A stretch of DNA of 64,000 nt from an uncultured Gemmatimonadales bacterium (GCA_963748815.1 CAVVKJ010000019.1:49907-113906), one strand, 5' to 3'. Positions 1-64,000 are shown, numbered from the stretch's first letter. Notes: a model not told the origin generated them from the letters alone. A program made the numbers and translations.

Positions 1-31
1 TCAAGGAAGGAATTCACGGAGTGCAACACCG

Positions 32-628
32 GTGACGACCATCGCACTCGCGCCTGAACTCGAAGTCCGCCTCGCCGCGCTCCGCGAGGCGGGCTGGGCG
101 CTCTTCGACCAGTTCGACCACGACGTGCGCGATCACCGGTGGCATCCCTTCGTGGCCGCCAATTACGAATCGGTGCTCGAGGCGCTCATCGCGCAGCGAG
201 CGCCGGGGCTGAAATTCCTGGAATGGGGGTCGGCTACCGGCGTCATCACCATCATGGCCGACCTGCTCGGGTACGAGGCGTACGGCATCGAACTCGACGG
301 ATCACTGGTGGACACGGCGCGCGCGCTCGCCGCGCGATTCGAATCGAAGGCAACGTTTGTCGCCGGCAGCTTCCTCCCCGAGGGATACGCCTGGAAACCG
401 AAGGACGGCGACGGCCGGCTCGGCACTATCGGTCAGGGACGTTCCGGGTACCTGGAGCTGGGCAAGCCGCTGGACGAGTTCGACCTCGTCTTCGGATACC
501 CCTGGGCCGGGGAGGAGGCGATGATGCACGACCTCATGCGGTGCTACGGCGGTCGCGACGCGCGGCTGATGATCCACGGAACCGACCGCGGCGTGGAGAT
601 CTATCGGGACGGCAAGAAACAGGGCTGA
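32..628 (+). CDS. Class I SAM-dependent methyltransferase-like protein
   Basis: FLEWGSATG motif-I-like loop, then YGIE and the FDLVFGYPW motif. Confidence 0.7.
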   Translation: MTTIALAPELEVRLAALREAGWALFDQFDHDVRDHRWHPFVAANYESVLEALIAQRAPGLKFLEWGSATGVITIMADLLGYEAYGIELDGSLVDTARALAARFESKATFVAGSFLPEGYAWKPKDGDGRLGTIGQGRSGYLELGKPLDEFDLVFGYPWAGEEAMMHDLMRCYGGRDARLMIHGTDRGVEIYRDGKKQG

Positions 629-657
629 GAGGTGAGGACTGAGGACTGAGGGCTGAG
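626..657 (+). repeat. Short 7-bp tandem repeat (TGAGGAC-like) directly after a stop codon
   Basis: tgagagg tgaggac tgaggac tgagggc tgag. Confidence 0.7.
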
Positions 658-711
658 ATCACGATCGCGATCCAGCCTGGACTTCGCACCCCTGGACAGG
701 AGGAGGCCGAA

Positions 712-1200
712 ATGTCGCGTCGCTCCGTCCCTCGATTCGCGGTGGTGGGGCTGTTTGCCGTGTTCGTTGCTGCCAGACAGTCTGCTGCGCAGGAAGGAGC
801 GAGGTCCGCCCAGGCGGATTCGACCCATCGCGCCGCCGTGCTCGAGATGCTCCAGGTCATGAAAATTGGGGACGGGATCATGGAGATGATCGAGCTGTCC
901 ATGGCGGATACAACGGCCGGCGGGGGCATGGTCGAACCCCTTCGTTCGGCGTTTCTTGCGAAAGCCAGAGCGCGTCTGCCTGAACTGTTGCAATCCCTCG
1001 TGCCGGGATTCGCCTCCAGGTTGACGCCGGACGACGTGCGGGAGATCACCGCGTTCTTCCGGTCGCCGAGTGGGGAACACTTGACCGCTGCTCGATCGAC
1101 GGCCGACCCCCAGATGGAGCAGGCGGTGGAACGCTGGGCGCTGAAGGTGGTCGGTGAGGTGATGATGGAGATGGGTGACGCACCCATCCCGGAGAAGTAA
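712..1200 (+). CDS. Exported DUF2059-like protein
   Basis: RBS aggaggagg, N-terminal signal peptide, LTPDDVREITAFFRSPSG motif typical of DUF2059. Confidence 0.65.
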   Translation: MSRRSVPRFAVVGLFAVFVAARQSAAQEGARSAQADSTHRAAVLEMLQVMKIGDGIMEMIELSMADTTAGGGMVEPLRSAFLAKARARLPELLQSLVPGFASRLTPDDVREITAFFRSPSGEHLTAARSTADPQMEQAVERWALKVVGEVMMEMGDAPIPEK

Positions 1201-1266
1201 CGTCGCCGCACGAGGGTCCCACCGAAGTGGCCCGGAGTTGCTCCGGGCCGCTCACGGCGGGCGCCG

Positions 1267-2366
1267 CTACTGCCGGACCGCCTTCCCCCGCACATCCCGC
1301 CGGTGCCGACGTTCGGTCCCTCCTGGAAGACGTAGTTCGACACCTGGGAAATCAGGTTCCCGTTGGCCGAGAGCTCCCAGGTGAAGTCTTCGCGGTAGGT
1401 GCTGCCCGGGGGGCCGGCAATGAAGTAGCCGCGCGCCTTGTGGGGGCTCCCCGCGATCACCGTCGCCGTGTAGTTGGCGATGTCGCCGGATCCCGGCGGA
1501 TCCTCGTCTGCGATCGAGATGGTGCTGCCGCTCACTGTCAGCGTGTGCTTCGCCTGGCCGTACTCCACCGGGAGGCAGGCCCAGTTCTGCACGAAGACGC
1601 CGACCCAGTCGCCCGCCTTGCCGGTCCCTGCGCAGGGAAAGGTGATCTCGCTGTTCGGCAGGTCGGTCGCGGTCCCGCCGTTGTCGGTATAGGTGGCGCC
1701 GGTGACGGTGACCGTCGCGCTGTTGGACCGGAATTGCCAGACGGATTCGAGCGTGCCCTGGGTGCCCTGGATCTCGAAGAGCGCGTCGCCGTGGAGGCTG
1801 TACCCGCAGATGTTGGCCACGGCGTTCGCCGTGCCGTCGGCGGGCTTGAGGAGCAGCGGGCTCCCGAGCGGGACGGTCAGCGTCGTCATGTTGCCCGTCA
1901 CCCCTTCGACGAAGGTGCCGGACCCGGTGGCCTCCCGTCCCACCGCGGTTCGGACAAAGTCCATTTCTCCCGCGAAGTTGCCGAGCCCGCCGGCGGTGGT
2001 GAGCGTCATGTCGACGTGCCCCGCAAAGCCGGGCGCCGCATCGGCGGGGTCACCATTGAAGGCGGCGGTGCCCGCCACGGTGGTTTCGGTGGAGCCGTTG
2101 CCGTCGCCGTCGAGCGGGGCCGAGAAGGTGTAGGTGTTCGGCGCCCCGGTGGGGGTAAACACGAAGCCACCGGACCCGGCTGATCCGGGATTGAGCATGA
2201 AGGGGATCACGGCCTCGAAATTCGCCATCCGGGTGACGAGCAGCGTCGCCCCGGTCTTCGCGTACGCGGCCAGTGCCGCGGACGGCGTGGTGACCGGGTT
2301 CGGTTCGGAGTCGGAGCTGCACGACACGAAGGACAGGACCAGCAGGCTGGCGAGCAGACGGCGCAC
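1267..2366 (-). CDS. Putative lipoprotein; true stop probably at 1267-1269, missed because of an indel in a G run
   Basis: Lipobox FVSC after a hydrophobic stretch; adding one G in the run near 1285 gives MCGGKAVRQ*. Confidence 0.6.
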
Positions 2367-2595
2367 GAGGCCTCCTCAGGGGGGGACACCGGCAGACGGC
2401 GGGCGACGAAGGGCGATACCTTACAGGCCGGGACAGGGGGAGTCAATAGGAGATCCCGGACCCGAGCGCCTGTACCCACGACCGGATGTGCGGGCGGCTC
2501 GATGCCTATCCAATCCTGCGCCATGGTGCAGATTACGGGAACGTAGAATGAGGGAGTCACCCTGATTCAGCTCTAACCAACCCGAGGTCGTCGCC

Positions 2596-3701
2596 ATGGG
2601 TCCGCTGCTGAAGGAAATCCGCCACAACAAGCTGCTCTGGCTGCTGGTGTTCGTGCCGGTGCTGTTCGGCGCCACGCGAGTGCAGGCCCGAGGCGCACAC
2701 CATGTTGTTCGTGCTCTCGGTGCTGGCCATCGTGCCGCTGGCGGCGCTCCTGAGCCACGCCACCGAGTCGGTCGCCGCCAAGACCGGCGACGCAGTCGGC
2801 GGCTTGCTGAATGCCACGCTCGGCAACCTCACCGAACTGGTCATCGCGCTGGCCGCGCTCCGCGCCGGCCAGTACGCCCTCGTCAAGGCGTCGATCGCCG
2901 GGGCCATCGTCACCAACACCCTCTTCATGCTGGGCGGCTCGTTCCTGCTCGGCGGGCTCAAGCACCACGTGCAGGAGTACAACCGCGCCGGCGCGCGCCT
3001 GCAGGCCGGCCTCCTCTTCCTGGCCACGGTCGCGCTGTTCGTCCCCTCGGCGGTCGCCGATGTCGACTCCCCGGCGGGGCGGCCTTCAGCCGGCAACTCA
3101 GCCTCGGGCTGGCGGTGCTGCTCATCGTGACCTACGGCCTCGGGCTGGTCTTCTCGCTCAAGACCCACCGCAAGTTCTTCGGCGAGCGCAAAGAAGGAGG
3201 GGGAGGAGGAGGCGCACGAGGAGACGCTGGCCGATCGGGGTGGCGCTGGCCACGCTGGCCGGCGTCACGGTGCTGGTGGCGCTGGTGAGCGAGGTCTTCG
3301 TCGAGTCGGTCCAGGAGGCGGCGGTGACGTTCGGCATGACCCCGGCCTTCGTCGGGTTCATCATCGTGGCGCTGGTCGGCGGCGCCGCGGAGATGGCGTC
3401 GGCCTTTTCCGCGGCGCGCAAGGACCGCCTGGACCTGAGCGTCGGCATTGCGATGGGGAGCGCGGCGCAGATCGCGCTGTTCGTGGCCCCGGTGCTCGTC
3501 CTGCTCAGCTACGTGATCGGCCCGACGCCGATGGACCTGCAGTTCTGGCCGGGAGCGGTGGTGATGGTCTTCTTCGCCATGCTGGCCACGACGCTGGTGA
3601 CGAACAGCGGCCGGTCGGCGTGGTTCGTCGGCGCCCTGCTGCTGATGGTGTACGCCATCCTGGGGATGACCCTCTACCTCCTGCCACCCCAAGTGATGTG
3701 A
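2596..3701 (+). CDS. cax: Ca2+/H+ antiporter (CaCA/Cax family), split by frameshifts
   Basis: GGLLNATLGNLTEL and GFIIVALVGGAAE...RLDLSVGIAMGSAAQIALFVAP spread over ORFs 2596, 2702 and 2811. Confidence 0.85.
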
Positions 3702-3718
3702 TCGATGAGACTCCCGCC

Positions 3719-4403
3719 ATGACCGACGACACCGCCGCGGCCGCGCCGCGGCGGGCTCAGCGGTCCCGACGTGTCCTCGAACCGATCGAGCGGCTCTCCG
3801 AAATCCTCTTCGGACTCATCATGGTGCTCACCTTCACCGGCGCGCTCAGTGTGGCGGAGGCGGGGCGCGCGGATGTGCGCGAGATGCTCATCGGGGCGCT
3901 GGGGTGCAACCTGGCCTGGGGCATCATCGACGGGGTGTTCTACCTGATGGGAGCCATGGCCGAGCGGGGCCGCAACCTGCGTGCCCTGCGAGGCGGTGCG
4001 AGCGACCGAAGACCCGGAGGAGGCCGAGCGCCTCATCGTGGACGCGCTGCCGCCGACCATCGCGGCGGTGCTGGAGCCTTCCGAGTTCGTCGACCTGCAT
4101 CAGCGGCTCGGCGAACTCCCCGAGCCGCCCACCGCCCGCGTCTGGGCGGGACGACTGGCGTCGGCGCGCTCGGCGTCTGCCTTCTCGTCTTCGTCTCGAC
4201 GCTGCCGGTGGTCCTCCCGTTCACTCTTCATGCACGACATCGCGCCGGCCATGCGCGTCTCCGACGGGATCGCGATCATCTTGCTCGCGCTCACCGGGGC
4301 CGCGTTCTCCCGGATGACCGGCCGGAATCCCTGGTTCGACGGCGTCATCGCGGTGCTGCTCGGCTCGGCGCTGGTGGCGCTCACCATGGCGCTCGGCGGA
4401 TGA
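3719..4403 (+). CDS. VIT1/CCC1-like membrane protein, frameshifted
   Basis: LEPIERLSEILFGLIMVLTFT...GCNLAWGIIDGVFY and hydrophobic C-terminus ending LGG. Confidence 0.65.
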
Positions 4404-5057
4404 CGGGCCTGAGGAGTCTCGCCCTGATCGGGCTCATCTCTTGTCCTGGTGACAAGGGTCGCCAGGGCGCAGTCGCCTGACACCGCCACCGCCTCGGCGT
4501 CGGACGCCGACGAGCGCACCTGGGCATTCGGCGCGGCGGCATACACCTACTTTCTCCAGGATGACGCCGACTACGTCCAACTGGCCGCGACCGCGGACCG
4601 CGCGGCGCTGCACCTCGAGGCGCGCTACAACTACGAGGAGATCGACGCCGCCTCGATGTGGGTCGGCTACAACCTGAGCGCGGAAGGGACGCTGACGCTG
4701 GAGTTCACGCCGATTCTCGGCGGTGTCTTTGGCAGCATGACCGGGGTCGGACTCGGATACGAAGGGTCGCTGAGCTGGAAGAGCCTGGAGCTGTACAGCG
4801 AAGGGGAGTGGATCTTCGATACCGAGGACTCTTCGAACAATTTCTTCTACAACTGGTCGCAGCTGATCTATTCGCCGGCCGACTGGGTCAACTTCGGGCT
4901 GGTCACCCAGCGGACCAGGCTGGTGGACACCGACCGCGAGATCAACCGCGGTCCCTTCCTGGGTTTCAGCTACCGGTCCCTCAGCCTGACTGCCTTCGCG
5001 GTCAACGTGGGGGCAGACGACGCGTACCTCATTCTCGGGCTGGAGGTTGGGTTCTAG
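4400..5057 (+). CDS. Exported/outer-membrane beta-strand protein (frameshift in the signal peptide)
   Basis: ATGA overlap with the previous gene, alternating aromatic strands, terminal Phe. Confidence 0.55.
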
Positions 5058-5079
5058 GCCGGAAGAGAGGACGAGGGAA

Positions 5080-5286
5080 GCGCGGAAGGGTGTCGGAAGC
5101 TCGGAAACAACGAAAAATGCTCAAAAGCGTCAATTTCTTGAAGGATATTCTGTGTTTTCTTCGATCTTCAATCAAATATCTGGGTTTTGCCGCATTTTCT
5201 GCGGCTTTCCGGGCTATCGGCGTGAAGGGATCACCGCCTTGGACCGGGGACGCGGGAGGCGCGGAAGGCTGTCGGAAGCTCGGAAA
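5080..5286. repeat. 28-bp direct repeat (5080-5107, 5259-5286) flanking an AT-rich spacer with phased A/T tracts
   Basis: gcgcggaagg[g/c]tgtcggaagctcggaaa twice with one mismatch. Confidence 0.85.
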
Positions 5287-5366
5287 GGTGGAATATAGAC
5301 GAATTATCGCAATATTGGGTCAATAATCGATTGAAACAGGTCCATTTGTACCATTCTACTGTTGTT

Positions 5367-5392
5367 TTCGCGCCTTCGCGTCTTCGCGTGAG
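5367..5392 (-). repeat. Family-A repeat (CTCA-[CGCGAAGRC]n)
   Basis: ttcgcgccttcgcgtcttcgcgtgag; further copies at 5893, 7408, 7826, 8465, 8965, 11298, 39030, 39326, 39431, 39572, 42912, 43057, 43215 and 46804. Confidence 0.9.
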
Positions 5393-5421
5393 CCCCGTCC
5401 GAACCCCGCCCGGGAGGCCCC

Positions 5422-5774
5422 ATGTGGCTGATCACCACCACCGGTTTCTACAGCGTCGTCCAGAAACCGTGGGATCAGGCCGCCGACACCCTCACGGTTC
5501 GCGCCCGCGCCAAGGCTGACCTCGACGCACTCCGCGAGGCCGGGCTCCCGGAGCTGGGGGAGATCATGGAGGATCCCGGGCGCCGACTACCGGTTCCGGG
5601 CCCAGGCGCCGAGGGCGGCAGTGACCCGTGCGGTGCGAGGCGCAGGTCGAGGCGATCGACTACGACAACTTCAAGTCGGCGGTGGCCAGGCGGCAGGGAT
5701 CGGCGCGCGCCCACCTGTATCATGGCGTGTGGGATGCGCTGTATCGGATTCAGTCCGGGACTGAAGGGGCCTAG
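5422..5774 (+). CDS. Conserved hypothetical protein (MWL.T..GFYSVV...DY.FRA...IDYDNFK type), frameshifted
   Basis: Reassembled across two frame switches, ending HGVWDALYRIQSGTEGA*. Confidence 0.6.
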
Positions 5775-5977
5775 GCTTCCCGCGCCCATTGGGCTCCTCG
5801 CCAGACAAAAACACTCAAGAACGAGCAGTTTTTCTCCAGAACTCCTCAGTTTCTTCCTGTTTTCTGCGAATTCCAGCACAATACGGTGTCTTTTCGCGCC
5901 TTCGCGCCTTCGCGTGAGCCCTTGGGGAGTATCGAAGTGGCTTGCGCCGTTGCTGGTATTATCAGATATTATTCCGT

Positions 5978-6382
5978 ATGCCAAAGCGACCTCCCATTGC
6001 CCGGATCTCCATCACCATCCCCGCTGACACCCTGCGGCTGGCGGATGAGCTTGCCGCTCGGCTCGATCGGCCGCGCAGCTGGGTGATGGGGGAGGCGGTG
6101 CGGCGGTGGGACACGAGTTCCCCCGCGACCGGTGCCACAAGCACCGTGCGCGAGGCCGCGGCCCTTCACTACACTGCGCATCGGCCCGGGCTGGGGGAGA
6201 GTCGTCTGGCTCAACTCCAATCCGACATGGAGTTGAGCGTGGATGAGCGGGTCCTGGCGGCAGAGGAAGGCGCAAAGCTCGATCGCGTGATCCATCCGTC
6301 GAGTCCCGGCTCACAACTCAGATTCTTCGATCGATACGAGGACTATCTCGCGTGGAAGAAGTATCAAGGGATCGCCCGATGA
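5978..6382 (+). CDS. Ribbon-helix-helix (CopG-like) protein, putative antitoxin/regulator
   Basis: RISITIPADTLRLADELAARLDRPRSWVMGEAV RHH pattern. Confidence 0.65.
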   Translation: MPKRPPIARISITIPADTLRLADELAARLDRPRSWVMGEAVRRWDTSSPATGATSTVREAAALHYTAHRPGLGESRLAQLQSDMELSVDERVLAAEEGAKLDRVIHPSSPGSQLRFFDRYEDYLAWKKYQGIAR

Positions 6383-6846
6383 CCACGTACCAGACCCAGC
6401 TCGCGCAGGTCTGCGCGCTCCTGAATGAGTCCGGAGCGCAGTATGTCCTGGTAGGCGCCCGCGCCCTTCAGCTCTATGGCAGCAGCCGCGCCACGCGTGA
6501 TATCGACATCCTCATTGAGCCCACCATCGACAACGCCAGACGGGTGCTCTCGGCGCTCTCACAGATCGGATTCGGCGTGGCCAGCGATTGGCTTGCAGAG
6601 GAGGTCGTCGCCAAGCAGGTCACCATCATTGGTGACACGCCAAGGGTGGATATCCTGACGGTGGCGTGGAGCGTTCGCTATCGCGATGCCCGACCCGCGG
6701 CGACGATCTTCACCCTGGAATCGGTGGAGATCCCGACGATCTCGATCGAGCACCTCATTGCCTCCAAACGCACCGGCCGCCTGCAGGACGCGGCCGACAT
6801 CGAAGTCCTCGAGGAGATTCAGCGACTTCGCGGCGAGGGCATATGA
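6379..6846 (+). CDS. Minimal nucleotidyltransferase (DUF6036-like)
   Basis: YVLVGARA...G..RATRDID, C-terminal LIASKRTGRLQDAADI. Confidence 0.8.
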   Translation: MTTYQTQLAQVCALLNESGAQYVLVGARALQLYGSSRATRDIDILIEPTIDNARRVLSALSQIGFGVASDWLAEEVVAKQVTIIGDTPRVDILTVAWSVRYRDARPAATIFTLESVEIPTISIEHLIASKRTGRLQDAADIEVLEEIQRLRGEGI

Positions 6847-7349
6847 CCGTCATCATCCGCGCCCTCCTCGCCGACATCACTACCCTCGACGTGGACGCCA
6901 TCGTCAACGCCGCCAACGACCAGTTGGCCCCCGGCGGCGGCGTCTGCGGTGCGATCCATCGCGCCGCCGGCCCCGAGCTCGCCGAGGCATGCGCCCCTCT
7001 CCGCCCCTGCCCTGCCGGCGAAGCGCGCGTCACCCCCGGCTTCAACCTCCCCGCCCGTCTCGTGATCCACGCCGTCGGTCCCCGCTGGCTCGGCGGCGAC
7101 CAGGGAGAGCCGGAGCAGCTGGCCGGCGCCTATCGCTCGGCGTTCCGCCTGGCGCAGGAGAGCATGGTCAAGACCCTCGCGTTCCCCGCCATCAGCACCG
7201 GCATCTTCGGGTATCCGCTGCACCCGGCCACGGCCATTGCCGTGCGGGTGACGCGGGAGGTGGCGCCGGCGTCGGGGGTGGAGGAAGTCATCTTCGTCTG
7301 CTTCAGCGAGGAAGTGCTGGGGGCGTATCGGAAGGAAGGAGTGGAATGA
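6843..7349 (+). CDS. Macro domain protein (YmdB-like ADP-ribose binding/hydrolase)
   Basis: DAIVNAAN, GGGVCGAIHRAAG, PAISTGIFGYP. Confidence 0.9.
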   Translation: MTVIIRALLADITTLDVDAIVNAANDQLAPGGGVCGAIHRAAGPELAEACAPLRPCPAGEARVTPGFNLPARLVIHAVGPRWLGGDQGEPEQLAGAYRSAFRLAQESMVKTLAFPAISTGIFGYPLHPATAIAVRVTREVAPASGVEEVIFVCFSEEVLGAYRKEGVE

Positions 7350-7445
7350 TCCCTCGCGCGTGATTCCGGTTGTGACCTTTCGCTGATGGGTACCAAGACT
7401 ATAGGGGCTCACGCGAAGGCGCGAAGACGCGAAGGAGACAGCGGT

Positions 7446-7868
7446 ATGAACGCAGAGGAGGTCTCCTCGGCTATTGTGGATACTGCATTTCACCTGCACA
7501 GAGGGATAGGACCGGGGCTCCTGGAGTCGGTCTACGAATCACTCCTGTCGAGTCTGCTGGAACGTCGGGACCTGAAGGTAGAACGACAAGTACTCGTCGA
7601 GTTCGATTTCGACGGGGTTCACTTCTCGGAGGGATTACGGCTGGACTTGTTGGTGGAAGGCTTGGTGGTGGTTGAACTCAAGTCGGTGGAGCGATTGGCG
7701 CCGGTCCACCCGAAACAACTTCTGACATACCTCCGACTATTGCATCTCCCGCTCGGCCTCCTCATCAACTTCGGCGCACCCACCTTCAAGGAAGGCGTCA
7801 AGCGAGTCGTCAACCATCACACCAACTTCGCGTCTTCGCGCCTTCGCGTGAACCAACGGTCCGACTAA
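7446..7868 (+). CDS. GxxExxY protein (PD-(D/E)XK-fold)
   Basis: GPGLLESVYE, RLDLLVEG.VVVELKSV, QLLTYLRL...GLLINFG. Confidence 0.9.
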   Translation: MNAEEVSSAIVDTAFHLHRGIGPGLLESVYESLLSSLLERRDLKVERQVLVEFDFDGVHFSEGLRLDLLVEGLVVVELKSVERLAPVHPKQLLTYLRLLHLPLGLLINFGAPTFKEGVKRVVNHHTNFASSRLRVNQRSD

Positions 7869-8458
7869 AGAACCCCGGCAATCGCGTAGGCGATCTTCTC
7901 CGCCCCCTGCGAGGACGGTTCGATCTCCAGCACGAAGTCCTCCTCCTCCGTGCACACTCGCCGCAATTCCAGCACCTCCAGCCCCAATTCCTCGCCGACC
8001 CACCGGATCCGATCGTTGATCAGCCCGAGGGGGACGCGGGCAAGCCGGCCCGCCATCGGCGGCTGCAGCGGCACCTCGTAGATGGTGCAGAGCACCGTCC
8101 TTTCCGTGCGCTCCATGACCGACCGCGCCGCCACCTCGTACTGCAGGTGGAACCCGTCGGCGATGGCCAGCAGTTCCGCCAGGACCTCGGCCGCCGAGGT
8201 GGCGGGCCGCTCGATGATCTCGATGTAGGGCACCAGGTCGTTCCCGCCGATGCTCAGCACCGCGACATCCGGCCGATAGTCCAGCGCCTCGAGCTGACGC
8301 GGCAGGCCGCGCATGGTGGCGCCGTCCTGCGCCAGCCGCTTCACCGACCAGGTCGGGGCCAGCAGCGGCTCCAGGTGCGCGGTCGTGTCCGGCTCCGGGT
8401 GGGTGTAAGGGGCGTTGTCGAGGATCGAATCGCCGAGGAGGAGGAGGGTCTGGGTCAT
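7865..8458 (-). CDS. SGNH/GDSL hydrolase family protein
   Basis: LLGDSILDN, SIGGND, D...IEPS. Confidence 0.85.
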   Translation of the reverse strand: MTQTLLLLGDSILDNAPYTHPEPDTTAHLEPLLAPTWSVKRLAQDGATMRGLPRQLEALDYRPDVAVLSIGGNDLVPYIEIIERPATSAAEVLAELLAIADGFHLQYEVAARSVMERTERTVLCTIYEVPLQPPMAGRLARVPLGLINDRIRWVGEELGLEVLELRRVCTEEEDFVLEIEPSSQGAEKIAYAIAGVL

Positions 8459-8511
8459 TGATATCTCACGCGAAGACGCGAAGGCGCGAAGGCGCGAAGC
8501 TGGGTCGGACA

Positions 8512-8537
8512 AGTATGTCACACCCCTCTGACATCTT
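8512..8537. promoter_or_regulatory. Bidirectional PafBC-type promoter motif
   Basis: + strand TGTCAC-N10-CATCTT (8516-8537); - strand TGTCAG-N10-CATACT (8533-8512). Confidence 0.65.
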
Positions 8538-8593
8538 GGCCTTTCACGTTAGTTGGTCTGACCGGAGCATTGACCAGGAGGAGAGGGAACCCG

Positions 8594-8959
8594 ATGCCTG
8601 ACTGGAAACCGAGCCCGATTGCCGGGAAGTTCTACACCGTAGAGGACCTCATGAACCTGCCGCCGGCAGGATGCGTCAATCCCGCGAAGTCCCGGGAGGT
8701 GAGCCGGAACCTGCCGGTGCGGTTCTGGATGGAGACGGCCGAGCTGGTGGCCATTCTCGAGGCCAACATCGAGCTGATCAGGCTCAACCAGGAGCGGGCC
8801 AGCGCAGATGACGCCCGCCAGGCCGAGGTGCTGATTGCGCAGCGACGGCTCTGGGTCCGCCACCTGCTGGAGGCAGACGAGGAAGAGACCTTCATCGGCA
8901 TCTTTCCCGCGTCGTTCGCCGGCGACGAATACGATCAGGAGGAGGCCATCACCGGCTAG
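8594..8959 (+). CDS. Hypothetical protein, paralog 1 (G.F.TVE.LMNLP family)
   Basis: RBS-like ggaggagagg, open frame, clear similarity to the ORF at 15103-15387. Confidence 0.65.
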   Translation: MPDWKPSPIAGKFYTVEDLMNLPPAGCVNPAKSREVSRNLPVRFWMETAELVAILEANIELIRLNQERASADDARQAEVLIAQRRLWVRHLLEADEEETFIGIFPASFAGDEYDQEEAITG

Positions 8960-9017
8960 TTCCTCTTCGCGACTTCGCGTGAGCCGAATCAGTTCACACG
9001 AAGTCGCGATCTTTCAC

Positions 9018-9060
9018 CTCACCCCCTGTCCCCCTCTCCATGATATGGAGAGGGGGAACG
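9018..9060. repeat. Family-C palindromic hairpin (CCCCTCTCC..GGAGAGGGG)
   Basis: cccctctccatgatatggagagggg; related copies at 30656-30740 and 52185-52211. Confidence 0.8.
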
Positions 9061-9070
9061 CCGAGCGAAG

Positions 9071-10327
9071 CTACGGCATCCGCATCTTCCTGCCGAGGAG
9101 GTCTTTCGCTTCCCGGATGTTGTAGGACTCGAAACGCTCGCGCTTGAGCGAGTACTGGTCGAACCGCTCCCGGTGCCTGTGGGCCAGCTGTTCCAACTCG
9201 CGCACCAGGCGCCGCATTTCGGGGTCATGTCCGGCGTACTCCTTGATCCGACGGGCGGTGGCCAGCAGTACGCTGCGCGCCTTCTCCAGTTCGCCGATCC
9301 GGTTCAGCTCGGCCGCTTCCTCGCGGGCCTGGGCGGCGTAGCGCTGGGCCACGGCGAGGTCCACCGACTGGTCGCGCACCTGGGCGTCGTTGGCGGGGTG
9401 GTCGGCGTACTCCCACTCGATCCGCTCGGGGCGGACCTGCAGTACACCGTCACGATCGGCCAGGGAGACACTGATACCGGAGCTGGCGCCCATGGCACCG
9501 CGGGGGAACGTCACGCGGAGTACCGCGTCCACCTGCTGGCGGCTGACGAGGTCGTCGAGCGCGACTTCCACGGTGCGGCCGTTTCGGGTGACGCGGCGAC
9601 CGTCGAGCGAGTGAATGATCAGGCCGGGGTCGGCTTCGACGACGACGCTGGCGTCCCGTGACACGACCTCGAGCGCCTCGCCCAGTTCGCTCATCAGGAA
9701 ATCGGCAATCTGTTCCGGACGCTCGAGGTAGTAGAAGTTCCCGCCGCCGGCCCGGGCCATGCCCTCCATGAGCCGCTCGTCGAAATCGCGCCCGATGCCG
9801 AAGGTGCTGGTGGCGACGCCGCGGGCGCGGAGTTCGCCGGCATGCGTTTGGAGCGCACCCACGTCGGTGATGCCGGCGTTCGCCAGGCCGTCACTCAGCA
9901 GCAGCGTGCGGGCGACGGTGTTCGCGCGCTCGGCGCGAGCCACCTCTTCGCAGCCCGTCAGCCAGCCGCCGGAGAGGTTGGTGGAGCTGCCGGAATCGAG
10001 ATGGTCGATTGCCGAGAGGAGGCGGCGCTTGTGGTCGTGATCGAGGAGCGCGCCGCCGGCCAGGAGCTCCACCTCGGTGTCGTAGGCCACCAGGGCCACG
10101 TGGTCGCGGGGGCCGAGAAGTTCGACCGCGCGGCGGGCAGCCAACTTCGCCAGTTCCAGCTTGTCGCCGTCCATCGAGCCCGACTTGTCGATGACGAGTG
10201 CGACGTCGAGCGGCAAACGTTCGCGCTGACGCGGGGCCTCGGGGGCGGTGAAGCGGATGCGGACATAGCGGGTGCTGTGGACGCCGGCGCGGACCAGCCT
10301 CCGGTCGGTATGGATGTGCAGTGTCAT
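9071..10327 (-). CDS. von Willebrand factor A domain protein
   Basis: MIDAS DKSGS, STNLSGG, LLSDGLAN. Confidence 0.9.
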   Translation of the reverse strand: MTLHIHTDRRLVRAGVHSTRYVRIRFTAPEAPRQRERLPLDVALVIDKSGSMDGDKLELAKLAARRAVELLGPRDHVALVAYDTEVELLAGGALLDHDHKRRLLSAIDHLDSGSSTNLSGGWLTGCEEVARAERANTVARTLLLSDGLANAGITDVGALQTHAGELRARGVATSTFGIGRDFDERLMEGMARAGGGNFYYLERPEQIADFLMSELGEALEVVSRDASVVVEADPGLIIHSLDGRRVTRNGRTVEVALDDLVSRQQVDAVLRVTFPRGAMGASSGISVSLADRDGVLQVRPERIEWEYADHPANDAQVRDQSVDLAVAQRYAAQAREEAAELNRIGELEKARSVLLATARRIKEYAGHDPEMRRLVRELEQLAHRHRERFDQYSLKRERFESYNIREAKDLLGRKMRMP

Positions 10328-10854
10328 AGACCCTCCCCAGTATTGATGAGCCGATCGGCGAGTTCGACCAGCCGACTCACCAACTTCGTCTCGTGGTGTG
10401 ACAACGGGCTTCGAACGTGCATCTCGATGTTGGGGGTGAGGGATATCCGCTCCCAGGAGTCGCGGGAGCGTTGGGAAGGGGTGGCGACCGTCCGCTGCGG
10501 GGTCCGTTCCGCGCGGAAGAAGGGGGTTTCGCGTTCGGCGCCCATCCGGATGGAGCGGGCGTAGTCGGCGGCGGATTTGCGGCGCTGCTGAACCTCGGCG
10601 AGGGTCCTGGCCACCTCGGCGTCGTCCATCGGGGCCAGCCGGTCCTGGATCTCGGCCAAGGTCAGGCGCTCCTTTTGGAGGGCCCGGATGAGCTCGAGGC
10701 GCTGGACATCGGAGTCGCCGTAGAGGACCTTGACCCCGCGGAGGCCGGGGGAGTCCATCAGCCCTTCGTTCTGGTAAAACCTTATGGTACGGACACTTAG
10801 ACCGGTGGCGGCGGCGAGATCCTGGATGGAGAGGTCGTCGGAGTTGAGGAGCAT
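10324..10854 (-). CDS. MerR-family HTH regulator
   Basis: LSIQDLAAATGLSVRTIRFYQNEGL; ATGA overlap with vWA. Confidence 0.85.
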   Translation of the reverse strand: MLLNSDDLSIQDLAAATGLSVRTIRFYQNEGLMDSPGLRGVKVLYGDSDVQRLELIRALQKERLTLAEIQDRLAPMDDAEVARTLAEVQQRRKSAADYARSIRMGAERETPFFRAERTPQRTVATPSQRSRDSWERISLTPNIEMHVRSPLSHHETKLVSRLVELADRLINTGEGL

Positions 10855-10861
10855 GGCAGTA

Positions 10862-10890
10862 AATGTACAGTTTGACTGTTATACTGTCAA
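10862..10890 (-). promoter_or_regulatory. Sigma70 promoter with overlapping inverted-repeat operator; likely leaderless merR mRNA
   Basis: TTGACA-N17-TACATT, then 7 nt to ATG; palindrome TTGAC-N9-GTCAA at 10872-10890. Confidence 0.75.
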
Positions 10891-11009
10891 TACCCATGGT
10901 CCCTGGAGTTGATGTCTCCGGCCGCTCGTCCAAGCCACTTGTGTTCCGTCCTTTCCGTGACAGACTTTGAAACGCTGATCATCCCACCACCAAGAGCGAG
11001 AGGGAAGCG

Positions 11010-11605
11010 ATGGAACAGAACCCAATCCATTTCGAGCCCTGGAAGGCGAGTTGTTCAAGAGTGGCGAAGGCCAGCTCGGCTCCAAACGGCTCCTAGTCCT
11101 CGGCGAGGCGCATTACTCCGACCATCCTGAGGATGAGACCCCGGAGCTCACGTGCAACCTGCTTCAGACCATCACTGATGGGACCAGGTCGATCGCGTAT
11201 TTCACAAAGCTCGAGCACCTGCTCGCCGGTTGCCAGAACGGTGACGGAAGACGCCGTGTCGGGCTTCAATGGGGTTCTACACTTTGACAGGGACTCGTCG
11301 CGAAGGCGCGAAGACGCGAAGACGCGAAGAGGGGGCTCACACGAAGGCGCATTTGCGGTGTGCTGGCAGAATTGAAACCTCAACGAGTCCTCGTCACCGG
11401 CGTCGAACTCTGGAACGCACTGAGCCATGGACTCTTTCCGGGCTGGACGTCCAGATCAATGACGCCGGGATTCGACGGCCCGATTTACGAATGGAGTTCG
11501 GTGGACCACCAGCCACAGGTCTGCGCCACCTGGATCAGCCACCCATCCTCCGGCTCATCCGCCTACGAGAAGTGGACCGAGCGGATTGACACGCTCATGG
11601 AGTAG
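11010..11605 (+). pseudogene. Uracil-DNA-glycosylase-like protein, disrupted (frameshifts plus family-A repeat at 11298-11350)
   Basis: FEPW.G, LLVLGEAHY, LKPQRVLVTG, ISHPSS. Confidence 0.6.
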
Positions 11606-11623
11606 GCAATCAGCGAACCCTGC

Positions 11624-11645
11624 TGTCACACCCCCATGCGATTGT
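11624..11645 (+). promoter_or_regulatory. PafBC-type promoter motif
   Basis: TGTCAC-ACCCCCATGC-GATTGT upstream of the ATG at 11679. Confidence 0.55.
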
Positions 11646-11678
11646 TCGGGTCAACCGTACCACCAACCCGAGCGTGCA

Positions 11679-12089
11679 ATGGACTACCCGTCGAACCCAC
11701 TAACTCTCTTTCCTCCTGCAATCCATGAGCTGCTCGACCGGCAATGCAAGTCCTGGAAGCCACACCACGCCGCACTTGTTGTTGTCTTTCGTGTATGGCA
11801 ACTCGGTGCAGCGCTTCGGTGGAACGTGGCGCCTCCTCCCTGTTCTACGGATTGGTGCGACTCGAATTGGCGTGTGAGCTCCGACCGACTTGGCTGGCTG
11901 GCCGAAGGCAGGGAGTACGTCCGTCGGAGTTCGGGCCTCACTTCATCAGCCTCGTGGCGGGGTGGAGTTGGGCCGGCCGGAACACGTTCCTCATCGGGGG
12001 TTTCCGCCTGCCGCATCGTACACGCCTCAAGCGGCGGTACCGCGGAGTCTCCGCATGCTGAGCGGGCAATCCAGCGCCGCGCAGCGTGA
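11679..12089 (+). pseudogene. Degenerate/frameshifted hypothetical gene
   Basis: ATG after the promoter motif; coding signal switches frames, no family recognised. Confidence 0.3.
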
Positions 12090-12308
12090 ATTTCCGACAG
12101 TGTTCGCGGCTTCGCGCGAAGAGGGAACGGTCACCTTCTGGAAGGCGCGCGCGGCCAAGTGCGCGTGCCCCCGGTGTCGGAGCATGAAGTCATCCTGGAA
12201 CCGGGTCTCAAGAAGTCGCTGCTCGACTGGCTGGACCATTTCTGGAATCAGCAGTCAGCGGCTCGGAACTGGGCCTGACGCCGAGGGGACCCCGCTCGGC
12301 CACACCCA

Positions 12309-12787
12309 TCATCTCCGTGTAGCCAGCCGGAATAGGTCCAGTCCCGGCCTTCCCGGACGGGATGGCCATCTGTATGTCGCCACCACCTCAGGGCGGCAAG
12401 CCGATTGCTTCAGCCGATGCTCGGCCTCTCGCGCCAGCTCGGCGAACCGCTGCACGAGGACTTGTCGGCGAGCACCCGGGCGGTGTGTGGCGCGCATCCG
12501 TCCAATGTGAAGTAATTGTTCTCGGCGTCCCCCGTTGTGTATCGGGCGGCTCGCGCCAAGGGATCGTGATCCAGTCGCACCGTTGTCGTGGAGGATGTAC
12601 AGGGCAAGCCAGCGGGTAGGACGCCGCGTCTGTTCGCCGGAAGAACAGGCCGCTCGGTGCGTTCGCGGAGACGATCCGAAGGCCGCTGGTAGCCGCGCTT
12701 GTGCAGTTCGTGCACCATCTGGAGGACGCGCACTGCCCGGCGGACAATGGGCTCAGGCGAGCGGACGCTCGGCTTGGGAGTAGCCAT
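12309..12787 (-). pseudogene. Frameshifted hypothetical gene (RVLQMVHELHKRGYQRLRI)
   Basis: Protein-like N-terminus continuing in other frames (ARYTTGDAENNYF; RFAELA). Confidence 0.45.
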
Positions 12788-13564
12788 CTAGAATGCCCTT
12801 TCTGCGGCTTGGAGGCAGCAGGAGATGGAGCACGCGCATTGAATGGCCAAGGCGAGCATCCTACGCCAGGCCACCATCTCCATGCGAAGTCGGTACTCGT
12901 CGCGAGGAGGATTCTCGGGGAAGCAGACCGCGTCGCCTCGGCGGATTCGCCTGGCAGTCCAGAGGCCAGCGAACGCATTGAGGATGTCATCCGCCTCACA
13001 GCCGAGGTCTTGGCGTGCGGTGAGGGCGGCATCGATAGCTCCCCCAAACTCCGTCCGAAGGAGTCCCGCCCGTCTTGCCTGACCTTCTGGTGAACGCTTC
13101 TTCGCGACAATCGGCTCGCCCCCCGCCAGGTGAAAGAAGCAGAGCTCGGGATGGACTTCGCGCACATGACCCCGGAGGGAGGGGTCACCCCGCATCAGAT
13201 CGTCGACCTCACGAATCTTCGGGAGGATTGCCCAGGCCTGTTTCGACAGGGCCCGACCCTCGATGCGGCGCCCGATGGCACAGGCGTCCGAATAGGTGGA
13301 TGCCGTGAGCATCGGCCGGATCGGGGCCGTGAACACTGAACGACCTCTCGGCTGTCCGAGCAGTTGGCGCGCCGCGATGTCGCACTCGCGGCTGCCAGAC
13401 GACATCAGCCCTATCGGGATATCAAGCGCCAGAAGTTCCGGCGGGTTCGGTGAATCAAGAAGAGCCCGGACCGACGGCACGACCTCCCAGGAGATTCGCC
13501 CGTCCGCACTCTCGCGGATCACGGCCCAGCCGCCCTTGCACCCGTCCGCTCCGGCAATGATCAC
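12788..13564 (-). CDS. DUF429 family predicted RNase H-fold nuclease
   Basis: IAGADGCKGGW, LDIPIGL, RECDIAAR, REVHPE, DDILNA. Confidence 0.85.
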   Translation of the reverse strand: MIIAGADGCKGGWAVIRESADGRISWEVVPSVRALLDSPNPPELLALDIPIGLMSSGSRECDIAARQLLGQPRGRSVFTAPIRPMLTASTYSDACAIGRRIEGRALSKQAWAILPKIREVDDLMRGDPSLRGHVREVHPELCFFHLAGGEPIVAKKRSPEGQARRAGLLRTEFGGAIDAALTARQDLGCEADDILNAFAGLWTARRIRRGDAVCFPENPPRDEYRLRMEMVAWRRMLALAIQCACSISCCLQAAERAF

Positions 13565-13592
13565 GAGGCGGCACCACCTTCTCAACGGAGAA

Positions 13593-14754
13593 TCAGCCAC
13601 GCTTCACCTGACACTTCGCCAACTCTACCAGCACCCCGTGACACCCGATCCCCACAATCTGCACACGCCAACGCTGGGCCACCGTCCGCGGGACCCGGGC
13701 GGCGTGCGAGCCGGGGTTCCGGTCCTTCGCCAAGGCGTCGAGAATGGGGGGCAGCTGCGTCGCGTACCACCCGCCGTTCTCCAGCCGCTTCCCCAGGAAT
13801 TGCGCCCGCTCACGGTCCCCGCCGATCACGCGCGCAAGCTGCCCAAGCGACAGCGAGCCGCTCCGGGCCAAGTCCTCCGTCGAGCCATCGATGTTCGCCA
13901 GCCGGATCGCCTCCGGCGCGTCTTGCAACGCACAGAGAAGGATCCGGTTCACCTGTACTTCGACGGCCTTGGCCAACGGCCCCATCGACGCCTGAAAGTC
14001 GAAGGCGTCATCCTCCCGATGATCGCGGAACACCTTCTCCCCGGTCGCGACAAACGTCCGGGCAACCGGATTCGAGGGCCTGCCACGCGGCGTCCCCGAG
14101 GAGATTCTCGCGAAGCTCCCGCTGCATCAGGCCCGTCCCCCCCGATTCCGCGTCAAATTCCGCCCAATACCGCCCCTCCGCGAGGGGCGCGTAGGCCGCC
14201 TCGTCGAAGTACCGATGGCCATCGGGCCGGATCACCACCAGCGGCAAGTCGACCATTCCTCCGTAGAGGGAAACGGGACGGTCGTGGTAGTGGACATTCC
14301 GGAGATGACGAACCTCCTCGACGACGGAAAGGGTGTCGTCGAGCACGAGTCGTCGGATGTCACGAAGCCTGAACCAGCAGTCGCACCGGAGATCATCCTC
14401 GCGGTAGTACACGGGCAGGTGGTCCGGATCGACGCTGGCAACGTCCTCGAAGGTGATCTCGTCCACGTCCGCCACATAGAGCGAACGGTAGTCGGTCAGG
14501 TACAGCTGCAATTCGCGGGTCTGGTCCTGGCGCAACTCCTCCGCCATCCGCTTCAGGTCGTCGCCGTGCGCCATTCCCTGCTGCCGGTTTTCGGACCGAA
14601 TCTTTCCCCACCAGACGTACACGTCGTCGTCGTCGGACTTGCGCTCTCTCCAGGCCTGGATCCGTGACAACAGGATGCCCAGGTGCGCCTCCATCGCATT
14701 CGACGCATAGGCCGGATTCCAGACACCGAGGAGATGCTGAACGGGAGGGTTCAC
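13593..14754 (-). CDS. HP0729-like protein with a C-terminal HEPN-like RxxxxH motif, one frameshift near 14060
   Basis: QHLLGVWNPAY...EAHL...WWGKIRS, LYLTDYRSLYV; C-terminal KAVE...RNPGSH. Confidence 0.55.
13622..13643 (-). promoter_or_regulatory. PafBC-type promoter motif inside the 3' end of the upstream gene, about 58 bp before DUF429
   Basis: TGTCAC-GGGGTGCTGG-TAGAGT. Confidence 0.5.
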
Positions 14755-15032
14755 GGGGCCGCCGTTGGGGTGGGTGGGAGGTGCCGGGCTCAAGATGTGG
14801 GTACCTCCGGGAGGGCACAACCGGCCGTGGGCTCAGCCGGGGGGAAGCACAAGATGAATGCGAGAGAATTGCCGGTATTCCTCAACATTGCACGAATAGT
14901 TGGCAAAAACGCCAAAAAGCAGCGGTTTCCACGGCTTTTTGCTCATTTCTTGCTCGACATTCCCACAATTGCCTACTGCCGGGACGCACCGGCTCGCACC
15001 CAGACACACCCGGACGAGAGTACTGACGCCCC

Positions 15033-15066
15033 TGTCACGCCCCCACCCTACCTTGGGACTCTGACA
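15033..15066. promoter_or_regulatory. Overlapping bidirectional PafBC-type promoter motifs
   Basis: + strand TGTCAC-N10-TACCTT (15033-15054); - strand TGTCAG-N10-TAGGGT (15066-15045). Confidence 0.7.
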
Positions 15067-15102
15067 ATTGTACCTCAAGCAGGATAGCTCCGGGGAACCT
15101 CA

Positions 15103-15387
15103 ACGCCACAGCACCCCCGCCGTGAGCAGATCATCGGCAGGTTCCACACGGTCGAGGAGCTGATGAATCTCCCCCAGGCCGCCCCGGTCAAGCTCTCGAT
15201 GGGCAGGGAGGAATTGTTCGAACTGCAGGCCATGAACATCGAGATCCACCAGGCCAACCAGATGGAGTGTGCTCCGGAGGATGCCCGTCAGAACGCGATC
15301 CTCACGGAGCGGCGGCAGCTGGGGATCGACTGGCTGAGCCAGCGGGTGGAGGATAGCTTGAGGAGAAGTCGGCGCAGGCGACCCTGA
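15103..15387 (+). CDS. Hypothetical protein, paralog 2 (start codon appears as ACG)
   Basis: GRFHTVEELMNLP...NIE...EDARQ aligns to ORF 8594; context ggggaacctca-ACG-CCA mirrors gagggaacccg-ATG-CCT. Confidence 0.55.
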   Translation, partial: TPQHPRREQIIGRFHTVEELMNLPQAAPVKLSMGREELFELQAMNIEIHQANQMECAPEDARQNAILTERRQLGIDWLSQRVEDSLRRSRRRRP

Positions 15388-15404
15388 TGCATTTCCGGAG
15401 CCCC

Positions 15405-15503
15405 ATGGAACAGCCACAACTCGCCTGGATTGCCAACTTCATCTGGGGCATCGCGGACGATAGTCGAGCGGTGGGGGGATTGTCGGCGGAGAGTATCGAT
15501 TGA
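15405..15503 (+). pseudogene. hsdM: 5' stub of a type I R-M methyltransferase (first ~19 codons), then unrelated sequence
   Basis: MEQPQLAWIANFIWGIADD is a typical HsdM N-terminus; similarity stops at 15461. Confidence 0.7.
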
Positions 15504-18500
15504 GTCACATTTCTCTCAACGCAGTCGTCAAGAGCGACCTGCAAGAGATTGTGCTGAGGATCGTTAGGCTCCGGGATGAGCCGAGTGACCTTCAGGCGCG
15601 CCTCCTCGGGCTTCGTCAGCAGTTTGAGCGGGCCATTCGACTTCTCGTTCTTGATCCAACGAGGGCATTCCCCGATCACTTCGAGCGCCTCTGCTACGTT
15701 TCGCAAAAGCACTCGCTCTCGACAGATCTCGTTACCCAGCTGCAGCGGACTCGAATCAGGCTCAACAAGATCGTCCATGAGGTTAGTGCGAATCCGAGTG
15801 AACAAGACGTTTCCGAAACCGCGGCCGTGTTGCTCGCCCTGCTCCACGTGTTCGGACTCGCCCCAACGCCAGCACGAACAGCTCCACCACCACCTCCCAC
15901 CACGCAACTCGCTCCGCCGGCTCTTCCTCGCACAAGGATCCGGCCGGCCGAGGGAACTACCCCATCGCCGCCGTCGATCGGCGTCACTGGACGAGAAAGC
16001 GTCCCTGTCTCAACCACGCCTCCAACTGTTGGCGGACGGACAGCTGTCGCATTCGCGCGAGTCTTCGTCCTGGAGGTGGGTACTGCAGGCAAAGAGGGCC
16101 ACAAGAGCCTCCGCTGCAGACACGAAGACTTTGACGACCTTCTCACGGTCGAGCTACACATCCCGTGGGCCGATACTGATGTGGTGTCCTTCTCAACGCT
16201 TGCGTTGCACACAGTAGAGCAGGTGTCGCCATTGCTCTGGCGCACCACCGCCGAGAGTTTCGTTGTTCTGGAACCGGACGTACTTGTGCAGGCTACCGAC
16301 ATCGCGACCTGTTTCCAATCGAGCCCTCCCAGCCACCTCCTCTATGTCTCCTCGCTGCTGAACTCGGTGCAACAAACCCGCCCGATGGCACAGGGCATCG
16401 TCGCCAATACCACCTTCAACATGCTCCTTGCTGAGAACGATGGTACGCCTCCGGAGTCTCTTCTCGCTCGGGCATGTGATGCTCACGCTGAGGCACTTGG
16501 CAGCTTACCGGGCGAGGTGGATGCCGATGTCCGACGCGCCATCCGCACGGACCACCTCGAGGCCCTGACTGAGATCGCGGCACGGCTTCGCAAGCATCAC
16601 ATTACGGTCGAGCCGGCTCTATTCACATCTCAGTTTGGTTTGCAGGGCCGCCCCGACGTCCTTGTTGAGCGCGATCAGTCATCCAGCTACGTGGTGGACT
16701 TGAAGACCGGGAAGCCCCCGAGAGAAGATGCGGACCCGGAATGGCCGGCGATGGAAGGCGTGAGAGGCTCCTACGCCAAGGAGGCTGCCCAGTTGGTGTG
16801 TTACGACCTTCTGCTGGCCGGTCGAGGTCCCACTGGGCCAACGCATTATCTCTTCTACTCGGCAGCTGGCGCCAAAGCCGGGGTGCGGGCTATTCACGTC
16901 ACGTACGAAGCGCGGCGTGATGTCATCCGAGCACGTAATCGCATCATCGCGGCTGAGCGGACAGTGCTGCTGCCCCCATCTGCCGAGACCGCCTCGCTGA
17001 CTATGGCGGGACTGCCGCCGAGACTCCCGCCCTACGCCCGGGAGTCTCTCTGTTGGCTGTGGCTCGTTACCGAGCCATCTGTAGTCCCGACGCTCCACGT
17101 ACGGACACCTTTGTCGGCGACCAGGTGCGTTCGGTCATGCAGCAGACGTGGCGCGCACGACTGGGAGGGGGCACGCAGTATGAAGGATCTGGTTTTGCCT
17201 CCCTCTGGCGTGAGCGTGACCTGATCCTCAAAGCGGCAAGTTTGGGCGTGCTGGCGTTTCTTCGCTACGCAAGAATGGAAACGGTGGACAGAAGACAGCT
17301 CTATCATTTCACGCTCGACGCATCGAAAAGCCAACCCTTTATCACTGCTGAACTTCGCAAAGACGAGCCGATCGTCCTGTACCCTCACCTGGATCGCTAC
17401 GTCGACCATTGAACGGCCCGATCATTAAGGGTCGACTGAAGCTCGTCGAGCTTGGTGCCGCCGAGCCGCGGGTTGTAGTGGAGTGTTACAGCGCCACCGC
17501 CGAGGCGCTACTTCCGCGGCACGCACATTGGGCTATTGAGCGCGACTATCTCGAGTCGAGCGGCCGCGCCGCATTTCCGGGGCTCGCCCGGCTGCTGTCC
17601 ATCGATCCCAATCGGTTGTCCCTCCTTCTCGGTGACCGAGCTCCCCTAGGCCCAGCGCCGACACTCGCCTCGACAACCACCGGTGCAGGGACCACGCTTC
17701 AACAGATCGCCGTCGCTGCCGCCGAGTCCCAAGAGTATTTCCTGAATTCAAGGCCCACCCGGAACGGGAAAGACGAGCACGTTACTCCCAGCCATCGTCA
17801 AGCTTGTGCTTGATGAGCGACGCACACCGGTGCTACTCCTCGCCGATGAGTAATCGAGCTGTGGACGAGATGCGGGCGGCAATGAGCAGGCATCATTTCG
17901 TGCTTGATCCTTTCCGTGAGGATCGGCTGAGCGCGCCGGAATCGCCAAGCGCACCCGGTGGGGCCAGTATTGTCTTTCGAGAACGATTGGCAAAGACCGA
18001 GGTGTACGCCATGACGGTTGCCCAGGCGCAGAAGCGCCATGCTTGGCTGGAGGCGATGGCGTTTGACACCGTAGTCGTGGACGAGGCCTCGCAGTTGCTC
18101 GACAGCCAGTTACGGGGGATCCTCAGCACCGCAACACGATTTGTGCTGATTGGCGATCAGCGACAGTTGCCACCTATCCAGCCCGCTGTGGCGGATGCTG
18201 ATGGTGAGTCCGAGGGTGGCGAGGTCAAGCCTTCGACATTTGAGCGCTTGCTGGACAAGATGCACTAGCGAGCGGGTGGGACTACGCGTATGGCATGCTC
18301 GAAGAGCAGTGGCGCATGCACGAAGAGATCCAGGCGTTTCCAAGCGCAGCCTGCTATGGGGGGCGGCTCCGCATCGGTCAGCCAGTGAGGCAGCGTGCCA
18401 GAGAGTGGGTGCGGTTGAGGCCATGGGCAGACAGCACCCGTAGGGACCCTATTCGCCCACCGCGTGGCGTTCGTGTCGGTCCCGGATGATCATGCACAGG

Positions 18501-18970
18501 AGGTACGGTCAAACTACCGTGAAGTGGAAGTCATCGGTCGTGTAATCGACGAGCTTTGTAGTGAGCTGGGCATCACTCCTGGCTCCATGCCGCAAGCCGC
18601 TGATGCTACTCTTGGCGTAATTGCGCCATTTCGAGCCCAGGTAGCTGCCATCAGCCGTCGCCTTCATGAATGGCGGCACTGGGTGAAGGTGGATACCGTG
18701 GAGCGCTTTCAGGGGAGCGAACGCGATGTCATGGTGATCTCCATGACAGCTGACAATGCGCAGGAGCGGACGATGGCCCAGAGTATGTCCGCGGACGGCC
18801 TCATTGATCGGAAGCTGAACGTCGCCATCACGCGTGCCAGAGAACATTTGATCGTCGTTGGGCACGAACCGACCATGGCAGGTGGGGCATTCACGGCGCA
18901 GTTCTTGGAGCATGTGAGACAGTATGGGACGTTTGTGACCGCCAAGGAGCTTGGCCTCAATGGCGGATGA
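15500..18970 (+). CDS. Dna2-like PD-(D/E)XK nuclease plus SF1 (Upf1/DNA2-NAM7) helicase, multiple frameshifts
   Basis: VLEPD, GLQGRPD...VDLKTG; QGPPGTGKTS (~17748), VVVDEASQ, GDQRQLPP, QWRMHEEI, DTVERFQGSER, NVAITRAR. Confidence 0.85.
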
Positions 18971-19322
18971 TATGCTGGTGGCATTCGTGGCGGGGTTACG
19001 CCGGCAACTCCTGGATAGCCCCAAGGGCTTCAGTGATCCAGCGGACCGAGCGAGCAGGCCGCTCAAAGGTTGGTGGAGCGAATACTTCGATGAACAGGAC
19101 TCGGACGGACTGCTACTGGAATTGGCTAGCCGTGGAGAGACTTTGTCGATGGTCTTGTACCGCGTGGCAGAAGCTCACCTGCGCAACGGTCGCGTTCTGG
19201 GCACTACGGAACGGCCACTGTCGTGTGAGTACGAACAACTGGGAGTAGGCGTTGGTAGATACTGCTCGCGAGCGGTGCGGGCGTGCCTGCAGCGCGAGCT
19301 TGGAGTTGTAGAACCTCAATAG
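18960..19322 (+). CDS. Hypothetical protein
   Basis: Overlaps the helicase stop; open frame of about 120 aa. Confidence 0.5.
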   Translation: MADDMLVAFVAGLRRQLLDSPKGFSDPADRASRPLKGWWSEYFDEQDSDGLLLELASRGETLSMVLYRVAEAHLRNGRVLGTTERPLSCEYEQLGVGVGRYCSRAVRACLQRELGVVEPQ

Positions 19323-19501
19323 AGGCCGCGACCCCAGCACACAGACTCCACGACCGTACTCGAAGTGGAAGGAATTCCTAGCGGGTCACTGGTGGCCGCA
19401 CCACCGGGGCGGCCCACACGCCACCTATCCGCGTCCACTGATGTCATGCCTGATGTGGGGACCTCTATGCCTAGGGGACCCACCGACCCCGGCGAGATCT
19501 C

Positions 19502-20182
19502 CTACGCCATGAACCGCTGATCACCCCGGGCCCAACCCGTATATAGCCGGGTCACGCCGAGTGTGGCCAACGGCACGACGGAGCCTGGCTCGGCATCCGC
19601 ACCGAAGAGCTTCAGGAATGCCGCAAAGTCCGAGTAACCTGCATCCTGTGTGCTGAACGAGTGAACGAGCAGAATGGCCAGGGGCGCATGGTAGCGATGA
19701 GCTGCCAACACTGCCGATGCCGCCCGGTGAAATAGCTGGTAGCGCAGGGTAGGATCCTGGTCTTCGTCCAAGCCGAGCGTGGCGCAGAGGAAGCTCCAGC
19801 GGACTTGTTTCCCGTTCGATGCGTCTTTCCGCCACTCGCCTAACGTGGGCCCAAACGTCTCAGCGACTTTCCCCTCGACCGCCATGGCAAAGGCGCCGCC
19901 CTGCGCTCGGCCCAAAACCATAACATCGGTCTGCGATGGCCGATCGCCTCCTGGGAGGGCCGTCTCATACTCCGGGACAGCGAGATATGGAGCAGGGTTC
20001 GAGAGGGCACCGTCTGGCGCGGATCCAAGGGCAGCGGAAACTTCAGGCGGTAGGCCATCCGCCGCCTCCCAGCATAGCGCCAACGCCTTCGCGGAATACC
20101 CGGTCTTCCAGTGTTTCTCGGGGTCGGCCAGGTATGGCTTCCAGTCGTCAGGTCCAACGGTGCATGCGAGGATTCTCGACAT
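19502..20182 (-). CDS. DUF6946-like predicted PD-(D/E)XK nuclease
   Basis: LADPEKHWKTGYSAKALA, SQTD, VEGKV.E.FG, RYQLFHR. Confidence 0.7.
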   Translation of the reverse strand: MSRILACTVGPDDWKPYLADPEKHWKTGYSAKALALCWEAADGLPPEVSAALGSAPDGALSNPAPYLAVPEYETALPGGDRPSQTDVMVLGRAQGGAFAMAVEGKVAETFGPTLGEWRKDASNGKQVRWSFLCATLGLDEDQDPTLRYQLFHRAASAVLAAHRYHAPLAILLVHSFSTQDAGYSDFAAFLKLFGADAEPGSVVPLATLGVTRLYTGWARGDQRFMA

Positions 20183-20226
20183 ATCTGCCCCTGGTGAAAG
20201 TCACATGCGACGACCCGATCGACTAC

Positions 20227-22813
20227 TTAAGGCTTGAGTTCCTGCATGAGCCCTGACTGCCAACCTTCATACCTTCCATCGCGCACCTTTCCGAAAAAGC
20301 TCGTGTAGTCTTCCGGGGACAGGAAATAGAAATGGTAGCGCCACTCTTCGTTCGTATCCTTCAGCCGTTGGTTCAGTGTCTCGAAGTGCTTCACGCCATC
20401 TCGGAGCTTTGCCTTGTTGCGGTTGGAATCATCTCCCTCCGCCTTGATCTCGACGACAAGAATATCATGCCCACCACTGACCCTTAAGAAGAAGTCCGGA
20501 TTGAAGTTCTCGTTTGAAACATGCGTCTTTGCGGCCTTGGCTGGTTTATAGGAATACGGGAATGAATAGCCACCAGTGTTAGGCATCTTTACAAAGGCAT
20601 CAAACAACTTGCCGTTCTCAAACAGGAGGTCAGAGAACTTGCGCTCTGGCTCATGACTGGCGTAGTGGACGTTCCAGGGCGACTTGAACGCGCTGACGTC
20701 CACTTGATGAATCCGACCTCCGACGGCCTTCGCCTGGTCAGAGGCATCATCTCCGTATTCCGCGCACATTCTTACAAACCTCTGATACTGTTCCCAGAGA
20801 TGGACTTCGTGGCCGGTGAACGGTTTGGTGTCTCCATCCACAGCGTAAAGCACACCATCTTCCTTGAGCATGCTTTCGGAGAATGACTGCCGCGCTAAGG
20901 CACTCAGGTCCACCGGGACGAGCTCCCGCCCCGTCTGGCTCATTCGTGGATGCTGCTTGCCCAATTCCCGAAACATCGGGCCGAAGCCCTGCTGAAGGCG
21001 CAGCAAGTTTTCCTTGCTTAAGAACGTTGCGTCTTGCCCCGCGGCTCTGAGCCTTGCCACAATGAACTCGTGCAGCCGCTTCTTCGGCCAGGCTGCGCCC
21101 AGCCTAGCGTCCTTTTCTCGCAGGAAGAGCCGCAACAGTCTCGCAGCATCTTCGATGCTCCAGTATATCGTCATGTTCAATCTCGACCGCCAGCCTCCCA
21201 GTCACGGAGAAGGTGGAGTACTCCGTCGTTGCGCGGTCCTGGGGCATGAATGTCACATCCGGCTCCTTCGCCCGTTCCCGCTTCGTCTCCACAGTCGTCT
21301 GCTCCGGCTCATAACGCAGATTGTGTAACGGAAAGAGATACTTGCTGCGACGTTGGTCGAAACCCCACGTAAGGGTATTCTCCACCTCGAGCACTTCCTT
21401 GAGCAGATTCCCAACTTCCTCAGACCATGCTTCGTGGTTGTTGATGGTGACCAAGGGCTGCGCGCTCAGGCCTGGCGGCACCCGCAAACCACGTCCAAGT
21501 ACCTGTGCGATCAACAATTTGGAGGAAAATGCCCGTGATTCGTGCGGCACGATTTGAAAGATATTCTTGACGTCCCAGCCTTCGGTAAGCATGGAGACTG
21601 AAACGATCCACTCCACAGGGCTTCCCGGCTCGTCGACCTGCTTGAGCATGGCCAGGTTCTCCATCCGTCGCTTTTCCGGAGAATCCTTGGCATCACGGGG
21701 GCAATGGGCTGCCTCCACCCTCGCCTTCCCGGCACCAGACGGCACACCAGACGTCACCCATATCGCCTTGTTGGTCGCTTCCTCACGCGTGATCTTCTCC
21801 TTCTTCATGAGGAAGTCCACCAGTTCCCTCCAGACCTCCACACACCTGGCAATCTCCTGGGTGACGACAATCGACATCGGCTTCACTAGCTTGCCGTAGT
21901 CCTTTTGATTCTGCTGATGAATAGCGTATGTCTTGCGCCAATCATGATTGGTGTAGGTGTCTTCCAGTTTGTAGTTTGGCTTCTTGACGACCTTGTCGGC
22001 GATGGCCTGCTTCAAGCCATAACGAAAAACGACATCGGGGAAGTAGTCGTCGACTATATATGGTGTGCCGGAAACGTTCACGATCTGTCGGAAGCTGAAC
22101 TCCTCGTGCTGCAAGAACTTCATCCATTCCTTCAAACCCTTGTCTGGCGGGCTGAACAGGTGATGCGCCTCGTCGTTCAATACCAGCGTACGCCCACCGC
22201 GCCCCCGGAGGCTATCTCGGATAGACGAGCCAGTATTCTCGTACACCGCGTGGATATTTTCCACGCAAATGTCGCCTGCATGAATGGTCTCGTTGCCGTG
22301 CTTGATGGCGGGAATGGCCACCGCGGCGCCAAGTTCTTGCATGATGCCGGAGAGCTCGCCAGTCCCTGCCAGCGAAGTGAACTTCTCCAACAGCCCCTCT
22401 TCAATGGTGAGCGACGGGCACAGGACCAAGACCCGGTCCACGAGCCCCTCGGCCAGGGCTATGGCCGCCAGAGCATACATCACAAAGCTCTTGCCAGATC
22501 CGGTTGCAAGGTCCAGCGACACCGACTTCCGGTCCCGGAGGGGCATCTTGCTGAGGTAAGCATCAATGCTCTCATGCCGTTGCTGAATCGGCTCGCGCTT
22601 GTTCCAATTCTCCCGTGCAAGCTGCTCGAGGTTCGAATACTTGTCTGAGACAAGGAATCGAAGGACCTCACGGACAGCGTCGCGCTGGAATGCATATTGA
22701 TCGGCGCAGAGCATGTTTAGGAAGGCGTCGTACTTGTGGATCACTGCCTCTGTGGAGTCGCGGCTATCGTCCACCAATAGGACCTGATCGGCAATGCGGA
22801 ATTGGAGGCTCAT
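20227..22813 (-). CDS. res: Type III restriction enzyme Res subunit, frameshift near 21160
   Basis: LATGSGKS, NDEAHH, MLTEGWD, QVLGRGLR; C-terminal FNPDFF...VVEIK. Confidence 0.85.
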
Positions 22814-22850
22814 GTTGCCCTACGCCCCTTTCGTGCCCCCGCCTTCTTCT

Positions 22851-25304
22851 TCACGGTCTTTGTAGGCTTGCGACGCGGCGCGCCCTCAAAGTCCCCTCTT
22901 TCAGCAGCAGCGCCTTCTCATTTCCATACCGGTCGCAGAGAATCATCATCATCTGCTTCCCGCTGAAGTCCGCCTCCGCGACTCGCAGTTGCAGCCGCTG
23001 CGCGCCTTCCAGCCCACCAGCTGCCTTGACTATGTCCTCTCCCCACAGCACGTGGCTCAACCGAAAGACGTTTCCGTCGTAGTGGGTATCGACCATGGCC
23101 ATGGAAAATGTCTCGAAGTTGCGGAAATCCTCGGGGTCGGTCGCCAGCGTCTGGGCCCGGAATTCCGTGATCTCCAGGACAAAGTCAGCAAACAACTCAC
23201 CAGGTAGTGCTTCTTTCTTTGCCTTCCAGGCCACTTGAGGTTGCGAGATGAAGTCGAAGCCTACAGCATCGATCACCTCATTCACAGCGGCTTCACTTGT
23301 CGGTTGCTTTAGTGCGGCTGGCATGCCCTTCTCGATCAGCCGGAGCAGTACCGAGACTGGAACCTTGAGGAAGACATACGTCGTGTCGCCCCTTGTCACC
23401 TCGTCTTCCGCAAAGTCCATCGATATCACGGGAGCAATGACATAGAATCGCTCAGCCGTCTTGCCGCGCAGGGTGCGGTGGAGGTCATCCACGTAGGCGT
23501 GGTCTAGCGTGAGCGCCGGAAAGTCCGGATAGTTCCACAGCAGCACCGAATGGGTGCCGATGTACCCATCGAGCGCCAACCCATAGCGCGTGTGGGGATG
23601 CTCCCTGACGCCAAAGAGCTTCAGCACGAATGGCCTGTAGTCCACCCACGGCAGCCCTTTGATGGTCTCCATGTCATAGACACCTGCCCGGTAGAGCGCG
23701 AACTCCTTCGCTGGCAACGGCTTGTCCTTGGCGGCCTTGTCCTTCGGCTCAATCACCGAGAGCCTGAATTCCACTCCACCAACCACGATGCGTTTGGCAC
23801 CTGGCCCGTTCTCAGGTTCCGTCAACCGGTTCGAGGGGATCCGCATTTTCTCAGCTGGGCAGACCAATGACAATGACGCTCCCTGCTTCACCAAGTTGTG
23901 TGTTCCGACGAGGGTAGCCAAGTCCTTGAGCAGCTCCATCGTGACCTCGCACTCGCCTTTTCGCGCCTTGTCAGTGATGAGAAGGACGCTTGGCGCGCCT
24001 TTCAGATGGCCCGCCCAATCCTCCACTCTCTCGGGCTCGTTGCGGTCGTCCTTCCTCGATGTCCCGATGCTCGAGGTGAGTGAGAACAGGCGCTTCTGTG
24101 TGGTATAGATGGCCAACTTACCGCAATCCATGGCGATCCAGCGCCGCCCCAGCTTCTCCGCGACAGCTGGCGTGGTTCCGCTGCCGGCAAAGCAGTCGAG
24201 GACGATATCCCCTTCGTTTGATGAGGCACAGATGATGCGTTCTGCGAGCTGTTCAGGCTTCTGGGTTGGATAAGCGATGCGCTCTGCGGCTTGGCTGTTG
24301 ACAGCCTTAATGTCGGTCCAGATCGACTGGATGGCAGCTCCTTTCTGCTCACTGAGGTAGGCTTTCAAGCGCGGCCACCCTCCCTTCTTTGCTGGCCAAT
24401 AGATGCGCCCTTCCTTGTCAAGCCGATCCAACTCCTTATTTGCAAACTTCCAGTGATTGCCTTTCGCTCCCGGGATGAACCCACGCCAAGGGCTTCCCGA
24501 TGAGCCATTTCGGAGCCCAGCCTGAGTCGCGTCAATCGTTGCGAAGCGGCGTCCGTCAGCTTCACTGTAAGTCTAGTAACGATCGATGTAGCTTGGGTCG
24601 TGGGCCAAGAACTGTTCGTTAAAGCGGAAGTTCGTGGCTTTGGAGTAGAACAGCAGAACATCGTGAATGTGATTGAATGTATGCGAGTCACTGCGGGCAG
24701 ATGTCCGCTTCCAAATGATCTCGTTCTGGAAATTGTCTTCCCCGAACGTCTCGTCCAATACAGCCTTCAAGTAGTGACTCTTCTTCGTATCCAGGTGCAC
24801 ATAGATGCTACCGTCGTCGGCAAGCAGTTCGCGGAGCAGAATGAGACGGCGCCTGAGGAATTCGATGAACTGTGCGCCGAGGACCTTGTCCCGGTAGGCC
24901 TTCTCCTTGTCCTTCATGAAGTCCTGCCGCGTGGCAAACGGCGGGTCGATATAGATGAGCTTGATCTTGCCGCGTGTGCCGAGGCGGTTCGGCCCCTGTT
25001 GGTCGGCGAGCAGCTCCCGCAAAGCAAGGAGATTGTCCCCCCATACCAGCAGATTGCGCCAGCCGTCGCCATGCGGCCTCTCAGCACAAAAGGACCGCTC
25101 CAACTGCCACGGCGCTGCCGGCGTCTGGGCCAGCACCTCCTCGCGGGACAGCTTCCCCTCATAGACCAGCCGGTACTCCTTGCCGATTTGAGAGGCGCGC
25201 CCGACGTCAGGAAAGAGGCGCTGTCGCCACTGTTCGGATAAGGGAGTCCCCGACTTGAGTAGGTTGTTGAGGTGCTGGCGCTCGGCGTCGTTCAAAGGCT
25301 TCAT
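22851..25304 (-). CDS. mod: Type III Mod adenine methyltransferase with an in-frame TAG at 24573-24575
   Basis: IYIDPPF, YPTQKPE, DCFAGSGTT; ORFs 24573..25304 and 22851..24431 are in the same frame. Confidence 0.85.
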
Positions 25305-25354
25305 GGATAGTGGGTCCAGTGGTTGTTCTAGGAGTGGGGCGACCGTGGAACCGA

Positions 25355-27151
25355 CTACAACTTTCTGAAGTACTTCTTGATGCGCGCTGCCATTAACCTC
25401 CGACGTTCGACCAGGAAGCTATCATAATCCTCGGCCAAGCCATCGAATATCCCCTCCGGAATGCAGTGCTGCTCCAGGTTCTTGCGAAGGTCTTCCCTGT
25501 CGTCTAACCCTCCCAACTTGCGCTTGCCTCCAACGCATTGCTTCTCAACAGCACGGAAGTAGTCTGATGGGGGACGCGCACCAATCGCAATGTTGATTTC
25601 ACTCTGCGTCACTGCAAAGTTCGCGATTTGGTTATACTTGCCGCGCTGCAATCCCTGGGCTTTTAAGTGCTTGCGTGGAAATATATGGTGCACATCGGAA
25701 TGGTTCTCGATGAGATCCTGCACGGTGATATCACGGGACAGGAACCCCAGGTCCCCCAGTTTCACTTGCGCTGCCTGGAACACCAGGAAGAAGGGGCTCC
25801 TTGTTGAGGAGGTCTCCATCTGCTGAGGGAGGAGGACATTCCAGAAGTCATCCGTGAGCGAGGAAGTCACGGTGGTGTCAACGTGCTGCTTGAGACCACG
25901 CTCGTCGATCTGCCGAATATCGGAGTCAAAGGCGGATTCCGGCGTCCCGCTGTAGCGGCCGGTCAGCATCGACATCACAAACCATTGTTTCACAAGGCGC
26001 TCGATCTCGGCGGACTCCACCTTGTCTGCCCGACCACGCAGATAAATGATGTACGCAAAGTTGATGGCGTTTTGGCTGCCGATGAGGTCCGGGCTCACGA
26101 AACCGGCAGATCGCAGGATCATGATGAGACGCTCAAAGTGCGTCTTGTTGATGAAATTGTGCACGCCGGTGCGCAGTTTAGTGAACGATTCCTCCGCGAT
26201 GGCCTCCTCGTACTGCTTCGTTTCGAAATTGCGTCCGGAGAGCAGGGCCACGAGGTCTTGAAGCTTCCCCCGCTTGAACTCGCTCGTGAAGGCCACCCTG
26301 AGCATGTCCGTGTATGACGGGTCGTAAATGTCGTCGTTGGTGTCCTTCAGCCACCCAATTTTGGGGAAGAACTCTGATTTGGCAAACACAGGGTCACCGT
26401 TCTTGATCTTGCTATAGAACTCGGGCGCCACTGCCAGGTGACAGAAGTAGTCAATCGCCTTGCGCAGCAGATTCCCGCCATAGGTGTCGTTGGCAGCAAT
26501 TTTGGACATCGCGAAGTCGGCCTGACTCAGTTCCTTGCCGGCCGAGTTTACTCGAATGAAAATCTCTGTGACCGTTTCGATGTCGAGGTCGTCAGATAGA
26601 TCGATGATGCCGACATGGTTATTGATGATCTTGCGAAGTGTCTCGAGCGTGGTGAAGACCGTGTCTTCGCTCATCCCGGGATTGTCCGCGGCATACGCCT
26701 TGGTGATCTGGAGAAGTTTCGCATCCGGCGCGAAGACTGCTGAGACGTCCGGAATCCAGGCCGAGTCCCGCTGAATGGCGGGATTGGACACCTCGAACAG
26801 CTCATTGCCCGGATGGAAAGCGATCCGGATCCGCGCCGTCTCGTAATCCTTGTTGACCACTTCATAACCGAGGAGTGCCGCCATCAGGGCGGTCACCCTC
26901 TGCTGGCCATCGATGAGGATGCGCTTGCCTGCTGACGGACTCCCGTCCTTGAGACGTACGGTGGGATTACGCCATGCGATGAGATATCCTACGGGGTATC
27001 CGCGGTAGAGCGAGTCCAACAGACCCCGAACCTGAGTCGCATCCCAGACAAATGGGCGTTGAATTTCTGGGATCGCGATCTCGCCAGACTTGACCCAAGT
27101 GAGCAGCGTGTCAATTGGGTGCGGAGTGACTGTATATCGCTGGGTTGCCAT
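25355..27151 (-). CDS. GmrSD-family (DUF262 + HNH-like C-terminus) modification-dependent restriction protein
   Basis: [24 protein letters not shown]-terminal DVHHIFP...NQIAN. Confidence 0.85.
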
Positions 27152-27271
27152 CGGTTTCACGTCCCTTTGTCGCGGTATTCAATGAAGGATTGTGACGCGC
27201 TGTCCTACCGTCATGTGCACATCCGCTCAGGCATGGGTGCCCGCATCAGGCGGTCGCCGCGCAAGCCAATG

Positions 27272-29263
27272 CTACTCGAACGGGTATTGCTCTGGTACGT
27301 AATCGTACCCGCTGCACTCCCACACCCACTGTCGGCATTGCCGAGTTAGGGTGAGCCTGTCAGTGGGGTCTGGAATGAAGGCAATCTCTAAGTGGCTCTG
27401 TGTCTGCCGCACCACGGCCAAATGGTACTTCGCCCCCATCTGGCGTGCGACGGCTTCCTCATTCGTCGTCAGGGTAAACGACTGGCCAACATAGTCGATG
27501 AGCTTTACCTCGATGGCCATGCTTTCCCCCTGGTCTGTCCTCCCTTCTATGTCGTAACCGATATTCTCTCTGCTCACATCCTTCACTTGCCAGCCCCGAG
27601 AAGCAAGAATGTCGAGCACTTGCTGCTCGGCGCTCCGCCATTTCTTGAGGCTCACTGGACCTGCAGTAGACCTAGTGGTTTGTTGGCCAACGGCACCGAC
27701 CTTCCTCGGCGGACCCCACTCGCCGAGCAAACGGATTGCAGATGCCTCGTTGCTCATGGCGGTGAGAAGGCGAACGACCTCTCCGCTACTGCGCACCTTC
27801 TCCCTGACTTGGTCGACAAAGGTGGATGCGAGTGGCGTGCCGTGCCGCAGTGCAGTCTCCAAGGACTCAGGTCGAATGCCCGTCGGCCACAACTTCCAAG
27901 CACTCTTAAGATTCCCAGGCGCGATCTGTCTGGTAGATAGAAGGGTCGTCAAGTGCGCGACCACTTCCGCGGCGCCAGACTCAGAGGGAGCTAGGGTGAC
28001 CAAAGCAGGTGCGATGTTCTGAAAGTTTGCCTCCCTCGCACCAAGAAACCTCAGGAAGACCCTCAATCCTTCCGTGGCTTCGAGGTTGCGCGGGACTACT
28101 CTTAGACCCGCTTTGGTGGCCACAGCATAGAAATCGACCGCATTGAGCCAAGTCGGCCGCAAGTAGAGGTCATCCCAATGGTTTGCGGCATATCGTTGAA
28201 TTGCAGAGTACAACTCCGTGCGAAAGGACCGACGCTGGAGGCCAGCCATTCGGGGGTCGGCAATCGGGACCAGAGCGGCAAGCAGGCGGATGTCGCCAGA
28301 ACTGAATACGCACTCGCGAACCAGGTCCACGATGAATGCCGCTGCCACGTTGATAGCTCCGGACGTCCGATCGTCCAACACCACCCGAGTGCGCGAAGGG
28401 TCGGTGCTGATGTCACCATTCAGCTTGAAGGAAAACCCTGAAGCTTCCAACGTTGGGAGGAAGGCATGAACGACAGCCCTCCGTTCATCCAGTCGAACGA
28501 TGCCCGTCGGATCGTGGACAAATCCCAAAGCAATGTCATCTCTCTCCATGATCGTCCATTGGAAAGATCCTTCCACGCTCGCCAAGCGCAGCGATCGAAC
28601 CCCAGGTGCTTGATTCTCCCGACGAATGGTGACGAGGGTGTCGATATCCCCACGCAGTTCCATCTGTCGCACGTTGCGCAGGAATAGAAGCCCAGAAGGG
28701 TCGAAGGCCGCGAATTCTGCCTCGATTCCAGTGGCGATCAACCCGGCAAATACGAAAACGGTATTGAAGCCGTCGGCATTAAGTTTGTCGATTTCCTTGC
28801 CGAAGGGTACGCGGTCTGATGGCAGAAGCGGATGGGGAATGCGAATCAGCGGAACCCGGCTCGCTTCTGGGATGTCAAGTGCGGTACGTTCTCGTGAAAA
28901 CGTGGCTGCAAGCTCTCCACTCAAGACGTGCACGGTGTGAGCGAATCCTACGACTGACTTGAAGCCGATACCGCGGAATCCAATGCAAACACCTCTTTCC
29001 TTCAAAGAGGACGCGCTGCGGCACAGGCTTTGGAAGTCATTCAGAGTGAATGAGTTGCCGTCGTTTGCTACCAGCAGGAAACCATCCGTCCGTCGAACAC
29101 TGAACCTTGCCGCCCCAGCATCGTCTGCATTCTGAAGGAGCTCGACAAACGAACGCGCGTCGTAGCTCTCAGCAATGTACTGCTCCAGTCCGGCAAGATC
29201 CGAAAGCAGGCCGGGAGACTGGCGGGCCTCACTCAGTAGGCTGTCCCTGACAGTTGTGAGCAT
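27272..29263 (-). CDS. Sacsin-like GHKL ATPase fused to a DUF3883 (NOV-C) nuclease domain
   Basis: ELLQNADDA, NDG, IGFRGIGFKSV; C-terminal GYDIE...IEVK. Confidence 0.85.
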   Translation of the reverse strand: MLTTVRDSLLSEARQSPGLLSDLAGLEQYIAESYDARSFVELLQNADDAGAARFSVRRTDGFLLVANDGNSFTLNDFQSLCRSASSLKERGVCIGFRGIGFKSVVGFAHTVHVLSGELAATFSRERTALDIPEASRVPLIRIPHPLLPSDRVPFGKEIDKLNADGFNTVFVFAGLIATGIEAEFAAFDPSGLLFLRNVRQMELRGDIDTLVTIRRENQAPGVRSLRLASVEGSFQWTIMERDDIALGFVHDPTGIVRLDERRAVVHAFLPTLEASGFSFKLNGDISTDPSRTRVVLDDRTSGAINVAAAFIVDLVRECVFSSGDIRLLAALVPIADPRMAGLQRRSFRTELYSAIQRYAANHWDDLYLRPTWLNAVDFYAVATKAGLRVVPRNLEATEGLRVFLRFLGAREANFQNIAPALVTLAPSESGAAEVVAHLTTLLSTRQIAPGNLKSAWKLWPTGIRPESLETALRHGTPLASTFVDQVREKVRSSGEVVRLLTAMSNEASAIRLLGEWGPPRKVGAVGQQTTRSTAGPVSLKKWRSAEQQVLDILASRGWQVKDVSRENIGYDIEGRTDQGESMAIEVKLIDYVGQSFTLTTNEEAVARQMGAKYHLAVVRQTQSHLEIAFIPDPTDRLTLTRQCRQWVWECSGYDYVPEQYPFE

Positions 29264-29268
29264 GGATG

Positions 29269-30036
29269 TCAGTTCGGTTCGGGATAGATGCGAATGCGAT
29301 GTACGGCTGAGATTTCAAGGTGGTTTATCCATATTTCGAACGTAGAGAAGAGGTTAAAACTCTCCCTATAGAACGAGTCGCTATTGATCGCCAACACACG
29401 GCCATGCGGGCCGTAGACCACCGCCTTCAAAACAGTGTCCTGCGTAAGCGTGGCGCCGTCTCTAGAATAGATTTCGCCAAGAATTGTGAGTTGGTTTGAC
29501 TCTACGGATACCCGCACCGAGAGACCCTCTAGTCGAATACCGAGTTGCTCCTCAAGTACTTCTAGTCGTTCGATATGTTCGAGCAATCGGTCTGCTAATT
29601 GGCTTTCGGATAGTGGGAGGTCCTCGACTTGCGTCATTGCAAGCTTCCAACCCTCATCGGCAGGAAGATCGGGGTCGATACAGTCGAACCGCATTGCGAT
29701 CTTCTTGCCAGAATGCGGCACGCTAGCATGGCAGTACAGCGCGTCGCCGATGCAGATCTCCTGAAGGTGGCGCCGATAGAAGACCAGCCCACACTTCCTA
29801 CTGGCATTGGGAAGGATCGTTTCCGATTCGACCAGGTAGCCCGTCAACCAAATGCTCTGAGTGAGTTGCTCGCCAGCGGCGGTGACGTACGTAGCCTTGG
29901 AAACCTCTATTCCCCTAGGCACGGAAGCGAAATTTCTAATCGCGAGGTAGAAGAGGTAGGCCTCTTCGTCGTTGTTCATCTCCGTTTCCTCAATCGAGGA
30001 GATCTGGAATTGGAAACCGACGAGATCAGATGTCAT
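29269..30036 (-). CDS. Hypothetical protein
   Basis: 255-aa open frame, 5 bp upstream of the GHKL-DUF3883 gene. Confidence 0.6.
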   Translation of the reverse strand: MTSDLVGFQFQISSIEETEMNNDEEAYLFYLAIRNFASVPRGIEVSKATYVTAAGEQLTQSIWLTGYLVESETILPNASRKCGLVFYRRHLQEICIGDALYCHASVPHSGKKIAMRFDCIDPDLPADEGWKLAMTQVEDLPLSESQLADRLLEHIERLEVLEEQLGIRLEGLSVRVSVESNQLTILGEIYSRDGATLTQDTVLKAVVYGPHGRVLAINSDSFYRESFNLFSTFEIWINHLEISAVHRIRIYPEPN

Positions 30037-30319
30037 ACCTCACACCCTGGTGCGAGCATAGTATCGGTATCACGTACCATGAAGTTGCCTCGACTGCCGA
30101 CTAGACATCCAATGGAAGGACAAGATGTGGAGATGTTGACGTCAGGACTCACCTAACCATGAATGCGATCGGACCGACACGGTGGACCAAGGGTTTGTGC
30201 TTCAGCTTGGACCGAACTTCCAAATGTACCCACTGGATATACCCGCGATAGGGCAGTGTCCTGCCGTGGCGAGCGAGCTTTGCGGGGCCAGACTGCTCCC
30301 GCCTCGGCGCTTGGCCTGC

Positions 30320-30583
30320 CTACCTCGGCACCACCCTTCGCTCCCCGAACACCTCGGCGTCCGCACCGACGCACTTGTAGTCGAGCACCTCTGGAAGATC
30401 GCCGGCGTGCAGGTAGCTGGCGCCCCCGACCTGGCCGGTGGAGGAGTAGATCTCGAAGTTGACCTCGCCGTCGAGCACGAGATGGATCTGCGCCAGGTTG
30501 CTCTTCTCGCCACGGGCCACGTTGACCACCACCGCCTCGATCCGCTTCCCGATCAGATGCTGCCAGCCACCCTTGATGGACAT
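30320..30583 (-). CDS. Small hypothetical protein
   Basis: RBS ggagg, follows the promoter motif at 30645. Confidence 0.55.
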   Translation of the reverse strand: MSIKGGWQHLIGKRIEAVVVNVARGEKSNLAQIHLVLDGEVNFEIYSSTGQVGGASYLHAGDLPEVLDYKCVGADAEVFGERRVVPR

Positions 30584-30623
30584 CCATGCCTCCAAGTCGT
30601 TTGACCTCCCTCAGGTGGCCCTG

Positions 30624-30645
30624 ACGATACGGTGGGGGTGTGACA
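30624..30645 (-). promoter_or_regulatory. PafBC-type promoter motif heading the defence gene run
   Basis: TGTCAC-ACCCCCACCG-TATCGT. Confidence 0.7.
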
Positions 30646-30655
30646 TTCCCTGACG

Positions 30656-30740
30656 TCCCCCCTCTCCAGGAGGGAGAGGGGTTGGGGGTGAGGGGGTACC
30701 CCCCCTCTCCGCTAGCCGGAGAGGGGGCCGGGGGGTGAGG
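30656..30740. repeat. Two family-C hairpins after pafC (possible terminator role)
   Basis: ccctctccagggggagagggg-like and cccctctccgctagccggagagggg. Confidence 0.7.
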
Positions 30741-30744
30741 ACGA

Positions 30745-31689
30745 TCATTCCAGGATCTCCTTCAGCCCCTGCGCAATCGCCTCCCGAATTTCCTTCGGCT
30801 CCACCACCTCCGCATCCGGGCCGTACTGCAGCACATGCCGGAGCGCCCAGTGCGGGTCGGCCAGCGGGTGCTCGAGCGTGACCGTCCCGTCGGCCTCCAC
30901 CGGCACCCACTCCCGCTCCGCCACCCACCGCGCCACCCGCGCCGAGTACCGCACGGTGAGCGTCCCCACCCCCTCCGCCACGAACATCTTCCGCTCCCGC
31001 AGCACGGCATCCACCGAAAACTCCGCCGGCACCTCGAATTCCTCGTCGGTCACCTCCACCGCGTCCATCCGGTCCAATCGGAAGAACCGCAGCCCCGTGG
31101 CCCCGTCCGCCAGCGCCACCAGGTACCAGCTCAGCTCGGCGTACACCACCGCCAGCGGCGCCGCCACCCGCGTGGCCGCCGCGTCCGCCCCGCTCTTGTG
31201 ATAGGAGAACCGCACCCGCGTCCGTTCGCGCACCGCACCACGCAGCAGCGAGAGCATCTCGAGGTCCACCGCCCCGCCCAGCGACGCCGAAAAATCCTTC
31301 TCCTGGATGTCCTGCCCCGGCAGCTTGGCGATCACCTGCCGTAGCCGCTCCCGCGCGCCGTCGATGGCCCGCGTCTCGTCCGGCGGCCGCTCGGCGCGCA
31401 GCATCGCGAGCCCCAGCTCCAGCGCGCAGAGCTCCGGCAAGGTGAGCCGCATCGGGCGGAGGAAGTGATCGGACCGTACCGCCACCTGGTCCGTCTCCAG
31501 GAAGATCTGCACCCCCTCCACGAACCCGCCCGGATCGTCGAACCGCTCGGCGAGGGACTTGAGGTCCTGCAGGAGTGTCGGGCGGTCTACCCCCGCCTGC
31601 TCCGCCACCTCGTTGATGGGATGCGAACGGTCGTCGGCCAGCGTCGGGATCAGGTGCAGGATCCGCCGGAGCTGCAGCGCCGCGCTCAT
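30745..31689 (-). CDS. pafC: PafC-like HTH-WYL-WCX transcription regulator
   Basis: QLRRILHLIP...QDL, RPMRLTLPELCAL, SWYL, FRLDRM, LQYGPDAEVVEP. Confidence 0.8.
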   Translation of the reverse strand: MSAALQLRRILHLIPTLADDRSHPINEVAEQAGVDRPTLLQDLKSLAERFDDPGGFVEGVQIFLETDQVAVRSDHFLRPMRLTLPELCALELGLAMLRAERPPDETRAIDGARERLRQVIAKLPGQDIQEKDFSASLGGAVDLEMLSLLRGAVRERTRVRFSYHKSGADAAATRVAAPLAVVYAELSWYLVALADGATGLRFFRLDRMDAVEVTDEEFEVPAEFSVDAVLRERKMFVAEGVGTLTVRYSARVARWVAEREWVPVEADGTVTLEHPLADPHWALRHVLQYGPDAEVVEPKEIREAIAQGLKEILE

Positions 31690-32753
31690 CGGGCGTAGAT
31701 CTCCGCCGTGGCGCCGGCCATCGCGCGGTACTCGGCAATCAATTCCTTCGGCGCCACCGGCGTCGCGTCACCCGCCAACGACAAGAGCCACCGCGCGAAA
31801 GCATCCACCCGCCGCACCTGGAACTTCCGCCGGTCGGGATGATTATTGACCGGTGCGCCGAGGCGGGCGGCGGCACGCGCCGGGCCGGAGCGGCGGTCGA
31901 ACTCCACCTCCGCCGTCATCGCGTGGCCGTCGCCCAGTTCCCACGCCTGCCGGGACTGTGCGTGCTTCTTCAGCGAGAACTTCTCCGGTACGGCGTAGTC
32001 CGGCGTCCCCGGTGCCTGCCCATTTGCTGCCGCTCCCGTCATCCGGCTCAACCGGAAGTTCTTGACGATCTCTTCCTCCGGCGCGCGCGCCGCCAGGTAC
32101 CAGTGCCGCCCCAGGAAGAAGAGCCCCATCGGCTCGACGGTGCGCTCCGCCTCCTCGTTGCGACCCATCGATCGATACGTGAAGGTGACGCGCTTCCGCC
32201 GCTCCAGCGCCCCGGCCAGCACGTCGAAAATCTCGTCGTGATTCTCGACCGGACCCGCCACCTGCACTTCAGGCGCGCGGGACGCATCCACCGGCAGGTC
32301 GAACGCCAGCTTGCGGCACGCCGAATCGGCCAGCGCCGCCAGCTCCGGCACGCCCAGCGCCCGCACCCGCGCCGCTGCCTCGGCCACCGCCGCGAGCTCG
32401 TCCGGCTCGAACGCCAGCCCGGCCAGCGCCTTGTAGCCGTAGCGGTCCACCCGCTTCGGCGCCGTCTTTCGTCCCTCCACCACCATCGACAGATACGGCA
32501 GATAGAATTCCTTCGCCGCCAGCCGGTATCCCTCGGCCTCTCCCTCGGGCGACAGCACCGTCTCGATCGGCACGCCGAAGGCGCGGAGCTCGTCCTTGTC
32601 CCGCTCGAACATCCGCCGGAGCGCCGCCTTGCTCTGCTTCCCTGGCTGATACCCCGGCACCTCCTGCGCCAGCTCGTCAAATGAGACGGCGTACCGCCGC
32701 CTGAGGAGTGCGGCGAGCAGATCAATCCAGCGCTGGAGCTTCGGTGCAGCCAT
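31686..32753 (-). CDS. pafB: PafB-like HTH-WYL-WCX transcription regulator
   Basis: RRMFERDKDELRAFGVPI PafB signature, RTVEP.G, HWYL, FRLSRM. Confidence 0.8.
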   Translation of the reverse strand: MAAPKLQRWIDLLAALLRRRYAVSFDELAQEVPGYQPGKQSKAALRRMFERDKDELRAFGVPIETVLSPEGEAEGYRLAAKEFYLPYLSMVVEGRKTAPKRVDRYGYKALAGLAFEPDELAAVAEAAARVRALGVPELAALADSACRKLAFDLPVDASRAPEVQVAGPVENHDEIFDVLAGALERRKRVTFTYRSMGRNEEAERTVEPMGLFFLGRHWYLAARAPEEEIVKNFRLSRMTGAAANGQAPGTPDYAVPEKFSLKKHAQSRQAWELGDGHAMTAEVEFDRRSGPARAAARLGAPVNNHPDRRKFQVRRVDAFARWLLSLAGDATPVAPKELIAEYRAMAGATAEIYAR

Positions 32754-35700
32754 CAGTCCGCCTTGTCGTTGACACCGGGACACCACCCGACCCGCTTGTA
32801 CCCGCAGAACCCGCATTCCTTCGGATGGGCGGTCAGCTCCGCGCCGCCCGCGTCGATGGCGGCCAGCGCGTCCTGCACGCGGCGCCGCGCCCCGGCCCGC
32901 TCTTCATCATCGATCGGCGTGCTGACCTGCGTCTCGGCGCGCGAGTACTGGAACGCGAACCGCGCCACTGGCATTCCGCCGATCGCCTCGGCGGCGGTCA
33001 CGTACACGTCCCGCTGCAGCGCGTACCGGGCCGCGTTCGCGGCCGCCGCCGCGGCGTCACCCTGCGTGGTCTTCACGTCGAGCAGCACCAGGCCATCCGC
33101 CTCGCGGGCAGCCAAGTCGATCATCCCCTCGATCTGCCGGTCCGCTCCCACCAGGTGCACGAACGGCAACTCGTGGCGGCTGGTCGGGTTCTCGGCCACC
33201 GCCCGATATTCCGCTTGCTCGGCCACCAACCGGATCTCCTCGCGCAGCATCTCGCGCAGGTCGCGCTCCTCCGCCGAGTCGGGCGGCATCGCCGAATCAT
33301 CCCACCGACCGATCGCGGCATCGAGCAGCGCGTCGGTGTCGGCCTCCTCCTGCATCTGCTCCAGCACGTCGTGCACGATCTGCCCGCGCGCGATGGCGCC
33401 GAGGTATCCCTGTCCCGTCCGCTCGACCGGCGGCTCCTTCAGCCCCGCCACGTATCGCAGCCAGTGCCGCCGAGCGCAGCGCCCGTGACTCATCAGCGAG
33501 GTGGCCGAATGGCGCGCCGGACCCACGGCCACCGGGAGCGGGCCAACCTGCGCCGGCAACTCCGCCGGGAGCGGCTCGACCCACGGATCTGGCGCCTCGA
33601 CGGACGGTACCGGGGGACGAGGTGGTGCGAGGTGCACCGTCGCCACGAACTTTCGTCCTCCCTGGCCGGCATACTCAACCTCCCCCCCGTCGACCACCGG
33701 CACGGCGAGTCGTCCCAGCAAGGCTCTGGCTGGGGCAGCTCCACTGCTGGTCGCGCCGCAGACTCCCGCCAGGGTCGATCGCTGCTTGGCCCGCGTGGCC
33801 GCCACATACCAGAGGCGCTTGTGCTCCGCGGCCGACTCCGCATCCTGCTCCGCCTTCAGCGCCGTCCACTCGGCGGGCTGCGGGTCATCCTTGCCGGCAT
33901 CGGGATCCTTGAGCGCCAGCGTATCCCGGCCGATGAGGCAGGCGTCGGCGCCCCAGCCCCCGCCGGTCACCGGTTTCCGTTCGAGGTCGCACCAGAAGAC
34001 GGTGTGCCACTCGAGCCCTTTGGCGCTGTGGATCGTGGTGAGCGTCATGACATCGTCGGTCGGGCCGTACAGCCGTTCATCTCCTTCTCGATCCTCGCGA
34101 TCGCGGATGTCCCTGATGATCTGCAGGAAGTCGCCCACGCTCGAACCCGACTGCTGTCGGGCGATGCGCAGGAACTTTCGCACGTTGGCGATCGCCTGAT
34201 TCCCCTGCGCGCCCTGCAGCACCAGGTGGCCCAGGTAACCGCTCCGGTCGAGAAGCCCTTCGAGCAGTTCGTGGATCGGCACGCGATCCCGAAGCACCAT
34301 CCGTTCCCGCAGCAGCTCGATTCCCTCGGCAAGCCGTCCGGTTTCGGCCGTGACCGCCTGCGCCAGCGCATCCCACTGCGGCGAGTCCCCCTGCCAGGCG
34401 ATCTGTAGCAGCGTTTCGTCCCTGAGCCCGACGAAGGGACTCCGCAGGAATCCCAGGAGCGCCCGGTCGTCCCGCGGATCCCGGATCGTCTCCAGCGCGA
34501 GGATGAGATCCAGCACCTCGCGCCGCTGGTAGAGTCCCTCGCCCCGCAGGGTGTAGGTCGGGACACCCGCCCGTTCCAGCGCCCGCTGGTAGATCTCCAC
34601 GTCTCCCATCCCGGCAAAGAGCGCCGCCATCTCACGGTATGGGACACCCTCCGCCTTCAGCTGCACCGCACGGCGAGCCACCGCCTCCGCCTCCGCCATC
34701 CGGCGCGGTTCCGCGGTGAGCGGCTCGCCGTCGGCGTCGCCCGGCACCACCAGGATTTCCACGGCCCGGTCCGCTGGTCCCTCGGTGGTGTCCACCGCCG
34801 TGACCGAGCGGTAGTTCACCTCGAAGTCCCGGATCGTCGTCCCGTCGATCGGCGTGTCGAGCACCGGCCCGACGGTGGCATCCACGAACCCGAGAATCGG
34901 CGCGACGCTGCGGAAGTTGTCCTCCAGCGCCACGACCGTGCCCAGCCCGCCCTCCTCGAACGCCCGCTCGACCCCACGCCAAACCGTCACGTCGGCGCCG
35001 CGGAAGCGGTAGATGCTCTGCTTCGGGTCGCCGACCAGCATCAGGCGTGTGGTATCCGCTCGACCTGACTCAGGGTCGGCCAGCAGCCAGGCGATGTCCC
35101 GCTGCACCGGGTCCACGTCCTGGAACTCGTCCAAGATCAGTGTCCGCAACCGGCGCTGCAGCAGCCGTCGAACCGATCCGTCGTTCCGCAGCAGGTCCCG
35201 CGTCCACACGATCATCCGATCGAAATCGATCGCGCCCTCGTCTTCCAGTCGACGCTCCAGCAGCAGCCGCGCCCGCTCCGCCAGCTCGGCCACTGCCCGC
35301 TCGCCCTCTCCGAGGCGCGTCGACTGCCGAATCCTCCTCAGCCGGTCGCCATCGCCGAGGAGGCGACGCACCCACCCTTCCACCTCGTCCTGGCGGCGCT
35401 GGGCCAGCAGGGCCTCCAGCCCCGGCACCGCATCCGCATCCAGCGCCTCGATCAGTGCGTCGCGCACCGCCTCAGCGGCCCGTGACCCGCTCTCCCCCTC
35501 CTCGAGCACGTTCATTCCGGGGTTCTGACCCGACCGCAGCGCCGACTCGCGGAGGATGTCACCACAAAATCCGTGGATCGTCCCGATCCGCGAGTTGTCG
35601 ACCTGGTAGGCGACGTCGCCCAGTCCCGCCTCCCGGAGTGCCGCGCGGAGCTTGCGTTTCAGGTCGGCGGCAGCGGCGTTGGTGAAGGTGATCGCCCCGA

Positions 35701-35878
35701 TCTCCTGCAGGTCGATGGGCGACTCGATCCGTTCTCCCCCCACCTCCGCGCCGAGGAGGTAAAGGATGCGCGCCACGACGGTGGAGGTCTTGCCGGTGCC
35801 GGCTCCGGCCGCCACCAGCACGTGGCGGTCGACGGCGCGGATCGCCTGCCATTGCGACGGCGTGGGTTGCCGCCTCAC
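32753..35878 (-). CDS. addA: AddA/AdnB-like UvrD helicase-nuclease
   Basis: AGAGTGKT, ITFTNAAA, DEFQD, VGDPKQSIYRFRGA, TIHSAKGLE, YVAATRA; nuclease GMID...DVK with 4 Cys. Confidence 0.9.
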   Translation of the reverse strand: MRRQPTPSQWQAIRAVDRHVLVAAGAGTGKTSTVVARILYLLGAEVGGERIESPIDLQEIGAITFTNAAAADLKRKLRAALREAGLGDVAYQVDNSRIGTIHGFCGDILRESALRSGQNPGMNVLEEGESGSRAAEAVRDALIEALDADAVPGLEALLAQRRQDEVEGWVRRLLGDGDRLRRIRQSTRLGEGERAVAELAERARLLLERRLEDEGAIDFDRMIVWTRDLLRNDGSVRRLLQRRLRTLILDEFQDVDPVQRDIAWLLADPESGRADTTRLMLVGDPKQSIYRFRGADVTVWRGVERAFEEGGLGTVVALEDNFRSVAPILGFVDATVGPVLDTPIDGTTIRDFEVNYRSVTAVDTTEGPADRAVEILVVPGDADGEPLTAEPRRMAEAEAVARRAVQLKAEGVPYREMAALFAGMGDVEIYQRALERAGVPTYTLRGEGLYQRREVLDLILALETIRDPRDDRALLGFLRSPFVGLRDETLLQIAWQGDSPQWDALAQAVTAETGRLAEGIELLRERMVLRDRVPIHELLEGLLDRSGYLGHLVLQGAQGNQAIANVRKFLRIARQQSGSSVGDFLQIIRDIRDREDREGDERLYGPTDDVMTLTTIHSAKGLEWHTVFWCDLERKPVTGGGWGADACLIGRDTLALKDPDAGKDDPQPAEWTALKAEQDAESAAEHKRLWYVAATRAKQRSTLAGVCGATSSGAAPARALLGRLAVPVVDGGEVEYAGQGGRKFVATVHLAPPRPPVPSVEAPDPWVEPLPAELPAQVGPLPVAVGPARHSATSLMSHGRCARRHWLRYVAGLKEPPVERTGQGYLGAIARGQIVHDVLEQMQEEADTDALLDAAIGRWDDSAMPPDSAEERDLREMLREEIRLVAEQAEYRAVAENPTSRHELPFVHLVGADRQIEGMIDLAAREADGLVLLDVKTTQGDAAAAAANAARYALQRDVYVTAAEAIGGMPVARFAFQYSRAETQVSTPIDDEERAGARRRVQDALAAIDAGGAELTAHPKECGFCGYKRVGWCPGVNDKAD

Positions 35879-38800
35879 ACCGCCTCCCGCGGCCCGCCGG
35901 CCACTCGGCAGATGTCGCGCGCATGGCAGAACGAGGGACAGCCGCAGGAGGGCGGCGGGTTGGCGGGGAATGCGCCGCCGCGCACACTCAGGACGTGGCG
36001 CACTACGGCGTCGAGCGCGGCGTCCATCCGGGTCGCGTCCTCACCGCCGGTGAGCAGCGTCTTCGCCTTGCGATCCACGCTGACCAGCTGGAGACTGTGC
36101 ACCGCCTCCCGCTGCTTCAGCGCGCGATACTCCACTCGCGATACCACCGTGCCCGGCCGCAGCGCCGAAAGGGCGTGGGCGTAGAGCGGCACCTGGAGCA
36201 CCACCCCCTCGTCCCACGCCTTCTTCTTGCCCCCGCCCGGCGCGGCGTACTTGCTCGACTTGTAGTCCACCGCCGCGACGTAGTGGCTCGACTCGACCCG
36301 CTCGTCGATGCCGACTTCCACCCGGTCGATGGTGCCCCGGAACCGGAACCGGACGCCTCCCCGTTCGAGGACCGCGTCCGTGAAGCTCAGCTCGTGGCGC
36401 TCCACGCCGGTCCGGAGCACGAACGCGTTGTTGGTGCGATTGTTGAACAGCTTCTCGTTGTAGGCGATCTCGAACTCGAGGTAGCGCGTCAGCATCCGCG
36501 CCATGTTGGCCCGCTTCGCGGGGGCGAGGGAGGGATGGCCGAGCCAGTCCGTCTCCCCCGAGGCGTCGAGGGCCGCGTCGAGCGCGGCGCGGAGCCGCGG
36601 GATCGCCTCCGCGTGGTCGCCCTTGAGGAGCAGGACCGGCTCGCCGCGCCGCGCAAACTCCCCGTCGAAGAACCGGGCGAGCGCGTCGTGGAGGACGGTA
36701 CCGAAGGTCCTCGGGTCCATCTCGTCTTCCGGATCCTTCCGTTCCGAAATGCCGAGCAGCCTCGACGAGAAGTACGCCCAGGGACACTTGGCGTACGCCT
36801 CGAGCTGGGTCGGGCTCCAGAGGTACTCGTCCCCGAACTGCCGGCCCAGTCGCGCGACGAGGTCCCGATCGGTGATCTGGCCGTTCCAGGGACCGGGCAG
36901 ACCCCTGGCTCGGTCCAGCTCGACGCGCGCCGCATACTCCGCCTGTCGCGCTGCGCCAGGAGTCGCGGCGATCCGCACGCCGGGCGTGAGCACGCGCGAC
37001 GGCGTCAGGGTGTCCTCCGCGAGCGTCGCCACTTCGCCGAGCGCCTCGATGAACGCGCTCCGCACCACTTCCCGGCTGGCCGGATCGATGCTCGCGTACG
37101 ATACCGTGAGCGACTCCTGGGCTCCCGCAACAAGGACCCGGAAGAGTTCGCGTTCGCGGCGCTCCCACTCGGCGCGGAGCTCCAGCGAAACGCCCCCTGC
37201 CACGAGCGACGCCCGCTCCGATTCGTCGAGCAGTGGAGAGCCGGGCGCGCGCACCGGGAAGCGGCCCGACTCCATCCCCACCACGAACAGGTGGCGGACA
37301 TGCCGGTACATCCCGGCAAGACCCTCAACCACCGGCACGCCCCGCCGGTTCGGCGACCAGAGCGCGATCTCGTGATCCAGCAGGTCGGTGAGTTGTGCGT
37401 GGAGATCCACGGCGCCGAGCGCGGTCGGGCTGGAGCCCCACTCCTCGACCGCCGTTTGCCACTCCTCCACCAGCGTCGTCAGTCCCTTCCATCCCTGGAG
37501 GTCGAGCCGCACCACGTCGAACCGGTCGCCCGGGACGCGCTCGATGCGCGCCTTCATCTGCCACGGATCGTCGGTGAGGAACCGGTGCAGCCAGGCGAGC
37601 CACTCCCTGAGCGGCTGGCGGACGTCGAGTTCGCGGGCCTGCGCAGCGAATCGGTCGAAGGTGGCTGATTTGCCGTCGGGCGCTGCATCTCGAATGGCCG
37701 CCGCCCACTGCTCCAGGCCGCTCACGCGGCGCGCGAACCCGATCGCGTTGATCTGCGCGGCGTCCACGTCGTTCTCGAAGTACGGCTGGTCGGCCAGCTC
37801 CGCGAGCCCGTGCCGGGACCATCCGTCGGCGGCGGCGCCGAAGAGCGCGGCCAGGGCGCGGACCACGGGGATATCGCGCAGTGCGTGCCGGCGGCGCAGG
37901 GTGGCGGGCACCCCGAACCGTTCCAGCGCGGCGGCGGCCATCTCGGTATAGGGACGGGCCTGGCGGGCCACCACCGCCATCCGGTGCAGCGGGACCCCGT
38001 TGTCCGCCAGTTCCCGGATGCGGCGCGCCACTTCCTCCATTTCGCGCTCCACGTCCGGCGCGGCGATGACCGCGACCGTTCCGGTGCGTGCCGTCGGGGA
38101 TGAACTGAATAGCCGGGTGGCGATTGCCTCCGGCTCCTCGAGGCGCTTCACGGTCGGCGCGAGATCGTCACGGAGGTCGAGGAGTTCCGACGAGTAGATG
38201 GTGATGCGATCGAGGGCGGGGTGAGCGCGAAGCGCGCGGAGGAGTGGGCGCCACCCGTTCCGGAGATCCTGCAAACCGAAGAGCCGGAGCTCACGGCGGC
38301 CGCCGAGCTGCTCGGTCGTCCGGTCAGGATCGGCCAGAATGGCCTGGGCGCAGTCCGCCCAGCCATCGCGTCCGTCCCGGCGCCCCGCGGCATTGAGTGC
38401 CTCGAGGTACCCGGCGTAAATGGCCGCGAGCTCGGCATCGCGCACCTGCTCGAAGTCGTCCCTTCCGTCCCGCCCCGCCAGCGCATTTGCGAAGTGCGCC
38501 GGTTCGACTCCCTCACTGACCAACTCACCGATGAGCCGATCCACCGCCGAGAGGAATCGTTCGAGGTGCCTGAGCCGGCCGAGGAGGCCGGTGGCGCGCT
38601 CGCGGATCAGGCGGGCGAGAAGGGTGCGGCGGTCGAGCTCGGTCAGCGGCCGCCGATCGGTCCGGCCCAGCCACGTCGGGAGTTCCTGGAAGGTGAAGAG
38701 CGGCGGATCATACCAGCCACCCACCCCCCGTTCGAAGGCGAGGGCGTAGAGGTCATCCCGGATGCCCCCCTGCCGGAGCGCCAGGACGACCGATGGTGAC

Positions 38801-38919
38801 GGGAATGGATTCTCTGGGGTGGCACGTTGTGGGACCAGGAACTCCGCCGCCGCCTGCTCGAGCAGCAGTCGGGGATCGGTGCCGAGGATCAGGTGCAGCT
38901 CGGCCTGGGCAGTGGCCAC
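35875..38919 (-). CDS. addB: AddB/AdnA-like inactive helicase-nuclease
   Basis: SPTQLEAYAKCPW, GTVLH, GTIDRV, VDYK, LQVPLY, C-terminal Cys cluster; no Walker A. Confidence 0.85.
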   Translation of the reverse strand: MATAQAELHLILGTDPRLLLEQAAAEFLVPQRATPENPFPSPSVVLALRQGGIRDDLYALAFERGVGGWYDPPLFTFQELPTWLGRTDRRPLTELDRRTLLARLIRERATGLLGRLRHLERFLSAVDRLIGELVSEGVEPAHFANALAGRDGRDDFEQVRDAELAAIYAGYLEALNAAGRRDGRDGWADCAQAILADPDRTTEQLGGRRELRLFGLQDLRNGWRPLLRALRAHPALDRITIYSSELLDLRDDLAPTVKRLEEPEAIATRLFSSSPTARTGTVAVIAAPDVEREMEEVARRIRELADNGVPLHRMAVVARQARPYTEMAAAALERFGVPATLRRRHALRDIPVVRALAALFGAAADGWSRHGLAELADQPYFENDVDAAQINAIGFARRVSGLEQWAAAIRDAAPDGKSATFDRFAAQARELDVRQPLREWLAWLHRFLTDDPWQMKARIERVPGDRFDVVRLDLQGWKGLTTLVEEWQTAVEEWGSSPTALGAVDLHAQLTDLLDHEIALWSPNRRGVPVVEGLAGMYRHVRHLFVVGMESGRFPVRAPGSPLLDESERASLVAGGVSLELRAEWERRERELFRVLVAGAQESLTVSYASIDPASREVVRSAFIEALGEVATLAEDTLTPSRVLTPGVRIAATPGAARQAEYAARVELDRARGLPGPWNGQITDRDLVARLGRQFGDEYLWSPTQLEAYAKCPWAYFSSRLLGISERKDPEDEMDPRTFGTVLHDALARFFDGEFARRGEPVLLLKGDHAEAIPRLRAALDAALDASGETDWLGHPSLAPAKRANMARMLTRYLEFEIAYNEKLFNNRTNNAFVLRTGVERHELSFTDAVLERGGVRFRFRGTIDRVEVGIDERVESSHYVAAVDYKSSKYAAPGGGKKKAWDEGVVLQVPLYAHALSALRPGTVVSRVEYRALKQREAVHSLQLVSVDRKAKTLLTGGEDATRMDAALDAVVRHVLSVRGGAFPANPPPSCGCPSFCHARDICRVAGGPREAV

Positions 38920-38954
38920 GCTCGGCTCCGGACGTCGAAGAGGATGGAGGGGTC

Positions 38955-39018
38955 AATCTCACCCCGGCGTGTGACAGACCTTCATGCTCCAGGGATTGTC
39001 ACACCCCCATCTCAAGGT
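38955..39018. promoter_or_regulatory. Divergent pair of PafBC-type promoter motifs
   Basis: - strand TGTCAC-N10-GAGATT (38976-38955) toward addB; + strand TGTCAC-N10-CAAGGT (38997-39018) toward the acidic ORF. Confidence 0.7.
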
Positions 39019-39103
39019 AAGATATCGCTCTTCGCGTCTTCGCGTCTTCGCGTGAGCTGCGGGCGAGCGCACCGTATCCTGCCGCGGGAGGAGGGTGGAC
39101 TCT

Positions 39104-39307
39104 ATGGACAACATCTTCGACGATCCCTACATCTACTTCATGTTCGAGGACGAGGAAGACGAGGAGAAGAAGCGTCGCCAGGACGCGTTGCAGGAGGAAC
39201 GCCGGGAAGAGCGGCGGATGGAACGGGAAGCCGAGCGGGAATTTGGGGACAGCGACGAGGAGGAGGAAGACCTACTGGACGACGACCTGGATGACGACGA
39301 CGAGTAG
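39104..39307 (+). CDS. Small, extremely acidic protein (67 aa, about half Asp/Glu)
   Basis: Strong RBS ggaggaggg; open frame. Confidence 0.6.
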   Translation: MDNIFDDPYIYFMFEDEEDEEKKRRQDALQEERREERRMEREAEREFGDSDEEEEDLLDDDLDDDDE

Positions 39308-39325
39308 GGCCTGCGGGGACGGCAC

Positions 39326-39588
39326 CTCACGCGAAGCCGCGAAGCGTTTTTTTGTCACTCTCGTCATTTTTCTAAGTTTTTGGCAATATTTTGGCATTTC
39401 TTGCCATCATTATGTCCATTTCTTGTCGTTTTCGCGTCTTCGCGCCTTCGCGAGAGCCCTCGGACCACTGCGGCAGCACCTATCAATCATTGACGAGAAT
39501 CAGGTTGTTTGTCGTATTTTTTCCGTATTTCCGGCTGTTTTCCGCTGTTTTCCATCGTTTCTGTTGAATTCCGCGCTTTCGCGTGAGC
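39326..39588. mobile_element. Putative non-autonomous element: inverted family-A repeats around a T-tract spacer
   Basis: Shares tttccggctgttttccgctgttttcc[a/c]tcgtttctgttgaa with 43153-43193. Confidence 0.55.
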
Positions 39589-39604
39589 CCCCAAGCCCTC
39601 ACCC

Positions 39605-39988
39605 CTACGGGTTGCACGGCACCCCTTCCCCACCGGACCCGTCTTCGAACCCGCAGCCGCAGGTCACCGCCGGGTCCACTACGACGGCGGCGTAGGTGAA
39701 GGGAGCCGCCTGGACCGTACAGCTCCCCGCCGAGACCGTCGCCCCGGCGGGATCAAGCACCGTCGTGGTGACCACGGTTCCGCCGGTGAACTCGGTGGTG
39801 ACCTGCTTCCAGGTGGCGGGCAGGATCGAGTAGGTGCCGATCGTCCGCGGCCCAACCTGTACCTGCACCCGCAGATCGGTCCTGGCCGTCGAGTTGAAGT
39901 AGTCGATGTGCGTCGGATCCTTGGCGCCCGTCGAGTCGGTGGCGCACCCCGCCACGAGCAGGACGAGAACCGCGAGCCTTCGGAACAT
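39605..39988 (-). CDS. Putative lipoprotein
   Basis: MFRRLAVLVLLVAGC lipobox. Confidence 0.65.
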   Translation of the reverse strand: MFRRLAVLVLLVAGCATDSTGAKDPTHIDYFNSTARTDLRVQVQVGPRTIGTYSILPATWKQVTTEFTGGTVVTTTVLDPAGATVSAGSCTVQAAPFTYAAVVVDPAVTCGCGFEDGSGGEGVPCNP

Positions 39989-40110
39989 GGTGCCCCCATG
40001 TCGTAATGGTGCCAGCCGCCAACGCTGGCCGATCCATAAACCTAGGCGCCGTTCCGCCGGAACGACATCGTCCACTAGCCCTCTCCATTTCTTCGCGCCA
40101 GATTGCCGGG

Positions 40111-41466
40111 ATGCGAACACTTCTCCTCGCCGCTGCCTTGGCCCTGCCGGCCGCGGCCACCGCCCAGACGCTCTCCGTCCCCACCGAGACCTTCACCCTC
40201 CCCAACGGGCTGACCGTCGTGGTCCACGAAGACCATGAGAACCCGCTGGTGGCCGTGAACGTCTGGTACCACGTTGGCTCCGGCCGCGAAGAAGAGGGCC
40301 GGAGCGGCTTCGCCCACCTCTTCGAGCACCTGATGTTCCAGGGATCGGCCAACGTCGCCGACGAACAGCATTTCGGCCTGGTGCAGGAGGCCGGCGGCAC
40401 CCTCAACGGCTCGACCAACACCGACCGCACCAACTACTACGAGACCGTGCCGTCCAACTACCTCGCCATGGCGATGTGGCTCGAGGCCGACCGGATGGGG
40501 TGGTTTCTCGACGGCGTCACCCAGGAAAAACTCGACAACCAGCGCGACGTGGTGAAGAACGAGCGCCGACAGAACTACGAGAACCGTCCCTACGGCATCG
40601 CCTCGATCCGGACCAACGAGCTGCTCTACCCCGACGACCATCCGTACCACCACCCCACCATCGGCTACCAAACCGACCTGACCGCGGCCACGCTCACCGA
40701 CGTGAAGGCGTTCTTTCAGCGCTGGTACGGTCCCAACAACGCGACGCTCGTGGTGGCGGGCGACGTGACCGCGGCGCAGGTGCGTGAACTCGCGGAGCAG
40801 TACTATGGGCCGATTGCGCGGGGCCCGGACGTGGCCAAGCCGGCGCCGCGTCCCGCCGTGCTCACCGTCGACAAGCGGCAGACGATGGAAGACCGCGTCA
40901 CGCTCGCCCGTCTGACCCTCAGCTGGCCCGGGATAGAGATGTGGAACGCCGACCAGGCCCCCCTCTCAGTGCTCGCCGGCATCCTCGGGTCCGGCAAGAC
41001 CGGCCGGCTCTACGAGCGGCTGGTCTACACCGAGGAGGTGGCCCAGAGCGTTTTCGCCTTCAGCAGCTCGGCGGAGATTGCGGGCGCGTTCAACGTCACC
41101 CTCACGGCGCGCGACGGCGCCGGGTTGACCCAGCTCGAGCGGGAAACCCTTGAGGAGATCGCCCGCATCGCCACCGACGGGCCGACCCAGGCCGAGGTGC
41201 AGCAGGCCATCACCCGTGCGGAGGCGTCGTCGGTCTTCGGGCTGGTGTCGGTGGCCGGGGTGGCCGACCGAATCAACAGCTACCAGACCTTCCGTGGACA
41301 GGCCGATCTCTTCAACGAAGATCTGGCGCGTACTCGCGCCGTGACACCCGCCGACGTTCGCCGCGTGGCGCAGACCTACCTCCACGGCAAACCCAAGGTG
41401 GCGCTCTCGGTCGTCCCCCTCGGCAAGCCCGAACTCGCCTCGCAGCCGATGGAGACCACGCCATGA
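40111..41466 (+). CDS. M16 zinc peptidase, catalytic subunit
   Basis: HLFEH (HxxEH), NGSTNTDRTNY, VVKNERR. Confidence 0.92.
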   Translation: MRTLLLAAALALPAAATAQTLSVPTETFTLPNGLTVVVHEDHENPLVAVNVWYHVGSGREEEGRSGFAHLFEHLMFQGSANVADEQHFGLVQEAGGTLNGSTNTDRTNYYETVPSNYLAMAMWLEADRMGWFLDGVTQEKLDNQRDVVKNERRQNYENRPYGIASIRTNELLYPDDHPYHHPTIGYQTDLTAATLTDVKAFFQRWYGPNNATLVVAGDVTAAQVRELAEQYYGPIARGPDVAKPAPRPAVLTVDKRQTMEDRVTLARLTLSWPGIEMWNADQAPLSVLAGILGSGKTGRLYERLVYTEEVAQSVFAFSSSAEIAGAFNVTLTARDGAGLTQLERETLEEIARIATDGPTQAEVQQAITRAEASSVFGLVSVAGVADRINSYQTFRGQADLFNEDLARTRAVTPADVRRVAQTYLHGKPKVALSVVPLGKPELASQPMETTP

Positions 41467-42908
41467 CCACGCGACACCTCGGTCTCCTCCTCGCCGGCGC
41501 GGCCCTGGTCGGCGCCGCCCCGTCTCTCGCGGCCCAGGACTTCGATCGCTCCAAGGTGCCCGCCGCCGGCGTCACCCCGACAGTCCCGTCGCCCGAGGTC
41601 CATCGCCGCACGCTGCCGAACGGACTGGAACTCTGGACCGTCACCCGGAACGACCTGCCCATCGTCAACGCCACCCTCGTCATCCGCGCCGGCGGGGCGG
41701 AAGACGGCGCGCTTCCCGGCCTCGCGACGGTCACCGCGGGGCTGCTCGACGAGGGCTCCACCACGCGGAACGCGATTGAGTTTGCCCGCGCCCTCGAGGG
41801 GCTGGGCATATCACTCAGCGCCGGCTCCGGCCTCGAACAGACTGCCGTTCGCCTGCAGACGCTCACCCGAACGGCCGACAGCGCCTTCGCCCTCCTCGGC
41901 GAGCTTGTCACCCGCCCCGCCTTCGCGCCCGAGGAAATCGAGCGCGACCGGCAGCTGCGGCTGAACGCCATGCGGGCGCGGCGTGACCAGCCCACCGTCG
42001 TGGCGACGATGCTCTTCAACGCCGAGGTGTACGGCGCCGATGCCCCGTACGGTCACCCCGCCGACGGCACGCCGGCGTCGCTCGCGGCCATTTCGCAGGC
42101 CGATATTCTCGCCTTCTACCGCAAGTACTACCGCCCTGGCAACGCCGTGATGGTCGTGGTGGGTGACGTGACCCCCGACCGCGCCGCCGCGCTCGTCTCC
42201 TCGGCGCTCGGCGCGTGGCAGGGGAAGGCGGCGGTGAACGAGGCGGTGCCGGCGGCCCCCGCCCCGCGGGCCGCCACCGTCTACCTCGTGGACAAGCCGA
42301 AGGCGGCGCAGAGCGAGATCCGGATCGGCGGCGTCGGCGCATCCCGCACCAGCCCTGACTTCTACGCCCTGACCGTACTCAACACGGTGCTCGGCGGGCA
42401 GTTTAGCAGCCGGATCAACCTCAACATCCGGGAAAGCAAGGGATACACCTACGGCGCGCGGAGCAGCTTCACCTTCCTCCGCGGGCGCGGCCCCTGGCTG
42501 GCCAGCAGCGGTGTGGTGAGCGCCAAAACCGACAGCGCGCTGGTGGAGTTCATGCGGGAACTCGTGGACATCCGCGGCAGCCGGCCCGCCACCGAGGCGG
42601 AAGTCGCGTTCGCCACCGGCGCGATCGTGCGCAGCTACCCGCGGCGCCTGGAAACCAACGCCGGCACGGCGAACGAACTGTCGGAACTGGCGTACTACCG
42701 CCTCCCGCCGTCGGAACTGGTGGGTTTTCAGACCAAGGTCGGCGCGGTTACCCCCGCCGACGTCGACCGGGTGGCGAAGCAGTACATCCAACCCGAGCAC
42801 TTCCTCACTGTCGTCGTGGGTGACCTGGCCAGCATTCAGTCGAGCATCGAGGCGCTCAACCTCGGCACCGTGCACGTGGTCGATGCCGAGGGACACACAA
42901 CCCCGTAA
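41463..42908 (+). CDS. M16 peptidase, non-catalytic partner subunit
   Basis: LPNGL, SRINLNIRESKGYTYG, no HxxEH. Confidence 0.88.
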   Translation: MTTRHLGLLLAGAALVGAAPSLAAQDFDRSKVPAAGVTPTVPSPEVHRRTLPNGLELWTVTRNDLPIVNATLVIRAGGAEDGALPGLATVTAGLLDEGSTTRNAIEFARALEGLGISLSAGSGLEQTAVRLQTLTRTADSAFALLGELVTRPAFAPEEIERDRQLRLNAMRARRDQPTVVATMLFNAEVYGADAPYGHPADGTPASLAAISQADILAFYRKYYRPGNAVMVVVGDVTPDRAAALVSSALGAWQGKAAVNEAVPAAPAPRAATVYLVDKPKAAQSEIRIGGVGASRTSPDFYALTVLNTVLGGQFSSRINLNIRESKGYTYGARSSFTFLRGRGPWLASSGVVSAKTDSALVEFMRELVDIRGSRPATEAEVAFATGAIVRSYPRRLETNAGTANELSELAYYRLPPSELVGFQTKVGAVTPADVDRVAKQYIQPEHFLTVVVGDLASIQSSIEALNLGTVHVVDAEGHTTP

Positions 42909-42911
42909 GTG

Positions 42912-43242
42912 CTCACGCGAAGGCGTGAATAGGGGGGCTCACGCGAAGACGCGAAGGGGGCTGTACAGTCAAAGTTTCCAATTTCTTGTAGTTTTCGGTT
43001 GCCTTCTTACAATTTTCCTCAGTTTTCCATCGTTTTCTGTGGTTTTGTCGCTGTTTTCACGCCTTCGCGGCTTCGCGTGACTCCAAAGGCCGTCACCGTC
43101 AACCTCCACCAGGATCGACAGAAATTGAGCCATTTCTCGCAATTCTTCCGCATTTCCGGCTGTTTTCCGCTGTTTTCCCTCGTTTCTGTTGAAATTAGCA
43201 TGCCCCTTGCTCGGCTTCGCGCCTTCGCGGCTTCGCGTGAGC
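42912..43242. mobile_element. Putative non-autonomous element: family-A repeats with phased T-tract spacers
   Basis: ctcacgcgaag at the left end, cttcgcgtga at 43071-43080 and 43231-43240; homologous to 39326-39588. Confidence 0.55.
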
Positions 43243-43290
43243 CGCTGACCTAGCCACCCGCCTGATCCGGCATCATCTTCAGTAACCAAG

Positions 43291-43317
43291 TGGACCCCGG
43301 CCTTCGCCGGGGTGACG
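43291..43317. repeat. Family-D REP-like palindrome
   Basis: tggaccccggccttcgccggggtgac; copies at 52234-52260 and 57873-57899. Confidence 0.8.
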
Positions 43318-43348
43318 TGGGAAGTACCGAGTGTCCAAGGAGGCCCCC

Positions 43349-43780
43349 ATGCCCGAAGCCAAGACCAAACCCACCAAGGTCAGCGTCACCGAGTTCATCG
43401 CGTCGGTGCCCGACGAACGGCGACGCAAGGAAGCGCGGGTCCTGCTGAAGGTCTTCAAGGCCGCCACCGGCAAGCGCCCGGTGATGTGGGGGCCGTCGAT
43501 CGTGGGCTACGGCAGCTATCACTACAAGTATGCGAGCGGGCACGAAGGGGACTGCTGCCTCACCGGCTTCTCGCCACGCAAGGCGGCCATCTCGATCTAC
43601 ATTCTGGCGGGCTTCGCCGAGTACGGCGCGCTGCTCAAGAAGCTCGGGCCGCACAAGAAGAGTGTCGGCTGCCTCTACCTGAAACGGCTGGACGACGTCG
43701 ACCTCCAGGTGCTGGAGCGGATGATCCGGGCGTCGATCGCCGACATCAAGACGCGGGTGACGACCCTCACCTCCGCTTGA
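43349..43780 (+). CDS. DUF1801 (YdhG-like) protein
   Basis: MWGPSIVGYGSYHYKYASG, GFSPRK, CLYLKRLDDVD. Confidence 0.85.
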   Translation: MPEAKTKPTKVSVTEFIASVPDERRRKEARVLLKVFKAATGKRPVMWGPSIVGYGSYHYKYASGHEGDCCLTGFSPRKAAISIYILAGFAEYGALLKKLGPHKKSVGCLYLKRLDDVDLQVLERMIRASIADIKTRVTTLTSA

Positions 43781-45084
43781 CCCGCGACCCGGCCGCACCA
43801 CTCGGCGACATCCTCGACCGCGCCCGCCTCCCGGCCCGCGCGGCCTTCGTCGGCATCCTGCTCCTCGCCACCCTCTCCTCCTTCGACTTCAGCCCCGACG
43901 GCGCACGAGTCGCCTGGCGGCTGGGCCGGGCGCTCAGCCCGAACGTCGGCGCGAGCGACGCCATCGACGCGCTCCGCAACCTGGCGCTCTTCGCCGGCTG
44001 GGGCGTCGTGTGGATGGCCACCGCCGCTGCGGGCCGCACCACGCGGCAACTCCTCGGAGCGCTGACGTCCGGCGCCGCCATCAGCGTCGGCGTCGAGGCC
44101 GCGCAACTCTTTTCCGCCACGAGAAACGCGAGCATCGTCGACGTCTTCACCAATACCGTCGGCACCGCCGTCGGGGCGGTCGGCTTCGTCTTCCTCGTGC
44201 GGCTCGCCGCCTCCCTCAAGGGCCGGCGTTCGTTCGTCGGGATTCCCGCCCTGGCCATCGCCGGTCCGTACGGCCTGGCCTGCTTCATCGAGGCCACCGT
44301 CCCCCTCTTCCGGCAGGACGAGGTGTTCGGCGCGTCGGGGGGGCCGTTCGGACGGATGAGCATCGCCCTCGGTTCGTTCAGCTGGCGATCGCTGCTCGAC
44401 CTGCCGATCGAGGACTTCTTCCTCTTCCTTCCGGCCGGCGTCTTCGCCGTGGCGGCGCTCATCGAGGCCGACCTGGGCTACTCGTCGGCCCGCACCCGAG
44501 TCGTGCTGTACGGCGCCGCGTTCGCGCTGCTCGCCGAGGTGCTGCACGGCCCGAACGGCCAGCCGATCGTGGCCGGGGCTGTCATCGTCCACGCCCTGGC
44601 CGTTGCCGCCGGTGCGTTCCTCGCCGCCCGATTTCTGCCGGATTTCTCGCAGGCATTGCGCGGCGCCGCTCGTCCCCGCTCCCTGCTTCGGGGACTCGCC
44701 ATCCTCATTGCCCTCTGGGCGCTCCGACCCTGGGTGCCGGAGTTCCTTCCGCTCTCCGAGCGCCTCTCCGCCGACTGGTGGGTACCGCTCGCCGCACTTG
44801 GCGGGCGGATGGATGTCTTCAGCGTGGCCGATGTCGTGGGGCCCTTCTTCCTCTATTTCCCGCTTGGCGCGCTGCTCGCCGTCTGGCCCTGGCGGCGAAC
44901 CGGATGGATGGCCGACCTCTGGCCCGTGGTCTGGCTCGCCTTCGGCACCGAAGCGCTGCAGCTCGTCGTGCAGGGCCGCTTCGTCGATGTGACCGATCCG
45001 CTCATTCAGATCTCCGGCGCCGTCATCGGATGGACCATCATTCGCCGAGCCGGGTATCGTCCTTACGGAGAGAGCCACCCGTGA
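43777..45084 (+). CDS. VanZ-like multi-pass membrane protein
   Basis: NLALFAGWG, EAAQLFSATR.ASIVDV.TN, repeated module. Confidence 0.7.
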   Translation: MTRDPAAPLGDILDRARLPARAAFVGILLLATLSSFDFSPDGARVAWRLGRALSPNVGASDAIDALRNLALFAGWGVVWMATAAAGRTTRQLLGALTSGAAISVGVEAAQLFSATRNASIVDVFTNTVGTAVGAVGFVFLVRLAASLKGRRSFVGIPALAIAGPYGLACFIEATVPLFRQDEVFGASGGPFGRMSIALGSFSWRSLLDLPIEDFFLFLPAGVFAVAALIEADLGYSSARTRVVLYGAAFALLAEVLHGPNGQPIVAGAVIVHALAVAAGAFLAARFLPDFSQALRGAARPRSLLRGLAILIALWALRPWVPEFLPLSERLSADWWVPLAALGGRMDVFSVADVVGPFFLYFPLGALLAVWPWRRTGWMADLWPVVWLAFGTEALQLVVQGRFVDVTDPLIQISGAVIGWTIIRRAGYRPYGESHP

Positions 45085-45635
45085 CCCTCAAGCGCGCCGA
45101 CGTCATTCATCAGGGCCGCATCATCCGGCTCGAGCGGCACACCGTCGAGTTTCCCGATGGCAGCGAGGGACAGCTCGACGTGGTGCGCCATCCAGGCGCC
45201 GCGGCCGTCGTCCCCTTCCTCGACGATCCGACGGCCAACGACCCCCGCATCCTCCTCATTCGGCATTTCCGCCACGCCGCGGGCGGCTGGCTCTGGGAAG
45301 TGCCCGCCGGGAAACTCGATGCCGGCGAGCAGGCGCACCCCGAGCGCTGCGCCCATCGGGAATTGCAGGAGGAGACCGGCTATTCGGCGGAGGCCGTCAC
45401 CCACCTGCTCTCCATCGTGACCACGCCCGGCTTCTCCGACGAGGTGATTCACCTGTACATGGCCACCGGATTGACCAAGGGGGTCCACGCCAGGGAGGCG
45501 GACGAGTTCATGGAGCTGCACGAGCTTCCCCTGTCCAAGGTGCAGAAGATGATACAGGACAAGGAGATAACCGATGGCAAGTCGCTCGTTGCGCTGCTCT
45601 TCGTCCTCAATTTTCGGGTCGGCGCCTCGGGATAG
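45081..45635 (+). CDS. NUDIX hydrolase (ADP-ribose pyrophosphatase-like)
   Basis: EVPAGKLD.GE...CAHRELQEETGY, TPGFSDE. Confidence 0.9.
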   Translation: MTLKRADVIHQGRIIRLERHTVEFPDGSEGQLDVVRHPGAAAVVPFLDDPTANDPRILLIRHFRHAAGGWLWEVPAGKLDAGEQAHPERCAHRELQEETGYSAEAVTHLLSIVTTPGFSDEVIHLYMATGLTKGVHAREADEFMELHELPLSKVQKMIQDKEITDGKSLVALLFVLNFRVGASG

Positions 45636-45640
45636 GTCGC

Positions 45641-45666
45641 GCTTCCCCGCTTCCCCGCTTCCCCGC
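45641..45666 (-). repeat. Family-B 8-bp tandem repeat (GCGGGGAA)n
   Basis: gcttcccc x3; copies at 55230, 56385, 56735, 56831, 60428, 63857 and 63949. Confidence 0.9.
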
Positions 45667-45680
45667 CTATCTTTCCCCGA

Positions 45681-46736
45681 ATGGGCACCCATTCGTACGG
45701 CACCTTCACCAAGGCCCTCGACGCCGGCAAGTTCGCGCCTGCGTACTACTTCCTGGGCGCCGAAAATGTGTTGAAGGACGAGGCCACCACCGCCCTCCTC
45801 GACAGGGTGCTGGACCCGGGGCTCCGCGACTTCAACCTCGACGTTCGCTCGGCGCAGCAGCTCGAACCGGAAGACGTCCTCTCGCTCTGCACCACCCTGC
45901 CGATGATGGCCGATCGCCGGGTGGTCGTGGTGCGCGACGTCGAGGCGTGGAAGCGGAAAACCCGCGGGAAGAAGGCCGTCCTGCAGTACCTCGAGAAGCC
46001 GATTCCCGAAACGGTCCTGGTGCTGGTCCAGGGCGCCGGCGGCGAGGCCAAGGACGACAAGCCCGACACCGAGCTCGCCAAGCACAGTTACACGGTCGCG
46101 TTTGCGGAACTCACCGTCGAGGAAGCCACCCGATGGGTGGCGCGCGAAGCGAAGGCGATGGGCATCGCGTTCGCGCCCGGCGCCGAGGCGCATCTCCTGA
46201 AGACCGTCGGCACCGACCTTGGCGCGCTCCGGTCCGAGTTGCAGAAGCTCTACGGGCTCGCGAGTGAGGGCCCCGTCACCCTCGAACGACTCGGCGACCT
46301 GGTCGGCGTCCGGTACGGCGAGACCCCGTACGACTGGCGCAACGCCGTCATGACGGGCGACACCGCCACGGCCCTCCGGCTGACTCCCGTCGTGCTGTCC
46401 CAGACCGGCGTCTCGGGGGTGCGCCTGGCGCAACTGCTCGGCACCGCGCTGGTGGCGACGGCGGCCACGCGGGCACATTATGAGAGGAAGGCCCGCGGCC
46501 GCCAGCTCAACGCCGCCGTGTGGGACATCGTGAAGTCGGCCCGGCCTCCCGGGCTCGGCCAATGGGGCGACGAGGTCAACAACTTCTGTCGCTGGGCCGA
46601 GCGCTGGACGCAGCCCCGACTTCGTGCCGCCCTCAAGGCCACGCTCGACGCCGACCGCGCCAGCAAGAGCACCACGATCACCGGCGACATCGGGACGGTG
46701 CAGGAGCTGGTGTTGCGACTCGGTGTGATGGACTGA
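45681..46736 (+). CDS. holA: DNA polymerase III delta subunit
   Basis: PAYYFLGAE, DFNLD, TLPMMADRRVVVV, SELQKL. Confidence 0.85.
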   Translation: MGTHSYGTFTKALDAGKFAPAYYFLGAENVLKDEATTALLDRVLDPGLRDFNLDVRSAQQLEPEDVLSLCTTLPMMADRRVVVVRDVEAWKRKTRGKKAVLQYLEKPIPETVLVLVQGAGGEAKDDKPDTELAKHSYTVAFAELTVEEATRWVAREAKAMGIAFAPGAEAHLLKTVGTDLGALRSELQKLYGLASEGPVTLERLGDLVGVRYGETPYDWRNAVMTGDTATALRLTPVVLSQTGVSGVRLAQLLGTALVATAATRAHYERKARGRQLNAAVWDIVKSARPPGLGQWGDEVNNFCRWAERWTQPRLRAALKATLDADRASKSTTITGDIGTVQELVLRLGVMD

Positions 46737-46863
46737 GAAAAACGAAAAAGAGGACTTGGGACTTGGAGGGGCGGAAGGAGAAAGGCGGAAGGGGGGGCCT
46801 TCCCTTCGCGGCTTCGCGCCTTCGCGTGAGCCCCTGTCGATACAATCAGGAACTGGAGCAACT

Positions 46864-47682
46864 GTGAAACACCTGTTCAGCCTGGCGCTTCTGCTGGCCA
46901 CCACTGCGCCCGTCGCTCACGCCCAGACCGATGCGCGTCTCAAGACCGCCGTGCAGCTGGCCGCCGAGGGGCTGCCCGATTCCGCCGCCGCCATCGTCAA
47001 CGGCCTGTTGTCCGTCACCCCGGTGAGCGACCCGTTGTACCCGGAAATTCTCTACACCCAGGGCTCGATCGCCCGCACCACCACGGAGATGCAGCGCGCC
47101 TACCAGAAGGTGGCGGTGGAATATCCGACCAGCCCCTGGGCCGACGACGCGCTGCTGCGCCTGGCGCAGATGGATTTCGCCTCCCGCAACTTTGCCGGCA
47201 CCATCCGCGGCGCCGAGCAGATTCGCGCCAATGATCCCTCGAGCACGCTCATTCCGTCGGCCTCCTACTGGGCGGCCCGCGCCAGCTTCGAGCTCGGGAA
47301 GGACGCCGACGCCTGCGGGTGGATCACGAGTGGGCTGGAGAGCGCGACCGCCGACGTCGAGGCCAGGAATCGGCTGGAGTTCCTCAAGGGCCGTTGCAGC
47401 GGTCAGGCCAATGCGAGCCCCAGCCTCCCGGCTCCCAGCCCCGCCGCCCCGCCTGCCGCAGGCAACTGGGGTGTCCAGGTCGCCGCCGTCTCCTCCCAGG
47501 CGTCCGCCAACAGCGTCATTGCCGACCTCAAGGCAATCGGCATGACCGGCACCGCGGTCAAGGAGGGCGGCAGCCTCTACAAGGTGCGCGTCACCGGCCT
47601 CGCCTCGCGCGACGCCGCCGATGCCGCCGCCGCCGCCATCAAGGCGAAGCTCGGCGGCAGCCCCTTCGTGCTGGCGCCCTAG
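46864..47682 (+). CDS. Exported TPR/SPOR domain protein
   Basis: Signal peptide, EYPTSPWADDALLRL, C-terminal VQVAA...YKVRV. Confidence 0.8.
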   Translation: MKHLFSLALLLATTAPVAHAQTDARLKTAVQLAAEGLPDSAAAIVNGLLSVTPVSDPLYPEILYTQGSIARTTTEMQRAYQKVAVEYPTSPWADDALLRLAQMDFASRNFAGTIRGAEQIRANDPSSTLIPSASYWAARASFELGKDADACGWITSGLESATADVEARNRLEFLKGRCSGQANASPSLPAPSPAAPPAAGNWGVQVAAVSSQASANSVIADLKAIGMTGTAVKEGGSLYKVRVTGLASRDAADAAAAAIKAKLGGSPFVLAP

Positions 47683-47691
47683 GACGCACCG

Positions 47692-50310
47692 GTGGCCGAT
47701 CCGCTCAACTCCCCGCTCATGCTGCAGTACCGCGAGATCAAGTCGCGGCACCAGGATGCGATCCTGTTCTTTCGCATGGGCGACTTCTACGAAATGTTTT
47801 TCGACGACGCCGAGCGCGCCGCGAAGCTGCTGAACATCACGCTCACCAGCCGGGGCGACGGCATCCCGCTCGCCGGCGTGCCCGTGAAGGCGGCCGCGGA
47901 CTACCTGCGGCAGCTCGTCGGCGCCGGACTCCGGGTCGCCATCTGCGAACAGGTCGAGGACCCGAAACAGGCCAAGGGGATCGTCCGGCGCGAGGTGATC
48001 GAGACCATCACGCCAGGCGCGCTGCTCGAGGACGGCTGGTTGTCGGGGGGGCGGAACAACTACCTGGTGGCTGTCAGCGGGGCAGGGGGCCGAGCCGCGG
48101 CTTTAGCCGCGGACATTGTCGGACTCGCAGCGGTCGACCTGTCGACCGGCGAGTTTCTTCTCGAGACGCTTTCGGCGGAGGAGCTCCCTGAAGCCCTGAG
48201 CCGGCTCGCTCCCGCCGAGGTGGCCAGCCCCGCCGACGCCGACCTGCAGCTGGACGACGGCGTGATGCGCACCGCGCGGGAGCGGTGGGAGTTCGATCCC
48301 GCACTGGCGCGCGAGGAGCTGGCCCGCCGTTTCAATCTCGCCTCGCTCGACGGCCTCGGCCTGAGTCCGGCCGACGATCCCGCCATCGGCGCCGCGGGCG
48401 CGCTGCTCCGCTACCTCTCCGAACTCCAGCCCGGCGGGCTCAAGCACCTGGCCCGTCCCACCGTCCGCCGCTCCGACGGTCACCTCTGGCTCGACGAGAT
48501 GACCCGCCGGAACCTCGAGCTGGTGGAACCGCTCCGGGCCGGCGCGCGGGGGGTCACCCTCCTCGAGACGATCGACGCCACCGTGACGCCGATGGGCGCC
48601 CGGCTCCTTCGTACCTGGCTGCTCAATCCGCTGTCCGACCTGGCCCGGATCGAGGAGCGGCTCGATGCCGTCGCCGTGCTGGTGGACGACACGCGCGGGC
48701 GCGCCCGGCTCCGCGAGGCCCTCGAGGGGGTGCGCGACATCGAGCGCCTGGCCGGGCGCGCCGCCGCCGGCCGCGCGACGCCGCGAGAGCTCGGCGCCCT
48801 CCGCGACTCATTCCTGCGCCTCCCCGACGTGCTCGAAAGCCTCCGGGGCCTCGCGCGCCGGGATGACAGCGCCGCGCTCACCGCGTCCGAATCGGCGTTC
48901 GACCTCCTCGCCGACCTCGGACAGCTGCTGGGGTCGGCGCTCGAGGAACGGCCGCCGGCCACGCTCGCCGAAGGGGGCGCCATCCGTCGGGGATACGACG
49001 CGGAGCTCGACGAGAGCCGCGACCTGCGCGACGGCGGCAAGCAATACATCGCGGCGCTGCAGCAGCGGGAGCGGGAACGCACCGGCATCCCCTCCCTCAA
49101 GGTGGGGTACAACAAGGTCTTCGGATACTATCTCGAGGTCACGCACGCGCACGCCAGCCGGGTCCCGGCCGACTACGAGCGCCGGCAGACCCTCACCGGC
49201 GCCGAGCGCTACGTCATTCCGGAACTGAAGGAATACGAGAGCAAGGTCCTCAGCGCCGAGGAGCGAATGCACTCGCGCGAGGCGGAGCTCGTGACAGTGC
49301 TCCGGGATCGGGTCGGCGGCGACGTCGCCCGCATCCAGCGCACGGCGCAGCTGCTGGCCCGCCTCGACGTCTGGTCCGGGCTGGGGGAGCGCGCCGTGCA
49401 CGGACGATATGTCCGGCCCAGCATGACCACGCACTTCGGCCTGTCGCTCACCGCCAGCCGGCACGCCGTCATCGAGCGGATGATGCCGCGCGAGGCGTTC
49501 ATGCCGAACGACGTGCGCTTCACCGAGGCGGAGCGGGTGCTCCTGGTGACCGGCCCGAACATGGCCGGCAAGAGCACCATCCTCCGGCAGATCGGGCTCT
49601 GCGTGGTGCTGGCGCAGATGGGCGCCTTCGTGCCCGCCGACGCCGCCGACATCGGCATCGTGGACCGGCTCTTCACCCGGGTGGGGGCCAGCGACAACCT
49701 GGCCCAGGGACAGAGCACCTTCATGGTCGAAATGGCGGAGACCAGCGCCATTCTTCACAACGCGACGGCGTCCTCGCTGGTGCTGCTCGACGAGATCGGC
49801 CGTGGCACCAGCACCTACGACGGAGTGGCCATCGCCTGGGCGGTCAGCGAGCACCTGCACGACCAGGTCGGCTGCAAGACGATGTTTGCCACCCACTATC
49901 ATGAACTGATGCAGCTTCCGGAGCGGCTGGCCCACGCCCGCAACCTGAACGTGGCCGTGCGCGAGACGGGAGAAACGGTAGTATTCCTGCATCGGCTCGA
50001 GGCCGGCGGCACCGACCGGTCATACGGCGTGCACGTGGCCCAGCTCGCCGGGCTCCCTGATGCGGTCGTGGCCCGGGCGCGTGCCGTGCTCACCACCCTT
50101 GAGGGGACGCACCGGGTCGTGAAGGGCCCTCCGCCACCCGAACCGGACCCGACGCAACTGCCGCTCTTCAATGAGCCAGCGCCTCATCCCGCCCTGGAAG
50201 CTCTCCGGGCCATGGATGTGTCGAACATGACGCCACTCGAGGCGCTGAATCGGCTGGCGGAGTTGCAGAACAAGGCGGGGCCGCGGGGCCGCGGGGCCGC
50301 CGGGCCGTAG
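47692..50310 (+). CDS. mutS: DNA mismatch repair protein MutS
   Basis: RMGDFYEMF, TGPNMAGKST, STFMVEM, DEIGRGT. Confidence 0.97.
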   Translation: MADPLNSPLMLQYREIKSRHQDAILFFRMGDFYEMFFDDAERAAKLLNITLTSRGDGIPLAGVPVKAAADYLRQLVGAGLRVAICEQVEDPKQAKGIVRREVIETITPGALLEDGWLSGGRNNYLVAVSGAGGRAAALAADIVGLAAVDLSTGEFLLETLSAEELPEALSRLAPAEVASPADADLQLDDGVMRTARERWEFDPALAREELARRFNLASLDGLGLSPADDPAIGAAGALLRYLSELQPGGLKHLARPTVRRSDGHLWLDEMTRRNLELVEPLRAGARGVTLLETIDATVTPMGARLLRTWLLNPLSDLARIEERLDAVAVLVDDTRGRARLREALEGVRDIERLAGRAAAGRATPRELGALRDSFLRLPDVLESLRGLARRDDSAALTASESAFDLLADLGQLLGSALEERPPATLAEGGAIRRGYDAELDESRDLRDGGKQYIAALQQRERERTGIPSLKVGYNKVFGYYLEVTHAHASRVPADYERRQTLTGAERYVIPELKEYESKVLSAEERMHSREAELVTVLRDRVGGDVARIQRTAQLLARLDVWSGLGERAVHGRYVRPSMTTHFGLSLTASRHAVIERMMPREAFMPNDVRFTEAERVLLVTGPNMAGKSTILRQIGLCVVLAQMGAFVPADAADIGIVDRLFTRVGASDNLAQGQSTFMVEMAETSAILHNATASSLVLLDEIGRGTSTYDGVAIAWAVSEHLHDQVGCKTMFATHYHELMQLPERLAHARNLNVAVRETGETVVFLHRLEAGGTDRSYGVHVAQLAGLPDAVVARARAVLTTLEGTHRVVKGPPPPEPDPTQLPLFNEPAPHPALEALRAMDVSNMTPLEALNRLAELQNKAGPRGRGAAGP

Positions 50311-50379
50311 GGGCGGACGGCCGTGCGCCTACCAATTTCGTGCTTTCGTGATTTCGTGAATTCAGTTCCTGGAGCGTGG

Positions 50380-50793
50380 ATGCATCGACTCACTGCGCTG
50401 GCAGTTGTACTGCTCGCCCTCGCCTGCGACAAGGGCCAGACCGGCATCATCCAGCTGCCTCCCGGCACGCCGCCGCCGACCGATCAGCCGCGCGACCTGC
50501 CGCCGGTGGCGCTCAACGCGCAGACCCCGGTCGAATACCCGCCGGCGCTCTTCGACCAGGGGATCGAGGGCACCGTGATCCTCCGGCTCTACGCCGACAC
50601 CGCCGGCGTGCTGGTCAACGACTCGACCCGGGTCCAGGAATCGAGCGGCTACCCCGCCCTCGACTCGGCCGCCGTGGCCGCGGCGCCCAACCTCCTGTTC
50701 GCCCCCGCGCGCCGCGATGGAAAGCCGGTGGCCGCGTCGTTCCTGCAGCCGATCTATTTCCGCCACCCCGGTGTCGGAGGAGTTACGCCGTGA
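50380..50793 (+). CDS. TonB C-terminal domain lipoprotein
   Basis: EYPPAL...GIEGTV, SSGYPALDSAA. Confidence 0.8.
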   Translation: MHRLTALAVVLLALACDKGQTGIIQLPPGTPPPTDQPRDLPPVALNAQTPVEYPPALFDQGIEGTVILRLYADTAGVLVNDSTRVQESSGYPALDSAAVAAAPNLLFAPARRDGKPVAASFLQPIYFRHPGVGGVTP

Positions 50794-52180
50794 CCCACCC
50801 CCACCAGACGCCCTACGACAACGTCCTCGATACCATCGGCTGGACGCCGCTCATCCGGCTCGGCCGGGTCGGCGCCGGCGTCCGCACCCCGGTCTACGGC
50901 AAGGCGGAATACGCCAACCCAGGCGGGTCGGTCAAGGATCGCATCGGACTCGCCATCATCGAGGACGCCGAGCGGCGCGGCGATCTGAAGCCCGGCGGGA
51001 CCATCGTCGAAGGGCACCAGCGGCAACACCGGGGTCGGCATCGCGGTGGCCGCGGCGCTGAAGGGGTACCGCTGCATCTTCACGATGCCCGACAAGATGT
51101 CCCAGGAAAAGGTCCGCCTGCTCAAGGCGTACGGCGCGGAGGTGGTCATCACCCCGACCGCCGTCCCGCCCGATCACCCCGACAACTACGTCATGAAGGC
51201 CAAACAGATCGTCAAGGACACACCGGGCGCGGTGCTGGCCAACCAGTTCTACAATCCGGTCAATCCCGAGGCCCATTACCGCACCACCGGCCCCGAAATC
51301 TGGGAGCAGACCAAGGGGAACGGTGACGCACTTCATCGCGGGGGCGGGGACCGGCGGCACGGTGAGCGGCGCGGGCAAGTTCCTCAAGGAAAAGAATCCG
51401 AAGATTCGCGTCATCGCCGGCGACCCGGTCGGCTCCCAGTACAGCAACTGGGCCCGCACCCAGAGCATGGGCGAGGGCGCCCCGTACAAGGTCGAGGGGA
51501 TCGGCGGCGACAAGATCCCGACCACCATCCTCTTCGAGCACATCGACGAGTTCCGCCAGCTCGGCGACCGCGATTCGATGGCCATGGCGCGCCGCCTCGC
51601 GCGGGAAGAGGGGATGCTGGTGGGCGGGTCCGCCGGGCTCAACGTCGCCCTGGCGCTGCAGGTGGCCCGCGAGGTGGACGACCCGAAGGCCTGCGTCGTC
51701 ACCATCCTCTGCGACACCGGCGAGCGGTACCTCAGCAAGCTCTTCAACGACGAGTGGATGCAGGAGAACCAGCTCCTCGACGCAACGCACAGCACCGTGG
51801 CCGACCTCCTCGCCCGCCGGCAGGGCTCCCACCCCGCCCTGGTGAGCCTGGCCCCCTCGGCGCAGGTGCGCCAGGCGCTGGGACTGATGAGCACCTGGGG
51901 CGTGAGCCAGATTCCGGTGCTCGAGGACGGCCGCTCCATCGGCACCCTGACCGAAGCCACCGTCATGACCCGCGCCCTCGGCCAGCCGGCGCTGCTGGAT
52001 CGCCCGGTGCGCGAGGTGATGGAGGCGTCGCTCCCTGTGGTGAATGCAGATTTCGCCTCCGACCGGCTGGCACCGATGCTCACCCGCGACCTCCCCGCCG
52101 CGCTGGTGGAGAAGGACGGGGTGTTGATTGGCATCGTCAGCCGGTACGACGTGCTCCGCGAAATGATCGGAGCCAGATAG
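50790..52180 (+). CDS. Cystathionine beta-synthase (PLP enzyme plus CBS pair), two frameshifts
   Basis: NPGGSVKDR, TSGNTG, GTGGT, CDTGERYLSK, CBS domains. Confidence 0.9.
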
Positions 52181-52258
52181 GCGTCCCCCCTCTCCATATC
52201 ATGGAGAGGGGAACAAAGGGTGACGCGAGACGATGGACCCCGGCTTTCGCCGGGGTGA

Positions 52259-53347
<1,089 letters not shown>

Positions 53348-53348
53348 C

Positions 53349-54179
53349 ATGAGCATCTACGGCCTTCCGCGCCCCACACCCTGGGTCTGGCGACTGATCA
53401 TCGCCAACGCGGTCGTATTGCTGCTGCTCACGGCGCTCCTCCCCGCGCTCGAGCCGTTGCTTCGGTTCGTCCCCGACCTGCCGTACGCCCTGACCCACCC
53501 CTGGACCTTCGGCAGCTACATGTTTGTCCACGCGGGGCTGATGCACCTCGCGTTCAACATGCTCATCCTCTACTCACTGGGCACCCGCGTCGAGGAACGG
53601 ATGGGCAGCCGTCCCTTCATTCTCTTCTACCTCTACTGCGGCCTCGGCGGCGCGCTCTTCTCCCTTGGCCTCTCGGCGCTCCAGCCGGGGGCCATTGTCG
53701 GCGCCTCCGCCGCGGTCTTCGGCGTCGCCGTGGCGTACGCCATGTTCTGGCCCGATGCGGAACTGATGGTCTTCCCCCTCCCCTGGCCGATCCGCGCCCG
53801 CACCCTCGTCATCGCGCTGCTGGCGCTCGACCTTGTGCTCGGGCTCCTCAATCAGGGTGACGGCGTCGCCCACATCGCCCATCTGGGTGGAGCCGCCTTC
53901 GGATATCTCTTCTTCCGCATCCAGGGGCTCGCCGGCCCCACGCGCCTCCCCCGTCCCCGGGTGGTCGAGCGGACCGTGATGGTGCAGTCGGGCTCCCGCG
54001 AGGCGGAGCGTGCCGACACGCCGGTGCCGCTTGCCCGCCGCCGCATCGAGCCGGAGCGCGACGAGATCGCGATCGAGACCGACCGGCTCCTCGACAAGAT
54101 CAGCGGCCAAGGCATCGCGAGCCTCACGCCGGCGGAACGCAAGTTCCTCGATGAGGTCTCGAAGAAGAAGCGACACTAG
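53349..54179 (+). CDS. Rhomboid intramembrane protease
   Basis: HLAFNM, GASA, AHLGG. Confidence 0.9.
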   Translation: MSIYGLPRPTPWVWRLIIANAVVLLLLTALLPALEPLLRFVPDLPYALTHPWTFGSYMFVHAGLMHLAFNMLILYSLGTRVEERMGSRPFILFYLYCGLGGALFSLGLSALQPGAIVGASAAVFGVAVAYAMFWPDAELMVFPLPWPIRARTLVIALLALDLVLGLLNQGDGVAHIAHLGGAAFGYLFFRIQGLAGPTRLPRPRVVERTVMVQSGSREAERADTPVPLARRRIEPERDEIAIETDRLLDKISGQGIASLTPAERKFLDEVSKKKRH

Positions 54180-54288
54180 CGCGCCAAAACTTGACAATCG
54201 CACCCAACTCCTTCCCCGCTTCGTTGCTTTCAACTTCTCCAACTGCATTGCCACTTGCATCGCGCGCCGAATTTTCCTATTCTGGCGC

Positions 54289-55228
54289 GTGCTGATTAAT
54301 CTCGTCCCCGATTTTCTCGCCGTCCTTGCCGACGCCGACCGCGAAGCCGCCTGGCAACGCTACTTCGAATCCCACAGCGCCATCCTGACCGCCTACTGGC
54401 GGAATTACGTCCTCGAGCCCGGTTCCCCGGCCGCCGACGTCGTCGTCCGCAATGCCCTCGCCGCCGACCGCAGTGACTTGCACGCCCTCCTCGCGGGTGT
54501 CGATATCGTGCGCGTCGTCGAGGAGACGCTTGCCCGCGCCGAAGAGGTATTGCAGGTCGACCGGCCGACCGATTGCTACCTGATGGTCGGCATGGGGGGC
54601 GCCAACGCCGGCGAACTGGTGGTCGGCGGGCGGGGCGTGGCCTTCATTTGCCTGGAGCATTTCACCGGGCGCGCCAATCCCGAAACCTACGGCCTCGGCC
54701 TCACCCCCGACCTGATTCCCCTCTGGGTTGGCCACGAAATGGCGCACACCGTGCGCTACACCTCGCCGTCGAGCCGCAGCGATCTTCGCCGCCTCGTGTC
54801 CGATGCCGCGGGCTACTATGACTATTGGGAAACGGGGCGGCGGGCCACCCTGCGTGAGTTGCTCGTCAACGAAGGGCTCGCCGTGCGTGCCGCCGAGGCG
54901 GTCGCCCCGGGCTTTCGGTTGAGTGACTATTTCGGATACACCCGCCGCCAATACAGCCGGCTTACGGGAGCTGGAAGCCTTCCTCACCCGGGCCGCCGAG
55001 CCTGACCTCGACCGCTCCGCCCTCGGGCTTCGGCTCCGGTACCTCTCCGGCGGTATGAGTCCCGCCGCCCGCCTCGTCCAAGGCAAGGTCATCCCCGAAC
55101 GCAGCGGCTACTACCTCGGCCACCGGATGACGGAAGCGCTGGTCCGTCAACATGGCATTGCGGCAGCACTTCGAGCGCCAGCCGAAGATGTGCAGGCGGC
55201 GGACGACGCGGCGAGAGGGGTCGCCTGA
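54289..55228 (+). CDS. Predicted Zn-dependent protease (DUF2268-like), frameshift near 54965
   Basis: HEMAH, NEGLA, GYYLG. Confidence 0.7.
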
Positions 55229-55530
55229 CAGCGGGGAAGCGGGGAAGCGGGGCAGCGGGGAAGCGGGGAAGCGGGGAAGCGGGGCCGAAGATGCGAACGC
55301 CCACGTATGGTGTCAAGCGTCAGCCTCACAGAATTGGTTAACCGCCGGGATTCCTGGCGTCCGGCACGTTGGGTTGATCCCGTTTGAATAGGGGTGGGCA
55401 TATGCCCACCCCGGTCGGTCCGCCCGCGCACGGGATTGCCGAATTCATGGCCGGTTCCGCCCACCCCGGTCGGTCCGCCCGCGCACGGGATTGCCGAATT
55501 CATGGCCGGTTCCGCCCACCCCGGTCGACG
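55229..55530 (+). repeat. Composite repeat element, copy 1 (family-B array, core, palindrome, 55-bp tandem x2)
   Basis: Colinear with 60428-60890; palindrome ggggtgggcatatgcccacccc. Confidence 0.85.
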
Positions 55531-55573
55531 AGCGAAGTTGCGGTACGGCCCCCCACCATGATTCCTTCCATCC

Positions 55574-55795
55574 ATGAACCCCAAACCCAATCCTGTCACC
55601 ATCACCATCAAGTCCTCGGGGAGTATCTCCATCGAGGGTGACGTCGTCCTGCAGGACCGCGACGGCAACCCGATTCCACGCCCGGCCGAGAAACATCCGG
55701 GGATTCTGAAGCTCTGCGGCTGCGGCCACTCCAAGATTCCCCCGTTCTGCGACGGCACCCACCACGAGTACAAGCAGGCCGCGCCGGCCAGCTGA
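55574..55795 (+). CDS. CDGSH iron-sulfur domain protein
   Basis: LCGCGHSKIPPFCDGTH. Confidence 0.9.
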   Translation: MNPKPNPVTITIKSSGSISIEGDVVLQDRDGNPIPRPAEKHPGILKLCGCGHSKIPPFCDGTHHEYKQAAPAS

Positions 55796-55811
55796 CCCCT
55801 CCCCTGGAGCC

Positions 55812-56384
55812 ATGATGACCGTTTGGCACGCCGATCTCGACATCGCCAGGGCTGCGGCGCAATCGTCCTCGCGCCCCGTTCTGCTCTACACCTGGTCGCC
55901 TGGGTGACTGGGGTGCAAGCAAATGGATGCCGTGACGTATCCATCCGCCCAGACCGAAGCCTTTCTCTCCAGCCACTTCGAGTGCGTCAAGGTAAGCGTC
56001 GCCGACAGGAGCCCGGAGGCGCGCGCTGCCGTGCGCGGCTATCGGCACCTCTGGGCACCCGGCTTCGTCGTCTTTGATCAGCGGGGGGAGGAGTTGCGGC
56101 GATTCCTGGGGTATCAGCCGCCGCGCGAGTTCATCGCGGAGCTGACCGTGGCGCTGGGCAAGGTCCGGATGCTGCACCGCGATCCGGCGGGGGCCTTCGA
56201 GGCCTTCCGGTCGGTGGCCGATCTTGAGCCACCAGCCCCCGTCACCCCCGAAGCGGTGTATTGGGCCGGAGTGGCGGCGTACCAGCGGGATGGGAAGGAC
56301 TTGGATTTCCTGCGGGAGTACTGGGAGGAGCTCCGGCTCAGATTTCCCGAGAGCCGGTGGTGGGTTGCAGCCGACGTTTATTAG
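55812..56384 (+). CDS. Thioredoxin-fold (plus TPR-like) protein, probable selenoprotein (UxxC)
   Basis: ATG 55812 is in frame through TGA 55905-55907: ...LLYTWSPG-U-LGC-KQMDAVTYP; hairpin at 55923-55944. Confidence 0.8.
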
Positions 56385-56426
56385 GCGGGGAAGCGGGGAA
56401 GCGGGGAAGCGGGGAAGCGCGAGAAT

Positions 56427-57776
56427 CTACTTCCCGACGCAAAAACTGCGAAAGACCCGGTCCAGCACCTCGTCCACGTCGACCACGCCGATCAACTCTT
56501 CCAGCGCCCGTGCCGCAGCGCGCAGGTGGTGCGCGGCCAGGACCGCATCACCCCGTCCCGAGAGCTGCGGCACTGCCTGCCCCAGCGCCTCCTGCGCCCG
56601 CGCGAGCGCGATCCGGTGCCGTTCGCGCGTCAGCCCCGGCTCCAGGTCGGGCAACGACGCCTGCTCGCCGAAGGCGAGACGTACCACGGCGGCTTTCAGC
56701 GCATCGAGGCCCTCTCCGGTGACAGCGGAGGTTGGAAGCGGGGAAGCGGGGAAGCGGGGAAGCGGGAGGGGCGGAATGTCAGCCTTCGTGACGATTCGAA
56801 TGATCCCCTCTCGCGTCGATCCGACCTCCTCTTCCCTTCCCCGCTTCCCCGCTTCCCCGCCTGCCGCCTCACAAACGACCACCACATCCGCCCCCTCCAC
56901 ATACCGTCGGCTAAACCCGACACCCAGTTGTTCCGCCTCGTCCTCCGACTCGCGGAGGCCGGCGGTGTCGACCAGTCGAACGGGCCAGCCGAGAAAGGTG
57001 GTCGCGGCCTCGATGGCGTCGCGCGTGGTGCCGGGGGTGGCGGTCACGATGGCGCGCTCCGAACCGAGCAGCGCATTGAAAAGGGAGGACTTCCCGACGT
57101 TGGGGGGGCCGGCCAGCACCACCAGCGCGCCGGCCCGGAGCCGCTCCCCGGCGGGAGCGGTGGCGAGGAGCCGCGCCACTCGGTCCTGCAGCGCTCTCAT
57201 CCGCTCGGCGATCCGCGCCGGCGCCACGGGGCCGTCGTCTTCCTCAGGAAAATCGATGTCATAGCCGAGCAGGGCTTCGACGTCGAGGAGTTCGGTGCGG
57301 AGATCGGCGAGACGCCGCGAGAGGCCGCCATCCAGTTGATGCAGCGCGGAACGCGCCTGGGCCGGCGCGGTGGCGTCGATCAGGTCGCCGACGGCCTCCG
57401 CCTGCAGCAGGTCCATCCGACCGTGGAGCACCGCGCGCCTCGTGAATTCGCCGGGGAGTGCGGGCCGGGCGCCAGCCGCCAGGAGCGCGCCGACCAGCCG
57501 AGCCGGAGCCACGAAGCCGCCATGACAGGAGAACTCGACCAGATCTTCACCGGTATAACTGTGGGGTCCGGGAAAGACAGTGTAGAGCCCTTGATCGATC
57601 AGTGTCCCGTCACCATCGACAAAATTCGCGAGATGCGCTGTTCTCGGTGGCTCCGAGCTGAAGGTCGGCACCACCCGCGCCGCGATGTCGATGGCTCCCC
57701 GGCCCGACAGGCGGACCACCGCCAGGGCGGACTGGCCGGGTGGCGTGGCAAGCGCTGCGATGGGGTCGGAGAGCAT
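56427..57776 (-). CDS. mnmE: tRNA modification GTPase MnmE
   Basis: DPIAALATPPG, SYTGED, GPPNVGKSS, DTAGLR, FCVGK. Confidence 0.95.
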   Translation of the reverse strand: MLSDPIAALATPPGQSALAVVRLSGRGAIDIAARVVPTFSSEPPRTAHLANFVDGDGTLIDQGLYTVFPGPHSYTGEDLVEFSCHGGFVAPARLVGALLAAGARPALPGEFTRRAVLHGRMDLLQAEAVGDLIDATAPAQARSALHQLDGGLSRRLADLRTELLDVEALLGYDIDFPEEDDGPVAPARIAERMRALQDRVARLLATAPAGERLRAGALVVLAGPPNVGKSSLFNALLGSERAIVTATPGTTRDAIEAATTFLGWPVRLVDTAGLRESEDEAEQLGVGFSRRYVEGADVVVVCEAAGGEAGKRGREEEVGSTREGIIRIVTKADIPPLPLPRFPASPLPTSAVTGEGLDALKAAVVRLAFGEQASLPDLEPGLTRERHRIALARAQEALGQAVPQLSGRGDAVLAAHHLRAAARALEELIGVVDVDEVLDRVFRSFCVGK

Positions 57777-57900
57777 GGGAGGAAGGTACTTCAGGTGGGG
57801 AAGCGGGGAAGGAGGGCCGAGCCCGATCTCGATGTCCTTCCCGCGCAAGCGGGAATCCAGTGGCTGCCGCCCTGGACCCCCGCGTTCGCGGGGGTGACAA

Positions 57901-59598
57901 TTACCCCTTCTTTCCCTTCTTCTGCGGCGCTTCCTGCTTCTTTTCTCCCCCGCCGTTCCGCATCGCGTTCAGCTTCATCCGCTCCTCGCTGATCAGCCAC
58001 TGCTGCGGGATGCTCGCGATGTTGCTCACCGCGTAGTACAGGTTAAGGCCCGACGCAAAATTCAGGAAGAGCACGGTCATCATGACCGGCATCACGTACA
58101 TCATCATCTTCATCTGCGGATTCGGGGGAATGCCGCGCTGACCCATCTTGGTCAGGCCGAACATCGAGAGCCCCATGATCAGCGGGATGATGTACAGCGG
58201 GTCGGGTCGCGAGAGGTCGGGCAGCCAGAGGAAGGCCTGGCCGCGCAGTTCGATGGTGTTCTGGAAGACGAAGAACAGCGCCAGCAGCACCGGCATCGGC
58301 AGCAGCATGGGCCAGCACCCGCCCAGCGGGTTGACGCCGTGTTCCTTGTAGAGCTTGAACATCTCCTGCTGCAGCCTGGTCGGGTCTTCCTTGTACTTGG
58401 TCTGGATGTCCTTCAGCTCGGGCTGGATGGCCTGCATGGCCATGGTCGAGCGCATCGCCTTCTGGTTGAGCGGCCAGAGCACGAGCCGCACCAGGATGCC
58501 GAAGAGCACCAGCACCATGCCGTAGGCCAGGTGGAGGTTCTCGTGCATCCACACCAGCATCCAGCGCACCCCGATCGCCACCGGCCGGATGACCGTCCGG
58601 AAGCCCGGCCAGCCGTAGGGGTTCACGTCGTCGAAGTCGTGCCCCACCTTGGCCAGCCGGTTGTACTCCATCGGCCCGGCGTAGAGCTGGTACCGGAATT
58701 CGCCGGTCGAGGTCACCGGCATGCTGGCCCAGAGGGCCGCCTGGTGCGCCTTCTTCTGGCCGGGCAGCGGCAGCGGACGCACCGTCACCCCGCCGATCGG
58801 CGCGGCCCCCGGCTCGAACGCGAGGACGGCCGTCACGAAGTACTTCGACTTCACCGCCACCCACTCGAAGGGGCCGCTCACCGTCGCCACTTCGGCGGTG
58901 TCGAGCGACTGGAACGCCTTGAACTTGGTGCCCTGCGCCTTCGTCACGAACCCCATCGACCGTTCGTTCTCGGCCAGGTTCGCCTCGGTGTTGGCCAGCC
59001 CCGGCCCCATCCCCACCAGCAGCAGGCCGCCGTTCGGGCCGACGCCGCTGATCGAACCCACCACGCCGATTTGGTAATCGTCGGGACTGAAGGTGTACGC
59101 CAGCGACACGGTGACGTCGCCCCGGGTGGACGTGAGCTCGATGGTCCGGATGACGTCGGTGGACATCTCCGTGGCCGACGTCACGAAGCTCCAGTCGTCG
59201 AGCCGCAGCGTGTCCTCACCGACCACCAGGCGCAGCCCCATCAGCTCCGAACCGGCGGGCGTCAGGTCGGCGGGTCCCCCGGTGGTGCCGGGCGCCTGGT
59301 CGGCGTAGCGCTCGAGCTCCGCAGTGACGAGCCGGGCGCCACGGGTGGAAATCCCGTAGCTGGCGAGCGGGGTGTGGATCAGGACGGTGTCTTCAGGCGC
59401 CGCGTCGGTTGGGCTGCTCACCACCGATGGCGTGGACGACACCTCCGGGAAGGCCGGGGCGGCCTCCGGGGCGGGGGCCAACGCGGTGACGGAGTCGGCG
59501 GGGGCCGAGACCGGCACGGGTGGCTTCTTCAGCAGCAGGGCCGGGGCCATGACGATGAGAGTCATGAGCGCCATCGCCCAGATGAAACGACGATCCAT
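57901..59598 (-). CDS. yidC: Membrane protein insertase YidC
   Basis: NPLGGCWPMLLPMP, LWLPDLS.PDP, SGLNLYY. Confidence 0.95.
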   Translation of the reverse strand: MDRRFIWAMALMTLIVMAPALLLKKPPVPVSAPADSVTALAPAPEAAPAFPEVSSTPSVVSSPTDAAPEDTVLIHTPLASYGISTRGARLVTAELERYADQAPGTTGGPADLTPAGSELMGLRLVVGEDTLRLDDWSFVTSATEMSTDVIRTIELTSTRGDVTVSLAYTFSPDDYQIGVVGSISGVGPNGGLLLVGMGPGLANTEANLAENERSMGFVTKAQGTKFKAFQSLDTAEVATVSGPFEWVAVKSKYFVTAVLAFEPGAAPIGGVTVRPLPLPGQKKAHQAALWASMPVTSTGEFRYQLYAGPMEYNRLAKVGHDFDDVNPYGWPGFRTVIRPVAIGVRWMLVWMHENLHLAYGMVLVLFGILVRLVLWPLNQKAMRSTMAMQAIQPELKDIQTKYKEDPTRLQQEMFKLYKEHGVNPLGGCWPMLLPMPVLLALFFVFQNTIELRGQAFLWLPDLSRPDPLYIIPLIMGLSMFGLTKMGQRGIPPNPQMKMMMYVMPVMMTVLFLNFASGLNLYYAVSNIASIPQQWLISEERMKLNAMRNGGGEKKQEAPQKKGKKG

Positions 59599-59613
59599 GG
59601 TCAGGTCACCGGA

Positions 59614-59841
59614 TCAGGGTACCGGGTCGTACCCGCCGGGATTGAACGGGTGACAGCGAATGAGGCGCCGAACACCGAGCCAGAGGCCCTTGAGGGCGCC
59701 GTATCTCGAAACCGCCTCCAGCGTGTACTGCGAGCAGCTCGGCGAAAACCGGCAGCTCGGCGGGAGGGCGGGACTGATGAACTTCTGGTAGCCGCGGATC
59801 GGCAGCAGGACGATCCGGCGGGGCAGGTCACGGAGCCGCAT
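59614..59841 (-). CDS. yidD: Membrane protein insertion efficiency factor
   Basis: [24 protein letters not shown]. Confidence 0.95.
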
Positions 59842-60193
59842 CGGGACTCCCGGCGACGGCATCGCGCCAGGCGTGCAGTTCGGATCGCAGCGCGGCGAAG
59901 GTGGCCGAGTAGGCCTCGCGCCGCGCGCGGACCAGCAGGTCGACCGGTGGCGTGGCGCCCTGCACCTCCCGCCGCCACAGCTCCTTCAGGCGCCGGCGCA
60001 AACGATTGCGGGCCACCCCCGTGGACTGGTACTTCGGGACGATGAGTCCCATCCGGGGAAGGCCCGCCACATTGTCCGACCAGAGAAACTCCAAGTGCCC
60101 CGTGCGCATCCGGCGTCCCGTGTTGAGGAGCCGGCGGATGTCCGACGATTTCGCGAGCCGGTTGGCTCGCGAAAATCGCTCACTGGACGTCAG
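59828..60193 (-). CDS. rnpA: Ribonuclease P protein component (start uncertain)
   Basis: [20 protein letters not shown]; synteny. Confidence 0.85.
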
Positions 60194-60351
60194 GAGCCCC
60201 CGTGCTTCGACGGAATGCTCACGACCAGCGACTTCCGACCCTTCTTCCGACGCCGCGAGAGCACCGCACGACCCCAACGGGTCGCCATCCGGGCGCGGAA
60301 GCCGTGCTTGCTGATGCGCCGCTTGTTTCTCGGCCTGTACGTAGGCTTCAT
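60190..60351 (-). CDS. rpmH: 50S ribosomal protein L34 (not in the ORF track)
   Basis: [53 protein letters not shown]. Confidence 0.95.
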
Positions 60352-60427
60352 AACTCTATCCTATAGTGAGACTTAATGAGCCGGAAAACGTAATCTCAGG
60401 GTGTGGAAAGGTCAAGGAGGGGGATAG

Positions 60428-60890
60428 CAGCGGGGCAGCGGGGCAGCGGGGCAGCGGGGCAGCGGGGCAGCGGGGCAGCGGGGCAGCGGGGCAGGCGGGG
60501 CCGAAGGTGCGAACGGCCATCCAAGGTGTCAAGGGGCAGCCTCACGGAATTGCTTGAGCCGTGGGGATCCCTGGCATCTGGCACATTGGGTCGAACCCGT
60601 TTGAATAGGGGTGGGCATATGCCCACCCCGGTCGATGAGCCCACGGATGCGATTGCTATGGGATCGGGATTGATGCCCACCCCGGTCGATGAGCCCACGG
60701 ATGGGATTGCTATGGGATCGGGATTGATGCCCACCCCGGTCGACGAGCCCACGGATGGGATTGCAATTGGATCGGGATTGATGCCCATCCCGGTCGAGGA
60801 GCCCACGGATGCGATTGCTATGGGATCGGGATTGATGCCCACCCCGGTCGGTCCGCCAACGCACGGGTTGGCCGGATCCGTGATTGGTTC
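60428..60890 (+). repeat. Composite repeat element, copy 2 ((GCGGGGCA)n, core, palindrome, 54-bp tandem x4)
   Basis: Units start at 60619, 60673, 60727, 60781 and 60835. Confidence 0.9.
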
Positions 60891-61074
60891 GGCGCCTCCG
60901 CCGTGACGACGGCAATGTCGATTCATCCTCCCCGCATCTCCGCGTTCTCGCTTCCCCGTCGATGTGGACACGCACAGCAACTCCATCGTTTCCCTCCGGT
61001 TCCAGAGTTCGTGAACATCGATTCCGGTGATGTCAAGTGCGTGTAACGCAACCCACATTTTCCGCCACGTTGAC

Positions 61075-61083
61075 TTTTCCACA
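61075..61083 (+). promoter_or_regulatory. DnaA box in the dnaA promoter region
   Basis: TTTTCCACA, overlapping TTGACT...TAGAAT promoter-like elements. Confidence 0.6.
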
Positions 61084-61140
61084 CTGGGCTCGTAGAATCG
61101 TCCCCCCAAGGCATTTCTCCCACCGGGTCGACGAGTCTCG

Positions 61141-62526
61141 ATGCAGCTGTCCGCCAAAGAAGCCTGGAAGCGCATCCTCGAAGATGCGCGCCGCGAGCTT
61201 CCCGAACACGCGATCCGCACCTGGCTTGAGCCCACTTCGGCGATAGCCCTGGACGGCGCAGAGTTGGTGATCGGAGCGCCGGACCAGTTTGCCGTCGAGT
61301 GGAACGAGACCAAGCACGCCGGCGTGCTCTCGAAGCTGGCCGAGCCGCTCCTCGGCCAGGCCACGAGGATCGTCTTCCGGGTCCAGGAGGAGCGGCAGCA
61401 GCGCCCCCAGATGGATTTCTTCGTGGCGCCGCCGGCCTCCGAGCCGACCGCGGCCGCCGCGGTCCGGAACACCCAGCCGCTCAACGAGCGCTACACCTTC
61501 GACACCTTCGTCATCGGGAAGTCGAACGAGTTGGCCGCCGCCGCCGCACACGCCGTGGCCGAGGCGCCGGGGAAGACCTACAACCCCCTCTTCATCTACG
61601 GCGCCACCGGGCTGGGCAAGACCCACCTGATGCAGGCCATCGCCCACGCCGTCGTCGAGCGGGCCCCGGACACGCGGGTGCTCTTCGTGGGCGCCGAGCA
61701 GTTCATCAACGAGGTCATCGAGAGCATCCACAGCCGCACCACCCCGGAGCTCAAGCGCCGGTACCGGAGCGATGTGGATCTGCTGCTGGTGGACGATGTG
61801 CACTTCCTGGAGGGCAAGGAGCGCACACAGGAGGAGTTCTTCCACACCTTCAACGCGCTCTACGAGGCCGGCAAGCAGATCGTGGTCACCTCCGACCGGC
61901 CCCCCAAGGAGCTGCCGGGCCTCGAGGCCCGGCTGGTCAGCCGGTTCGAGTGGGGCATGGTGGCCGACAGCGGCCTCCCCGACCTCGAGCACCGGATCGC
62001 CATCCTGCAGAAGAAGCAGGAGCAGGACCACCTCGAGATGACCATCCCGGACGACGTCCTCCGGTTCATCGCCGAGCACGTCCGGTCCAACGTCCGGGAG
62101 CTGGAAGGGTGTATCATCAAGCTGCTGCTCTTCGCGTCGCTGAAGCACCGGGAAATCACCATCGAGCTGGCGCGGGAGTCCCTGGCCGACAAGATCAAGG
62201 CCAGCGAAGAGGCTGCCAGTGTGACACCCCGCCCGCTGCCATCGGTGGACCGGGTACAGGAAATTGTGTCGCGACGGTGGGGTGTCACTCCTGAGGGGCT
62301 CCGGTCCAAGGCTCGGATCCAGACGCTCACGGTGCCGAGACAGATCGCGATGTACCTGGCGCGCGAAGTTCTCCAGATGCAACTGGTCGAAATCGGCCAG
62401 GCGTTCGGCGGGCGCGACCACAGCACCGTGATTCACAGTGTGGACAAGGTTGAGCGCCAGATGGCGCGCGATCGTGCGTTCCGCGAGCGAGTTGAGCTCG
62501 CGCGGCAGGAGTTGTTCGCACAATAG
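61141..62526 (+). CDS. dnaA: Chromosomal replication initiator DnaA
   Basis: YNPLFIYGATGLGKTHL, QEEFFHTFN, GGRDHSTV. Confidence 0.98.
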   Translation: MQLSAKEAWKRILEDARRELPEHAIRTWLEPTSAIALDGAELVIGAPDQFAVEWNETKHAGVLSKLAEPLLGQATRIVFRVQEERQQRPQMDFFVAPPASEPTAAAAVRNTQPLNERYTFDTFVIGKSNELAAAAAHAVAEAPGKTYNPLFIYGATGLGKTHLMQAIAHAVVERAPDTRVLFVGAEQFINEVIESIHSRTTPELKRRYRSDVDLLLVDDVHFLEGKERTQEEFFHTFNALYEAGKQIVVTSDRPPKELPGLEARLVSRFEWGMVADSGLPDLEHRIAILQKKQEQDHLEMTIPDDVLRFIAEHVRSNVRELEGCIIKLLLFASLKHREITIELARESLADKIKASEEAASVTPRPLPSVDRVQEIVSRRWGVTPEGLRSKARIQTLTVPRQIAMYLAREVLQMQLVEIGQAFGGRDHSTVIHSVDKVERQMARDRAFRERVELARQELFAQ

Positions 62527-62744
62527 TCGGCTCGGCGAATGTGTTAAAATGTGGAATCGACATTCGCGGTCGAAATCGGCGGAGCTTTCCATCTGCTCCA
62601 CACGCTTCCGACAGAGCCAAAGTGGTGCAGGGTGTTGTTCGGCGGTGAGTTGGGGCGGTCACCCACATCTCCACACCCTCTACTACTACTACTAGTCATA
62701 TATATCTATAGAAGTACTAGTACTACTTGCACGGTGGGGATGGC
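62527..62744. other. Replication origin (oriC) unwinding region
   Basis: Degenerate DnaA boxes (tgtggaatc 62550, tgctccaca 62594, atctccaca 62667), DnaA-trio run ctactactactactag 62680-62695, AT-rich tract. Confidence 0.8.
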
Positions 62745-63854
62745 ATGAAGTTCACGATCACGCGCGAACAGTTCCAGGAAGGCCTGGTGGCCGTGGCGGC
62801 CAGTGTCCCCGCCAAGACCACGCTCCCGGTGCTGGCCAATATCCTGCTCGAAGCCACCAAGGACGGCCTCCGGATCTCGGGGACCGACCTCGACATCGCT
62901 GTCAGCACGACAGTGGCAGCCAGTGTCGACCAGGAAGGCGCCATCACCCTCCCAGCCAGGAAGCTGGTGGAGATCGTCCGGGAACTTCCCAGCGCCAGCA
63001 TCCGGTTCACCGCCTCGGGCGAGCAGCGGGTCAGCCTCGAGTGCGGCAAGTCGAAGTTCAAGCTGCTCGGGTTGCCGCGGGAAGAGTTCCCGGCCTTCCC
63101 GACGGTCAGTTTCGACGGTGGCTGGACCGTGGCGGCCAAGGAGCTTCACAAGCTCATCGGGCACGTGGCGTTCGCCGCGAGCACCGAGGAGAGCCGGCCC
63201 ATCCTGAACGGCGTCCTCTGGGAACTCCGGCCCGACAAGATGCGGATGGTGGCCACCAACGGGCACCGGCTGGCCCGGATGGACGTACCGGTGTCCGGTG
63301 GCAAGACCCAGGCGGACCTGATCGTGCCGCCCAAGGCGCTGGACCAGATTCGGCGGCTCTTCGGCGCCGACGACAGCGTCGAGATGGCCCGGAGCGACAA
63401 CCACCTCGGCTTCCGCTCGGCCACGACCCAGGTCTACACCCGGCTCATCGAGGGGCCGTACCCGAACTACGAGCAGGTCATCCCGAAGGAAAACGACAAG
63501 GTGGCCACCGCCGACAAGTCCGCGCTGGCGGCTGCCCTGCGGCGGATGAGCACCGTGGCCAGCGACCAGACCCACCGGATCCGGATGGCGTTCTCCAGCG
63601 GCGGCTGCAAGCTCTCGGTCCAGACGCCGGACCTCGGCGAGGCCCAGGACGAGCTGACGGTCACCTACGAGGGCGAGCCGCTCGAAATCGGCTTCAACGC
63701 CACCTACCTGCTCGAAATCCTGAAGTTCATCCCGACCGATGAGGTCAGAATGACGTTCAAGGCGCCGGAACGCGCCGCCACCTGCGAGCCGGTGGGCTGG
63801 GACGACCCGGCCAGCTACATGACGCTGGTGATGCCGCTGCGACTGGTGGATTAG
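62745..63854 (+). CDS. dnaN: DNA polymerase III beta clamp
   Basis: GTDLD, VATNGHRL, RLIEGPYPNY, LVMPLR. Confidence 0.97.
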   Translation: MKFTITREQFQEGLVAVAASVPAKTTLPVLANILLEATKDGLRISGTDLDIAVSTTVAASVDQEGAITLPARKLVEIVRELPSASIRFTASGEQRVSLECGKSKFKLLGLPREEFPAFPTVSFDGGWTVAAKELHKLIGHVAFAASTEESRPILNGVLWELRPDKMRMVATNGHRLARMDVPVSGGKTQADLIVPPKALDQIRRLFGADDSVEMARSDNHLGFRSATTQVYTRLIEGPYPNYEQVIPKENDKVATADKSALAAALRRMSTVASDQTHRIRMAFSSGGCKLSVQTPDLGEAQDELTVTYEGEPLEIGFNATYLLEILKFIPTDEVRMTFKAPERAATCEPVGWDDPASYMTLVMPLRLVD

Positions 63855-63891
63855 AGGCGGGAACGCGGGGAAGCGGGGAGGAAACAACAAG

Positions 63892-63921
63892 AGGGGCAAC
63901 CGACCAGCGGTTGCCCCTTTC
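63892..63921 (+). terminator. Intrinsic terminator after dnaN
   Basis: AGGGGCAACCG-accag-CGGTTGCCCCT-TT. Confidence 0.75.
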
Positions 63922-64000
63922 GGCTTTCTCGGATTATTTCGACATTCGGCCCCGCTTCCCCGCTTCCCCGCTTCCCCGCTTCCCCGCTTACAAGCTGTCC

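Follow-up and report, generated by a model that had tools for sequence, protein, structure and literature searches.

PafB and PafC orthologues on an accessory island of a Gemmatimonadales bacterium, with candidate PafBC-type promoters

To our knowledge, PafBC and its mode of action, sigma adaptation, have been studied solely in Actinobacteria. The promoter read by mycobacterial PafBC is given as tGTCgg(N10)tA(N3)T, an element at −23 to −28 plus a −10, in a study that calls PafBC actinobacterial and its mechanism perhaps widespread 'in mycobacteria and other actinobacteria' (PMC8635444). According to the same source, R46 and R50 of M. smegmatis PafB read the two guanines of the GTC triplet. In a second study, R211 and R214 of PafB and R201 and R204 of PafC are described as required to bind ssDNA (PMC11804915). 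Two further WYL-family activators are DdaA of Moraxellaceae, a single protein reported to have replaced SOS genome-wide and said to link RM and CRISPR defence genes to the DNA damage response (PMC12392091), and DriD of Caulobacter, a homodimeric WYL-WCX activator with an ssDNA signal (PMC7617703). Our literature searches found nothing on PafBC in Gemmatimonadetes, and nothing relevant among the matches listed for Gemmatimonadota and WYL. BrxR and CapW are WYL regulators encoded beside the defence genes they control; both are single homodimeric repressors with palindromic operators.

We analysed a 64-kb stretch of DNA (the window) that had been predicted to carry a PafBC-like regulon outside Actinobacteria. 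The host does lie outside that phylum, the closest named relatives of its PafC being from Gemmatimonadales metagenome-assembled genomes at 91-96% identity. In the congener G138, DNA matching the window up to 7345 and from 39418 onwards lies only 1.45 kb apart, and the congeners G151 and G307 have the same close flanks. This comparison delimits an accessory island with the following principal features.

7346-39417, no strand: accessory island of 32 kb, with the regulator pair and all ten promoter-like sites described below
35875-38919, minus strand: AddB-like nuclease subunit, encoded first in the operon (Pfam PDDEXK_1, 4e-29; NCBIfam addB_Gpos, 1e-19)
32753-35878, minus strand: AddA-like UvrD helicase with PD-(D/E)XK nuclease (Pfam UvrD-helicase, 3e-49, and PDDEXK_1, 4e-24; NCBIfam addA, 4e-65)
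31686-32753, minus strand: PafB orthologue, HTH-WYL-WCX, by Pfam WYL and WCX, PDB match and tree
30745-31689, minus strand: PafC orthologue, HTH_PafC-WYL-WCX, by Pfam HTH_PafC (1e-12), WYL and WCX, PDB match and tree

The assembly has only these two WYL genes, and by PDB matches and phylogeny they are orthologues of PafB and PafC, as had been supposed. The best PDB match of the first is M. smegmatis PafB (9fnd_X/7p5x_AY, about 1e-20), whereas the second matches the PafC half of 6sj9 (5e-26) and M. smegmatis PafC (3e-9); these assignments are reciprocal-best. A FastTree phylogeny, built without WYL outgroups from other phyla, splits PafB from PafC with support of 100 and sets the Gemmatimonadota PafB clade (99) and PafC clade (98) next to the corresponding actinobacterial proteins. 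The genes stand in tandem, pafB before pafC, in 24 of 24 Gemmatimonadota loci compared and in actinobacterial loci. PafB, which likely starts at Met22 of an ORF reaching 32816, has an RMFERDK helix that is invariant in 20 of 20 sequences and whose R47 and R51 align to the GTC-reading R46 and R50 of M. smegmatis. The ssDNA-binding arginines are also kept, in PafB as FRLSR (R234 nearly invariant, R237 invariant; equivalent to R211/R214) and in PafC as FRLDR (R204 and R207, both invariant; equivalent to R201/R204). Alignment of the PafC HTH to the PafC half of 6sj9, without M. smegmatis PafC, puts E58, E65 and D67 near D/E62, the sigma region 4 contact. Tandem HTH-WYL-WCX genes, subunit orthology and both sets of arginines are thus features shared with actinobacterial PafBC (M. 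smegmatis, PDB 7P5X and 9FND; fused in A. aurescens, 6SJ9).

Upstream in the same operon, the addB stop overlaps the start of the next gene. We class this helicase-nuclease as AddAB-type and not as AdnAB, which the original prediction named among the mycobacterial targets: PDDEXK_1 and addB_Gpos are the sole domain matches of the first subunit, which has no PDB sequence match, and B. subtilis AddA (3u44_A, 2e-42) is the best PDB match of the second. Because mycobacterial adnA is reported to depend exclusively on PafBC (PMC8682763), control of an end-resection enzyme would be a target class common to both systems, a helicase-nuclease of this kind being among the predicted targets here too.

The pattern TGTCA(C/G)-N10-nAnnnT (TGTCAS-N10-NANNNT) occurs 11 times on the two strands of the window against 1.63 expected, the expectation being the mean of 100 dinucleotide shuffles of the window (sd 1.34, largest 6), none of which reached 11; the anticipated excess over shuffled controls is therefore present. 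All ten sites originally listed were recovered at the same coordinates. No match lies between 39018 and the window end, in keeping with the earlier impression that the motif is absent after 39.1 kb, and the remark that several sites run on as ACCCC holds in that ACCCC or GCCCC follows the hexamer in five of the ten. The sites are as follows.

38955-38976, minus strand: predicted PafBC-type promoter for the addB-addA-pafB-pafC operon; the GTG start lies 36 nt beyond the end of the site
38997-39018, plus strand: predicted PafBC-type promoter, divergent from the last, of the small acidic protein gene 39095-39307 (pattern match)
30624-30645, minus strand: predicted PafBC-type promoter of ORF 30153-30587 (pattern match, orthologous promoters)
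10382-10403, minus strand: predicted PafBC-type promoter in the merR 3' end, 55 nt before the VWA gene 9071-10327 (pattern match)
8516-8537, plus strand: strong-core site before gene 8594-8959, of no assigned function (pattern match)
8512-8533, minus strand: weak-core site (TGTCAGAGGGG) that mirrors 8516(+) and precedes the GDSL/SGNH hydrolase gene 7865-8458
11624-11645, plus strand: strong-core site; the downstream ORF 11679-12089 is not convincingly coding
13622-13643, minus strand: weak-core site before the DUF429 gene 12788-13600
15033-15054, plus strand: strong-core site ahead of 15163-15387 and of a Dna2-like nuclease-helicase broken into five ORFs (15500-19322)
15045-15066, minus strand: weak-core site; the HP0729/Pua-like gene 14008-14820 starts 225-252 nt further on
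23969-23990, plus strand: eleventh pattern match, within the ORF of a methylase (22851-24431), apparently by chance

The motif precedes most transcription units of the island, and its predicted placement, before the pafBC/helicase-nuclease operon and before the defence and function-unassigned genes around it, is borne out by position. The broader claim that every site points at a gene start mostly stood, with reservations for 11624(+), where the coding status of the ORF is doubtful, for 15045(−), given its distance from the next start, and for the three of ten sites with weak cores, 8512(−), 13622(−) and 15045(−). Among orthologous promoters (five compared, two promoter sets) only the hexamer and −10 blocks are kept as promoter elements: TGTCA.A and (C/G)AGATT at the operon promoter, and at 30624 the invariant blocks TGTCACACCCC and ATCGT, which lie behind a terminator-like hairpin. 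The 10382(−) site is kept in related loci L001, L003 and L004, and VWA genes also stand behind a motif in loci L038 and L040; the small acidic protein, of 50-70 aa, is also kept in relatives. Gene 8594-8959 has no orthologue among the related loci compared, and the GDSL homologues of loci L003 and L004 have no upstream pattern match. The DUF429 site is poorly supported: its core is weak, and no TGTCA[CG] site was present at any of 11 DUF429 loci of other genomes. A short tandem repeat, (CTTCGCGN)n, is frequent in the intergenic regions that hold the sites; the CTTCGCG repeat is an element distinct from the sites, present also away from them.

The geometry of the motif was examined in an unpreselected test with 49 TGTCAC[AG]C cores, drawn from the window and 23 related loci. 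Position 18 is A in 28 of these cores and position 22 is T in 30, while in the other downstream columns A or T never exceeds 16 of 49; the −35 location gave no signal, positions 23-28 show no A/T conservation, and a T before TGTC is mildly enriched (16/49). For TGTCACAC the distance from core to nAnnnT is N10 in 24 of 30 cores and N11 in 2. The motif is a directional two-part element, with the GTC hexamer at −28 to −23 if nAnnnT is the −10. The candidate target promoters carry a GTC-bearing −26 element, a 10-nt gap and a −10, with no −35, which is the architecture of the mycobacterial PafBC promoter and upholds the view of the motif as a variant-hexamer form of it. Instead of TGTCGG, the hexamer here reads TGTCA(C/G) and often runs on into ACCCC.

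In a comparison of 300 genomes of the phylum, the motif follows the presence of PafB, which has a patchy distribution (88 of 301 genomes). The strict pattern occurs 2.78 times per genome in 87 PafB-positive genomes versus 1.08 in 213 PafB-negative genomes, and a reversed control pattern 1.01 versus 1.38 times; the Mann-Whitney P for this association is overstated because related genomes are not independent. At least three strict matches are still found in 33 of the 213 PafB-negative genomes. Within 350 nt upstream of pafB, a forward TGTC-N12-nAnnnT occurs in 11 of 20 loci (about one expected), and 9 of the 20 lack any N10 site that close to the gene.

A genome-wide regulon including recA and uvr genes had been expected, but in the 86%-complete, 3.16-Mb assembly recA has no upstream site and a matrix scan placed all credible intergenic sites inside the 31-kb stretch, a scan that is partly circular because the matrix was trained on the same ten sites. 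Every credible site in the assembly falls in the 32-kb island that congeners lack and, as judged from sequence, the regulon is this one accessory island. The loose pattern has 44 occurrences in the assembly, 17 of them intergenic by a crude gene call, and 8 of the 17 are in this stretch. The octamer TGTCACAC has 24 copies genome-wide, 6 of them here, and TGTCACACCCCC, at no more than one mismatch, has 8, of which 5 are here. The system is distinct from the mycobacterial regulon, since recA is not a target and the 86%-complete assembly gave no Pup_ligase match; the pair neighbours addB and addA and lies outside any pafABC/Pup-proteasome locus, and about 10 sites on one island compare with about 150 genes in mycobacteria.

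Our preferred reading, to which we assign a probability of roughly 0.7, is that the island encodes PafB/PafC orthologues and that its TGTCAC(AC)-N-nAnnnT sites are likely PafBC-type ('sigma adaptation') promoters read by the pair. The original interpretation is thus partly supported: it holds for the PafBC-type pair, motif and host, and not for the genome-wide regulon, while the helicase-nuclease is not AdnAB and the DUF429 site is weak. The activating signal would be ssDNA from damage or phage attack; the PafB HTH would touch the GTC element and the PafC HTH would replace the −35 contact of the housekeeping sigma, so that the pair would activate transcription. Switching on the addBA-pafBC operon would create a positive feedback loop, and autoregulation is likely because the pair sits in its own target operon; mycobacterial pafBC, by contrast, is not damage-induced according to a review (PMC7617703). 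The VWA protein and the small acidic protein may be switched on as well, as may the gene behind 30624(−), from which transcription would continue into the defence genes 19502-30036 on the same strand, a type III RM/GmrSD-like/TmtA-like cluster. Because a Gemmatimonadales island holds true PafB/PafC relatives together with a PafBC-style motif, transcription start by a PafBC-type mechanism is probably not confined to Actinobacteria.

We consider it unlikely that the pair instead represses the island, with a TGTCAC operator overlapping the promoters and damage relieving repression. Defence-island WYL regulators such as BrxR and CapW are often repressors, this island has defence genes, and mirrored TGTCA...TGACA arrangements occur at 8512-8537 and 15033-15066. 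However, most of the sites occur singly and point one way, at a base-exact distance from nAnnnT, polymerase alone would have no −35 to use, and the proteins group with the activator PafBC in the tree.

It is very unlikely that the motif has another reader, either an alternative sigma factor or the MerR-family protein of the island:

10324-10854, minus strand: MerR-family regulator, which has a canonical promoter of its own (TTGACA-17-TACATT, 10890-10862)

MerR-type activators do work at oddly spaced promoters, but tblastn finds a homologue in just 4 of 25 loci, many loci without MerR have sites beside pafBC, and the canonical promoter of merR itself also argues against this reader. As to an alternative sigma factor, no sigma gene was found in or beside the island, and a −35/−10 pair would need a gap longer than 10 nt.

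Ordinary housekeeping promoters, with (T)TGTCA as a −35 variant and the true −10 lying 5-6 nt further downstream, are highly improbable: a consensus scan does read 38996-39023 as TTGTCA-16-TAAGAT, and the mild T enrichment before TGTC fits, yet positions 23-28 lack A/T conservation, and the motif is rare genome-wide and enriched only in PafB-positive genomes. The probability that the sites are chance matches or repeat-element copies without regulatory role is negligible, for although the (CTTCGCGN)n repeat shares their intergenic regions, no shuffle equalled their count, their flanks are mutually unrelated, orthologous promoters keep only the two motif blocks, and the CTTCGCG repeat is separate from them.

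If PafBC-type promoters do operate in this Gram-negative phylum, the mechanism is either independent of actinobacterial polymerase accessories or re-fitted to another housekeeping sigma. More tentatively, it is possible that PafBC-type sigma adaptation is ancient and cross-phylum, and that its Gemmatimonadota form is a self-contained 'alarm island', in which sensor pair, own promoter and end-resection enzyme move together and incoming foreign defence cassettes are made ssDNA- or damage-inducible. Cassettes would become inducible by sitting behind, or acquiring, a −26-element promoter, and in this island a 19-kb segment of lower G+C would have entered between merR and the 30624 promoter. On that view the pair would serve as a portable switch from damage sensing to immunity, without a Pup-proteasome and beside an intact LexA/RecA system.

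DriD chains (8tp8_A and related chains, about 1e-10) match PafC over its WYL-WCX part only, and the DriD target site is of a different type. Like BrxR and CapW, the locus has a WYL regulator next to defence genes on mobile DNA; with two paralogous genes and directional sites locked to the −10, it does not fit that repressor class. The island would connect a damage sensor with an end-resection enzyme and with restriction-type defence on mobile DNA, which agrees with DdaA, described as a WYL activator joining damage response and immunity (PMC12392091), although here the regulator is a heterodimer-type pair, the genome has both LexA and RecA, and the targets lie in one island. Hexamer variation (TGTCAC, TGTCAG, TGTCGG) beside an invariant RMFERDK helix offers a natural series on how the −26 element is read. 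As with actinobacterial PafBC, fused PafBC forms also exist.

Four minus-strand genes of the window, one addB-like, one addA-like and two encoding HTH-WYL-WCX proteins, follow one another with overlapping stops and starts:

35875-38919, minus strand: AddB-like nuclease subunit (nuclease domain and addB model only; no PDB sequence match)
32753-35878, minus strand: AddA-like UvrD helicase-nuclease (closest B. subtilis AddA, 3u44_A, 2e-42)
31686-32816, minus strand: first HTH-WYL-WCX protein (PafB)
30745-31689, minus strand: second HTH-WYL-WCX protein (PafC)

The original prediction had drawn a parallel with AdnAB; the best match to AddA and the addB model instead identify the helicase-nuclease as AddAB-type. 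The first WYL protein best matched M. smegmatis PafB (9fnd_X, 6e-21; 7p5x_AY, 2e-20; PafC, 2e-4) and the second the PafC portion of the A. aurescens PafBC fusion (5e-26; M. smegmatis PafC, 3e-9, and PafB, 2e-4), and these are the only two WYL genes in the genome (86%-complete assembly). An ESM Atlas search returned solely Gemmatimonadota WYL/WCX clusters. The closest named PafC-encoding records were all Gemmatimonadota MAGs, with four loci from three uncultured Gemmatimonadales MAGs at 91-96% identity and a Gemmatimonadota MAG at 52%, and the placement of the pair outside Actinobacteria therefore holds.

We built a FastTree phylogeny of 79 sequences (20 PafB and 18 PafC from Gemmatimonadota, 23 PafB and 18 PafC from Actinobacteria; loci L091 and L103 left out), in which the PafB/PafC split had a support of 100 and the Gemmatimonadota PafB and PafC clades (99 and 98) each stood beside their actinobacterial counterpart. 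The single misplaced 'PafC' is accounted for by row Act_PafC_L109, which duplicates the PafB row through an extraction error. The duplication is thus older than the divergence of the Gemmatimonadota and actinobacterial versions, although a tree lacking an outgroup reads the same whether the pair was inherited from an ancient ancestor or transferred long ago. Functional residues were also retained. R46 and R50 of the PafB HTH, which reads the -23 to -28 element, are reported to contact both guanines of GTC (PMC8635444); the RMFERDK segment holding their equivalents aligns between the window's PafB and that of M. smegmatis and is invariant in 20/20 Gemmatimonadota PafB sequences. Binding of single-stranded DNA reportedly needs PafB R211/R214 and PafC R201/R204 (PMC11804915). 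In the Gemmatimonadota alignment the PafB equivalents lie in FRLSR (R237 invariant, R234 at least 90%) and those of PafC in FRLDR (R204 and R207 invariant).

We consider it probable (roughly 0.72) that the sites of the motif TGTCA(C/G)-N10-nAnnnT are promoters read by this PafB/PafC pair through PafBC-type activation; our confidence is lower for every mechanistic step beyond promoter reading. Single-stranded DNA would bind the WYL domains of the pair, the heterodimer would then sit between sigma region 4 and the DNA with the PafB HTH on the GTC element, and the housekeeping holoenzyme would thereby be able to use promoters without a -35. The position of pafBC in the operon would provide positive feedback. 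A search for sequencing runs covering 30100-39400 turned up DNA metagenomes, with shares of at most 0.26, and no RNA run. That the pair instead represses the motif-bearing units seems to us unlikely, and that another factor reads the motif very unlikely.

The consensus reported by Müller et al. (2021) is tGTCgg(N10)tA(N3)T, with no -35 (PMC8635444). To probe the spacing we collected all TGTCAC[AG]C cores of the window plus 23 related loci, with no -10 required (n=49, many of them background genic TGTCACGC). Position 18 was A in 28 cores and position 22 was T in 30, the remaining downstream columns having A or T in at most 16/49, and the -35 region columns were flat. Among 30 TGTCACAC cores, read from the core list, nAnnnT followed after exactly 10 nt in 24 and after 11 nt in two. 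The spacing of the motif is real, and with nAnnnT taken as the -10 (-12 to -7), TGTCAC falls at -28 to -23. For the alternative of an ordinary promoter with a variant -35, a consensus scan reads TTGTCA-16-TAAGAT at one site, but the 49-core columns lack a conserved -10 at that offset; we regard this reading as highly improbable, and TTGTCA as a -35 element was rejected on the basis of column composition.

Chance has a negligible claim on the sites: the window held 11 motif matches against 1.63 (s.d. 1.34) in dinucleotide-preserving shuffles, and 0/100 shuffles reached 11. All ten sites that had been predicted were present on their strands, at 8512(-), 8516(+), 10382(-), 11624(+), 13622(-), 15033(+), 15045(-), 30624(-), 38955(-) and 38997(+), and, as had also been claimed, no match occurred past 39018. 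The eleventh match, 23969-23990(+) within a methylase ORF, is best taken as chance. An ACCCC or GCCCC continuation was found at 5/10 sites; the cores at 8512(-), 13622(-) and 15045(-) are poor, and the ORF downstream of 11624(+) is doubtful. The motif is rare across the whole assembly (3.16 Mb, 19 contigs, 86% complete). The loose pattern matched 44 times, with 17 intergenic matches by our own crude gene call, eight of them in this stretch; likewise 6 of the 24 copies of TGTCACAC and 5 of the 8 copies of TGTCACACCCCC (at most one mismatch) lie here. In a genome scan with a weight matrix, partly circular because it was trained on the same ten sites, these were among the top 11 matches, the remaining one being genic, and scored 16.5-26.9 bits against at most 15.4 bits for all outside intergenic matches.

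The MAG relatives found through PafC carry the motif upstream of addB, upstream of the divergent gene for a small acidic protein, 3' of pafC ahead of the homologue of ORF 30153-30587, and in the merR 3' end ahead of a VWA gene. Alignment of five orthologous promoters showed the conserved promoter elements to be the TGTCA(C)A block and the -10 hexamer, the flanks having diverged save for the ribosome-binding and start region (n=5). The acidic protein (39095-39307, plus strand), divergent from addB and 56-70% identical in relatives, is 70 aa long and extremely acidic (NIFDDPYIYFMFED..., an EERREERR stretch and a poly-D/E tail) and may act as a DNA mimic or resemble an SSB tail. A G+C-rich hairpin (CCCCTCTCC...GGAGAGGGGGG) at 30660-30700(-), located past the pafC stop and ahead of the following motif, is conserved at the orthologous loci and likely ends the addBA-pafBC transcript.

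In 20 further loci of the phylum (PafB identity 33-60%; L numbers denote related or comparison loci) pafB and pafC were always in tandem, and in 11 of them the 350 nt upstream of pafB held a forward TGTC-N12-nAnnnT, where the same loci's background rate predicts about one; L040 has an N11 version of the spacing. In three Gemmatimonadota genomes (L001/L055, L037 and L048) both genes read as one ORF of 671-724 aa, much like the naturally fused PafBC of Arthrobacter; these ORFs may be genuine fusions or assembly frameshifts. In other genomes the motif precedes genes for VWA proteins of about 418 aa (L038, L040), pafB itself (L043, L050), and genes for YbjN/TY-Chap3 chaperone-like proteins (L042, L110), Big_2 (Ig-like) proteins of about 500 aa (L054, L110), DUF2779, an RNase T-type exonuclease and an HD protein. 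The Big_2, YbjN and VWA classes found in other genera do not obviously have a role in DNA repair. DUF429 was rejected as a conserved regulon member, the TGTCA[CG] site being missing at 11/11 DUF429 loci in other genomes.

PafB was found in 88/301 sampled genomes of the phylum (E at most 1e-10) and in only one of five others of the same genus. The strict pattern TGTCASASSSS-N6-nAnnnT averaged 2.78 matches per genome in 87 PafB-positive genomes against 1.08 in 213 PafB-negative genomes, a comparison whose P is inflated by relatedness among genomes; a reversed control pattern averaged 1.01 and 1.38, respectively. Despite this kinship, and although 33/213 PafB-negative genomes carry at least three strict matches, the excess is confined to the true pattern.

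Orthology, residues and promoter geometry identify the system as PafBC. It differs from actinobacterial PafBC in phylum, in hexamer, in regulon size, in the exclusion of recA, and in the setting of the pair, which has no proteasome link and is part of an addBA operon carried by a mobile island. Mycobacterial adnA is reported to be exclusively PafBC-dependent (PMC8682763), so end-resection control would be common to both systems. A Moraxellaceae WYL activator reportedly couples the damage response to defence genes (PMC12392091), so the concept of such coupling is not new, and reviews assign domain architectures termed 'PafBC-like' to several phyla (PMC6789036, PMC7617703). Neither PafB/PafC orthologues from Gemmatimonadota nor the associated promoter motif were the subject of any paper found in our literature search.

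In congener G138, sequences matching window DNA that ends at 7345 and resumes at 39418 are separated by 1.45 kb, and congeners G151 and G307 are alike, so 7346-39417 is an accessory island. It holds all ten sites, the PafB/PafC pair and AddAB. Compared with loci L003 and L004, it has an extra 19 kb of lower G+C (55-62%) between merR, whose promoter is a canonical TTGACA-17-TACATT, and the 30624 promoter, containing:

15500-19322, plus strand: broken Dna2-like (Dna2/MkoA-like) nuclease-helicase, in five ORFs
20227-25304, minus strand: split type III methylase (24573-25304 and 22851-24431) and Res genes, Res being short and followed by an overlapping 317-aa ORF
GmrSD-like protein
TmtA-like GHKL/NOV_C protein
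DUF6946
DUF429
HP0729/Pua-like protein

Parts of this defence cluster look decayed. The co-directional genes between 30036 and 19502 lack sites of their own; transcripts starting at the 30624 promoter would read through into them. A terminator scan gave only weak candidates, in numbers not above shuffles, and no Rfam family reached its gathering score over 7000-40000.

Both recA and lexA are present in the genome. The original prediction expected a site at recA, but none lies upstream of that gene, and the matrix scan gave no credible intergenic site outside the stretch. A Pup ligase was not found in the 86%-complete assembly. Of five near-complete genomes, G215 and G198 have sites grouped close to pafBC. 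A strictly local regulon was rejected as a phylum-wide rule: G257 has a TGTCAGACCCC cluster about 0.5 Mb from pafBC and G215 a distant divergent pair, and strict locality is therefore a trait of the window's genome.

A repeat, (CTTCGCGN)2-4, mostly followed by TGAG, occurs in 29 genome copies, 25 of them intergenic by our gene call and 16 on the 114-kb contig C19 (7411-7434, 7826-7849, 8468-8499, 8965-8980, 11298-11329, 39030-39053, 39329-39344, 39438-39453 and others). The 32-kb island has copies at each border, and two 5' leaders also contain the repeat, which has near-identical 30-nt matches in all congeners and may mark a recombination hotspot or cassette boundary. We rejected it as a promoter part, since it is a dispersed intergenic repeat found elsewhere too. 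The island is located in a region rich in conflict-type genes; its left flank, 5942-7868(+), encodes RHH, AbiEii/DUF2204-type nucleotidyltransferase, Macro-domain and PDDEXK_3 proteins. A second copy of 2600-7346 lies on contig C3 of genome G000 (1941-5614), with 85% identity over about 3.2 kb and 95% over 0.5 kb.
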